Below are positions 1 to 64,000 of a stretch of 64,000 bases of DNA, piece by piece. Source of the stretch: Mobula hypostoma (Eukaryota); NCBI RefSeq assembly GCF_963921235.1, contig NC_086097.1, positions 162,690,001 to 162,754,000 of the forward strand, written 5' to 3'. The translations under genes and the position numbers were made by a program. The stretch's first letter is position 1; every line of letters begins with the position of its first letter. Below the pieces are notes generated by a model. The model did not search any database, was not told the origin of the DNA, and saw nothing but the letters and a program-made list of their open reading frames with translations.

Positions 1-720
1 CACAAGAAATATCCTTCCCATATCCACCACGTTGTCCTGTTTCTATCAAATCACCTCTCGTTCTTCATAACTCAGGTGCATAGAAGCCTGTCCTCATAAA
101 GCAGCTGCCTATTTCAGGTGTTAGTCTAGCAAAACTTCTCTGCCATGTTCCCAATGCAATAACGGAAAGGAAAGGTACGTTGCATCTGGAGTTTCTCCGA
201 TTAGCGGATGATTTCCCTCCACGCTTTTCTGATGTACGAGGCAAGTTACAGCAGTAGTTTGCCATTGCCTTCTGCCGGGTGAGTTTCCAAAGAAAATCAC
301 CAGCTCATAATCCAGCATGGATGGAAAGCGTGTAGGGGAGCCGGTTGGATTCGAACTCGGGACCTTTCATCCCGAAGTCCTGCACTGATGCCACTATGCC
401 ACCAGCTGTGTCAATGCAATAACATCCTTCTTTAAATAATGAAAATAAAGTTTCCCATCTTACTTTCAACAAAGCTTTATGTAGCTAAAGCATAATCTCC
501 CTACTTTTGTTTTCAATTCCCCAGCAAAAAACAATGATTTTCTGTTTTCCTAATTACTTGCTGTGCTTTAGATAAACTGTCCTTCAGCATACCCAGTCCC
601 TCTACACCTCCAACCTCTGCAAATTCTCACCATTTGGATAATATGCTTTTGCATTTTTCCCACCACGATGGGCAGTTTTATATTTTTTTTCATATTATAC
701 TGTACTTGCCGCATTTTTGC
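1..720 (-). mobile_element. Old CR1/L2-type LINE 3' fragment, interrupted by a SINE
   Basis: Degenerate similarity to the reverse complement of CR1 3' regions elsewhere in the window. Confidence 0.5.
164..411 (-). mobile_element. tRNA-derived SINE with RTE-like 3' tail
   Basis: Minus strand carries A-box TGGCATAGTGG and B-box GAGTTCGAATCC. Tail contains agaaggcaatggcaaactact and ends in (CCTTT)n. Exact 12-bp TSD caatgcaataac at 152-163 and 412-423. Confidence 0.85.
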
Positions 721-744
721 CCCCCCCCCCAGACTACCTATATA

Positions 745-1455
745 TCAGGGTAGGTCTTACACAGTGCACAGTAGGGCACTGAGGAAGGTGGTAGAACAGA
801 GGGATCTGGGAATACAGATCCATAATTCCTTGAACTTAGATAGGGTCATAAAGAAACCTTTTGGCACATTGGCTGTCATAAATCAGTGTACTGAGAACCA
901 GAGTTGAAATGTTATGCTGAAATTATATAAGTCATTGGTAGGGCCTAGTGTCCAGTTTCCGACACGTACCTACAGAAAAGATGTAAATAAGTTTGAAAGA
1001 GTACAGAGAAAATTTAAAAGGATGTTGCAGGACTTAAGATCTGAGTTACAGGGAAAGGTTGAATAGGTTAGGAATTTATTCCCTAGAATGTGAAGGATTG
1101 AGGGGAGATTTGTAGAAGTATACAAAATTATGAGAGGTATAGATAACGTAAATGCAAGCAGGCTTTTTCCACTGAGGTTGCGTGAGACCACAACTAAAGT
1201 TCTTGGGTTAAGAGTGAAAGGGGAAACGTTTAAGTGGAATGTGAGTGAGGATCTGCTTCACTCAGATGGTGGTGAGAATGTGGAATGAGCTGCCAGTACA
1301 AGTGGTAGATGTGTGGTTGATTTCAACATTTAAGAGAAATTTGGATAGGTATATGGATGTGAGGGGTATGGAGGGCTATAGTCTGCGTGCAGGTCGATGG
1401 GACCAGATGAAATGAAGGTCCTGTTTTTGTGCTGTAGTGTTCTTTGACTCTATAT
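745..1455 (+). mobile_element. CR1-clade LINE 3' end (decayed)
   Basis: Remnant peptides EQRDLGIQIHNSL and ERVQRKF; typical CR1 3' UTR ending gtgctgtagtgttctttgactctat. Confidence 0.8.
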
Positions 1456-2449
1456 CCTTTTTGAAGACGTGTGTCCTCTCCACAACTTAGAATAGCACAA
1501 GACTGAGCAGGACATTTGGCCCACTTACTTTCCACTTTGTCATCAATAAACTTGGTAATCGTGCCTTCCATGGCTTTATTCAGGGCAACTTTATAACTTG
1601 AAAGAAGTTAAAGCTCAACACTGATCTCTGTGGCATTTCACCTACTTTTGCAATAATGTTTGTGGCACATTATTAAATATCTTCTGGAGAACTATGTATA
1701 GCTTATCTAGTTATTCCCCTTTATCCTACAGCATATATATTGCTTAATAAAATTCCAATAAACTTGTCAAACATGAATTCTATTTTGAAAAACCATGCCT
1801 AATTAGCTTGAATTTATGAAAGTGTCTTGTTATTGTGCCCTTAATATCAGCTGATATTTCCTGTATGGCAAGCCAACTGGCCCGTCGTTTCCAGAATTTT
1901 ATCTCCCTGATTATGAACAAAGAAATGACATTTTCTGCTTCCTAACCTAGTAATCTCTTCTCTGAATCTAAGGAATTTGGTAAAATTAAAACCAATGCAT
2001 CAACAAAGCCACTTTGTCTAAGGCCCCAGGATAAAGTCCACCAGGATACAGAGGCTTGTCAGCATGCGGCTACAACTATCTCTACACTGACTTTGCTCCC
2101 TCAGTTTCAACTCTCAATGTACAGCTAAGATGTTGCTTGTACGTTCTTCTAGTGCAGATACCTGTTCTTTGAGTTGTATAGCACTGTAAAAGGCTCTTCA
2201 GCCTATGAGTCTGTACCGGGCATCAAATGCCCAGTTATACTTATCCCATACCGACTCCCATTTTATTTTCCTTACATTCCTATCAACTTCTCCCAGATTC
2301 CTGTTTAATTCACCTGCCATCTTCAGTTTTCTACTATTAATTCCCCAGCTTCGCTTTCTATTAGACTAATGCTCAGTAGTTTTCTGTAAACATCCAAGGA
2401 AAAGCTTTCTGTTTTGTGTTTACATACCTGGCTAGCTTTAACTCACTCT

Positions 2450-2840
2450 TCAGAATCAAAGGCTAGTTAATTATCATGAACTCTGTGGTTTTGCAGCAAC
2501 AGTACAGTGCAAATTACGATAAATTACAAAAAATAATAGTGCAAATAAAAGGGATAGGGGTGGTGTTTGTGAGTTAAGAGCCTTTCAGGGATCTGATAGA
2601 GGAATAAAGAAGCTGTCCTTGAGTCTGGGTCTTAAGGCTCTTGTGCTTCCTCCCCAATGGTAGTAACGACATGTCCTGATTGTTGAGAGTCCTTAGTGAT
2701 GGATGCCGCCTTTTTGAAGAACTGCATCTTGAAGATCCCCTTGATGGTGAGGAGTGTTGTGCCCATGATGAAGCTGGCTGTGTCTACAACCCTCTGCGGC
2801 CTCTTGCAATCCTGGGCACTGCTGTCATGCAACATGTCAA
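2450..2840 (-). mobile_element. Rex1/Babar-type LINE 3' fragment
   Basis: Minus-strand peptide SAQDCKRPQRVVDTASFIMGTTLLTI...KKAASITKD resembles the Rex1/Babar ORF C-terminus. Confidence 0.65.
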
Positions 2841-3380
2841 GATGCTTCCATTCAGTGCCTATTTTTCCTTTTGCACCTTCTTAAGATATTTTAAAAGCTG
2901 AGGTAGTTAAGCAGGGGTTATGAAAGATCACTGTGGAATGCAGATTTATCACTAGGATCAGATTGCCCATGATCTTGTTATGTGGCAGAGCAGGCTAGAA
3001 AGGCCTAATGGTTTCCTTCAACTTCTGATTTCTGTGTTCATATGACTACTGTCAGCTAATACATGGCGATCTAACCTCAGAAAATGGAAAGGTATTAGTT
3101 CATTTAATTTGAGATTGAGTTAAACACTTATCTGCCGGGATATGTATTATGCTGTTAAGAAGAGTTTAGGAAGCAATTTGTGGAGTATTTTAATAAATAC
3201 CAATCACTCTCAACAAAAATATTATGAATCTCTTTGATCAAATGTTTCAAAAGGACCTGTTCAGTACATGTATGACAAATTGGGTCTTAGTCCTTTACGT
3301 AGTGCTAAATATGCGCTTTGTGCTTCGTTGGAGCCCCCACAAATAACCATGATTTTATCTAAACTATGATTATTATATAA

Positions 3381-3597
3381 GTGCCGGCTAGTGGCATCAG
3401 CGCTGGACTTTGGGGTGGAAGGTCCTGAGTTCGAATCCAGCTGGCTCCCGTGCACGTTTTCCATCTGTGCTGGGTTGAGCGTCGAGCTAGCAACTTGACC
3501 TCGTAAAAATGAAATTGCCTGCTACAGAAACATCAACAGCAAAAAGTTGATGGCCTATGCTCTCTCATGAGTTTAAAGGCAATTCCTTCTTCTTCTG
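3381..3597 (+). mobile_element. tRNA-derived SINE (same head as 164-411, different tail)
   Basis: B-box GAGTTCGAATCC, (TTC)n tail, 14-bp TSD tgattatta[t/g]ataa at 3367-3380 and 3598-3611. Confidence 0.8.
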
Positions 3598-6129
3598 TGA
3601 TTATTAGATAAAATAGTGCAATGATTATATGCTCCCAAAGTCCTGAAGTAAAATAGGTCCAGTGGAGTTTCCAATGTGAGCTGTCTGCATCAATCCCGAC
3701 TTCTGAGTTCTTCGCTACGGAGTGAGTCGTGTCTTATGAATGTCTCTCTATTGAAGCCCCAGTTCGTATGCATCAAAGATTAGAGAGGAAGTCCAGGGGA
3801 AAGTAGTGGGGGAGGAACTACATTGGAATCTTCTTTGTGTGTGGGCACTCCCCACAAAGTCATCTATACTGATCAAAGTCTGTGTCACGATTGCCTCCAT
3901 ACCTCAGTTGGATGTGAAATGATCCATGAGGCAGAGATCACAGCATTTTGCTCTGATGCGTGACGGCTGTAATCAGTAATTGAATCAAACTATGGGGTCT
4001 CTGAATTGAAAGCAGAGGCAAACAGATGCAGACACAATGGAGACTCTTCACCGGACGGCTATTTGCTTTTGTGCTCTTGTCATTTTTATGTAAAAGCTCA
4101 GTGAAGGTTGTAGTTTGAACCCAAAGGCTTTGACTTGTACTATGAAGAGAGAAAATGTGTAACATCTAAGTTCTGACATCATTAGATATGCAACTGATGC
4201 CAGGTAAATATCAGGCACTCTGAAGTGAATTGAGCACAGAGGTGCCTGAGTTAATTTCCCTATGGACACAGTTCTACCAGGAAGTAGTCACCAGCAGGTT
4301 CTAGACCTTGCTAAACATGTGATTTGCACATGAAAAAAGGAGCGTCAGAGGATCCAGTTTCTAGGCTGTAATGAAGTGGTTGATTATTCCATAGGTGTTT
4401 ATTATTACACTGAAGTGCAGAGGTCACGGTATCAATGGAGGCTAGCAGGTTAAGGCAGTGCAAGTGAAAGGTAAGCATGAATACAGATTCAGGAAAAATA
4501 TTTATACTGCATATTAAATCAAGGAAGAATCCACAATGGATATGTGAAACCTTCATGCATAAAATAGGCTTTTTCTGTTCTATGCTTCAGAATATTTGGG
4601 TTTTGTAAGAAAAGCAAATGACATTGATAAAGCTGTATAAAACGACGCAATCCCAGGGTGCCGAGTTCTTTACTACTTTCATTTGAAGTCCCAGTCTTAG
4701 GTATTCACTGAAGTATTAGGAATAGATAGCTAAATGTTGGATCCTGCTGAATAAAGATCTTTCTGATAAGCAAGAAAAAAATCAGGTGGTCAAACTGGGT
4801 CCAACTCCAAGATTGTGCCATGTTCCCAGGATGTCCTACAGTACACTAACCCTAATGAACTACTTTTTTGAAATGGCATTGCTTCCATTAATGAGTAAGT
4901 AAAGATTCCAGCCCAGGTACAAAAGATTCCATAAACAAAAAGTCTAGGAAATTATAACTTTGCCAATGATTGCCAGAAAGCTATTTCCAACATTATTTTA
5001 CATGAGCTTGCATTGGATATGATTGTTTATCTTCAAATGTGCATTACCCTTGGGGTAGCTATAAGGTAGGTGGCAGTATTAGGAACAGTCGCATTGTGCC
5101 AGAGTTTGCAATTGAACGCATACAGTATTTGTAAGGAGCTACTGTAGCAATGCAAAAGAAGAGATGCAACTCATTTCCTGGCAAGTTCTCAGAAATAATC
5201 ATATGTGACTTTTCCTCGTACTGGTTGGTTAGAGTTTACAGGCGTGAATGATTCTAGCAAGGAACAAACCTTTCTGAAATCATGTCTGGCTACTAATCAT
5301 GCATGGTGCAGAAGCAATCTGTGACATTAGATTTATTTTCATCGGCAGTGAGGTCAACTTTTTGTTTGTTTCCTTTTTTGTTTTATTATGGGAAATTGTC
5401 TGGGCTGCACTCAACAGCATTATCAAACTAATGGAAGGACTACATACTGAAGAAGATGCACGTAGATGCACTGAAGTGGAGTCTTGTTTCTGCCAACATT
5501 GCTACTCCAAGAATCTGAGTGTTGATTCATCTTTGGAACCAAGCTTCGCTCTTTGTACCTACATAATCTGATGGATTTAGGTCCTTGTCAACTGCCAGTG
5601 CTGTTAAACTGCTCTTCTATGGGGAATATGTTCTACCTACCTTCAGCGACTGAATTCGAATGCTTTACAGCAAGGATCAATGGAGTAATATCAAAGGGGA
5701 TTTTTGCTTTTCTGTACCATGCTTTCACTGAGTCAGAGGCAATAACTATATTGTCACCTGTCAGTTAAGCACAATGTTGCACTCTGATTTTAAGTCCTTT
5801 CAAATAAGAAACCCTCTGAAAAAACCTGATACAATGTCAAGTAACACAAGGGAGAAAGTAGGAACGCTTCTGTGTGACTCCATAATTTTCTTGTCGTAGT
5901 TTGTACCAGCTTGTGTGCAGAAGTCAATGGATTTCTCTGTATTGATCCTATTACTATATTATGGATTTAAGCGCCCTATATAATTGTGATTAAAAGGAAT
6001 GATGTTTTGTTTTCATTTGCACGTCTGATCTTAATTTATACTCCTGCTTCAGATAGAAAGTATATTGAGTAGACAGACTACAGTATTGAATGGCGACCCT
6101 ATCCTTCCTTGTTTATCACCTTCTGCTGG

Positions 6130-6486
6130 AGGCCATTCAGCCCATTGGGTCTGTGCTGACTCCTAGAAAGCATTGTCACCTATCATTTGAGCACAACATC
6201 AGTTTAATTCCATATAAAACTGAAACTTGTTCTATCTCACACATGCATCAACTTATTTTTGATTTTTATTTTGCCATTTGCCCTCACTAAGGAGCAATTT
6301 ACAGATCCCAATTAAACTACTAGCACTGCTTTCAGATGTGGGAAGAAACCAGAGAACCCAACAGAAACCTCACATCTGCATAGGATAACATACAAACTCA
6401 CGCAGCTAGCACCCATAATCATGGTCAACCCTGAGTCCTTGATGCTGTGAAGGAACAGTATCTACTGCTCTGCCACCATGCCACCG
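6130..6486 (-). mobile_element. V-SINE (HE1-like), degenerate
   Basis: Minus strand begins ggtggcatggtggcagagcagtag (tRNA-like head), followed by a V-domain-like gagtttgtatgttatcc...gggttctctggtttcttcccacat. Confidence 0.6.
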
Positions 6487-6555
6487 ACAATGGAGGTGTG
6501 TTAATACACATACAGAGATTAGCCAGGGTTGTCCATGGTTATTATATCCTAACTG

Positions 6556-7045
6556 TCTACGTGATATGCAAGCCAAGGCAGTACGATATGGAGAGCAAGC
6601 TGCCCAAGTCCCTCATGCAGCTGATGAATCCAAAGGAATGGCAGAGACTGATGCAGTTTGGCACCAGTGGCATTGCTGGAGTTGCCAGTCTGCATTGAAC
6701 TCGATGTAGGACTGCCTTTGGGACTCCAGCTTGGGACTCTTCCTCAGGGTGTACTCTTGAAGCCTTCCCTATGAGTAGGTATAGCTGCAAGGCAGCAGAG
6801 GTTTGAGATCAGAGTTTTTCTTCTAGGTGAACTCCCAACCATGCCCCATTTGCCCAAAGCGACTGGTTTTAAGGTACCAGTAATTTGTCTTTTCCCCTTC
6901 TCCTGTCGGTAGAAATGGTTCCTCTGGGCTTAGTAACTAAGCTATACATGAAGGCCAGGAGCCGGATTTGGTTGTCGGAGCCTATCTGAGATGCACGTCA
7001 CTGGGAGCATTTAATAGGTATTGGGAGCTTGTCCTCACAATCTTA
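6556..7045 (-). mobile_element. RTE-clade LINE 5' region or non-autonomous derivative
   Basis: Resembles recalled RTE/BovB-like 5' regions (ggcagcagaggtttgagatcagagtttt; taaaaccagtcgct). No intact ORF. Confidence 0.5.
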
Positions 7046-7499
7046 AGGAATCTAGATTAGCCTAATGGCACACAAAATTACATTTTCTAACGCTAACTAT
7101 GTTAACTATGTAGTAAACCCTGGGCTAGATTTCACTGATGGCTCTCTTAGCATGATATCCTTATGTTTGCACATCTGGTCAAAATTGAAAAGCATCTCTT
7201 TCTGGCTCTGGTGATTGAGTAGAGCAATGGAATGGTATGAAACATCTGGGTTACAGGCAGTGCAGTGTGGAGGCAACACCTCTGAAAAAGGGAAAAGATT
7301 GGGGCTGAGTATTGTCTTTTTTTTATCTAAAACTTCGTGATCTCAACAATTGATGTTGAGACACCTAAAAATTCAATACTGAACTCATTAAAATTATTGA
7401 AGTAATTCCCACAGTCTGGATTTAACGAGATCTCCTATTGGAGAATGAGAAAGGGTAGGTGACAGAAGTTTGTGTGGTGAAACACTTTGCATCTAGTGA

Positions 7500-8915
7500 T
7501 AATAATGCCATTAATGTAAAGATAATTATGGAGAAGGATACGTCTGGTCCTTGAGTTGAGACTCTAAATTGGATAAAAGGTCAATTTTGATGCTTTCAGA
7601 AAGGATCTGGCAAGTGTGGATTGGGATATGTGGTTTTCTGGCAAAGGTATGCTTGATAAGTGAAGTTTTGAGAGAACAGTGTTTATATGTTCCTGTCAGA
7701 ATAAAAGGTATGGATGTCAGGTTTATGGAGCCTAGGTTTTCAAGAGATATTGAGGCCCTGGTTAAGAAGAAAGAGATTGTGCTGAGCAGGTATAGGCAGG
7801 ATGGAACAAATGAGGTAGTTGAGGAATATAAGAAATGCAAGAGACACTTGAAGGAAATCAGGAGAGCTAAAGGGCATGAGGTTGTTCTAGCAGACAAGGT
7901 GAAGGAGAATTCTAAGGGCTTCTACCGATATATTAAGAACAAAATGATGACAAAAGGCAAAATTGGTCCTTGTGAAGATCAGAGTTTTAATCAATGCATG
8001 GAGTCTGAAGAGATGGGAGAGATCTTAATTTTTTTTTGCATCTGTGTTTACCTGGGAGATGGACACAGTCGATAGAATTAGGCAAAGCTGCAGTGAGGTC
8101 ATGGACCATTTACAGATTACAAAGGAGGGGGTGTCTGCCGTCTTGAGGCAAATTGTGTGTGGGGGGTAGCTGGGGGGGCTTTGGAATTCTAACATTTTAA
8201 CTGTCAATCATTCTTTAGGGCATTCCTCTGTTTTCATAGATGTTTGTGAAGAAAAAGAATTTCAGGATGTATATTGTATACATTTCTCTGACATTAAATG
8301 TACCTATTGAAACCTATTGAATTAGTGTGGAGAAGTCCCCATGACCAGGCAAAGTGTTCCCTCGGACTTTGTGGAAGGTTAATGTAGAAATAGAATAGGC
8401 CTCAGCAGCAATATTTAAAATGTTCTTTGCAATAGGTGAGATGCAGGAGGATTGGACGACGGATAAAGTTGCTCTGTTGTTCAAGAAAGGCTCTAAGAAT
8501 AAGACATGAAATTATAGGTCAGTAAGCCTTACATCAGTAGTGAGTAAGTTATTGTAACGCATTCTAAAGACCAGATATATGAGTATTTCGATTGACAAGG
8601 ACTAATTAAGGATAGTTAATTTGGTTTCGTACATAGTGGATCATGTCCAATGAGTCGTAGTTTTTCAAGGATTAAGGGTGAAAGGTGAAATATTTAAAGG
8701 GAACATGTGGGGGTACCTCACTCAGTGTGTAGAACAAGCTGCCAGCAGAAGTGGTGGATGTCGGTTTGAGTCCCATGCTTAAGAGAAATTTGGATGAGGG
8801 GGTTATGAAGGATAATTGTCCAAGTGCAGGTTGGTGGGATTAGGCAGGTTAATAGTTTGGCATGGAATGGCTGGGCTGAAGGGCCTGCTTCTGTGCTGCA
8901 CTGTTCTATGACTCG
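7500..8915 (+). mobile_element. CR1-clade LINE fragments (ORF2 middle + 3' UTR)
   Basis: Peptide LADKVKENSKGFYRYIKNK; LFKKGSKN...NYRSVSLTSVVSKL remnant near 8470-8560; internal deletion then 3' UTR. Confidence 0.8.
8156..8319 (+). mobile_element. Short LINE 3' tail inserted into the CR1
   Basis: Interrupts CR1 between ggcaaatt and aattagtgtgg; ends attaaa followed by tandem cctattga(aa) repeats. Confidence 0.55.
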
Positions 8916-10037
8916 GTATCTTCTGGATTTACTCTGCCCAATGCCCCATGGGGTCTTGGATTCTAGCTGAGAACTTTGTTTCCAGTTGTTGGGATATGTT
9001 CAGATGATCGACTGTGATAGGAAGTTCACAACGTCCTCATTTGATGGTGCTTGAATTGTGACCGTTGGAGTTGGAAAGTGAATACTGGTGATTCCAGCGC
9101 GAACTGTTAGCCATAACTTGTATCTGCCTAAGCTTAATTTTTAAGTATAATTTATATTTTTAATTAATGTATGGACAGATTGAAGAAGGGAAGAAGTCTG
9201 TTGTATAATTCATTGTCTGATTCAACTACGTTATTATTAAAGTAAATGTACTTGCTTTCTCTGCTGATGCTGAGGGTAGGTTCCTCATAATTGACATGGG
9301 ATAGGAATAACCTTGTTGGCTCTTCACAGTTGTAGTTTGATTTATGGGGCTTTGTTCTGTTGTTGTAACTAGTGAAGTTGATATTTACTCAGTGGTGAGC
9401 AAATATTATCATGTAGCATTCAGAATGCAGTAACCTGGTGTTCTTGTTGGACAGTGGCAACCTCCTCTACTAACAGCTAATTGTATTAGCCTGTGCCTTC
9501 GCTGCTGAAGTGCAGTTGAACCACTTCACTGGAATACTGAGAGGAGACTTAAGAAGGTGAATGTAGAGAATATCTTTCCTCTTGTGGATATTGAACAAAG
9601 AATTGCTGTTTAAGGTTTACGATGGAGATAATGTAAATTCCTCGTCTTGAGTCTTTGCTCTTTCTCAAAGTGTGATGGACACAGAGTTATTTTAAGTCTG
9701 AGGTAAATAACCTTCATAAGTAAGGGAGAGAAAGGCAAGTGGGCAAGGTTTTAGAGTTAAGAATATAATCAGGTCAGCCGTGATTTTACCAAATGATGGA
9801 GCTAGTTTGAGGAGCTCAATTTATCTTTCTTGCTCCTGATTGGCACGATTGTATGTCAACTTTATCTGTTCAGTTTTTGTCCTCCTCTAAATTTACAAGA
9901 GGAGAAGAAATAGATTTTTTTTTTAGAAAGGATATGTAATATTGAACATGGGTTTTAAAGAACTGTGGAAATTGAAGGGGTTGGGGTTGTAGCGGAGGTT
10001 GACTGGTAAACAGTGGCTCACAGATGTGTGTGATGTA

Positions 10038-10570
10038 GGCTCATTGGCTACTTTAGTAGATACCTCCTGTACCTAATAAAGTGGCTCCTCAGTGTGTGTT
10101 TGTGCCCATCCTTTTCAAGGGTCGACTGTGCTGTTTGTTCAGAGATGCTCTTCTGCACACTACTGCTGTAACGCATGCTTATTTAAATTTCTGTTGCCTT
10201 CCTGTCAACTCGACTATTCTCTTCTGACCGCTCTCATTAACAAGGCATTTTCACCCACAGATCTGTCGCTCACTAGATGATTTTTTTACACCATTCTTTG
10301 TAAACGTTAGACAGTTGTGCACAAAAATCCCAGAGATCAGCGGTTTCTGAGACACCTCAAACAACCTACCCCCACCCCCCGTCTCGCATCAATAATCATT
10401 CCACAGTCAAAATCACTTGGATCGCATTTCTTTCCCATTCTGATGTTTGATCTGAACAACAAGTGAAGCCCTTTACTACTGCCTGCTTCTATGCATTGAA
10501 TAGCTGCCAAATGATTGGCTTATTAGATGTTTGCATTAAGGAGCAGGTGTGCAAATGCACCAAATATGAA
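10038..10570 (-). mobile_element. Tc1-like DNA transposon remnant
   Basis: TIR-like gtacctaataaagtggc in a short palindrome at about 10040-10092. Minus strand reads MGKKCDPSDFDCGMIIDARR...SETADL...VYKEWCKK across frameshifts, a Tc1 transposase N-terminus. Confidence 0.7.
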
Positions 10571-12129
10571 ACAAGAAGTGGAAAGACAGTGCATGTTGTC
10601 ATTATGGGGCACAATACATTGTAATCTCTGATCCCAAGAATTTTAAAGCTGAAGGTTACATAAGTACAGAAGTCAGAAAGCAATGTTGGGAATTACTGAC
10701 AAAGCGATGTGAAGCAGGATGGAAAGGTGCTTGTGTGGACCATTTACACCAGCATTGACCTGTTAGATCAAATAGCTTGGATAGATGATGCAAGTTCTTA
10801 TGTTCATGCTTAACAGCTTCTCAACTTACAGTACACTACGGTATCTCACTATTGATGTGTCTAGTGACCAAGTCAAAAAAAATGGAGAGACTACAAATTA
10901 TGCAATGTAAGCAATGTAAATATTCATGACAAATGAAAGCTTTCTTGCACTTTAGTTGAAGAGTTAACATGGGTAAGGAAGTTTTCTACTACATTCAATA
11001 TTTGTATGCCAAGATTAACAGAATATAATGTTATTCTCACTGATTCTCAAGAGTTTATCTTGCATTCTTCTATAGTCCACATAACATGTTTTTGCAGAGG
11101 TTTTTATTTGTCTTCATAATGGATACTTTCCTTCTCTGAATGTAGTGAATCATATGTGGGCATAGTCTTTTGGGGACACTGTTGTCTTTCTGGCACCAAA
11201 TTCCAGTACTTCATCATCAAGCATGGACAGTTATCGTTAGCAGAGTAGACAGACTGTTTGACATTATAGTCACCAAAACTGCATCTGATCCTCTTTTAAC
11301 TTCTTTGAAGGGCTCATTGAATCACACTCAGCAGAGGAAACACAGACTGATATTTATAAGATCCATCGCTTAGAGATACTGAAGCCAATTTAGTGTTATG
11401 GCCATTGCCCGGACTGAAATCACTCTTCTATTTTTAAATCACTAGAAATCAAAAGGAGACGGTATTGCCCAGCATGTCAAATCACAGACGGTAAAGTGGT
11501 TGGGGGCTGCAGACTGAATGTGCTGATATTTGTTCACTTGTAAGCACTGTTGTTAACACAGTGATGAATGGAATATCTTGAAGATGTGTGAATGAAAGAG
11601 AAGGAGTTGGACTCTCAGGACTACCACGTCAAAATGTGAATGTTGACTGCTCTTGGTGAACAGCAGCTAGACACAAAGCGCAGTATGTATGTAAAATGGA
11701 TATAGTCACATGTAAACTGTTCGTTACCCTGCTATAAATTTAACTGCAGCTGGTTGTGTAAAATAGGCAACATTGTATTGACTGCTTATTACAGACTAGT
11801 ATTTTCTAGTCTAGAGGAAAGAAATATTGAAGACTGGTATTTATATTATTCCTTTAATAACCTTGGGTCTCTTGAGAGCCAATTTTTGGTGTGAAATCAT
11901 TGTGGTAATTGCAGCAGTCAACTTAAACATAGTAAGCTCCTACTAACTGGTAGCATTGAGGAGGGTACAATAGTTAACTGATACTTTAGAACTACTTTAT
12001 TGCCAGTGGTCAAAAATTAATTTCTTCTCGCTTTCATTTATGTCCCGTCTTCCATGCTCTTGATTTGTCTTAAACTGGTTTATAGAGAATTAAGTATTTT
12101 GAAAGTATAGTCACTGATGTAACTGATAT

Positions 12130-12640
12130 CCTTATGATACAGAAGAAACAATTTGGTTCATTGAGTCTATGCCCAGTCTTGGAACAATCCCATTCCTTCC
12201 CTGATTTTCCTTGTAACCGACAATATTCTCCCTATTCTCCCACAGATTCTGCCACCTACCTATATTAGAAGCAATTTACTGTAGCCAATTAACCTACCAA
12301 CCTGCATGCAAGTGGAAACCAGGGCATCAAATTTAAAACACAAGGAGAAGATGCAAATTACAGAGACAGAACCCCAAGGAACTGGAATTGGCTTATTATT
12401 GTCACATGTGCTGAGATACAGTGAAAAGGTTGTCTTGCATACTGTTCATTCCAATCAAATGATTACACAGTGCACTGAGATAGAACATGGTAAAACAATT
12501 TAAAATAATGTGTAAAAGCTACAAAGAAAGTAGTGAATAATAAGGTGCAAGATCATAACAAGGTAGCTTCTGAGGTGGGTCGGGATTAAACCCAGGTTGC
12601 TGAGCTGTAAAACAGCAACTCCACTGGCTGTTTAACCATT
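12130..12640 (-). mobile_element. Degenerate V-SINE interrupted by a LINE 3' tail (about 12380-12570)
   Basis: gcaatttactgtagccaattaacctaccaacctgcatg...ggaaacc and head remnant gggattaaacccaggttgctgagctgtaa. Confidence 0.5.
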
Positions 12641-13600
12641 GTTACACTTTTGATGCCTTGACATACATAGTTTCACTTTATTTTGCTGCTTTGGTAAGAA
12701 AGATTGCAAGGACAGGCTTTTAATGAAAGATCATTTATTGATAAACAATATAATTAGCAGCAGTGGGTAATACAAAAATGTAACTAGGCTATGAAACTGT
12801 GTTGATGAACTTTGGTGTCTGCCCTTAAATCTTTTTTCTGCTGGTCTTTCACCATATACAACCCCGGAGATCTGGATTTTCAACAATGGCAGAAGATTTT
12901 AGGTAAGAGTAATATAAATTATAGCTCCACAGGTAGCCTGCATTGATCCTCTGGTTGTCATGAGATGGATAACTATGTGGTTGTTATAAAAGTCAATATT
13001 GTGACTACAGTTTGCTTTGTTTTCAGTCTCAGTGGATGTTAAGCGATTAATGAAAAACAGAGGGGGATTCTGTGGATCTATTAGTACAGTCCTTCAGTCA
13101 TTAGGCAGATGACTTTATCTTGAGAATATGCAAGTGCAACAGCCTCATTGTTTATGGTAGGGAATGGCAGGATATATAGAACCCGCTAAATGAACGATCC
13201 AATGGTGATCCAGCGATGAATGTTCAATTCTCACCAAGGCAGGTGGCGAATGTAAATCCAGTTGTTGAACTCATCCGTATTTTTAAATAAAATCTAGAAT
13301 CAATAATGACTATTGTTGTAAAAACCTATTTGCTCTGTCCAATATATGACTTCAAATTTTTAGAGCAATACGGTGAAATGGCCTGGAACCAATTTAAGGG
13401 TAGTTGAGGATCGACATTAACTCCTGAATTCTCCAGTAGTGGCCACGCTAAAGGTGTACCTGACTGACATCTCCACATGCGATTTCAGCAGTGTTCAGCC
13501 TCTGCATTGTTGCTGGCCCCGCATTCATCCAGCAAGTGGAGTATTCCAACACCCTTATTATATATCTTGCAGATTATAACCCTGTACTAGTTTCCTTCCA

Positions 13601-13785
13601 CTGTCTGTGTGGAGTTTGTACGTTTTCCACGTGACTGCATGGGTTTTCTGTGTATTTCCATTTCCTTCCACATTCAAAGACGTACAGGTTAATAGGTTAA
13701 TTGATCGCATGGGTGTAATTGGGCAGCACAGTCTCATTGGGCCGGAAGAACCTGTTACTGTGTTGTATCTAAATAAAAATAAACA
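13601..13785 (+). mobile_element. V-SINE (HE1-like), 5'-truncated
   Basis: V-domain tgtgtggagtttgtacgttttccacgtgactgcatgggtttt...ccacattcaaagacgtacaggtt, followed by a LINE-derived tail ending ctaaataaaaataaa. Confidence 0.75.
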
Positions 13786-16298
13786 AGTTCCTTCACTTGG
13801 AGAGTGAAGTCTCTAATCGGGGGGGGGGGGGTGGTGTGGATGGTTATGGAGGCTCAGTTATTGAGATTCCACAGACCAATACAGATCAATAGAATTTTGG
13901 ATATTAAGAGAATCGAGTAAAAATGAAGTTTGTTCAGAGAAGTAGTGCTGAGGTAAACTAACTTACTGGTGGCGGAGCAGACACGGGATTCAATTCCTTG
14001 CACTGGATAATACTTAATACTTCTGGTCAGAAGACTTGTGATTTATAAAATAAAGTAGTCAAATATCTAGGGTTGCCTTTTATTGTCCAACACAGACGCA
14101 CTGGATTCTCTTAAAATATTGCAGTGAACAACTGCTTGGTCTATTTCTATTTATAAGAGACTCCTAAAAATGAAGCTTGCATGTGTTTGTCTGGTATCAT
14201 GCAATGCAGATCATGCTGGGCATTTGAATTGCAGGAATCCAAGAATTCTGTGGATGGATGTTGAGGTTGTTGGGGGGGGGGCATGTGATAATAGGTAAAA
14301 GAATTGGGTTGAAGCTTATCCTCAGTTGCATGCTTCGACTGTGGTAATGTGTGCTTAGTACTATGTAAAAAAAAGACTGGTTTCATGTAAGGCAATGTGA
14401 TCAAACTGTTATGCATCCAGTTCATATAACAAAGGGCACAATTTAACTGCTCTGTTTCTGTCTCTGTATGTGTTGTACTTGACAGGGATTGACATAATTT
14501 GGATATGCAGGAGATCAAGAAAAGTAGTGCTAATGTAAGAACTAAATTCTGACCGTTGAATGGTGGAGCAAGCACGAGGGACTTGATGTTTGTAGCAATT
14601 CAAGAAGGCAGGTACTTCCACCTTCTCAAGAAATTAGGGGTGGGTGGAGAAGTTGGCATTGCCAGCAATATTCAGATCTTGGAAAACAAATAATAAAAAA
14701 ATGTATTCTTTGTGTTTGTGCTTGAACAAGAAAGGTGGATAGTGAGAGAGAGGCTAACAATGGAAACGGTGTTGTGAATGGAGGGAATTGGGAGAAAGAA
14801 AATAAGCATCTAATCTGCATACAAACATTGGCATGAGAAATAATAGTAGGGTAATGTGTAACAGGTGTTGGAAATTTTCGGATGATTGATTGACCCACCA
14901 ATATAAGGACACAGCTGTAATTCTTGGCTCACATTGTTCGTGAGGTAGCAGCGTGCCAGAGCTCCTGAATAAATGATTACAGGAGTTGGTCTAGACCACA
15001 AATAGGTGTAAGAAAATTACCTTAACTCTTTCTGCAGTGGGATTAGTGTATGGAATTATTGGTCTTTTTTGAATGTCCTTTGTTGTTCAGTGATTACTGC
15101 AGGTAAGCACAGAAATTGTTTGACATCGGTCAATGTGATATGCCTGTGTTGTTGATTGTACAGAGTAGGGCAAGTTAGTGCCTCAGAAGTTACTGTGAGT
15201 AGGAGTGTGGGGTAGTGAGTTGAGGCTGCATTGATTGGCACCAATGGTGAGAAAATACTGGTCTTGGTCAGATGCTGATCTAGCATAAATTAGTGGGTGC
15301 ACAACTGTTGCTTACTAGTAAATGATTGGTGCAGCAAATGTGACTTTACAACATAAGTGTGGCTGGTGAAATTATTTCTCAGCTTGAACATTAAATCTAG
15401 AATGTGAATGCATGTTCCTTGTGTATGGTATCTCAGTGGATATTTGCAAAGTCTATACCATCCTGGCTTGGAACTATTTTGTCACTCCTTCATTGCTGAA
15501 TCTACATTGTGGAATTCGCTTGACTTACAGCATTGTGCATGTACATTCACTGGGTGGACTACAGTAGTTCATAAAGGTGTTCCATCACCATCTCCATGTC
15601 AAAAGTAGTATCCGTGCTGGCCTTGCCACTGATACCTGCATCCTGAAACTCAACCAGATATCACTGCTTTTGAGAGAGGGACCAAACAACTTTACAGAAA
15701 CACAAAACCTATGGCTGCTGCTGTTGTTGCTCTTGAGTTTTTAGCCGTAGTTGTGTACCTACTTATCTCCACTCTATTCACCCTCAGTACCTTATCACAA
15801 TTACTTAAGTCACAAGTTGTCATCCATTAGCTCTATCCTAAGTTGCTGTTTCGCAACTTTGTCATCTAACTCCTAACAATTCACATCTACTGACGCATTA
15901 TCCCAATGGCCACTTCACTGAGCCATTGCACGTCAGACCTCTGTGTGCTTTTGTGTGTGTTCTTTGTCACAGTTGCTTTGATGGGCATGTAGGCAACAAC
16001 TTCAGCTGTCATCATTCAGAATTATAAATACAACAGCAAGGCGTTTTGGTCAACACATAGAGCTTTACTTCAAGGAGAAGCAGAACTGAAAGGGTTTCAT
16101 TCTCAGACAGTTTTGAAAGAGGCAAGCATCTTTCTATTTTTTTTCTCCTCAGAACAAAGTGGTTTTGTTAATTTGCTGTAGCAGATTTTCTCTTTCTCTC
16201 ACTGTTTCCTGCTTGCTGTCACCTTTGCTTTGGGCTTGGAGCTTGAATTAATTATGATGATTGAATCGTAATGCTGGTAAGGCTGTTGTGAAAAGGAT

Positions 16299-16514
16299 AC
16301 ACAAAATGCTGGAGGAACTCAGCAGGCCAGGCAGCATCAATAGAAAAAAGTACAGTAGACGTTTTGGGCTGAGACCCTTCACGACACTTCAGAGGAGTCT
16401 TGGCCCGAAACATCGAGTGTACTTTTTTTCCATAGATGCTGCCTGACCTGCTGAGTTCCTCCAGCATTTTGTGTGCGTGGCTTGGATTTCCAGCATCTGC
16501 AGATTTTCTCTTGT
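16299..16514 (+). mobile_element. Palindromic Penelope-terminus-derived short element (decayed hammerheads)
   Basis: Inverted arms acacaaaatgctggaggaactcagcagg.../...cctgctgagttcctccagcattttgtgt span 16299-16474, plus tail ccagcatctgcaga. Imperfect 14-bp TSD at 16286-16299 and 16515-16528. Confidence 0.8.
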
Positions 16515-16602
16515 TTGTGCAAAGGGTAGAGAAGTTTTCTGTGGTTGTTCCTCACTTATGCCTCTATAAATTGAGTTTATTTAATTTTGGAGTTGATGTT
16601 CA

Positions 16603-16920
16603 AGCATCAGAATCAGTACTAGGTTTATTATCACTGATATATGCCATGAAATGTATTGCTTGTGGCAGCAGTCCAGTTCAAGATGTGAAAAAATGACTAT
16701 AAGTTACAACAAATAAATAGTGCACAAATGGACTGGTGAGGAATGGATTTGTGGACTGTTCAGAAATCTGATGGTGGAGGGGAAGAACCTCTCCCTAAGA
16801 TGTTGTATATGGGTATCCAGGACATGCCCTCCTCTCAACACTATCACCTCCTTGATGGTAGGACTGAGAAGAAGGCATGTCCTGGATAGTGAATGATCAT
16901 TACCACTGTTGTAATCCTCT
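16603..16920 (-). mobile_element. Rex1/Babar-type LINE 3' fragment
   Basis: Minus-strand THIQHLRERFFPSTIRFLN; 3' tail seen as tcagaatcag...aggtttatt on the + strand. Confidence 0.6.
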
Positions 16921-17226
16921 TTGTGGTCCCTGAAAATCACAATTATTATTAATTTATTAAGTGGAACTGATCAAATGAAGTTATTTGTGTTGCTGAATAT
17001 GGGCAGGGTCTAACTGATGGAGGCAGAATTTTAGGGGTGAAGTTAAGAACACAAAACTAGTCAAAGTTAATGCACATCCTCCACAGTTACTGCTGGGTGA
17101 GTTGTTCTCTCTGTTAATCACAGACATAAAATTGTGTCAATCAATTGTGACATGGGTGTTGTGTATTTAAAATTACAATAATATTTGAGTATATGCGTGT
17201 GTTAATCAATGAATGTCATAATTGTC

Positions 17227-18048
17227 AGCTGAGTGTCATGGTGATCACCAGTAGATATCTGGTTTAACGCGTCAGTAAAAGAAAGACCCAATGATTCATA
17301 AAGTAAAGGTCAATATGCTCAGCTTTTCAAATTACCTGTGCTAATTTGAGTAGATTTTAGTTTCCTTCATGCTGTGTACTTCACTGATTTGGAAAGGGTT
17401 AGATAGCCTCCCTCTAGGGTTTTTCCAGTGTTGCTTTGAGCTTGTTGAAGGGTTATGCTGAATTAGGCTGAACTTCTGTCTTGTTGAAGAGAGTAAAGAA
17501 CCCTTTGTAATCCTCCAGAAGAGATTGAGTACGTAATGTTTGAGAATCTTTGGAAATAAAACTGAGCCATAAGAAATATCTTCATGAGAAATTAACGGTG
17601 TCTTGTACTTGCTAATTCACAAGTTTAGAAGTGCACTGGACAGTCAGGATTTTGTTTTTGTGGGCAGGCACCAGCTGTGTGACTTTCTCTGCAGTGCTGT
17701 AGCCTGTAGTGAATGAAGATGAGCCTTCAGTTAAAGGGCCCCTTTATTCTCCCTGCAGGAAGCTACGCTTCAGAAGGATGAGTTCATCTGCTTCACGTGA
17801 GCTACAGTGTCCACAGGTATTTGGCCGTTCCATATCTCAGGAATCTGTGGAGAGCTCCTCAATGGAGGACTTCTGGAGCGAAGTGAGAAGTATTAAGGAG
17901 AGCAGACAGAATGGACAAGAGGAACAGACACTAGTGGAAGTCAAGCCATCTGAAGGTGAGTTCTAGAGCTGAGTGTCATGGTGATCACCAGTAGATATAT
18001 GGTTTAATGCATCAGTAAAAGAAAGACCCAATGATTCATAAAGTAAAG
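17227..18048 (+). repeat. 82-bp direct repeat pair (17227-17308 and 17967-18048) flanking exon A
   Basis: agctgagtgtcatggtgatcaccagtagat...atgattcataaagtaaag occurs twice; 79/82 identical by eye. Confidence 0.92.
17759..17955 (+). CDS. ARHGAP28: Rho GTPase-activating protein, ARHGAP18/28/40 family (ARHGAP28-like), internal coding exon A (probable exon 2)
   Basis: Pyrimidine tract + ctgcAG acceptor (17757-58), GTGAGT donor at 17956. Encodes KLRFRRMSS...FGRSISQESVESSSMEDFWSEVRSIKESRQNGQEEQTLVEVKPSE, matching the family SMEDFW motif. Ends in phase 1. Paralog symbol is tentative. Confidence 0.88.
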
Positions 18049-18409
18049 ATGTTTTTCACACCACTTACACAACCTTATGTACTCACAAATGAAAGTGGAA
18101 AATATGTTCTACACTTTGACAAGTAGAAAGCTGCTCTGAATCAATAAATACTAAGATCAAATCCTGAGCCATTTATTGCCAGTGTCATATTCCTGCCATG
18201 CATCTTCAATATTTAATTCTGCAATGTACAGAAAGGAAGAACTATATTCAGGAGTAGTAAGCACTTGTGGCTATTATATATTTAAACTGTGGTTCTACAC
18301 TGTACTTTGAGATTCTTACGCTAGTGCATCACTATTTGGGACAGCCAAGTTAATTATTTTTAACCATACTGCCTATGTTGCTGTTACTTTCTTTGGATGT
18401 AATGGAGAA

Positions 18410-19680
18410 GCTGGATTGTGTTTGGAATCAGAGAAAATTGTCTGAGGTATTAAATGAGTACTCTGTTTTGGTATTTTCAGAGCAGAAGGACTTGGAGGAT
18501 AGTGAAAGCAGAGCGGGCCTGTTGGTATAATTTGAGATTAAGGGGCAGTTAGTGCTGGGTCTTCTGGAAAATATTAAGGTAGATATCCCAGAATATTGAA
18601 GGAAGCAAATGAGGAGAATGCTGGGGCTTTGACAAGGATCATGGTGTCCTCATTAGCAACAGGCGGGTATTTATATACATTTGGAAAGGTATAGTCTATT
18701 TAGGGAGAATCAGTATGGCTTTGTGGTGGGACAGGTCTTGTGTTACAAACTTGATTGAGCTTGATGAGGGTAAGGCAATGGGTGTTATCCAGGTGGACTT
18801 GAGAAAGACATTTGACAGGTCCCTCACGTTAGGTTGATTCAAAAGATAAAGATGTACATGGCTCCAGGGTAAATTGCAAGTTTGGATTTGGAGCTGGCTT
18901 TCCCGTTGAAGATAGAAAGTAGGCGCAGAAGGCTGTTATTCTGACTGGAGGTCTGTAACCTGGGTGAAGACTTGAGATTCTGCAGATGCTGGAAATCCTT
19001 AGCAACATGTACAAAAGCTGGAGGAACTCAGCAGATTAGCCAGCATCTATGGAAGGGGATAAACAGTCAGTGCTTCGGGCCAAGACAATCAGGACCAATG
19101 AAGGGCTTTGGCCTGAAAAACCAACTATTTCCCTCCATAGATGTTGCGTGACTTTCTGAGATCCTCCAGCCTTTTGTGTGTGTTGCTGTGACCAGGGATG
19201 TTGTGCAAAGATTGTGAATGGGCTTCTGTTGTTTGTGTCATATGATCAGTGATTTAGATGAAGACGTAGGTGGGCATACTAACAAATTTTTGAATGACAC
19301 CAAGATTTTTGCACTTGTGGATGAAGAAAAGAATGATCAAAGAATTCATAGATTTGGACAGAGAAATGGCAGGTGGACTTTAATCTGGGAAAGTGAGAGG
19401 TGTTGCACTTCAGAAGGTCAAATGACAGGAAAAAGTATACAGTTAATGATGGGCTCTTTAATAGCTCTAAGGTACAGAAAGATCTTTGGTCCAGTTTCAT
19501 AGTTCGCTGAAAGTGGCGACACAAGTGGATAAGGTGGTAAAGGAGATGTATGAAATGCCTGCCTTCATTGGTAGGAATGTTGAGTGTGGGAGTAAGGAGG
19601 TCATCCTGCAGCTACGTAAAACATTAGTCAGACTGTACTTGGAGTATTATATGCTGTTCTGGTTGCCCCATTACCGGAAG
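18410..19680 (+). mobile_element. CR1-clade LINE RT fragment (decayed)
   Basis: Remnants of QYGFV..RSCVTNLIE, VDLRKTFDRS, NKFLNDTKI, HSSLKVATQVDKVVK and KTLVRLYLEY. Confidence 0.75.
18965..19185 (-). mobile_element. Palindromic Penelope-terminus-derived short element inserted in CR1
   Basis: ctgcagatgctggaaatc tail on the left; arms acaaaagctggaggaactcagc / ctgagatcctccagccttttgt; imperfect 12-bp TSD at 18953-18964 and 19186-19197. Confidence 0.75.
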
Positions 19681-20434
19681 ATCTGTCCCAATGTTGGCTT
19701 GTGTGGCTCAGGAGGAAAGTTAAATATTGACTTAGTGAAACATTTTGCCGACTCACTAGGATACAAAAGAAAGCCATTCATCCCATTGAGCTCATGCCAA
19801 CTCTCAGAAGAATCCTGTTAATCCCATCATGTTGGTGTTCATCACATCGTGCACATTGAAGGCATGGTTCCAGTTATTAGATAGGAGCTCTTCAACCAAT
19901 GGAAAGCACTTCTACTTTTCTGTACCTTGAAGAAATTGAATTATTCTTTAGCCTCTCAAATTAAGCTGTCACAGACCTAGCTAATATGAATTCTCTTGGT
20001 CAATAGTCCTTGGACTCTAAGTATCGCTCTGATAAAGTTGCTCTGCATTTCTTCCAAGGAAAATCCAAATTACAATATTAAGAAAGGTAGAAAATCCTTT
20101 AATAACACTAATTTTGTGTGGCAAGATGTATCGTGCACAATATTCTGATGGAGGACCCCATCTTTCCCAAAAGGATATCCTGCATTCTCTCTTCTAAATA
20201 GTTAGTATATTGAGAGGGTGAGATGTAGAGGGTTGGGAAGAGCCTTGTGTCCACCACAAATGCTGGAAGTGGTTATCTGGGCCATAGGCTGCTGCATTGT
20301 GGTAATACAGGATGTGCAGCAATGCCATGACACACAAGTTGAAGCATTCTGAAGACTTTATTTTTTTCAGTTGTTTAATGCCTCCCTTATTCAGTGTTGA
20401 ATTTTCCAGTTAATTTACATGCCTTGTGTTTCAG

Positions 20435-20652
20435 AAGGGGAAATGGAAGCAGAGTGGCTTCAGGAGGTGGGATTATCCACTCTTGTCTCGGGTGCTGCTG
20501 GAGAGGATGGGATGGCTCTGCTGTCCACCTTGACCCGGGCTCAGGCCGCAGCTGTCCAGCGCCGACTGGACACCTACACTCAGACCACGAGGAGAAGGAG
20601 CAAGCAGCCGGTCCGAGATGTTCGAGACGTATTTGGTCTTACTGACCCTCCA
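20435..20652 (+). CDS. ARHGAP28: ARHGAP18/28/40-family RhoGAP, coding exon B
   Basis: tttcAG acceptor, GTAAGT donor at 20653. Phase 1 start fits exon A. Encodes EGEMEAEWLQEVGLSTLVSG...LLSTLTRAQAAAVQRRLDTYTQTTRRRSKQPVRDVRDVFGLTDPP, the conserved N-terminal block of the family. Ends in phase 0. Confidence 0.93.
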
Positions 20653-21024
20653 GTAAGTTCATGTCATGACCCAACATGAAGACAATTCAAGTTATTTGTA
20701 TCTATTGAGGTACTTTGCTGTACATAGATGTAACATTTTAATGCACAAATTAATGTGAGTAAGGTGGGCTGTAAATATTTAATAATATTATATCCAGGTA
20801 ATCGGAGGCGACTGGTGAGGTGTCCATCTATACAGTGCCCCTACGACCCGGGGGGTTGCGGAGTCCGTAACCATAACCTGTGAGATTTTGGTTGAGTGAG
20901 AAGCAGTGTCTGCGAAACCAGGGAATTGTTTTTAACAATTTTCATGTCGACCTAAGTGAGCAGATAGAGATATAGTCGATATCCCATTTAAAAACTGTAA
21001 TGTCTGGCATTATAAGAGATGAGA

Positions 21025-21858
21025 GATTGTGCAGATGCTGCCTTCCCATCTATCTTCATATCGGTCGTAAACTTGGCCACAAAGCCATCAATTCTGTCAA
21101 CCAAATCATTGACATATAACATAAGAAGAAGCAGTCCCAGTATTGACCCATGCAGAACAACTCTAGTCACCGGCAGCCAACCTAAAAAGGTCTCCTTTAT
21201 TCCTACTCTGCCTCCTGTCAGTAGCCAATCTTCTATCCATGTTAAGAGTCTTTCCTATAATGCCATAGGCGCTTATCTTGCTAAGCAGCCTCATGTGTGG
21301 CACTTTGTCAAAGGCCTTCTGAAAATCCAAGTAAACAATATCCACTGACTCTTCTTTGTCTATCCTGCTTGTTATTTCCTCAAAGAACTCCAACATGTTT
21401 GTCAGCCAAGGTTTTCCCTTCAGGAAACCATACTCACTTTGGCCTATACTGTCTTGTGCCTCCAAGTACTCTGAAAACTCATCCTTAATCATACATTCCA
21501 ATATCATCCCAACTACCAGAGAGTAAGGTTAACTAGCGTATAATTTCTTCTGCTTTCCTCCTTAAAGAGAGGAATGACATTGGCTAATGATTCTTGAAAG
21601 ATCATCAAGCCTCAAATTTCTCGCATTATGCTAGTGTCTTTCACAGCGGAGGCTGATTCAAAATACTTATTAAGTTGATACTTATTTCTTTGTCCCCCAT
21701 TACTTCTCTGCAGTGTCATTTTCCAGTGGTCCAATGTCTACTTACACCTCTATTTTACTCTTTATATATCTGAAAAAAACCTTTGATATTCTAAATTACA
21801 TTATTGGGCAGCTTACCTACATATTTCACCTCTTCTCTCCTTATGCCTTTTTTCAGTT
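21025..21858 (-). mobile_element. CR1-clade LINE RT fragment (continues at 24141-24410 beyond the Penelope insertion)
   Basis: Minus-strand YGFLKGKPWLTNMLEFFEEIT...VDIVYLDFQKAFDKVPH and GSILGLLLLMLYVNDL...VAKFTTDMKI. Confidence 0.88.
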
Positions 21859-22169
21859 ACACAAAATATTCTGCAGATGCTGGGGTCAAAGCAACACGCA
21901 CAAAACGCTGGAGGAACTCAGCAGGTTGGGCAGCATCCGTGGAAACGAACAGTCAATGATTCGGGCCGAGACCCTTCATCAGGACTGAAGAAGGAGGGGG
22001 CAGGGGCCCTATAAAGAAGGTGGGGGGAGGGTGGGAAGGAGAAGGCTGGTAGGTGCCAGATGAAAAAGCAGTAAGGGGAAAGATTAAGGGGTGGGAGAGG
22101 GGAAACAGGGAGGGGATAGGTAGGAAAGGTGAAGAAGGAATAGGGGAAAGCACAATGGGTAGTAGAAGG

Positions 22170-23764
22170 AGCTCATCCTCAGCCACAAAACTCATAATTC
22201 CCACACCCTGCACTGCTCGGTTTTATCTCCTCCCCAAGGTCCACAAGCCTGACTGTCTCAGTAGACCCATAGTTTCTGCCTGCTCCTGCCCCACCCAACT
22301 TGTATCTGCCTACCTGGACTCCATTTTTTCACCCACAGTTCAGTCCCTCCCCACCTACATCCGGGATACATCCCATGCCTTCCACCTCTTCAATAACTTC
22401 CAGTTCCCTGGTCCCGACCGCTTCATTTTCACTATGGATGTCCAATCCTTTTACACTTCTATTCCCCATGAAGAAGGCCTTAAAACCCTCCGCTACTTTC
22501 TGGACAATAGACCTCACCAGTTCCCCACCACCACCACCCTCCTCTGGTTGGAGGAACAGGTACTCACACTTAATGACTTCTCTTTTGGCTCTTCCCACTT
22601 TCTTCAGACCAAGGGTGTAGCTATGGGCACTCGCATGGGCCCGAGCTATGCCTGCCTCTTCGTTGGTTATGTGGAACAGTCTATGCTCCAAACCTATACT
22701 GGTACTGGTCCCCAACTTTTCCTTTGCTACATTGACGACTACATTTGTGCTGCTTCCAGCACCCATGCTAAGCTCATCAATTTCATCGACTTTGCTTCTA
22801 ACTTCCACCCAGCCCTCAAACTCATTTGGTCCATCTCGGACACTTCTCTCCCCTTTCTTGATCTCTCAGTTTCCATCTCTGGAGACGGTCTGTCCACTGA
22901 CATCTTCTATAAGCCCACTGACTCTCATAACAACCTCGACTATACCTCTTCCCACCCTTCCACATGCAAAAATGCTATTCCCTATTCCCAGTTCCTCCAT
23001 CTCTGCCGCATCTGCTCCCAGGATGAGGCTTTCCGTTCCAGGACATCTCAAATGTCCTCTTTCTTTAAGGGTCGTGGTTTCCCTTCTGCCGTCATCAATG
23101 ATGCCCTCACCCGCATCTCCTCCATTTCCTGCACTTCGGCCCTCACCCCATCCTCCGTCACCACAACAGGGACAGAGTTCCCCTTGTCCTCACCTACCAC
23201 CCCACCAGCCTCTGGATCCAGCACATTATCCTCCGCAACTTCCGCCACCTTCAACAGGACCCCACCACTAAGCACATCTTTCCCTTTGTACCCCTCTTCA
23301 CTTTCCACAGGGATCAGTCCCTCCGCGACTCCCTGGTCCACACGTCCCTCCCCACGGATCTCCCACCTGGCACTTATCCCTGTAAGCGCAAGTGCTACAC
23401 CTGTCCCTACACCTCCTCTCATGCCACCATTCAGGGCCCCAAGCAGTCCTTCCAGGTGAGGCAACACTTCACTTGTGAGTCTGTTGGGGTCATCTATTGC
23501 ACCCGGTGCTCCCGGTGTGGCCTCCTCTACATCGGTGAAACCCGACACAGATTGGGGGACCGCTTCGTCGAGCACCTCCACTCCATCCGCCACAACAGAC
23601 AGGATCTCTCAGTAGGCACCCACTTCAACTCTGCTTCCCACTCCCATTCAGATATGTCCATACATGGCCTCCTCTACTGCCATGATGAGGCTAAACTCAG
23701 GTTGGAGGAGCAGCACCTCATATACCGTCTAGGTAGTCTCCAGCCCCTTGGAATGAACATTTAA
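22170..23764 (+). pseudogene. Penelope-like reverse transcriptase + GIY-YIG endonuclease ORF (frameshifted)
   Basis: RT motifs FYLLPKVHKPDCLSRPIVS, TMDVQSFYTSIP, QTKGVAMGTRMGPSYA, YIDD, PFLDL, FYKPTDS. Frameshifts follow about 23155. GIY-YIG block VIYCTRCSRCGLLYIGETRHRLGDRFVEH...RLEEQHLIYRLGSLQPLGMNI. Confidence 0.92.
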
Positions 23765-24048
23765 TGCTCCAACTTCCGTTAATTCCCTCCCCCTCCTTTC
23801 CCCTATCCCAGTTTCACTCTGCCCCCTCCTTCAGCTGCCTATCACCTCCCTCATGGTTCTGCCTCCTTCTACTACCCATTGTGTTTTCCCCTATTCTTTC
23901 TTCACCTTTCCTGCCTATCACCTCCCTGCTTCCCCTCCCCCACCCCTTTATCTTTCCCCTTACTGGTTTTTCACCTGGAACCTACCAGCCTTCTCCTTCC
24001 CACCCTCCCCCCCCACCTTCTCTATAGGGCCTCTGCCCCTTCCCTGTT

Positions 24049-24086
24049 CAGTCCTGACGAAGGGTCTCGGCCCGAAACGTTGACTG
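24049..24086 (+). ncRNA. Minimal type I hammerhead ribozyme in the PLE terminus
   Basis: cagtc-CTGACGA-a-gggt(ctcg)gccc-GAAA-cg-TT-gactg: stem I cagtc/gactg, intact catalytic boxes, stem II, palindromic ACGT stem III. Predicted cleavage after 24081. Confidence 0.8.
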
Positions 24087-25029
24087 TTCGTTTCCACAGG
24101 TGCTGCCCGACCTGTTGAGTTCCTCCAGCGTTTTGTGTGTTGCCTTTTTTTCAGTTGTTTTTTGTTGGTTTTTTCAAAGCTTCCCAATCCTTTAACTTCT
24201 GACTATTTTTTGCTGTATTGAATGCCCTCTTTTTTTTTTGCTTTTATGCTGTCTTTGACTTCCCTTGTCAGCCATGGTTGCATCGTACTGCCTTCACAAT
24301 ACTACTTCATCTTTGGGATATTTCTATACGTCAACTTTGGAATTGCTCCCAGAAACTCGAGCCATTGCTGTTCTACCATCATCCTTTCTAGCGTCCTCTT
24401 TCAATAATTGCATGAGGAGGATTAGAAAGTGCTGTCATTTTGCTATCTGTGGTTTTGTGTTTGCACTAACCCATGGTTTCTTAGCTATTTCAATGGTATT
24501 GTGACAGATTTATATTTTTAGAGTTGATGTCTGTTGTATTCCAGCCTTGATGCCAGTTAACACTGGTAAGTGTACTTCAGATTTTCTCTCAACTCTGGGA
24601 GCGCACAGTAAAAGTAATTAATGACAGAAGCATCAGCTGAGCACAGACTTTCACCTTTTAGAAACAGTGGTGATTTACTGGCTCATGAAGCAGGTTGATG
24701 TGGTTTCCTTGTCAGGTCTGTTACTGAAGGCAGGACAGACAAAACTAAATGATCATAAAATGACTGAAGTATGGTTTTTCTGGCTTAAATTTCTTAAGAG
24801 ATTTCTTTTGCCCTATAGGTCCCTGCCCTTCACATACACATACAATATTTCTTTTAGATGTAGCAAATGTTTCTGCTGTAACCACACTTCCAGAATCCTA
24901 TGACATTCTGCATGAAAAAGATATTCCTCATCTTGTCTCTGACCTTGTACCTATTATTTTTTAAATCTACGTACCCTGATTTTGACCCTTCAGTGAAGAA
25001 AATAGGTCCTGAATGTTTACTTCATTTAA

Positions 25030-25261
25030 GTCCCTCATAATTTTCAACATCTCAATTAAATCTTACCTCAGCCTCCAGTGTGTTCTCATCTTTCCTGTAC
25101 ATGGTAATTAGCACTCTGCATAACTTGAACAGGGTTGTATGCCCTGTCACTGGCTGTCCACCCTGTTGGCAAGGTCTTTCATTGATTCGATTATGGTTAT
25201 TGGATTTATCGAGTGTACCTGCAAAAAAACAAAGCTCAGGGTTGTATATGATATATAGACA

Positions 25262-25337
<76 letters not shown>

Positions 25338-25412
25338 TATACATACGTACATATACATACACATACATACATAGATACACTTTGATAATAAATTTGCTTT
25401 GTATTTTGAACA
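25030..25412 (+). mobile_element. LINE 3' tail (Rex1/Babar-like) containing a microsatellite
   Basis: ctcagggttgtatatg...actttgataataaatttgctttg tail, similar to other Rex-type tails in the window. Confidence 0.45.
25263..25380. repeat. (CA)n microsatellite with degenerate CATA extension
   Basis: About 30 perfect AC units followed by imperfect CA/TA units. Confidence 0.95.
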
Positions 25413-26199
25413 TAATCTATCAGCTCAGATCTTTATGCCTGGGCTAATAAAGGGAAGTTTTCTATTTGCCTTATGAACCTGTACTTCTATATCTAAGACT
25501 TTATTGAAATGCAGTGCAAGGTCCCTCTGTTCCTCCTTACCATTTTTTTTTGTGTACATATTTGCCTCATGCCCCGTCACTTCATTAAAGCAGGTGGACC
25601 AAACTGTGTGGCAGCAGATGGTGCTCCAACACAGTTTAATCCTGATGTCTGGAGCTATATGTGGGATTTGCACAGTCTGTCTGTATCTATGTGGATTCAC
25701 CTTGGGAGCTACATCTGTTTGCTCCCACGTCCCAAGGATGTGCTGGTTGCTAAATCAGTGGGCCACTGTGTGTTGACAGGTGGATAGCAAGTGAATTGTG
25801 ATGGAGATGAGCATATGAGAGAGAAGTAAGGAGGTGAATGGAATTAACTGAATCACTCTAGAGCTAGCATGGAGTTGATGGGCCAAATCTATCTTATGAA
25901 AAAATGTAAAGAAAATTTGAAGTCTATAGAGTTCCTATTCACGAAGTTATTTTTTATTCTCTGCAAGTTATGTGCCAACACAAGCTTACCCTTATTCAAT
26001 GAGCTTTAGTTAGCACATCATTGACTTCCCTGGAACTGAATAACAGAGGGAGAGTTGAATGGACATGAAATGTCTGTTGGCTCTCTAGTGCTCACTAAAA
26101 CAAATAATAGTTTGCATGTTCCCTCGTATGTTAAGTCTAGTGTATCAAGTACTTTTGTCTGAAACTCTTTGCTTATCTGCACAAATTCTCCCAGGTTAG

Positions 26200-27560
26200 C
26201 CCTCCGGAATTAGTTATTTTGATGTTGGGTAAAAGGTGCTGGCTATCTATTCTATCAATACCTCTGACAATCTTATAAACTTCTGACAGAGCAGTTCTCC
26301 CTTCAGCCTCATCATTCCAGAGAAAACTACTCGTCTGTTCGATCTCTCGTTATAGCATATACCCTTTAATCCAAGCAGCATCCTGGTTTGGATTTGGCAC
26401 CTCTTTGGCACACTGTCCAAAGCCCAATCATCCTTCCTATAATGGAGTGTCCAGAATCCAATGTAATACACCAGATACGGTGGGAACAGAGTTTTATAAC
26501 TCCTGAACTCAATTCCTCAACTAATAAAGACAAACTTGCCATACGCCTTCTTTACCACTCTATCAACATGTGTAGACACTTAAAAGGAGCTTTGGACATG
26601 GATCCCAAAATCTCTGTTTACACCAATACTGTTATGTTCATAGAGTCACACAGCACTACAGCACAGAAACAGGCACATCAGTCCTACACTTAAATTACAA
26701 AACATATCATGGTAATCACTTTAGTGGTTAAATATACTTCTAATCTCATTGAGAGGAACCATGGGGTTGATAATTTGTAGGATAGATGTGGGTAGTGGTG
26801 GTGATAGAGAAAGGAGTTAAGTACTTGTTCCTTTCCCATTCAGAATCCAGAAGCTGTAACTTAGGATGAATGAGAATAACTAGTGTAGGGGATAGTTAGA
26901 TAAGTTTGCCAAACTGTTCTGAAACGATCCATTGGGTCATAGAGCATACAGCATGGAAAGCCCTGCAATCCAACTTGTCCATGCTGAGCAAAATGGCTAA
27001 GTTGATCCTCTTTCCCTATATTTGGCTCATATCCGTCAAACCTTTCTTATCCCTGTACCTGTCCAATAGTCTTTTGAACATTGTAATTGTACCTGCCTCT
27101 GCCACTTCCTCTGGCAGATTATTCCATGTACCCACCATACTCTGGAAAAGCCTGTCTCTCTGATACCCTCTCACCTTAAACCTATGCTCTCTAGTTTTAA
27201 GCTCTCTTACATTGCAATCCCAAACTCTGACAATTCCTATCACCACTCCACCCCCCAACAGATGCTTCCAGACTAGGCTGTTCTTCCAAACCTATCCAGT
27301 CTTTCCTTATCACTCAAGCCCCCCATTCCATATGAATCTCTTCTGCATCTTTTCTACTTTCATCAGATTCTTTATGCAGCACGGTGACGTAAGTGCACAC
27401 TACACCCTATATGTGGTCTACATCTGTGTTATCACATCCCCACTCTTGTACTCTATCCAATAAAGGCAAGCATGCTATATGCTACCTTTGCAAACCTGCC
27501 CACCCATGTCACCATTTTCAGGGACAGCGTACCCCCACATCTCTCTGTTCGTCAACTCTT
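26200..27560 (-). mobile_element. Two CR1 3' fragments (about 26200-26620 and 26930-27560)
   Basis: Minus-strand FWTLHYRKDDWALDSVPKR and VGTWNNLPEEVAEAGTITMFKRLLDRY. Confidence 0.75.
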
Positions 27561-27903
27561 CTCACTGGAAGAATATTCGTGTTTTTACTGAAGGAACTGT
27601 AGGCAGTACGGCAGGTTAAATTAGTTTGTTGCAGGTAATCACTGCCTGTGGCACCATTGAAATGCTGGAGCTTCAGGCTCAGGAAAAGTTACATATTTTA
27701 GGTAGCTCTTTTTTTCCATTTTTTATAAATCATTGAGTTGTCAATCACGACAGTAGATCATTCTGAAGGGATCAGTACCAGGGAAACAAATTGTTCCAGA
27801 TGACAGCCTGATAAGACTTCAGGAAGTGACCTGTCTGGCTTGTTTTGGCACTACTTTCGCAATGTGGTTCATGGACTGTCTCCATATGATCAGTGAACTA
27901 CAC

Positions 27904-29147
27904 CAGGGGTCCCCAACCTTTTTTGCACTGCGGACCGGTTTATTATTGACAATATTCTTGCGGACCGGCCGACCTGGGGTGGGGGTGAGGGTAGGATAGG
28001 GCTGCCAACGGACAAGGGTAGCAGTCAAATACATTGTGTTTACCCCGAGAAAGACTACGATGACCATGAAACCTTGTGCGGGCACCAGTGCGCATGCGTG
28101 ACTTGCACATGCGTGTATGTGCCGATTTTTTTTCCTACAAATCGTTCTTGGCGATTCTGTTCGGGGGGGAGTGGTAGTGGAGTTAATCACAACCGGTATA
28201 TAGGTGATAAGTGGCTAATACACTCAATTTCATTTCTAAAAGTGTTCATCTAACGAATTTAATATTAAACACGCAGCGCATATTTTCCTCGCATGAATAT
28301 AGTGATAAGTCAATTATTGAGGCAGACGGGAGCTTGAAGTAAAGTGTTGAACGAACTTCCAGTAGAAGGGGTAGAGGCAGGTTCGATATTATCATTTAAA
28401 GAAAAATTGGATAGGTATATGGACAGGAAAAGAATGGAGGGTTATGGGCTGAGTGCAGGTCGGTGGGACTAGGTGAGAGTAGCGTTCGGCACGGACTAGA
28501 AGGGCAGAGATGGCCTGTTTCCGTGCTGTAATTGTTATATGGTTATATAAGTCACTTATAAGTCAATAGCATCATAACATTTTAAGTAACGTTTGGATAT
28601 TAAACACACAGCACATATTTTCCCTGTATGAACATATAAAATCATTGCAACACACCAATATCGCTGAATCAGTGGGAGCCCTGGGCTTGTTTCCCTGCAA
28701 CAAGACGGTCCCATCAAGGGGTGATGGGAGACAGCGATACTCAAAGGGGGTTCCTTATGTCCAGTCTATTCCGCAATTTAGTTTTCGTTGCATTCGTTGC
28801 AGAGATATGTTGGAAATGGAAGCAATGTTTTCAGTACTTTCATGGCTATCTCAGGATATTTAGCCTTGACTTTGATCCAGAATGCCGGCAGAGATGTTAT
28901 GTCAAACATACTTTTCAGCCTGCCGTCGTTTGCAAGCTCGAGGAGTTGATCTCCTTCCTGTGCTGACATGGATGACGCACGGGTAATGACCTCGCGTGCG
29001 TTCAAGCTCAACAGTGGGCGTGACAGGGAATGAGGAAAAGTGCAGCTGACTCATATCGCCAAATCATATTGTTTCCTCGCGGCCTGGTAGCACATACATG
29101 CTTTGCAGCCCGGTACTGCTCCGCGGCCTGGTGGTTGGGGACCGCTG
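27904..29147 (-). mobile_element. hAT (Charlie/MER1-like) non-autonomous DNA transposon with C-terminal transposase remnant
   Basis: TIRs CAGGGGTCCCCAACC / GGTTGGGGACCGCTG; 8-bp TSD aactacac (27896-27903) / aactaccc (29148-29155). Minus-strand DQLLELANDGRLKSMF...FWIKVKAKYPEIA..LLPFPTYLC and WDRLVAGKQAQGSH (hAT dimerisation region). Confidence 0.9.
28325..28548 (+). mobile_element. CR1 3' end nested inside the hAT element
   Basis: NELPVEGVEAGSILSFKEKLDRYMD followed by a CR1-type UTR ending gtgctgtaattgttatatggttatat. Confidence 0.8.
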
Positions 29148-30159
29148 AACTACCCAACAAGAAGTAAAGAAGCAGGTGCAGTAATACAGAGATAAACTAA
29201 TTCTGAACTTTTATACAATATAATCTTGTAAATAAATGAGTGATTTTTATATTTGCATATGCGAGTATAATTCTTGGGAAACTTATAGTATACACTGGCT
29301 CCAAATTTTAGTTTAACATTTTACGACAGGCATGTAAACATTGTGGTCTCCTAATTGGCTTCTATTCCAGATCTCATTCCTGCTCTAGCTTGTAATGCTT
29401 TGTTGGATTTTTGTTAAGTAAAGGAATATGGGGCAAAGGCTATTCATTTCGGATCAGTTGTGATTGTATTGGACGATGGTAGAAGCTCCGAGAGCCATGA
29501 TCCAATAGGAGATGGAATAATTCCCAATATAGAACAGGCCATGAGGATCATCTGGGAAGGATGGTTGATTAAGGCATGTGGGAGGGATTTGCATTTGTGA
29601 CTTGCCTGGTCATCAACTTTGAATTTTTCTCACTTTGCTGCTGGCACTGTGGTTATTTTAACACAAGTGGGACATCATTGTGGATATCCATTAAAAGTCT
29701 AAGCAGTTTGGGCAAGCTTTTGTATTAACCATGCTTCAGGGATATTGCTTCCCAGTAAAGCAGGTGACAAATAAAAGGGGTAAAGAAAGCAGGACAGGGA
29801 AGATTACTGGCTCACTTGAAAAACAAAAGCATGAGCATTAGGAGGAATGGAGCAGCACTGTAAGAGAGGTAAGAGGGACAAAGAGAAGTCTTCAAGTTAC
29901 GTAGCATGGAACCTGGCCCTTCTGTCCTCCAAGGCACACTTACACAAATTCCATTTTATTCTTCCCATACTCTCACTCACATCTCCCAGATTCTAACACG
30001 TGGGGGCAATTTGTGGCTAATTGACTTTCCAATCTTCATGCCTTTAGGATATGGGGGTGGGGGGGGGGGGAACTGGACTATGAAATGGAAACCCATGTGG
30101 TGACAGGATGATCTGTGTGTGTGACAGGTAGGTGGTACTATGAGCAGCCAGGTCCTCAA

Positions 30160-30930
30160 CCTTCTCCACTGTCACTGTTTGCCCAATGCAAGCTAGAGGA
30201 ACACCACCTCATATTTCGCCTAGGTAGTGTAGAGGCCAAAGGCAGGAAAGTGGTTTTTCAGTTTTAAGTAAAGCTCTCCTCTGGTAGCTTCATTCCCCTT
30301 CTGCATCACCAAGTTCTCACTCCTCCCCACCCACTCTCCTTACAATCCATCTCCAGTCTTACCATTTTTGTTCCCTTTCCTTCAAACCCTAGCCCTTCAA
30401 AAATCATCTTTAAATCCTCTTTCTCCTCATTCTTTCCACCCACTAAACACACAGTTCACCCATTGCACCACACTCCCTCTGCTATCTTCTATCTGTAATT
30501 CACTCTTCTCTAATGGTTCCCATTATCACCTCCAGTACTTCTCAGAGTCTAGCTCTAGCGTTTCACCTTTCCTCCCTCTGGTCATCTCTAACCTTCACGC
30601 TCTCTTTCTTGTCCCTTGCTCTGTTTTTTCTCTCCTTTTGTTTCCGTCTATCATCCACCTGCCACTGTCTCCCAACTCCACCCCACTCCCCTTTCTGGAG
30701 CAACCTGCTTGCCATCTTATACCACTTCTCAGTCCACCAGTCACCTTGGACTCCTGTCTTACCACCTCCATTCTCCTGGCCATCTTGCCTCTCCACTCTC
30801 AGTCCTGATGCAGGATTTTGATCCAAATCATTACAAATTTCTTTTCTTCCACTGCTGTTGCCTGAGCCATAGAGTTCCTCCAGCAGATGGTTTGTTGCTC
30901 CAGATTCCAGTATCTTCAGTGCCTCTCTGA
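30160..30930 (+). mobile_element. Old Penelope-like 3' fragment
   Basis: KLEEHHLIFRLGS at about 30190-30230, long pyrimidine-rich UTR, decayed hammerhead cagtcctgatgcagg at about 30800, and a gagttcctccagca...ccagtatcttcag tail. Confidence 0.7.
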
Positions 30931-32219
30931 ATATTGTTTAACTTTTGATACGTGTAGACATAGATGTTTTTATTTGCTAAGGATTTGTGAATGGAATTGA
31001 ATGTTGGGTATGATGCTGATGATTGGACACTGTTGGCCTTAGGATGGAAGGAAGATCTTTAATGAAGGAGATGAAAATGATTAAATCTAATAGACTACCT
31101 TATAGAAGACTTGCAGTGACATCCAGGGACTGAGATGATTGATCTCAAACATCCACAACTATAGTCATATATGACAGAAGCAGGCCCTGTAGTCCACTAG
31201 CACGCACCCATCGATAGTAATCCGATTGAGCAGGACTTCTCTGCAGCCATCAAGTTATTCGCAATTGAAACACTTGCTAAGGTATGATGAGAATCTCTGC
31301 CTCCATTAGTTCCTCAACAGTCTTCCTTTGTGGGAAGGGTGACTTCAACCACAAGAGTACTTTCCCCTGGAAGTTTGATGTGACATTTTAACTGGTAGAA
31401 AAAGGGAATGAGATTACACTTCCACCAGATGTTTTCACAAAACTAAAATTGCTTTCAGTAATATTTTATTTTAGGAAGTGCTGTGTTAATGCACCATCGG
31501 CATTATGCTCCAACTTCCATAAGGAGAATACATGATTTCAATGGTACAATACCTAACTTAACCTTTCCACTCTGTACTCCATGTGGTGTGACAGTGGTAC
31601 CTGTTAATGGACTCTATCCTACATCTCTGCTTCATCTTCAGAAGAAAGGCACAGATTATTTTCTGGAGGGACTTCCTGACAGGCTAGGAAACTGACATAT
31701 GTTGCACATCCACAATCTAAAATCTGCTTTTGTCATGATTGTTCTGACTGCTCAGAATAACAATCTCTGAAATTTCACAACCTGTGCAAGATGGTGCCTC
31801 TCACCTTTTATTATTGTTGGTCAAGAGTGAGGGCTGATTAACTTTCTTCAGCTGTTCTGGCACTCAATGAATCAACTGTAACTAAGCAACGTGCCTGACG
31901 TGGTTCACCACTAGCACACAATGAAGGTCAGCATAAAGCTTCATGCTTGCAGCGATTGCTTGTTTATCATGTAACTGATCGACAACCCACAACCAAAAAT
32001 GATTGCAATGAAAGGTTATTGTTCTAAAGCATAATTTAAAAAAACATTTTCTGGGAATGATGCAAATTAATAATCGTAGTCATATGTGCCAAGAACAGGC
32101 CCTTCAGCCCAGTGTCTCTGCTGATCACCAGTAAAGCTTTCTTAGAATGAATTCCTTTTCTATTGTAAGTGTAGGCTGCTGAATCATATTAATGATGCAG
32201 GAAATCAACTCTGAGATAT

Positions 32220-34120
32220 ATGTATATAAAAATACAGAGCCAGAGTATATTTAAGACAACAAAAAATAGTGGGAAACTGGAGGATTGGGAAGTTTTTAAG
32301 GAAACTGAACTTTAACAGAAAGGAACTTTTTAAAAAAAAAAGCAATAAGGAGAGGAGATATGAAGGTGAGCTAGCCAATACTAGAAAAGAGGATACCAAA
32401 AGTTTTTCAGATAGATAAAAGAGAGGCAAGAGTGGAAATCTGACCAATGTTACTCGAGAGGTTGTAATGGGCGGGAGGGGGGAGACAAAAGAATGACAGA
32501 TAATTAAGTATTTTGCATTAGTCTTCACAATGGAAGGCACTAGCAATAAGCCAGAAGTTCAAGTGTGTAGTCAGAAATGAGTGTAGTCATTATTACCAAG
32601 GAAAAGGTGCTTGGAGCTGAAAGGTCTGAAAATAGTCCATATGGACTACATCTTAGTGTTCCAAAAGAGGTAGCTAAAGAGATGTTGAAGCATTAGTAGA
32701 GTTACTAGATTCTGGAATGGATCTGGAGGAGTGGAAATGGCAAATGTCACTCCACTCTTTAAGAAGGGAGGGAGGCAAGCAAAACAGAGGAAATTATAAG
32801 CTGTTTAGTCTGACTTTAGTGGTTGGCAAAATGTTAGATTCCATTATTAAAGATGAGGTTTCAGGGTACTTGGAGGATAAAGTAGGCCAAAATCTGCATG
32901 GTTTCCTGAACGGGAAATCATGTCTAACAAATCTGTTTGAATATAACAACAGGCAGCATGGCCAAGTAGACTCAGTGAATGTTGTTTACTTGGATTTTCA
33001 GAAAGCCTTTGACAAGGTGTCACACAAGAAACTGCTAAACAAGTTAAGAGCCCATGGACAGAAGATTGGCTGACTGGCAAGTGCAAAGAGTGAGAATAAA
33101 GGAGGCCTTTTCTGGTTGGCTGCTGGTGACTAGTGGTGTTCCGCAGTGGTGTTGGGTTTGGCACTTTTCATGTTAATGATCTGAATGATGGACTTATTGG
33201 TTTTGTGGCCAAATTTGCCGATGTTCGAAGAATAGGTGGAGGAGCTGGCAGTATCTAGGAAGCATGGAGTCTGCAGGAGGACTTGGACAGATTGGGAGAA
33301 TGGACAAAGAAGTGGAGGATGGAATACAGTGTAGCGAAGTGTATGGTCATGCACTTTGCTAGAAAGAATAAAGGCATAATCTGTTTTCTAAATGGGGAGC
33401 GAATTCAGAAATTGGGGGTGCAAAGGGACTTTGGAGACCTAGTCCAGGATTCCCAAAGAATAACTTGCTGGTTGAGTCAGTAGTAAGGAAAGAAAATGTA
33501 ATGCTAGCATTCACCTCAAGAGGACTGGAATATAAAAACAAGGATGTAATGCTGAAGTTTTATAATATGTTTGTCAGACCGCACTTAAGGTATTGTGAGC
33601 AGTTTTGGGCTCCTTATCTAAGAAAGGATGTGCTGGCATTGGAGAGCATCCAAAGGAGATTCACACAAATGATCCCAGAAAGTGAAAGGGTTAACATGAG
33701 GAATGTTTGGCTGTGGACCTGTACTGACTGCAGTTTTGAAGAATGAGGGGATAATCCCAGTGAAACCTACTGAATATTGAAAAGCCTAAGTAAAGCAGAC
33801 GTCGAGAGGATGTTTCCAGTCGGAGAGTTTTGGACCAGAGGCATAGACTCAGAATAGAAAGGTGCTCCTTTGGAATGGAGATGAGGAGGAATTTTTTAGC
33901 CTGAAGGTGGTGAATCTGTAGAATTCATTGCCACAGGCAGTTATAGGGGTCATATCATGGGGTATAATTAAAATGAAGGTTGAAAGGTTCTTGATTATTA
34001 AGGGTGTAAAGGATTAAGTTGAAAAGGCAGGAGAATGGGGTTGAGAGGGAAAATGATCTACCATGGTAATTCTGAACCGGCAGAATGGCCTAATCCTGCT
34101 TCTATGTCTTATGGTCTCAT
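32220..34120 (+). mobile_element. CR1-clade LINE, RT through 3' end (many frameshifts)
   Basis: GNYKLFSLTLVVGKML, VVYLDFQKAFDKVSH, KFADV, VRPHLRYCEQFWAPYL; tail tctatgtcttatggtctcatg. Confidence 0.88.
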
Positions 34121-34249
34121 GATCTTATTATTTTTTTGTTTTCTGGGATGCTAACCAGCTTAAAATTGTGATTGAAATGAAACTATATGCTTCCAGTGAA
34201 CTGGACAGATCTGATAATAGGTCATCAACTTGAAACACTACCCATTTTA

Positions 34250-34729
34250 GTCTCAAAAGATATTGTATAGGAGCATTTGACCATTCAGTCCATTGAGTCT
34301 GCTCCACCATTTGATAATATCTGATTTATTTCCCTCTCAACCCCATTCTCCTGTTTTCTCTCATGACTCACATACACTTACTAATCAAGAAACTACCAAC
34401 CTCTGCTTTAAATATACCCAAATGACTTGGCCTACACACTTCTCTGTGGCAATGAATTCCATGGATTCACCACCCTCTGGCTTTAATAAAAAAAAAGTCC
34501 TCCTCCTATCTGTTCTAAAGGGATATCATTTATTTTAAGAACAGCGTCCTCTAGTCCTGGACTTCCCCACTACTGGAAACATCTCCCCATCCACTCTATC
34601 CTGGCTTTTCAATATTTGGTTGGTTTGAATGATATCACTCCCCCCCACCCCCACCTCATCTATCTAAACTCCGTTGAGTACAGGCCCAGAGCCGTCAGTA
34701 ACCCTGGCCTCCCTGAGATTCTTCTCGTG
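34250..34729 (-). mobile_element. CR1 3' end (continues about 36541-36790 beyond the Tigger insertion)
   Basis: Reverse complement of the same CR1 3' region seen at 33750-34120. Confidence 0.75.
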
Positions 34730-34818
34730 TACAGGTGCCCCCCGCTTTTCGAACGTTCGCTTTACGAAACCTCACTGTTACGAAAGACCTACATTAGTAC
34801 CCTGTTTTCGCTTCCAGA

Positions 34819-35053
34819 GTTGCTGGTGAACGCAGCAGGCCAGGCAGCATCTCTAGGAAGAGGTACAGTCGACGTTTCAGGCCTAGACCCTTCGTCAGAT
34901 TGCTTGAATTTCCAGCATCTGCAGAGTCCTGATGAAGGGTCTCGGCCTGAAACGTTGACTGTACCTCTTCCTAGAGATGCTGCCTGGCCTGCTGTGTTCA
35001 CCAGCAACTTTGATGTGTATTGCTTGAATTTCCAGCATCTGCAGAATTCCTCA
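34819..35053 (+). mobile_element. Palindromic Penelope-terminus-derived element with hammerhead motifs on both strands
   Basis: Arms 34818-34898 and 34929-35009 are near-perfect inverted repeats. + strand CTGATGA...GAAACGTT; minus strand CTGACGA...GAAACGTC. 16-bp TSD (14/16) at 34803-34818 and 35054-35069. Confidence 0.88.
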
Positions 35054-35705
35054 TGTTTTTGCTTTCAGAAGGTGTTTTCACTGTTACGAAAAAATTCAGC
35101 GTGTGATAAAAAATCAGCGCGCAATAAAAGGCAGCGCGTGCCCCGAGCAGCCGCTCTCCCCTGGATTCAGAACGGCATTGCTTTAACACGTGCCTGTGAG
35201 CAGCCATTTGCAAGATGAGTTCTGTGGTATCGGAGAAGCCTGAAAGAGCTCGTAAGGGTGTTACACTCAGCGTAAAACTAGACATAATTAAGCGTTTCGA
35301 TTGTGGTGAACTAAGTAAGAACAAAGTGAGTTTGGCTTGTGGAAGCTGACGAACATGATGTTGAAGAGGTTTTGGCATCCCATGACCAAGAACTGACAGA
35401 TGAAGAGCTGATGTAATTGGAAGAAAAAAGCATAACAATCAAAACCGAATGAGTAATGATAAAGTACGACTTTAATTTTGAAAGGGTACGTCGGTTTAGG
35501 GGATATTTGCAGGATGGTTTGAGTCCTTACAAAGAACTGTGTGATAGAAAAATGAGCGAGGCTCATCAGTCAAGCAAGCCTTCCACGTCAGCCACAGCAG
35601 ACGACAAACCTCGACCTTCGACATCGAGGCGGGCAGTCATAGGAGAAGATGAGCTGCCTGCTCTAATGGAAACAGATGACAAGATGACATCCCTGTGTCC
35701 CAGCA

Positions 35706-36033
35706 CCCCAACCCCCAGGCCATGGACAGATACCGATTCGCGGAGAATGCAACGGTAGCCGGGAGGCACACAGCACATCTGTAAGAAAAATGCTGAAATA
35801 AACATGCTAATTAATTAGGTGCCGCCCGACACGTAATTGTCGGCCCAGATCAGAGACGACACAATTGAAAATCGTCTCTGATCTGGGCCAACAATTATGT
35901 GCCAGGTGGCACCTAATTAATTAGCATGTTTGTTTCAGCTTTTTTCTTAAAGATGTGCTGTGTGCCTCCTGGCTACCGCTGCACCCCTGCATGCTTCGCG
36001 GCAATGTATCAGTCAGTGGCCTGGAGGGTGGGG
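35706..36033. repeat. Long imperfect inverted repeat inside the Tigger-like element
   Basis: Core arms 35748-35859 and 35872-35983 with a 12-nt loop; weaker outer arms ccccaacccccaggcca...gatac / gtatc...tggcctggagggtgggg. Confidence 0.88.
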
Positions 36034-36959
36034 GCCACTGCACCATCCAACCTGTGACGACTCAGTCTAACACACCATCATCTGTGTGCTCGGCGCTGTC
36101 TTCCCGATTCCGGTAAGTGATACTACACTGTACATACATTATTTCTACTTTATATCGGCTGTGTATTTTTACGTGTTATTTGGTATGATTTGGCAGCTTC
36201 ATAGCTTAAAGGTTACTGGAGAGCACTTGCGCCGTGTTTTTGCCAACGGTGCTTGCATGAGATTTTTGCTACGGAGAACAGTTCAGTAATGATTGTGGAG
36301 AAGTATTTCTACTTTATATAGGCTGTGTATTTATCGTATCATTCCTGCTTTTACTATATGTTACTGTTATTTTAGGTTTTGTGTGTTACTTGGCGTGATT
36401 TGGCAGGTCATTTTTGGGTCTGCGAACGCTCACAAAATTTTCCCATATAAATAAATGGTAATTGCTGCTTCACTTTACGACATTTTGGACGAACCGTTTC
36501 ATAGGAATGCTCTACCTTCGGATGGCAGGGGAAACCTGTACTTCCTCTAGACCCTTTCCAAAGCCAGCACTTGCTTTCTTAGATATGGGGTCCAAACTGC
36601 TTACGGTACTCCAAATACAGTCAGACCAATGCCTTATCAGCATTGCATCAGTGCTTTTACATTCTAGTCCTCTTAAAATGAATGCTAACATTGCATTTGC
36701 CTTCCTTGTTACCATCTCAACCTGCAAGTTAACCTAGGATGCCCAAGCTTGGCCACAAAGCCATCAATTCTGTCATCCAGATCATTAATTGATAGCTATT
36801 TTACTTGTATGATATTAATTATTATTTACATATTGGCCTACAGTAATAGTATACAAGCACATCTAGATCCCTTTGAAGATTGTGTTGTCTCTGGGCTAAC
36901 ACTCAACTTTTATTTGTTGATGGCATCAATGTGGATAATCTCACAACAAGAGAAGTTAT

Positions 36960-37480
36960 TCCACGTACACAGATCTTGTGAATATCCCCTTTGAAAACTC
37001 TTTGCATCTTCTTCTGTATCCAAGTTTCCACCTAATTTTGTCTTTGGCAAACTTGGCAATGTGCTCGGCCAAATGGTTGAAATATATTGTGAAGAGCTGG
37101 GGCCAAGGTACTGATCCCTGTAGTATCCCGGTAGTTAAATTAGACAATATGCGAAGGATCCCTTTGCTTCCATTCTTTGCTTTCTGACTCAGATAATTTT
37201 AAACAAAAGTGCCTGTTAGTATATTATCCTCAATTTCATGTAGATTAATCTTCTTGATCAATTTCCTGTCTGAGACCCTATTAAGTGCCTTCCAGTAATC
37301 CAAAAGGACTACATTGATCAGCTCGCCTTTCTCCTTTCTGCTAGTTACCTTGTTAAAGAACTCCTGCGGATTAAATCAAATGTAATTTCCTTTTCATAAA
37401 TCCATGTTGTCTCAGCTCAATTCTATTATCCTTACCAAAATATTCTGTTGTTACAGTTTTCAGCAATTCCCTTATGACTG
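36960..37480 (-). mobile_element. Old CR1 RT fragment
   Basis: Minus-strand LTTGILQGSVPWPQLFTIYFNHL...IAKFAKD. Confidence 0.7.
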
Positions 37481-37993
37481 ACTCAGACCAGTGTCATCCA
37501 GTGAGTTGATAAGTAAGACTTGTGGTCCTGATGCAGTACTTAAACTCAAAGCATTGACAATGACTTCCCTCCCACAGATGTGCTCTATCAGGCAGATTGT
37601 TAGTGAGTCCATAAGTAAAATGGATCAATGGAAACCTATAGATCCTTGGTAACATCCTGACCAATAGGCATCTTTGGAATTGTTTGAAGTGGCTCTTATT
37701 TGGGAGTTCCTGTTTAGAAGACACATTATACTCATTGTTTAAGGAACAGCTTCCTCTTCTCTGCCATCAGATTTCTGAACAGTCTGAGCCTCACTCCACT
37801 ATTTTCACACTACTTGTTTAGTTATTTATCTTTATTGTAAGATATTATTTTTATGTATTGCACTGTGCTGCCACAAACAGTAAGTTTCTTGGCATATGTC
37901 AGTGATCATAAACTTGATTCTGAATCTGTGTCAAAAACCAGAATCAGTCATCATTTATCAACTCACACTGATGACATGTGATAAGCATTGCTG

Positions 37994-38095
37994 TCCTGGT
38001 GATGGGTCTCAGCCTGAAACATTGACTCTTTACCTTTTCCCTTAGATGCTGCCGGACCTGCTGAGTTCCTCCAGCATTTTGGGTGTGTGTTGCTA
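37994..38095 (+). mobile_element. Single-arm Penelope-terminus fragment with decayed hammerhead
   Basis: gtcctggtgatgggtctcagcctgaaacattgact...gatgctgccggacctgctgagttcctccagcatttt. Confidence 0.75.
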
Positions 38096-38929
38096 TGTTG
38101 CACTGCCTTTGTTTACTTAGAATTTTGCATCTATTTCCCTAGCTTCTCCATAGTGCAGTTAGCTGAACACAACCACCACACCCTCATGGATAATTTTAGT
38201 GTTAGAAATTTCAGTTTTGGCTTCCAAGTGCAATAACTTCATTAACTTCATTAACTTCTGTCATTCTAAATGTCAAGTAAAATTGGGTCATTTTAAGGAA
38301 CTTTCCAAGGTGAGACAAGACAGTAAGAATCAACTTTTGTTGTGGGTTTCCTTGCAAGCCACGAATATGCTTCCCGGTTCAGAGTGAGTATGCAAATATG
38401 TATGTGTATATAGAGCGTACTAGGCAATCTAAATATAGGAACGATATGATCCCTATAAGCTGATTAGGTAGTTGTCAGTTAGTTCACTCCTGAACTCCAT
38501 AGCATAGCCTGTATGTCGGCAGAATGCATGGCCAACATTCCTGTAGTGATGGATCATTTGGTGTGCGAGTGTAAGCATCAGCGGGAACCCTCACTGTGCA
38601 TCGAACTATATGCTGACGACTTGAACACTGTGAGTAATATTGTTATGGAAGAGCTATATTGCCTATTATTATGAAATGTATTGCCTCTCATTGGTATTGG
38701 TTCATGGCTGTCATAAGTACTGAGATACAGTAAAAAGCTTTACCTGCCATTCATGCAGGTAATGTCATACATAAGGACATTGAGGTAGCAAAACGAAAGC
38801 AGAGTGCAGAATGTCGTGTAGCTACAGAGAAAGTGGTAAGCGAATAAAATGCAAGAGCCATGATTTGGCAGATAGGGAGGTCAAGAAGACATAGTAATCA
38901 TATGAGAAGCCTGTTCAAAATTCTGATAA

Positions 38930-41900
38930 CCATCAGACCATGAGACATGGGAGTAGATTCAGGCTATTTGGTTGATTGAGTCTGCTCCGTCATTCCATTA
39001 TGGCTAATTTATTATTCCTCTCGACCCCATTCTTTGGCCTTTTCCCTGTAGCCTTTGAAGCCCTGATGATTTATCCAGAAATTATCAACCTCCACTTTGA
39101 ATATATAATAACTTGGCCTTCTCTAGCATCTGTGGCAATGGATTCCACAGGTTCACCATTCTCTGGCTAAACAAAATTCCTTCTAATCTCTATTCTAGAT
39201 GGACGTCCCTGTATTCTGAGGCTGTGCCCTCTGGTCCTGGACCTTCCCACTATAGGGATCATTCTCTCAACATCTACTCTGTCCAGGCCTTTCAATATTT
39301 GAGAGGTTTCAATGAGATTCCCTCTCTCCCCCCCCCCACAAATTCTTCTAAACCTCAGCAAGTACAGGTCCAGAGCTATCAAACACTCCTCGTGCATTAA
39401 CCCTTTCATTCCCAGAATCATTCTTGTGAACCTCCTCTGGACTCTTCAATGCCAACACATCTTTTAGATAGAGGGTCCAAAACTACTCACTATACTCTAA
39501 ATGTGGTCTGACCAATGCCTAAAAAAGCCTCAGTATCACATCTTTTATATTCTACTGCTCTTGAAATGAATGTTAATGTTGCAATTGCTTTTCTCACCAC
39601 TGATTCAACCTGCAAGTTAACCTTTTGCGAACCCTGCACAAGGACTCCCAAGACACTTTGCACCTCTGATTTTTGACTTCTCCCCCCCCTGTTTAGAAAG
39701 TAATAGACCCCAATGCCATTGATCTTATTTGTTAAGTAGCCTCATGTGTGTCACCTTGTCAAAGGCCTTCTATAAATCCAAGTAAACGACATCCACTTTC
39801 TCTGCTTGGTCTATCCTGCTTATTACGTCCTCAAAGAATTCCAACAGATTTGTCAGGAATTTTTTTTCATAAGGAAACCACATTGACTTTAGCCTATTCT
39901 ATCATGTGTCAACAGGTACCCCAAAACCTTATCCTTAATGATGGACTCCAACATCTTCCCAACCACTAAAGTCAGACTAACTGTCCAATAATTTTCTATC
40001 TTCTGCCTCCCTTCCTTTCTTAATGAGTGGAGTGACATTTGCAATTTTTCAGTCCTCCAGATCTATTCCCGAATCTAGCGATTCTTGAAAGATTGTTACT
40101 AATACCTCCACAATCTCTTCAACTACCTCTTTCAAAACCTCGTGGAGCAGTCCATCTGGTCTAGGCAACTTACTGTATCTACCTTCAGACTTTTCAGCTT
40201 CCCAAGCACCTTCTCGTTAGTAATAGCAACTACACTCACTTCGGCCCCCTGACACTCTAGATTTTCTAGCAGACTGCCAGTGTCTTCCACAGTGAAGATT
40301 GATGCAAAATACTTATTGAGTATGTTTACATTTTCCTTGTCCCCATTACTAGCTCTCCAATGTTATTTTCTAGCAGTCTGATATCTATTCTCACCTCACT
40401 TTTACTCTCTCTATAAAAAAAAGAACTTAGATATCCTCTTTTATATTATTGGCTAGCTTACCTTCATATTTCATCTTTTCTATCCTTATTGATTTTTAGT
40501 TGATTTCTGTTGGTTATTAAAGCCTTCCCAATCCTCTAACTTTCCACTAAGTTTTTCTATATTATCTGCCTTCTCTTTTGCTTCTATGCTGTCTTTGACT
40601 TCCCTTGTCAGCCATAGTTGCCTCATCTTCCCTTTAGAATACTACTTCATCTTAGTGATGGATCTATCCTGCACCTTCCAAATTGCTCCCAGAAAATCGA
40701 ACTACCTTGCTAGTATCCTTTCCAATCAACTTTATCTAGCTTCTCTCTCATGCTTCTGTAATTCCCTGTACTCTACGGTAATATTATATCTGACTTTAGC
40801 TTCTCCTGCTCAAACTGCATTGTGAGTTCTATCATATTATGATTGCTGTCCCCTAAGAGTTCCTTTACCTTAAGCTCGCTAATCAGTTCCAGTTCATTGC
40901 ACAACACACAATCCAGAATAGCACTTCCCCGAGTGGGCTCAACCTCAGGATGCTCTTAAAAATCCAAAAAACCTGATTTTCCCAATCAACCTAAATATTG
41001 AAATTCCCCATGACTGTCATAACATTACTCTTCTTTCATTTTTCTCTTTTTTTCTATCTCCCATTGTAATTTGTACCCCACAACCTGACTATGCTTCAGA
41101 GAACGAAATATAACTCCCATCAGGTCTTTTTAACCTTGCATTTTCTTAACTCTACTCACAAGGATTCTACATCTTCCAATCTTTTGTCATCTTTCTATGA
41201 ATTTGCTTTCATATTTTACCAACAGAACCACCCACACCCTCTGCTTATTCACCTGTCCTTTTGATACAAGGTCTATCCTTTGGATGTTAAGCTCCCAACT
41301 ATGATCTTCTTTCAGCCACTGCCCAGTGATGCTAACATCCTCATACTCGCCAATTTCTAACTGCGCAACAAAATCATCTGCCTTATTCTGTATACTGTGA
41401 ACATTCAAAATATCACATAGTTCTGTATTCATCACCCTTTTCAATATTTGTCTTCGTGTTACACTTAACTCATTCCACTGCCTGTAATTTTTCCCTATTA
41501 TCTGTCTATCCTTATTCTCAGTCTCACTACACACTGCATCTACTTGCATACCTACTGCCCCATCCTGAACCTGGTTCCCATTTCCCTATCAAATTAGTTG
41601 AACCACTCCCCAAAAGCTCTAGCAAACCTGCTTGCAAGGATATTAGTTCCCCTCAGGTTCAGGTATAACCCATCCCTTTTCTACAGATCATACCTTCCCC
41701 AAAAGTGATCCCAATAATCCAGAAATCTGAAACTCTGCCCCCTGCACTAATTCCTCAGCCCCATATTCATCTGCCAAATCTACCTATTCTTACCCTTACT
41801 GGTGTGTGGCAAAGGCAGCAATCCAGAGATTACTAACCTGGAGGTCCTGTTTTTCAGTTTTCTACTCGGCTTCCTATATTCTCTCTTCAGGACTTCCATG

Positions 41901-42050
41901 CAGTTCCTACCAGTATTATTGGTACTGGTTAATTACCTTGATTCTGGCTGCTCACCCTATCCCTTTAGATTGCTGTGGATCAGATCTACAACATCCCTGA
42001 CCCCGGCATCCCATCCAGGTGTCTTTCACATCCAGAGAATCTCCTGTGGG
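38930..42050 (-). mobile_element. CR1-clade LINE with ORF1 esterase, APE endonuclease and RT remnants (internal deletions)
   Basis: ORF1 SGNH-like FRFLDYWDHFWGRYDL*KRDGLYLNLRG near 41620-41730; APE start NVHSIQNKADDF...VSITGQWL; 3' end GRSRTRGHSLRIQGRPSRIEIRRNF. Confidence 0.88.
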
Positions 42051-42469
42051 ATTGAGTGAGATAACAATGAGAAAGAAGCTGTCCTTGCATCTAGTTGGCT
42101 ACTTTCCTGAGGCAGCAAGAAATGCAGATGGAGTCATTGGAAGGGAAGCTTTATTGACTGGGCTGCATTCACAGCACTGTATAATGAATTAGGGGGAAAT
42201 GAATGGAGAAACATGTACTTGTCTGGATCTTCAGCAAAGCTCAGGTGCTCAGCACTTCAGAGCAAAGCAGACCACTTGGTTGTACTTCAGTTGTCTTCCT
42301 GAACAATAACATTCTCTACCTTAGCAACTGCATGCACATTCTCCTAGATCCACTCTTGTAACTTCTTTTCTGGGAATTAATATTTGCTCCACCCCTCCCT
42401 TCCCAATATCTTCCACCAACTCTTTCACTCGGCCTTCCACCCCAGCAATAAGTGGAACTGTTTCAGTGT

Positions 42470-43320
42470 CGAATCAGTGTCAGAATCAGGTTTATTATCA
42501 CTGGCATATGTCGTGAAATTTGCAAACTTAGCAGCAGCAGTGCAATGCAATACATGATAATATTGAATAATTAAATGAGTAAATCAATTGCAATGTATGT
42601 GTGTCATGAACACTACAACACTAGCTCACTTTTTTATATTATTTCCATTTTTGTACTATTTTTAATTTAGTTTGTAGTGTTCATGAGTTCAGTATTCATT
42701 TATGAATCATATGGCAGCGGGGAAGAAGCTGTTCCTGAATCATTGAATGTGTGCCTTTAAGCTTCTGTACCTCCTTCCTGATGGTAACAGTGAGAAGTGG
42801 GCATGCCCTGGGTGATTGGGGTCCTTAATAATGGACACTGCCTTTCTGAGGCACTGCTCCTTGAAGATGTCTTGAGTACTACAGAGGCTAATACCCAAGA
42901 TGGAGCTGACTAATTTTACAACTTTCCATAGCTTTCGATCCTATGTAGTAGCCAGCTCCCTCACCCTCATACCAGACAGTGATGCAGCCTGTCAGAATGC
43001 CCTCCGTGGTACATCCTTAGAAGTTTTCAAGTGTTTTAGGTGACGAACCAAATCTCCTCAATTCCTAATGAAATATAGCCGCTGTCATGCCTTCATTATG
43101 GCTGCATCGATATGATAGGACCAGGTCAGATCTTCAGAAACCTTGACAACCAGGAACTTAAAATTTCTCATGCTCTACACTTCTGATCCCTCTGAGGATT
43201 GGTTCGTGTTCCCTTGTCTTACCTTTCCTGAAGTCCACAACCAGCTCATTGGTCTTATTGGCATTGAGTGCAAGGTTGTTGCTGTGACACCACTCAACTA
43301 GCTGATATATCTTGCTCTTC
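42470..43320 (-). mobile_element. Rex1/Babar-type LINE 3' fragment
   Basis: Tail tcagaatcaggtttatt; body similar to the fragments at 2450-2840 and 45800-46590. Confidence 0.65.
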
Positions 43321-43534
43321 TATAACCTGAAATTGAGTTTACAAAAACAAGAGTACATATCTGATTGCAATGCACAAAAAGAAGATTTTCTTAAAGTAAA
43401 AGAATTACTGAAATTAAGCTTTGAACAAGGTATCAACACAGCCAACATGGCGAAGGTACCAATACTTAACACCAATATTTTCCAGGACTTAGTCTTTCAA
43501 CACTTCAAAGTAAAGTGTACTATCAAACTACATG

Positions 43535-45770
43535 TATTTCAAGTCAAGTTTATTGTCATTTAACTATAAACATGCATACAGTATAACATATATAATACAT
43601 GATGTATATAGAAATGAGACAATGTTTCTTCAAACCGGAGTGTAAAGCACATAGTACATGTAACACAAGATAGCTTATGAAGGTGAGGATAAAATCTACA
43701 GATAAATCATGCATAAATAACAATCTAAATTGCATTAATATTAAATATTGTAAGGAGCAGAACGGATTAACCAGTGACACTTCAAATATGATGCATCAAG
43801 GAATTCAGAAGCCTAATTTGCCTGGGGGAAGAAACTGTTTTTCATTCTGACCATTCTTGTTTTTATGCATCATAGTCTCCTGCCCGATGGTGGAAAGTCA
43901 AAGAGAATGCTGGATGGATGACTGGGATCCTTTATAATATTAAGAGTCCCGTGTATGCAGCACTCCTGATAAATGTTCCTGATGGATGGTAGGGAGACCC
44001 CTATGATTCTCTCAACTGTTCTCACAGTCCTTTATAGGGACTTCTGGTCCGATGTGCAGCTGCTCACATACCAGATGGAGATGCAACTTGTCAGGACGCT
44101 CTCACCATTGCTCCTGTAAAACACAGTTAAATTGGGGGTGGGTGGGAGTGGAGAGAGCCTTGTTTCCCTCAATCTTAGGAAGTGGAGGTGCTGCTGTGCC
44201 TTCTTGTTCAGGGACGTGATATTAAGGGACCAGTTGAGGTCATCCATAATGTGAACTCCCAGGAACTTGGTGCACTTAACTCACTCTACGGAGGAGCCAT
44301 GTATTCGCCGAGGGGGTTAGTTCATCTGCACCTTCCTGAAGTCCACAATGATTTCCTTTGTCTTCTCAACATTCAGGTTTAGGTTGTTCTCACACCAATC
44401 CACCAGCCGTTGCACTTCCTCTCTATACTCGGTCCCTTCATTGTTCTTGATTTTGTCATCCTCAAACTTGACGTCACGGTTTGTGCTGGATCATGTGACA
44501 CAATCGTATGTCATCAGTGTGAAGAGTAGCGGGTTGAGCACACAGCCTTGAGGAGTGCCAGTGCTCAGTGTAATGGCACAAGAGATGTTGCTGCCCACTT
44601 AGACTGACAGTGGCCTATGCAGTTAGGAGTCCAGTATCCAGTTGCAGAGGGAGGTGTTAAGACCAGAGAGGACAGTTTCCCCACCAGTGTCTGGAGTATG
44701 ATGGTGTTGAACGCCGAACTGAAGTCTATAAACTGCAATCTGGCATATGACAACCCATTTTCCAGGTGGGGCAGGACAGAGTGGAGGGCAAAGGTCAGTG
44801 GATCGAATTGAGCAATAAGCAAACTGGAAAGGGTCCAGTGTAGCCAGAAGAAAGGCTTTAATGTGCTCCATGACCAGTAGCTCAAAGCATTTCATAATGG
44901 TTGATGTTAATGCCACCAGTAGGTTACTGTTGCCTTCTTTGGCACTGGAATGATGGTTGCTGCCTTGAAAACTGAGGGAACGATGGATTGTTCCAGAGAG
45001 ATGTTGATTATATCAGTCAGCACCTCCGTCAGTTGAGCTGTGCAGTTCTCCAGAATCCGATCTGGTATGTCATTGGGCCCCACAGCTTACGTGGGTTAAC
45101 TCTGGCCAGGGTTTTCCTCACCTCTGCTTCAGTCAGACACAGTGCCAGCTCCCCTGGGACGAGGGGACCTTCCTCGTCAGCACTGTGTTCTGCATATCCA
45201 GCCGGGTGTGGAAGACATTCGGCCTCGCAGGGAATGAAGCATCGTGGTCACTGATGCGCGGAGTAGACTTGTCACCTTGTAATCCTCTGAATGCCCTGCC
45301 AGATGTGCATTGTGCCTCATGTATCGTGGAAGTGGCTGTAATTTCTCTGAGAATGCTCCCATTTCGCCTTCCTGTTGGAGCGGGAAAGCACAGTTCTTGC
45401 TTTCCTAAGTGCCATCACCTCCCGTGATCTGAAGGTAGCATTGTGATAATGCACCAGCCTGGCACGGATCTCTGCAGTAAGCCATGGCTTCCGGTTTACC
45501 CTCACCCGGATGTGTTTCGTGATGGTAACACCCTTGGTACTATGTAGCTGGTCACAGGATCCACATATTCTTCGATGTTAACATGATTGTTATGGGTAGC
45601 AGCCTCCCTGAACATTCTCCAGTTTGTATTATCAAATCTGTTCTGCAGGGCAGAGATTACAGCCTCAGGCCAGGTTTTCACCACCTTTAGAACTGGTTTG
45701 ACCCATTTGATCACTGGTTTGTATGCTGGAACTAACACTACAGATAAGTGATCTGAGAGTCCAGTGTGTG
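43535..45770 (-). mobile_element. Rex1/Babar-type LINE (endonuclease end + RT, decayed)
   Basis: [77 protein letters not shown]; tail ttcaagtcaagtttatt. Confidence 0.85.
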
Positions 45771-45799
45771 GGGGGGGGGGGGGGTTCACCGTTTACAAC

Positions 45800-46590
45800 C
45801 CTGAGATTCATTTTCTTATGGGCATACCTAATAACTAAACCTATAGAATAATAACCCTAACTGAATAAGTGAAAGACTGCACCAACTTGAGTTTTCTTCC
45901 AGAGTGCAGAAGACTGTGCAAATACAAAAAGAAAGAATTAATTAAAAATAAATAATGCGAACATGAGATGACGAGTCCTTGAAGGTGAGACATTTCAGTG
46001 ATGGGACAAGTGAAGTTGAGTGAGGTTATTCGCTTTGGTTCAAGAGCCTGATGGTTGATGGGTCATAACTGTACCCGAACCAGGCAGTATGAGTCCTGAG
46101 GCTTCCGTACTACCTTCCCGATGGCAGCAGCGAGAAGAGTGCATAGCCTGGGTGGTGGAGGTCACTGATAATAAATGCTGCATTCCTCTGACACTGTTTC
46201 ACGTAGATGTGCTAACGGGTAGGGAGAGTTTTACCCATGATGGACTGGGCCGTATCCACTACTTTTTGTAGGATTTTTCCATTCAAAGGCATTGGTGTGT
46301 CCCTACCAGGCTGTGATGCAGCCAGTCAATATACTCTCCACTCCGCATCCAAAGAAATTTGTCAAAGTTTTAGATGTCATGCTGAATCTTCACAAACTCC
46401 TCATGAAGTAGAGGTGCTGCCGTGCTTTGCTTGCAATTGCATTTGTGTGCTGGCACCAGGCCAGGTCTATCAAAATAATAACACAGAGGAATTGAAAGTT
46501 GCTGACTCTCACCCTCTCTGATCCTCCGATGAGGATCATGGACTTTGGTTTTGTTCCCCTGAACTCAATAATCAGCTCCTTGGCCCTCTG
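45800..46590 (-). mobile_element. Rex1/Babar-type LINE 3' fragment
   Basis: Similar to 42700-43300 (gtacctccttcc.gatgg.a.cag.gagaag motif and downstream body). Confidence 0.62.
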
Positions 46591-47017
46591 TATTTCTGAG
46601 CATGGTTTGTGTTAAAATGGTTACCCTGGTAATTTCTTGTTCCGTGTATTGATTAGCAAGTGACACACCTCAGATAAGCAGTAATGGGCTGAAAATCAAC
46701 ACTTTCACGCATTTCTCGTATTCCCAATCCGCTCCCCCTCCCCCTCTGTCTCTATATTAATGGACATTAACAACCTTTCTGAAATTCTGCCAAGTCAGCA
46801 TTTATCATTTGCATCTGGAGTACAAGTAAGATGATCCAGCAGTGATCCAAATGATCCAACTGCAACAAAGTTACCACTTGGACCGGGAAAGTAAGAGTAA
46901 CAAGTTTGGCTTGTATTTTTTTCATTTTATTCAGAGATTTCACTGACCAATATTTAGTTCCCTTTTAATTGCAACTTCTGAGCAATCGGACTTTTCTGAT
47001 TTTGACTTGGAGCTTTT

Positions 47018-47465
47018 CATAGAAACATAGAAAATAGGTGCAGAAGTAGGCCATTCGGCCCCTCGAGCCTGCACCACCATTTATTATGATCATGGCTGAT
47101 CATCCAACTCAGAACCCCGCCCCAGCCTTCCCTCCATACCCCCTGATCCCCGTAGCCATAAGGGCCATATCTAACTCCCTCTTAAATATAGCCAATGTAC
47201 TGGCCTCAACTGCTTCCTGTGGCAGAGAATTCCACAGATTCACCACTCTCTGTGTGAAGAAGTTTTTCCTAATCTCGGTCCTAAAAGGCTTCCCCTTTAT
47301 CCTCAAACTGTGACCCCTTGTTCTGGACTTCCCCAACATCGGGAACAATCTTCCTGCATCTAGCCTGTCCAATCAGATCCCCCTTCAATCTTCTAAATTC
47401 CAATGAGTACAAGCCCAGTTCATCCAGTCTTTCTTCATATGAAAGTCCTGCCATCCCAGGAATCA
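47018..47465 (-). mobile_element. Young CR1 3' end with internal deletion
   Basis: GKSRTRGHSLRIKGKPFRTEIRKNFFTQRVVNLWNSLPQEAVEA and MIPGMAGLSYEERLDELGLYSLEFRRLKGDLI; tail seen as catagaaa repeats. Confidence 0.88.
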
Positions 47466-48025
47466 CATGAATGAACTTCCTTGGAAAGGCTAGTATATAA
47501 GAAACTTTGTAAATGGACTATGTTAGGCTGCAATAATTTGATAAATTATCAGCATGAAATTGAGCTGGGAATTTGAATATTCCCAAAACAAGAACAACCC
47601 GTCGGACAGGTAACATTCAACGTCAGACCTAATTTCATAGAGCTGTATCTGGCCTGCATAGTTTGAGTGTGGAATCTTGGGAAGCATCTTGCATCCTTAG
47701 CTACCAGTGTTGTTTAGGCTGATGAAATGTAATGGGCTTCCAAACAAGCCATTCATTGGAAGATACTAATGAGTGAAATCCTGTTTCATTCCTAGTAGAT
47801 GCAAATCTAGATGCCTTATTTTTTGTTTTCTCTTCTGCATATAGCAATTTAGCAGACTCTGTATTTCCGACAGGTACATGTGATTTCTTACATGCCAGAC
47901 TTAAAGGCTTAGGATGCCCACAAAGCAAGCGATACTCAAGTTGAATACCCAAGCCAAAGAATGGAAGATGTCTTATGGTCAATAATGGCAGTTTAGTTAA
48001 TACTTTCTTTCTTTTTCAATCACAG

Positions 48026-48116
48026 GCCAGAATTGAGTTCATGGCACCTGAGTCTTCACCTACTTCCAATGGTGTTCAACAGGCAGAGGAAAAAACATCT
48101 TGGGATCCCACAAAAG
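48026..48116 (+). CDS. ARHGAP28: ARHGAP18/28/40-family RhoGAP, probable coding exon C (poorly conserved linker)
   Basis: Strong pyrimidine tract + cacAG, GTAGGC donor at 48117. Open 91-nt frame ARIEFMAPESSPTSNGVQQAEEKTSWDPTK. Phase 0 in and phase 1 out bridges exons B and D exactly. No recognisable motif. Confidence 0.68.
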
Positions 48117-49425
48117 GTAGGCACTGTTCAAGCGCAGAAACAAGTTGTTGGAGAGCTCAGGAGAAGACGAAAGGGTAGGAATAAGAATAAATATTCCTGT
48201 CCTCTTTGGTCTTAGGCTTAGAAAAGGAAAATAACTTGAGCGAGGAGAAGTGTGCATTTGACTATGTCTTCCCCATATGTGAGTTGTATGGAGTAGTAAT
48301 TGTTTTCAACTGTGTCACTCTTGGAAGTAAAAGGAGCCACATCTGACATAGGTACACTGCCAAGGAAAGAGTTTCCTAGAACGAGAAGCTCCCCACAAAT
48401 TTGGTATATGTAACAGGCATTATTTGTAGCATATTCCCTAAGCTGAGGTGGTTTCTTGCTGTAAGACATTTTTTTCTGTGTTTCCTTCCAATAAGAGGTG
48501 TTAAAATTTCAGCAGCGCATTACACAGGCAATGCTGCTGGCTGAGCAGACAGGCACAACATTAATGACAGCCAACACTTTCCAAGTGATCCCTCCACAGC
48601 AGCCTCAGTTGTGTGGGAATGTGTCCAAATTGGGAAGGTAGTGTGGAAAATTCCAAAAATTGAGGTGAAATGGGGATAAGTTTCAAAAGTCAGACGAGGT
48701 GGGAGGAGGAATATAAATGTGCTGTGGTTAATGGTGCAAGGGTCTCTTGGGAAGAGCTTTCCTATACCCTGAGTGTCGAAAAGTCTGATTGTACCCAATG
48801 GTTGCCATCTTCATCAGAAGCTATTGGGTACTAATGGCCATCAGTGAAAATCTCTTGTATAAACAACTTTAACTGTGACACTGTATTCTGATTCTGTTAT
48901 TCTTTTTCTCTTGTACTTCCATGATATACTGAAGTTTTTAATGATCTGTGGGATGGCCTGCAGGACTCAGCTTCTCAATGTATCTCAGTACATATAGCAA
49001 TAATAAACCAATTCCAATTTCAAAAATTTCAGGAAATGGTTTTTAGTACACAGGAAGGATATACCTTGGACAAATTAAATCATATACAGTGCTCCTAACT
49101 AGCAGTGTGATGTATTAATTGTTGAACCTTGAGTTAACAGTCCAAAGGTGCAACTTTGATCCAGTTGGAGTCAGTAAGTAATTAAGAGGAGTGCACACAT
49201 TTTGATGGGCAAGTAAAATGTCCCTTCTAAGGTGGACTGCAACGGGAAGTGTCCCTTGCAATTTTCAAATGGGAGCAGTGTCAAAAGTAAACAGGCACAG
49301 TTTAGACGCATGGATTGCAGTATTTTGTGTGTGGATATATTGTCCAATGTGTCCATTCCCTAAGCATTAGTCTCTGTTAATCATGTGCACTTCATGCAGT
49401 TGGTTGGTAGACTTCACAACTTATC

Positions 49426-50734
49426 TTTCTTTTTAAATCTTTTTATTGAATAAGTATACAAAAAGGTAAGCCATATAGACACTAATACACTGTTAGAATA
49501 TAATTAAATTACAGAAGATATTAATACAAAAGAAATAAAAAAATACTACAATGTAATTTAAACATAACATACCAAGGTAACATAATAGTATACTAATTTT
49601 TATATATATATCAATAGAGAAAAGGAAACCCCCCCCCCAAAAAACCCCCCACCGTGCAACTAACTAAAAGCAAAGCAAAGCAATGGGCTAACTTGAAACC
49701 AAACAGAGTTAAACTTAAAATCACGTCCTCAATCCCGACCTCCATTAAAAACAGTAAAAAAAACAAGAAGGGTATATATTACATTAAATGAAAATATTGA
49801 ATAAAAGATCTCCAAGTCTGTTCAAATTTAAATGAGTCATAAAGATTGCTTCTAATTTTCTCCAAATTCAAGCATAATATCGTCTGAGAAAACCAAAAAA
49901 AGGTAGTTGGAGCATTAAACTCTTTCCAATGTTGTAAGATACATCTTTTCGCCATTAAAGTAAGAAATGCAATCATTCTACGGGCTGAAGGGGAAAGATT
50001 ACTGGAAATTTTAGGTAGTCCAAAGATAGCAGTAATAGGGTGAGGAGAGATATCTATATTCAATACCTTGGAGATAATATTAAAAATGTCTCTCCAAAAA
50101 GTTTCCAAAGTAGGGCAAGACCAAAACATATGAGTTAAAGAGGCTATCTGCCCCGGACATCTATCACAAAAAGGATTAATATGAGAATAAAAGCGCGCTA
50201 ACTTATCTTTGGACATATGTGCTCTATGAACAACTTTAAATTGAATTAGGGAATGTTTAGCACAGATAGAGGAAGTATTGACTAATTGTAAAATCTGCCC
50301 CCAGTCATCCACGGAAATGGTAAACCCCAATTCCTGTTCCCAATCTACCCTAATCTTATCAAATGGAGCTTTCCTAAGTTTCATAATAATATTATAAATC
50401 ATAGCCGATGCACCTTCCTGACATGGATTAAGGTTAATTATAGTATCTAAAATGTATGTAGGAGGAAGCATTGGAAAGGAAGAAAGTATAGTACTTAGGA
50501 AATTTCTAACTTGTAGATATCTTAAAAAAATGTATTCTTGATAAGTTATATTTATTAGATAATTGTTCAAAAGACATAAGGGACCCATCTAAAAATAAAT
50601 CCAAAAACCGTGAAATACCCTTAGTCTTCCAAATTTGAAAAGCACGATTCGTAAAAGAGGGAGGAAAAAATATGTTACCTAAAATAGGAATCGCTAACCC
50701 AAATTGATTAAGATCAAAAAATTTTCTGAATTGA
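49426..50734 (-). mobile_element. L1-clade LINE, 5'-truncated (ORF2 C-terminal Cys/His domain + 3' UTR)
   Basis: QFKVVHRAH...CDRC...LTHMFWSC..LETFW in ORF 49779-50588; AATAAA and A-rich end; exact 10-bp TSD acaacttatc at 49416-49425 and 50735-50744. Confidence 0.9.
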
Positions 50735-53700
50735 ACAACTTATCAAGTAAAACTTACAATGAATGTAATGAGAACCCAGCAAAGAATAAGAAAGTCACTT
50801 TAGAGGTGAGAGGAAAACTCTTCATAAATCATTTGTTAATGTATTTGAAAAGCAAATGATGGATAATGCTATTTGAATATCAAATGAGAAAACAAAGTTG
50901 TTTTTTTTTCACTTTAGTTTGTTAGCCCAGCTTACTGCATTTATATTCCTGTTTTTGGCTTACCCAATACCCAGAACTTCCTACATTTAAGAAATATAAC
51001 TCATTAATCACATATTTAATATAGTAATATATCAATTGAGCACAAAATTAGTTTCAGTAATATGTTTAATATTCGAGCCATATAAAGTAGTTTGGTCATT
51101 GCTTGGGTGACAGTAGAAGAACAACTATTGATCTTAATGCAACAAATAATAATGATCCACTAATTCCTTTGTTCTTGATTAATATTCGGTGTTCTGTGTT
51201 TGTACATGGTGAAGACTGATTCTGGCTCAGGTATACTGTACTGTGACATAGTAAAGCAGCTTAATTTTTGCAGTATGTAATTGAGAGGTGTTGAATATGA
51301 AGTCATGTGCTTATCAGATCAGGCAACTGAATTCCAGCAGATGTCAATACATTCAGGAGAGCAAGAAGCTAGGTGGGGCACTTAGGGGGATTAAATGCAA
51401 AACCAACATTTTGCATTGAAGGAATGAATTCAATAACATTGTGTCTGTCAGGATCCATTTATGAAAATTATTGTTACATATTGTGTTTATGTTACTTGAC
51501 ATCCATTACTGATCTTTGCTTTCTAAGAGCATGTTCTAATGTAGAATAAAATTGATTTAAGAATTTTCTGGAAGTGGTTACTTTCTCCAAAGTTGGGCTT
51601 TGAGTTATTGAAGAGATATTACCATCATTAATATTTAAAATATAGTGCAGAGAACTGAAAGTTGTTATTTAATCGTTAGCCTGATTACCATAAATTTAAA
51701 TCAATATATGATGGAATTGATAAAGTCAGCATTGTTCATTTATAGCATGATGTGTTGAAAACCCTTTGCAGTCTGATAGACCTGGAACTGTAATAGATCA
51801 TTCTCCATTTTGTCTTGATGTGTCAGTAAACTTCTGGTTGATACAAGAGTAACATCTTACGCAATCTCCAATTTATTGTTTGTTCAATGAAAGCAATGGG
51901 GTGGAGTTTAGTCTCAGAGCATCGGATTTTGTGGAACTCTATGCAACTCTGATCTCAACTAGGTAACATACAGTACTTTCCATTCTTGTGACCTCTACCA
52001 CCGAGAATAACAAGGGCAGCAGGTACTTGGAAACACCAATAATTGGAGGTGTCCCACCATTATCCTGACTTTGAGATATATTATAATTTTTGCTTGGTCT
52101 AAGAGTTGGAACTTTCTCTTCATAGTCCTGCAGTAAACTGCATGAGTTCAAGAAAGTGGCTCACTATGTCCTTTTCAAGAGCTATTAAGTATGGGTAGTC
52201 TTGCTTGTGGTGCCCAAAGGCTGACATTTATTATCCATACTCAAAATAGAAATCTGATCAAGGTAATTTTGTAATTAGAATAAAAATAGATTAGAATAGA
52301 ACAATCAAAACTACTTCTACTATCTTGTTTCTAGGGTATATATAGCCTCTTCCTGCTTGTCAAAATAACCTTGGTACACAATTGGAGATTGTTGAAGTAC
52401 AGGATGTGAAATATTCTCATCATTTTATTGTAGAACAAAATCTTAATGTTTTATTGATAAATATTTATCTGGTCACTTGAGATTGATTACTGTTACTTTC
52501 TGGAAGTAATCGAATAGTGTTAAATACTGTGGAATCTGAAATCTGGTTCTTTTTCAAAGTTTCTCAAACTTTTCTCAAGATTTCAAGATTATATTTTCTG
52601 TTGATAAACCTCACGGTGTTTGGTTTCTAAAAGTTTAATTTAGTCTTTAACGTGTAATTACCTATTGTATTTAGGTGATGTTGCCATTGTTTCAATGGTC
52701 TACAATCACTCAATTTAAACATTCCAGGCAACTGCTGAAGCAAGGATGTTATAGTCTGATTAACAAAATCTTTTCATTTGAACCTGTATACCTCTAAGTT
52801 TTGAGTGATTTCCAAATGATATTATTTTCTTCTTAAATCTTGCTGAAACAGGTTACTGGAAAATTTCTACACCTCAATAATAGTGGAAGGAAATGCAAGT
52901 CTGCTAAAGTGTTCCAGACCAATCATATTTTAACTGCCTAGATGAAAACTAAAATAATTCACAATAAGGTTAAAGCAATGCCAGATGAACTGAGGAATAA
53001 AGAATAGGGATCACCTGAAGCAATGTGGATTGTAGAAGTTATAAAAATGAAATCTGAGAAAGGGAATGTGGTTTACATCTTGGCAAGCAATGAATGGGGA
53101 AGATCCAACATATTGATTTTTAGCTTAGAAGGAGGGTTATGTAGGCCATGTGGGATGCCAGCTGTGGAAGGAAGGAAAACAAAAATCTCAATGAAATATC
53201 AGCACTGATAGAAGAAGCCAAGATAAATTGATTATAGAGGATATATGCTGCTTATGATCAAACCCAGAACTGACCAAATGCCTTTCCCCTACTTTCAATG
53301 TTAGACCACCCTTTCTGAACCTTCTGTTGTGGATTCTAAAGACATTAGAATGTTCAAGAAATTTTGGGATTTAATCTGAATATATAAAAGGGCTCAAAAA
53401 GTATTGTATAAATCCATTAAACTTCACGAGTAATATTGAATCCAATCACGAGTATTGCTAAAATTATTTGCAGTGTCATGATATGCATTTATTTTTAGCA
53501 TGGCTAAATACAGAGAAACAACCCTTGCACCCTGTCAAAACAATGTGGCCTTAATGCAATCTCATACTTTCTAATGTACTTGAAGTAAAATAATTTCTAT
53601 GCTAGGCATATTTCCATTGCCCGGTGATACATTCTATGGGCATTTCTGTGAGAGGCAAATTTGTAATGTGCATCTGCTTCTATGATCCATGTCATAAGCA

Positions 53701-53935
53701 CCTTCATTTCGCCATCCCATTCTGTAAGTTGAAGTTTTTTCAACATGTACTCTCTCAAGCTATTTAGTCTCTGAAGGGAATAAATAGCACGTGATAAGGC
53801 CCACAATTCTGTGTTTTGCAATTCTGAACGGATTAAAACATTAACAGGAAAATACTTCAATGGTAATTTTCATCCACAATTCATGCTTTTTGGTCTTTAT
53901 ATACTGTTTATGCGATAAAAATTGCTTTTTTTTAG

Positions 53936-54096
53936 GAGACATCAAAAATCGTGAAATTGAAAGCCAGCAAAGCAACACTGAAGAAACAGAGGACCTGAAG
54001 TGGGACATCCCCTATTCAGAGTCTCTGATGGCAGCTCAGAAGGTACAGGAAACCAGAACCAATTGTCCAAAGAAGCCCAACAGCACAACACTACCT
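53936..54096 (+). CDS. ARHGAP28: ARHGAP18/28/40-family RhoGAP, coding exon D
   Basis: tttttttttAG acceptor, GTAAGT donor at 54097. Encodes DIKNREIESQQSNTEETEDLKWDIPYSESL...PNSTTLP, resembling the family L-x-x-[DE]-[VI]-[SP]-[YF]-[SA]-E and TLP segments. Phase 1 in, phase 0 out. Confidence 0.82.
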
Positions 54097-54641
54097 GTAA
54101 GTTGGAAGACTGATTCTACTAAAGCTACTTTATCTAACAACTTTAATAGCAGATGAGTTGACTTGCATGATATGCAAGGCATGTTTAAGCTAAGGCCAGA
54201 TTTAAAATCAAAGCCTGATACCCTAACCAAGCTTCCTCTGCAATCTCTGTGCAACTACCAAAAATAAACCTAAAGCTGCTCACTTTCCAGTAAAGTGCCA
54301 TGTGAAAGAATTAAAGATGAATATATATCTCTTCATGAAATTGCCTGCTCATAAGCTTTTAACACTTGTCAAAAAGAATAAAAAGGAAATTTAAAATGTG
54401 CACATTTTGGGAATCTGAAATAAAACCTGAAATGCTGGAATTAGTTAGTGAGGCATCATTTGTGGAAAGAGGAACAAAATTGTTATTTTTTTTCTCAGAT
54501 ACCTTCTTCAGAACAGTTCTTTGAGCTGAAATATCTCTTTGCACAGTTGCTGCCAGGCCTGCTGAGCATTGAACATTGTTCTGTCAAAGGAGTTAGGAAT
54601 TTAAGGAGTTCACTAATTGTGTGGATCTGTTTCATTTTCAG

Positions 54642-54807
54642 AAATTCACCATTCCGAAAGACAGACTGGGGGTAACACGGATTGGGGATCTGTCCTGTCA
54701 AGATATGAAAAAGATCCACAACCTTGCTTTAATAGAGATAACAACTTTTTATGATGCACTGGGACTAGAGCTGAAGAGGAACAGGCCAGTGAGGGTTAAG
54801 GCAAAGG
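54642..54807 (+). CDS. ARHGAP28: ARHGAP18/28/40-family RhoGAP, coding exon E
   Basis: ttttcAG acceptor, GTAAGT donor at 54808, 166 nt. Encodes KFTIPKDRLGVTRIGDLSCQDMKKIHNLALIEITTFYDALGLELKRNRPVRVKAK (family GDLSxQDMKK motif). Phase 0 in, phase 1 out. Confidence 0.93.
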
Positions 54808-55179
54808 GTAAGTTTCCTACCATATACTCGTTACTCTTTCCTGTACTGCAGAGAGGCAAATTGCATAAGTTTACAAAGCTCTAGGATTTTAAATGATTAC
54901 ATTATGGCTACCGATGTTTTGGCACTTGTTTTGCATCTCAGTAGCATTGAGGGGTGTGTTCCAGTGAAGTAGCTAAGAGATTGAAGTGAGATCATCAAGG
55001 GCAACTCCTAGAAACATGAAAGGATGTTGAAAAAAGAATTTCAGGACAGGAATAAAAATAAATATAAGGAACGTGGAAGTCCTTCTGTCTGGTAATCTAC
55101 ATGCTCCATTATTGTACTTTGAGTGCCATTAAAATTTTTTACATTTTGCTGATAGATTTAAGGAAAATAGGACAAATTA

Positions 55180-55420
55180 AGACTTGCTTTTGTACAGCTG
55201 TCCCCATGCTTTAGCATCCCAAACTGCTTTATGGTTGATGAAATTCTGAAATGTGATGGACAATTTGCACATTGTGTTCTTCAACAAGTATCTGTTTTTG
55301 TCAGGCTACTGAGGGTCAATTATTGGTCAGGGTTTTGGGAATGGTCCTTTTTTTTTTAAATAGTACCATAGTATACATTATGTACACTGGGAGAGCAGAT
55401 GGGGCCTTTCACAGAATCAA
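55180..55420 (-). mobile_element. Possible ancient Deu-domain SINE (SacSINE/AmnSINE-like) remnant
   Basis: Weak recalled similarity (caatttgcacattg; aaatagtaccat...gagagcagatggggcct). Similar weak matches near 4810-4940 and 11830-11950. Confidence 0.4.
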
Positions 55421-56199
55421 TTTTGTTTTATAATCCTGCTAGACTGCTCAGGTCTCCTAAATTTAAAAAAATCTCCCTCAAGATATAATTGGCAGGTCAG
55501 CTACATTACTAAACTGTGAAACTCAATACCTAAAACTGTGAAGGATGCAGACTCAGTTGACAATTTTAAACGTTAGCACAGAACCTATTTATTTAACCTG
55601 ACATCTTTTTGTCTTTTATTCTTTACTTTTTCTCGGTTCAGGCTGGGAAAACCTGGGGTATGGGCATAGCCAAGCACACCGATTTCTCAATTGCTAGGAA
55701 CTTTCAGACAACGCTAGTGGTGTTTAGCATTGTGGCTTTCTGGAGATTTACATAAATATTGCTGTTTCAGCCTAATTGTTTAATGCTATCATGTCGTGAC
55801 TTTGAGATGATACCAATTATAGATATTTTTTTATTATCACGCTATCTTGATCTGCTATTCATTGTGTATTTACTTGCATGAGGGGATATTGTGCTATAAA
55901 CTGTTGATGAGGTTGTCCCTGTATGCTGTCATGTCAGTCTCAAGTTCCATTACTCAATAATATACATGCATTATGAATGTGTGTACATTTTTGGAGATGA
56001 CTATTTCATGCATGTCTTTTTTTTCCCCTCAACTGCTTGATTGGTCTCAGTTTTAAGTGGCTATAAATATTATTATTTTTATTATTGTGTCAGTGCAGCA
56101 CTCCTCCAGAACTCTATTTTGGCAATCTAGCTATTTTGTGCTAAAAGGTTTTGGATTGAAACTTTATAGTTCTGAAGCTGAGAAAACAAAATGAATTAG

Positions 56200-57754
56200 C
56201 CACAAATGACATTTTATTGGAAATGGGGGTGAAGGAATTGAATGGTTAAACCTGAGGGTGAAATCAAATCATTAGCAAGAGGTGACATGGGGTCAGAAGA
56301 TGTTGAATCATTGTGGATAGAACCAAGGAATTGCAAGGGTAAAAAGACCCTGATGTGAGTTGTATACAGACCCCCAAACAGTAGTAAGAATGTGCCCTAC
56401 AAATGACAACGGGAGATAGAAAATGCAAGCCAAAAAGGCAGTGTTACAATAGTCATGGGGGACTTCAATATGCAGGTAGATTAGGAAAATCAGATTGGTG
56501 CTGGATCCCAGGTGGAAGAATTTCTAGAGTGCCTATGAGATGGCTTTTTAGAGAAGCTTGTGGTTGAGCCCACTAGGGGATCAGTTATCCTGGATTGGCT
56601 TTTGTATAATGAACCAGAATTGATTGGAAGAGAACACTGGCAGGGATGACGGCAGAGCAGCAATGGCTGGAATTTCTGGAAGCAATTTGGAATTCCGTCC
56701 CAAAGAGGAAGAAATATCCTAAATATTCTAAAGGAAAGATGACTAACAAGAGAGGTCAAAGTCAACATAAAAGCCAAAGGGAGTGTATATAACAGAGCAA
56801 ACATTAGTGGGAAGGTAGAGGATAGGGAAGCTTTGAAAAACCAACAGAAGGTAATTAAAAACGTCATTAAGAAGGTAAAGATGGAATATGAAAGTAAGCT
56901 AGCCAATAATTTTAAGTAGGATACCAGAAGTTTCTTCAGATACATAAAGTGTAAAAGAGAGGTGAGAGTGGATATTGGATCGCTGCAGAATGATGCTAGA
57001 GAGATAGTAATGGGGGACAAGAATATGGTAATCAAACTGAATAAGTATTTTGCATCATTCTTCACTGTGGAAGACACCAGAAGTGTGATGGAAGTTCCAG
57101 GTGTCAGGGGTCATGAAGTGTGTGAAATTACCCTAACTTTTCAAAAACTGATGGGTCCCTGGACCAGATGGTATACACCACAAAATTCTGAAGGAGGTGG
57201 CTGATGAGATTGTGGAGGGATTAGTAATGATCTTTCAAGAATCGCTAGATTCTTGAATGGTTCTGGAAGACTGGTAAATTGCAAATATCACTCCACTCTT
57301 CAAGAAGGGAGAGGGGCAGAAGAAAGGAAACTATAGGTCAGTTAGTCTGACATCAGTGGTTAGAAAGGGATTGGAGTTGATTATTAAGGACGTGGTCTCA
57401 GGGAACTTGGAGGCACATGATAAAATAGGCCATAGTCAGCATGGTTTCCTCAAGGGAAAATCCTGCCTGAGAAGTCTATTGACATTTTTTTGAAGAATAA
57501 CAAATATGATAGATAAAGGAGAATCGCTTGATGCTTTGTACTTGGATTTTCAGAAGACCTTTGACAAGGTGCCACACATGAGGCTGCTTAACAAGCTATG
57601 AGACCATTCTAGCATGATAAAGCAGTGGCTGATTGGCAGGAGGCAAAGAGTAGGAAGAAAGGGAGTATTTTCTGGTTGACTGCTGGTCACTAGTGGTGTT
57701 CCATAGGTTTCTGTGTTGGGACTGATTCTTTTTATATTGTATGCCAATGATTTG
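56200..57754 (+). mobile_element. CR1 LINE (APE to RT), left part
   Basis: VVYRPPNS and IVMGDFN (APE); GNYRSVSLTSVV and LYLDFQKTFDKVPH (RT). Confidence 0.85.
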
Positions 57755-59536
57755 TCATAGTCATACTTTATTGATCCCGGGGGAAATTGGTTTTCATTAC
57801 AGTTGCACCATAAATAATAAATAGTTAAATAGTAATATGTAAATTATGCCAGGAAATAAGTCCAGGACCAGCCTATTGGCTCAGGGTGTCTGACCCTCCA
57901 AGGGAGGAGTTGTAAAGTTTGATGGCCACAGGCAGGAATGACTTCCTATGACGCTCAGTGCTGCATCTCGGTGGAATGAGTCTCTGGCTGAATGTACTCC
58001 TGTGCCCAACCAGTACATTATGTCAGGACGAAGGCTCTTGGCCCGAAACGTTGACTGTACCTCTTCCTAGAGATGCTGCCTGGCCTGCTGCATTCATCAG
58101 CAACTTTGATGTGTGTTGCTTGAATTTCCAGCATCTGCAGAATTCCTGTTGTTTACATTATGTAGTGGATGGGAGACATTGTCCAAGATGGCATGCAACT
58201 TGGACAGCATCCTCTTTGCAGACACCACCGTCAGAGAGTCCAGTTCCATCCCCACAACATCATTGGCCTTACGAATGAGTTTGTTGATTCTGTTGGAGTC
58301 TGCTACCCTCAGCCTGCTGCCCCAGCACACAACAGCAAACATGATTGCACTGGCCACCACAGACTCGTAGAACATCCTCAGCATCGTCCGGCAGATGTTA
58401 AAGGACCTCAGTCTCCTCAGGAAATAGAGACAGCTCTGACCCTTCTTGTAGACAGCCTCAGTGTTCTTTGACCAGTCCAGTTATTGTCAATTCGTATCCC
58501 CAGGTCTTTGTAATCATCCACCGTGTCCACACTGACCCCCTGGATGGAAACAGGAGTCACCAGTACCTCAGCTCTCCTCAGGTCTACCACCAGCTCCTTA
58601 GTCTTTTTCACATTAAGCTGCAGATAATTCTGCTCACACCATGTCATGAAGTTTCCTACAGTAGCCCTGTACTCGACCTCATCTCCCTTGCTGATGCATC
58701 CAACTATGGCAGAGTCATCAGAAAACTTCTGAAGATGACAAGACTCTGTGCAGTAGTTGAAGTCCGAGGTGTAAATGGTGAAGAGAAAGGGAGACAAGAC
58801 AGTCCCCTGTGGAGCACCAGTGCTGCTAAGCACTCTGTCGGACACACAGTGTTGCAAGCACACGTACTGTGGTCTGCCAGTCAGGTAATCAAGAATCCAT
58901 GACACCAGGAAAGCATCCACCTGCATCGCTGTCAGCTTCTCCCCCAGCAGAGCAGGGCGGATGGTGCTGAACGCACTGGAGAAGTCAAAAAACATGACCC
59001 TCACAGTACTCGCTGGCTTGTCCAAGTGGGTGTAGACACGGTTCAGCAGGTAGACGATGGCATCCTCAACTCCTAGTCGGGGCTGGTAGGCGAGCTGAAG
59101 GGGATCTAAGTGTGGCCTGACCATAGGCCAGAGCAGCTCCAGAACAAGTCTCTCCGGGGTCTATAGTCATTGAGGCCCACTGGGGCGCGGCGTCTTCGGC
59201 ACAGGGACGAGGCAGGACGTCTTCCACAGCACAGGAACCCTCCAGAGCCTCAGGCTCAGGTTGAAGACATGGCGAAGTACTCCACATAGCTGAGGGGCAC
59301 AGGCTTTGAGCAACCTGGTACTGACACCATCTGGTCCTGCAGCCTTGCTCGGTTTGAGACGTTTCAGCTGTCTTCTCACCTGTTCAGCTATGAAGCCCAC
59401 CGTGGTTGTTTCATGTGGGGACGGGGTATAGTCATGATAGCAGGTGGGGGGCTGTGAGGAGGGGTAGGAGGGGAGAGTGGAATATGTGTTGGTTGGGGGC
59501 CGACAACAGATGACTCGTGGGGGATGGGCAGGGGCC
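57755..59536 (-). mobile_element. Young Rex1/Babar-type LINE, 5'-truncated, inserted in CR1
   Basis: KAAGPDGV, MFFDFSSAFSTI, GAPQGTVLSPFLFTIYT, KFSDDSAIVG; tail aataaagtatgactatgac; short TSD atttg at 57750-57754 and 59537-59541. Confidence 0.9.
58024..58153 (+). mobile_element. Penelope-terminus-derived short insertion inside Rex1
   Basis: gacgaaggctcttggcccgaaacgttgactg...ccagcatctgcagaattcc; exact 10-bp TSD tacattatgt at 58014-58023 and 58154-58163. Confidence 0.88.
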
Positions 59537-60450
59537 ATTTGGATGATGAAATTGATGATTTTGTTGCAAAGTTTGCAAACAATATGAAGCTAGGTGGAGG
59601 GGCAGGTAGTTTTGAGGAAGTAGAGAAGCTACAGAAGGGCTTAGACAGATTAGGAGAATGGACAAAGAAATGGCAGATAGAATAGTGTTGGGAACTGTAT
59701 GGTAATGCAGTTTGGTAGAAGAAATAAACTCTTTTCTCAATGGAGAGAAAATACAAAGAAACTGAGGCGTAAAGGGACTGGATTAATTTGCAGGTTGAGT
59801 CTGTGGTGAGGAAGGCAAATGTGATGTTTACATTCATTTCAAGAGGACTGGAATATAAAAGTAAGGATGTAATGTTGAGACTTTGTAAAGCACTGGTGAA
59901 GCATCACTTGGAGTACTGTGAGCTGTTTTGGGCCACTTATCTTTTTTTAAAAAAAAAAGGATGTACTGACATTGGAGATGGTTCAAAGGAGGTTCATGAA
60001 AATGATTCCAGGATTGAATGGCTTGTCATATGATGGCTCCAGGCCTGTATTCACTAGAATTCAGAAGAATGAGGGGTGACCTCATTGAAATCTGTTTAAT
60101 GAAAGTCATTGATTGAGTGCATGCGGAGAGGATGTTTCCTATAGCGGGAGAGTCTAAGACCAGAGAACACAGCCTCCAAATGGAGGGCATCCTTTTAGAA
60201 TGGAGATGAGGAGGAATTTCTTTAGCCAGAGAGTTTTGAATCTTTGGAATTCTTTGTCACAGGCAGCTGTGGAGGCCAAGTCTTTATGTATATTTAAGGC
60301 AGAGGCTGATAAATTCTTGATTGGTCAGGGCATGAAGGGAGAAGGCAGGAGATTGGGGCTGAGAGAAAAATTGGGTCAGCCATGATGAAATAGCAGAGCA
60401 GACTCCATGGGCCAAATGGCCTAATTCTGCTGCTACATTTTATGGTTGTA
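59537..60450 (+). mobile_element. CR1 LINE, right part (RT to 3' end)
   Basis: Resumes DLDDEIDDFVAKFANNMKL; EMRRNFFSQRVLNLWNSL. Confidence 0.85.
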
Positions 60451-60569
60451 GATTAAGGTTCTGGAGTTTAAAGACATACTAACAACTGCTGGTGAATGGG
60501 ACCAGTATGTGTTTGTATATTCATTCTCTGGTGTACGTGGACATAGTTGGCCAAAGGGCCTGGTTCTAT

Positions 60570-61050
60570 GCTGTACAAAATGGTGCTGAAAGGGTTCGTG
60601 AGGATGTTACTGGGATTGGAGGACCTGAGTTATTGGACAAGACTGGAATAGGCCATGACTTTTTCCAGGAGAGTAGTTGGCTCAGGTGTGACCTTATAGA
60701 GCTTATAAAATTCTGAAGGGCATCAATCGGGTGAATGGTCACACTCTTTATTCAAGGCGTGATGAATGTAAAACTGGAAGACGTAGATTGAAGGTGAGAG
60801 GGGAAAGCGTTAAAAGGAACTTAAATGAACCTTTCTCACACAGAGAGTGTTGGAAGGAGCTCTCAGATGAAGCTGAAGAGGTACAATTATAATTATAATT
60901 TTAATTATAATTACAATTATAATTTGTATTAAACAATTACATAGCTACCTGGATAGAAAAAGGTTTAGAGGAATGTGGGCCAAATGCAGACGTACAGGAT
61001 TAGCTCAGGTAGGTATCTTGGTCATTATGGACCATGCTGTATGACTTTGA
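60570..61050 (+). mobile_element. Old CR1 3' fragment containing an (AATTAT)n expansion at about 60885-60925
   Basis: WLRCDLIELIKF remnant and a CR1-type UTR. Confidence 0.65.
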
Positions 61051-61122
61051 TTCTTTAACTCTTTTTAAAAATAACTGGTAGATGTTCTAACAAAATGAAT
61101 TGCTTGATGTTTTGTTTTACAG

Positions 61123-61214
61123 AAACTGGTCTCTTTGGTGTTCCTCTCACAACATTGCTTGAAAATGATCAGAAGAAAGTTCCAGGAACAAAAATTCCTC
61201 TCATCTTTCAAAAA
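61123..61214 (+). CDS. ARHGAP28: ARHGAP18/28/40-family RhoGAP, coding exon F (start of RhoGAP domain)
   Basis: ttttacAG acceptor, GTAAGT donor at 61215, 92 nt. Encodes (E)TGLFGVPLTTLLENDQKKVPGTKIPLIFQK, the FGVPL...IP opening of RhoGAP domains. Confidence 0.93.
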
Positions 61215-61964
61215 GTAAGTGCAATAGTTAAAGAGAAATGTCTAATTGGAATCATATTTAACATCTGCTTGCTGCGCTACTTAGCTGCAAGAGAAGGATA
61301 GCAAGGGGGGGCCATAGTGCATGTAACATTTAATCAGACCTTGAGCATGAAACCATGCTGTAGATTGCACAGATACACAGCAATCAATGTCTGCAAAATA
61401 AATAAAAAGAAGTTTGAGTTGGGATTTTGCAGGCTGGGTTTTAGTTTGTGAATTATTGTCAAAGGTATCTTTTGCATGTGTTGTAGACAGTCTCCCACTG
61501 ATTAACAGTTGCTGGAGAATATTGTAGTCTAATCCCCTCCTGATGATTGTCTTGGCTCCGAATCAACAAGCACTTCCTCTGTTTAGTGGGGTCAGTGTGT
61601 GGTGGAGAGGGCACTCGTGCTTTGATGCCTGACGCACTACTTCAGCAGGAGTCCACACTGTTTTTAAGTTACCATGATTCTAGTTAAACATTTGAAAACT
61701 TGGGTCTCCCTTGACTTCCTTGTCAATTGGTGATTTATGGTCCCTTGCATTTTTTTTTCTCCAGGTAGATTGAACCTGGAAAACTAAATTTCATATAAGC
61801 TTAATAAGCTTAATTCAGTCAGCAAAGTCATGCTGAGTTTATTGTCAATTGTGCAAGTATGGTGAGGAATGAGTACAATGGAAAAACTCGCAGCAGTTTT
61901 ATAGGCACGTAGATTCAGACAACACACAGAACACAAGTTATACATAAATTGTACATATGAAATT

Positions 61965-62395
61965 GCTTGTCATATGAAGAGTGTTTGATGGCTCAGAGCC
62001 TGTATTCACCCGAATTCAGAAGAATGAGGTCTGATATAACCTATCGTATAATGAAAGGCCTTGATAGAGTGAATGTGGAGAGGATGTTTCCTTTGGTGGG
62101 AGAGTCTGAGAGCAGAGGACTCAGCCTCAGAATAGAGGGGTGTCCTTTTAGAACCGAGCTGAGGAGGAATTTCTTTAACGAGAGTGGTGAATCTGTGGAA
62201 TTCTTTGCCACAGGAGGCCAGGTCTTTATGTATTTTCAAGGCAGAGGTTGATAGGTTCTTGATTTGTCAGAGCATGAAGGGATATGGGAAGAAGGCAGGA
62301 GATTGGGGCTGAGAGGAAAATTGGATCAGCCATGATGAAATGGCAGAGCAGACTGAATGGGCCAGTTGACCTAATTCTGCTGCTGTATATGGTCT
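61965..62395 (+). mobile_element. CR1 3' end (same subfamily as 60000-60450), nested in a minus-strand Rex-type tail (about 61830-62700)
   Basis: SYEECLMAQSLYSPEFRRMR...RGLSLRIEGCPFRTELRRNFF. Confidence 0.82.
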
Positions 62396-63276
62396 AAATT
62401 ATATAAGACAATGAAGAAAAAGACAGCAAAAAAAAACAAAAGGAAAGGAAATGTCTAAGAGGTAGAATTAGGATTGTGCAGGTCGGTTAACAACCTGACG
62501 GTTGTAGGGATAGTAGCTGTTCCTGAACCTAGTAGTGTGGGAGTTCTGGCTTCTGTACCTTCTGCCTGATGGATGGTGGGGATCCTTGAAGATAGATGCT
62601 GTCGTCTTGAAGCAGAGCATCATGTAGGTGCTTCCATGGTGGTGAGGGCTGTGGCTATTCTAGTCCAGGCTGTGTTCACTGTTCTCTTTTGCCTCTGGTG
62701 TTCCTGTCAATAAGGTAGAGCTGGGATACTGTGTAAGCAAGGAGGGTTTTGGAGGGTCAGCCACTGGAATCCAGCTGGAAAATGGCAACTTCCCTATGTT
62801 TTCAATTTGGAAATTTGCAGTGAATAGAATTGATTTTGAGAAGTCGAGTTCAATGCACTCTTGTTAGCAAATCATTAATTCTGTGAGTGCAACAAAGGAG
62901 TTACTTTGTCTGTCCCCTTTAAATATTGGTTTTGGGTTCAGAGTGATATCTCATTGAAGTCCTCATCTCAAGTACTAAGCCTTTTTTTTGGCTTGAATTT
63001 TTAAAATAATTTTGATTGGCAATCTTGGGCCAATGGGTTTAGTGTAACTAGCTGGTGTCATGTCAGTGATGAAGGGTATTAGTCAAGTGCTAGAAAATGA
63101 GATTAACTTGAATGTACATCTTGGTTGGCATGGACAACTATGGGCCAAACATAAACACAAGTAGTTCTACTTGTTCCCTTCATTCAATGCTCCTGACCTG
63201 CTGAGTTCCTCCAGCATTTTGTGTATGTTGTATTGCCCAAAGGGCTCTTTTCTGTGGTGTGCAACTCTGTAATAGT

Positions 63277-64000
63277 TCCCTCGTCCCTGTGCCGAAGACG
63301 CCGCGCCCCAGCGGCCTCCATGACTACAGACCGGTGGCATTGACCTCCCACATCATGAAGACCCTGGAAAGACTTGTTCTGGAGCTGCTCTGGCCTATGG
63401 TCAAGCCACACTTAGATCCCCTCCAGTTCGCCTACCAGCCCTGACTAGGAGTTGAGGATGCCATTGTCTACCTGCTGAACTGTGTCTATGCCCACCTGGA
63501 CAAGCCAGCGAGCACTGTGAGGGTCATGTTTTTTGAGTTCTCCAGTGCGTTCAACACCATCCGCCCTGCTCTGCTGGGGGAGAAGCTGACAGCGATGCAG
63601 GTGGATGCTTTCCTGGTGTCATGGATTCTTGATTACCTGACTGGCAGACCACAGTACGTGTGCTTGCAACACTGTGTGTCCGACAGAGTGATTAGCAGCA
63701 CTGGTGCTCCACAGGGGACTGTCTTGTCTCCCTTTCTCTTCACCATTTACACCTCGGACTTCAACTACTGCACAGAGTCTTGTCATCTTCAGAAGTTTTC
63801 TGATGACTCTGCCATAGTTGGATGTATCAGCAAGGGAGATGAGGTCGAGTACAGGGCTACTGTAGGAAACTTCATGACATGGTGTGAGCAGAATTATCTG
63901 CAGCTTAATGTGAAAAAGACTAAGGAGCTGGTGGTAGACCTGAGGAGAGCTAAGGTACCGGTGACCCCTGTTTTCATCCAGAGGGTCAGTGTGGACATGG
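63277..64000 (+). mobile_element. Young Rex1/Babar-type LINE (runs off the window), near-identical to 57755-59536 but inverted
   Basis: LVPVPKTPRPSGLHDYRPVALTSHIMKTLERLV...LDPLQFAYQP*, GAPQGTVLSPFLF, KFSDD. Long stretches match the reverse complement of 58520-59215. Confidence 0.9.

Follow-up and report, generated by a model that had tools for sequence, protein, structure and literature searches.

A 64,000-nucleotide stretch of the Mobula hypostoma genome (NC_086097.1, positions 162,690,001 to 162,754,000; hereafter the window, with coordinates counted from its first letter) carries short repeats, several of them palindromic, built around a hammerhead motif, and a coding Penelope-like element (PLE) that ends in the same module. 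The question raised by this locus is whether the short copies form a non-coding family of their own or arise during PLE integration. By its sequence, the module represents a Neptune-type PLE terminus that bears a minimal type-I hammerhead, and the short copies are very probably the shortest integration products of this very abundant PLE. They are likely to be independent products and not a separate element. As elements they are of an ordinary kind, with inverted pLTR, tail and minimal hammerhead all previously published. Less ordinary is the repeated stop of their arms just before the ribozyme motif, which may mark the RNA start.

Searches with BLASTN and with an HMM built from 10 window arms matched the module everywhere the first-pass annotation had placed it, namely at 16299-16514, 18965-19185, 34819-35053, 37993-38095, 58024-58153, 63176-63230 and both ends of the PLE at 21859-24140. 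HMM E-values range from 1e-9 to 1e-26, with 10 of the matched arms being the building set itself; the best control matches had E-values of 1.5 on the shuffled window and 4.6 on the reversed window. Two additional copies had gone unlisted. One is an old long PLE 3′ end (30181-30925, plus strand, E 3e-6) comprising an endonuclease C-terminal remnant, a pyrimidine-rich UTR, a decayed hammerhead at 30805 and a decayed tail. The other, at about 54400-54585, belongs to a diverged subfamily and is an old fold-back; when compared with three reference arms, each of its arms outscored 998-1000 of 1000 shuffles. The module is also present in tens of thousands of public contigs.

The layout proposed earlier for all copies needs some correction. 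The tail is missing from 37993, from 63176 (a plus-strand fragment of body and short end, without hammerhead) and from the right end of the PLE, and a strict descriptor finds only two intact hammerheads in the window (24054 and 34929). The proposed division into two subfamilies is borne out: both arms of 34819 and the copy at 58024 are mutually 90-92% alike, versus 42-74% to the other arms. In this window, subfamily 2 occurs as short copies only.

The coding copy (21859-24140, plus strand, 2.3 kb) is 5′-truncated and frameshifted, lacks a direct 5′ pLTR and matches the short fold-backs in its outer anatomy. Its inverted left arm (21859-22171, minus strand) contains the tail, the body, the hammerhead (C of CTGANGA at 21982) and ~185 nt of upstream pyrimidine-rich 3′ UTR, and is ~91% identical to the right end. 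The RT remnant (22172-23764, plus strand; RVT_1 E 9.6e-10) lacks ~265-285 N-terminal residues, has a frameshift near 23150 and reaches a stop at 23762. A GIY-YIG-type motif is recognizable by pattern, and the C-terminal part is 41-50% identical to relatives. Many of these relatives carry PF01541, and a Pfam search of the window’s own endonuclease frame gave no match. A CX3CxxC linker lies at residue 94 of the 23102 frame; a CX2-5CxxC linker between RT and endonuclease is a feature of Neptune and Nematis (PMC8557442). The nearest named proteins are uncharacterised ones from Chiloscyllium punctatum (65-68%). The RT with a C-terminal GIY-YIG, the linker, the inverted 5′-truncated copy with its one-sided tail and the variable TSD together identify the element, on sequence grounds, as a Neptune-type PLE.

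At the right end of the PLE lies an intact predicted hammerhead (24049-24086, plus strand; predicted cut after 24081), with helix I formed by CAGTC/GACTG, the core CTGACGA, an extra A, a 4-bp helix II, GAAA, a palindromic ACGT without loop III, and a GTT triplet. CUGANGA, GAAA, NUH, helices I and II, the extra base after A9 and the palindromic helix III are the features of the minimal type-I PLE hammerhead to which we assign it. Only one of the 10 short-copy arms retains an intact motif. In a comparison of 11 arms for compensatory changes in helices I and II, 75.6% of helix cells are paired compared with 76.9 ± 2.1 in the covariation shuffles, with 93% for helix II and 23-49% in slid controls. 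In contigs of the public runs X1 and X5, the third A of GAAA is present in ~97% of the depth at the hammerhead, and the GUC triplet region has its G and C in 47-49%.

Inverted insertions share one geometry. All five are head-to-head with an outer 30-40-nt tail on one arm only, an outcome with probability 0.03 if ends pick start sites independently at even odds, and the elements at 16299, 18965 and 34819 fold far better than their shuffles (0 of 50 as low for each). The arms had been described as meeting at the hammerhead; they do meet near the ribozyme, with the junction at its 5′ edge and usually inside the core. Numbering each arm from the C of CTGANGA (+1), the element at 16299-16514 consists of a left arm (16299-16381, minus strand) with the short end, no tail and a 5′ limit at ~+5, and a tail-bearing right arm (16392-16514, plus strand) with a limit at ~+6; neither core is intact. 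At 18965-19185, the left arm (18965-19095, minus strand) has the tail, a limit at -3 and a 4-nt deletion in the core region, and the right arm (19098-19185, plus strand) has the short end and a limit at +4.

For these two copies and 34819-35053, three short fold-backs with an extra tail on one arm had been proposed. The outer tails conform, but 34819 (subfamily 2) has an additional, central copy. Between its left arm (34819-34898, minus strand, limit +1, short end) and its right arm (34925-35053, plus strand, limit -4, intact hammerhead, tail) lies a plus-strand piece consisting of tail only (34899-34924), and the resulting tail-to-hammerhead joint creates a 120-nt partial tandem with a single hammerhead (34899-35053). 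A below-threshold mir-5681 match covers 34857-34970. In the old fold-back at 54400, the left arm (minus strand, +1 at 54511) has the tail, a CTGAAGA core and a limit at -3; the right arm is decayed and its 5′ limit uncertain. The centre is a perfect palindrome, AGAAC-A-GTTCT, on the A at -4. Two copies are single plus-strand arms: 37993-38095, with a limit at ~-3, the short end and a mutated core (CTGGTGA), and 58024-58153 of subfamily 2, with the tail, a limit at ~-3 (GT shared with the TSD) and a CT-to-AG change in the core.

TSDs of 10, 11, 12, 15 and 16 bp are clear in three and weaker in two of the nine elements, as scored against 400 random pairs. Those of 34819 (34803-34818/35054-35069, 16 bp, two mismatches) and 58024 (58014-58023/58154-58163, 10 bp exact) score 10, a value reached by 2 of 400 controls, and that of the PLE (21844-21858/24141-24156, 15 bp with a one-base T-run slip) scores 11 (1 of 400). 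When the 58024 insert is deleted in silico together with one TSD, a continuous 153-residue LINE-like frame reappears. Four copies had been credited with TSDs of 10-16 bp, and the lengths stand; the repeat at 16299 (16286-16296/16515-16525, 11 bp, one mismatch) is borderline with a score of 8 (19 of 400), and that at 18965 (18953-18964/19186-19197, 12 bp, two mismatches) is not significant alone, with a score of 6 (143 of 400). No TSD was found at 37993, 63176 or 30181, and only 7-mers at chance level at 54400. Within-element pairing of arms is clear only for the PLE and, together with 58024, for 34819, and the old arms of 16299 and 18965 are not each other’s clear nearest neighbours; the use of one RNA molecule per fold-back is therefore a tentative assumption.

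The 5′ limits of the arms fall within an 11-nt interval (-4 to +6) in six of nine elements and 10 of 14 arms (one uncertain). Under uniform truncation, this clustering has P ~5e-6 (300 nt) to ~1.5e-4 (150 nt), for nine elements only. It upholds the earlier suggestion of a stereotyped short PLE product that stops near the ribozyme. Because the stop lies 22-32 nt upstream of the predicted cleavage site, the ribozyme cut did not define these ends and the templates were uncleaved. The single arms at 37993 and 58024 and the head-to-tail joint at 34925 also end at this edge, so fold-back pairing alone is insufficient. We favour run-off at a defined, putative RNA 5′ end at an initiator-like TCAGTCC as the cause. 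Internal, initiator-containing pLTR promoters have been reported for other PLEs. The initiator consensus occurs 11 times per 1000 nt in the window, and helix I requires these same letters.

Joints in public data (four runs, all contigs, with an empty table of RNA molecule starts; coordinates relative to the reference PLE; the polarity of opposite-strand joints is not given) point to the same edge. One side lies at 21977-21989 in 10 of the best 15 of 61 joints, four of them at 21986 (-4); the binomial probability is 6e-10 on the joints listed and 0.002 if none of the other 46 counts. Tight joints start at 21985-21987 in five of the best 12 of 36 (3e-4 on those listed, 0.047 if none of the remainder counts). 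The head-to-tail joint 21986-21859, one of those at -4, occurs in five contigs of X1, three of X5 and one of X10. Joints of unknown middle can be inflated at 21987 because other subfamilies stop aligning to the reference there (414 loose ends in X1). In three listed joints, one side falls at 21949-21952, which is 2-5 nt past the predicted cut, so that a minor cleaved-template or snap-back class may exist. Depth over the hammerhead in the DNA-labelled runs is only ~1.4x that of the upstream UTR, and thus many copies read on past the edge.

These observations suggest the following route. The PLE endonuclease would cut the target with a 10-16-nt stagger, matching the TSDs, and both 3′-OH target ends would prime reverse transcription on uncleaved PLE RNA. 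The near start would be the GU-rich end, ~85-95 nt after the core, and the far start the tail end 30-40 nt further on, giving the head-to-head arms and one-sided tail; the start sites are modelled on an Anolis PLE in vitro, where a pair of internal RT start sites bounds the tail, cutting and extension affect both strands, and the main template is uncleaved RNA (PMC11167929). Priming on the terminus nearest the RNA 5′ end would lead through the hammerhead to run-off at the helix I 5′ edge (about -4), taken as the RNA 5′ end with the A of TCAGTCC as the simplest start. The two cDNA ends would then be joined with a loss of 0-10 nt, often through the local quasi-palindrome. A single primed end would yield a single arm, an occasional jump to another tail would yield the 34899 insert, and priming at the downstream terminus of a long RNA would yield the long copies (21859, 30181). 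We consider this whole account, in which ORF-less integration products arise by dual priming and run-off at the RNA 5′ end, probable.

A tentative extension, which we regard as possible, is that the short copies are captured ‘strong-stop’ cDNAs. PLE mRNA would start at an initiator right at the 5′ edge of the hammerhead, a dimeric RT-endonuclease would prime both target ends at two sites shortly downstream and run off the RNA 5′ end, and a full-length pLTR-ORF-pLTR would form only after the short cDNA jumps to the terminus copy at the RNA’s 3′ end, as in retroviral first-strand transfer. Failed jumps would leave the fold-backs and single arms, and jumps to the wrong molecule the tail-to-hammerhead joints. 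If true, a single mechanism without ribozyme cleavage would account for the inverted 5′ copy, for the tail on one side only and for the regeneration of pseudo-LTRs.

The main competitor of run-off, which we think rather unlikely, keeps the PLE origin and dual priming and lets the quasi-palindrome TCAG-TC-CTGA (-6 to +4; GTC-CT-GAC in subfamily 2) set the junction, as cDNA ends anneal or one snaps back whatever the template start. By length and all but two letters, the centre of 18965 fits an overlap at TCAG/CTGA; the CT-to-AG change at 58025 is what a micro-inversion of the GTC/GAC loop would give; the palindromes reported at inverted PLE junctions have been interpreted as self-priming (PMC3846280); and in DNA-labelled runs the depth of the upstream UTR comes close to that of the hammerhead. 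However, a palindrome does not predict stops at -3/-4 in single arms and head-to-tail joints (37993, 34925; 21986-21859), the centre of 54400 is joined at -4/-3 without a TCAG overlap, and the left arm of the long copy runs past the quasi-palindrome to a joint 185 nt upstream.

It is improbable that an inverted pLTR-pLTR-ORF-pLTR plus tail lost its ORF by recombination between direct pLTRs, leaving a fold-back in the original TSD. That full structure is typical, recombination or deletion has been invoked for solo pLTRs (PMC3846280), and preserved TSDs and one-sided tails would be accounted for. Yet the direct repeat would be only ~95 nt, the sole coding copy here has no direct 5′ pLTR, and the boundary would still require a fixed RNA 5′ end. 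Precursors also seem scarce, since ORF depth (22180-22310) is 21-28x below that of the UTR in DNA-labelled runs, a weak point given that contig depth is not copy number.

Somewhat less credible still is self-amplification in the manner of a SINE or retrozyme, with ~120-130-nt RNAs, perhaps circles, reinserted in trans by the PLE enzyme. The first-pass annotation had raised an amplified non-coding family, and the restriction of subfamily 2 to closely alike short copies and the recurring head-to-tail joints (34925; 21986-21859) would suit one. Animal retrozymes are said to derive from pLTRs (bioRxiv 10.64898/2026.07.22.740005). Non-autonomous PLEs exist in Chlamydomonas. The drop in depth at the edge is steeper in RNA-guessed runs (7-9x versus 1.4x in DNA-labelled runs), though these are contigs and no measure of expression. 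The junctions nevertheless speak against amplification: all four short fold-back centres differ, an outcome that the first-pass annotation had named as favouring independent truncations; two have the tail on the right arm and two on the left; and the contig joints listed are many, each at a depth of 5-50 versus ~1,000,000 for the module (DNA-labelled), although short contigs could miss a junction of high copy number. Single-arm masters are conceivable. The hammerhead is of the minimal PLE type and broken in nine of 10 short-copy arms, and a circle predicts longer-than-unit copies of variable length, of which there is one case. A tandem retrozyme is ruled out by these junctions and broken motifs and by the absence from the 64-kb window of any array with two or more complete hammerheads. 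The palindromic shape and 200-240-bp size recall a MITE whose terminal inverted repeats are the arms, but this reading is rejected as scarcely conceivable because TSDs vary from 10 to 16 bp and are not fixed at 2 or 8 bp, outer ends are ragged and asymmetric, single-arm copies occur, and the module is continuous with an RT and GIY-YIG-type frame in a 2.3-kb coding copy of the same outer anatomy.

The copies are of value because they form a very large natural archive of PLE integration events. Should the pile-up at -4 hold across the genome, it would map the RNA 5′ end, show copying of uncleaved RNA in vivo and allow simple counting to test dual priming and strand transfer; if our account holds, the copies would be ‘strong-stop’ cDNAs that bear on pseudo-LTR regeneration. 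For annotation, such repeats risk being mistaken for MITEs or microRNA hairpins.

Among known systems, inverted-pLTR PLE insertions likewise have head-to-head termini, a palindromic or overlapping junction and a one-sided 30-40-bp tail (PMC3846280, PMC8557442). Their TSDs are ~8-10 bp versus 10-16 bp here, and the copies described here differ in having no ORF between the arms and in that both arms end at one place, the helix I 5′ edge. The Anolis carolinensis element Poseidon (PAc) resembles our element in its hammerhead ~100-150 nt upstream of two tail-bracketing RT starts, its uncleaved RNA template and the extension of both strands (PMC11167929). It belongs to another clade without the linker zinc finger, its start sites are described as AC-rich and lie within the ORF whereas ours are GU-rich in the ORF sense, and neither fold-back products nor a fixed 5′ stop are described in the cited parts of that report. 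Minimal hammerheads of metazoan PLEs share the 4-5-bp helix I, the extra base between 9 and 10.1, G10.1-C11.1, the palindromic 15.2-16.2 and the lack of loop III, and are mainly dispersed single motifs (PMC4209133). Schistosoma hammerhead pairs on opposite strands 100-700 bp apart have already been noted, with a helix II of 7-8 bp in Schistosoma families versus 4 bp here; in its cited sections, that survey includes no cartilaginous fish and maps no boundaries (PMC4209133). Animal non-LTR retrozymes are similarly non-coding and pLTR-related, with type-I hammerheads and long TSDs (PMC7229834; bioRxiv 10.64898/2026.07.22.740005). They form tandem arrays in which the hammerheads are canonical or at least two are complete, and they have circular RNA, whereas the copies in Mobula are dispersed inverted or single units whose hammerheads are minimal and mostly broken.

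Every copy of the hammerhead module reported by the first-pass annotation was confirmed by sequence search and by an HMM built from 10 arms. The module, the terminus of a probably Neptune-type Penelope-like element (PLE), comprises a hammerhead core, a body, a short CCAGCA-type end and an optional outer tail. Besides recovering the known arms, the HMM adds matches at 30804-30891 and 54532-54566, while its best match in shuffled and reversed windows reaches only E 1.5. The former closes a long decayed PLE 3′ end (element 30181, named like the others by its start) that begins in the endonuclease C-terminus. The latter belongs, as right arm, to the old fold-back 54400, in which the left arm has a CTGAAGA core and a tail. 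The window thus holds nine elements with 14 arms.

Most of these elements stop at nearly the same inner position, the 5′ edge of the hammerhead. Counting the C of CTGANGA as +1, the arms are limited at about +5 and +6 in 16299, at −3 and +4 in 18965, at +1 and −4 in 34819, and at about −3 in 37993, 58024 and the left arm of 54400, whose right arm has an uncertain limit of −4 or −5. Among the other four arms, both of the coding PLE (21859) and that of 30181 reach far upstream, and 63176 starts in the body. Six of nine elements ending within an 11-nt span has a probability of ∼5e-6 to 1.5e-4 under uniform truncation. Because cleavage is predicted after +28, the arms limited at −4 to +6 were copied across the cut. 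None of the 14 arms begins at +29, and cleavage-defined ends are rejected for the window.

Public contigs aligned to the PLE left arm show a similar clustering. Ten of the 15 joints listed (61 in total) have one side at 21977-21989, four of them at 21986 (−4), and five of the 12 tight joints listed (36 in total) start at 21985-21987, although other subfamilies also cease aligning at 21987. Also against this clustering, one end of three listed joints lies 2-5 nt beyond the cut. A proposed CAG microhomology at opposite-strand joints was dropped, as the overlap there is 0 and the joint table gives no polarity for them.

Fold-back arms (those joined head-to-head in inverted pairs) share their stopping point with single arms and head-to-tail joints, which favours a putative RNA 5′ end over pairing at the quasi-palindrome as the determinant of the limit, even though 18965 and 58024 show the palindrome shaping some joins. 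The A of TCAGTCC, a word that fits the initiator consensus, lies at −4. This consensus occurs 11 times per kb and the same letters also form helix I, and TCAGTCC is a candidate initiator offered as a lead only. Internal promoters with initiator-like words in the pseudo-LTRs of other PLEs are described in the portions consulted of PMC2377424 and PMC3846280. Recombination to solo pseudo-LTRs and SINE-like re-amplification are less probable alternatives, and each would need a fixed 5′ end as well. A 3′ splice site that sets the limit was also considered: a CAG-terminated pyrimidine tract lies immediately before the hammerhead core at 24030-24053 and 21983-22005, and the Penelope intron of D. virilis ends at helix I (PMC4209133, in part). 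However, splicing predicts ends at −2 and a common upstream exon, whereas the arms keep −3 or −4 and have no common upstream sequence; such a site may at most contribute to the limit.

The putative RNA 5′ end concerns the inner limit; the outer ends follow a different pattern. In each of the five inverted insertions the arms are head-to-head and only one of them carries the outer tail, the right one in 16299 and 34819 and the left one in 18965, 21859 and 54400. One-sidedness in all five has a probability of 0.03 by even-odds chance. Outer ends fall into two groups, one 2-17 nt past the first CCAGCA and the other ∼16-26 nt past the second. Both follow a CCAGCA word able to pair with an upstream GATGCTG or TGCTG (for example, 34975-35045), a pairing with weak covariation that may possibly form a docking structure for reverse transcriptase (RT). 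A staggered target cut would leave two inward-facing 3′-OH ends, and priming from both would yield exactly the head-to-head polarity.

The coding PLE (21859-24140) has the same outer anatomy. Its left end repeats the 3′ end in inverted orientation, with 91% identity over ∼285 nt, and bears the tail; its right end lacks one. The element is 5′-truncated and frameshifted near 23150, and cannot be the enzyme source; it gives an RVT_1 match and carries both a CX3CxxC linker and a GIY-YIG-type motif. Linkers of the CX2-5CxxC class mark Neptune and Nematis elements (PMC8557442, in excerpt). Among named proteins, the RT at 22161-23120 is closest to uncharacterised ones of Chiloscyllium punctatum (65-68% identity), which points to a cartilaginous fish as the most likely host.

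Target-site duplications (TSDs) of 10-16 bp had been assigned to four copies. When candidates were scored against 400 random pairs, three proved clear: 16 bp at 34819, 10 bp at 58024 and 15 bp at the PLE. The 11-bp candidate at 16299 is borderline (equalled by 19 of 400 controls), the 12-bp candidate at 18965 is not significant alone (143 of 400), and the remaining four of the nine elements have none. The variable TSDs exclude a MITE. With the 58024 insert removed, a 153-aa frame is continuous again, which sets the limits of that insert; the empty site of 18965 likewise reads through, in a frame that is presumably a CR1-type RT region. The 34819 insert lies ∼90 nt inside another element with a CAGG-C-run end, from 34730 onward, which we assume to be Tigger/pogo-like. 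A separate palindrome at 35748-35983 (112-nt arms, 91% complementary, 12-nt spacer), unrelated to the module, may be part of it. Other repeats in the window include inverted LINE-like RT stretches at 58521-59162 and 63359-64000 (642 nt, 97% complementary, 4.2 kb apart), the second of which runs off the window end, and a minus-strand LINE C-terminal remnant at 49779-50588 (269 aa, zf-RVT domain).

The first-pass annotation also raised the prospect of one amplified family. A single amplified element is contradicted by the centres of the four short fold-backs, all of which differ: 16299 has an unmatched 10-nt spacer, 18965 an overlap at TCAG, 34819 an insert of tail only, and 54400 a palindrome on a single A. 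Many joints also occur among those listed from contigs, each at a depth of 5-50. Since the window has no tandem array, the copies are not retrozymes as defined in the accessible text of PMC7229834 and bioRxiv 10.64898/2026.07.22.740005.

The module family is plainly huge. Contigs aligned to 541 nt number 47,812 and 38,974 in two DNA-labelled runs (X1 and X5), and 3,824 and 3,804 in two runs guessed to be RNA (X10 and X17), the counts covering four of 24 listed runs. Depth in X1 and X5, which is no copy number, runs to millions over the body versus 13-43 over the flank. In these runs depth over the upstream UTR comes close to that over the hammerhead (ratio 1.4) and exceeds that over the RT stretch 21-28 times; long copies are therefore common too. 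The depth step at the edge is steeper in X10 and X17, but this is not taken as evidence of expression because the body-to-hammerhead ratio is also raised there and contigs give no levels. One X17 contig joins 21926 to 21859, module body to tail end, at depth 1155 with seven letters between, and could represent a highly expressed tandem or small circle. Pattern scans for further loci returned 0 and 0 in viral contigs and 0 in GTDB contigs; the one match among metagenome contigs looks like GC-rich coding sequence of bacteria and is attributed to chance.

In its intact form the hammerhead combines helix I (CAGTC/GACTG) with CTGAYGA, a single extra A, a helix II of 4 bp, GAAA and a palindromic ACGT that lacks a loop. 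A strict descriptor is passed in the window only at 24054 and 34929, both with GTT at the cut. In X1 and X5 contigs ∼97% of depth carries the full GAAA, and 47-49% carries the GUC region's G and C, a pattern consistent with a canonical motif that has undergone CpG decay. Covariation is not demonstrable among 11 arms. The consensus fold of six tail-bearing arms contains helix II as well as a long helix between body and tail; 3 of 25 pairs show changes on both sides, a weak signal. Six module stretches folded as single strands (z −1.44 to 0.75) lend no support to special stability, and Rfam yielded no hammerhead family at E 5 and only hairpin matches below threshold. Ribozyme action by fold-back copies is improbable, because their transcripts would pair arm to arm.

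The window insertions are real and very abundant minimal PLE insertions, and their kind is known. The passages seen of PMC8557442, PMC3846280 and PMC8969392 describe PLEs as typically having inverted copies, tails and junction palindromes. The accessible literature (Dfam, Repbase, subscription papers and figures being outside its scope) contained neither ORF-less PLE fold-backs with a fixed helix I stop, nor a strict one-sided tail, nor a Mobula family, although the bioRxiv retrozyme supplements, with one chondrichthyan, may hold the repeat. The fixed helix I stop and the strict one-sided tail bear on pseudo-LTR regeneration. The intact motif shares its features with the PLE minimal hammerheads of PMC4209133, the consulted part of which regards dimers as necessary and describes Schistosoma hammerhead pairs on opposite strands, 100-700 bp apart. 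In the Anolis PLE, according to the available text of PMC11167929, two RT start sites define the tail, both strands are cut by the protein and then extended by it, and uncleaved RNA is used; this pair of start sites matches the two groups of outer ends observed here.
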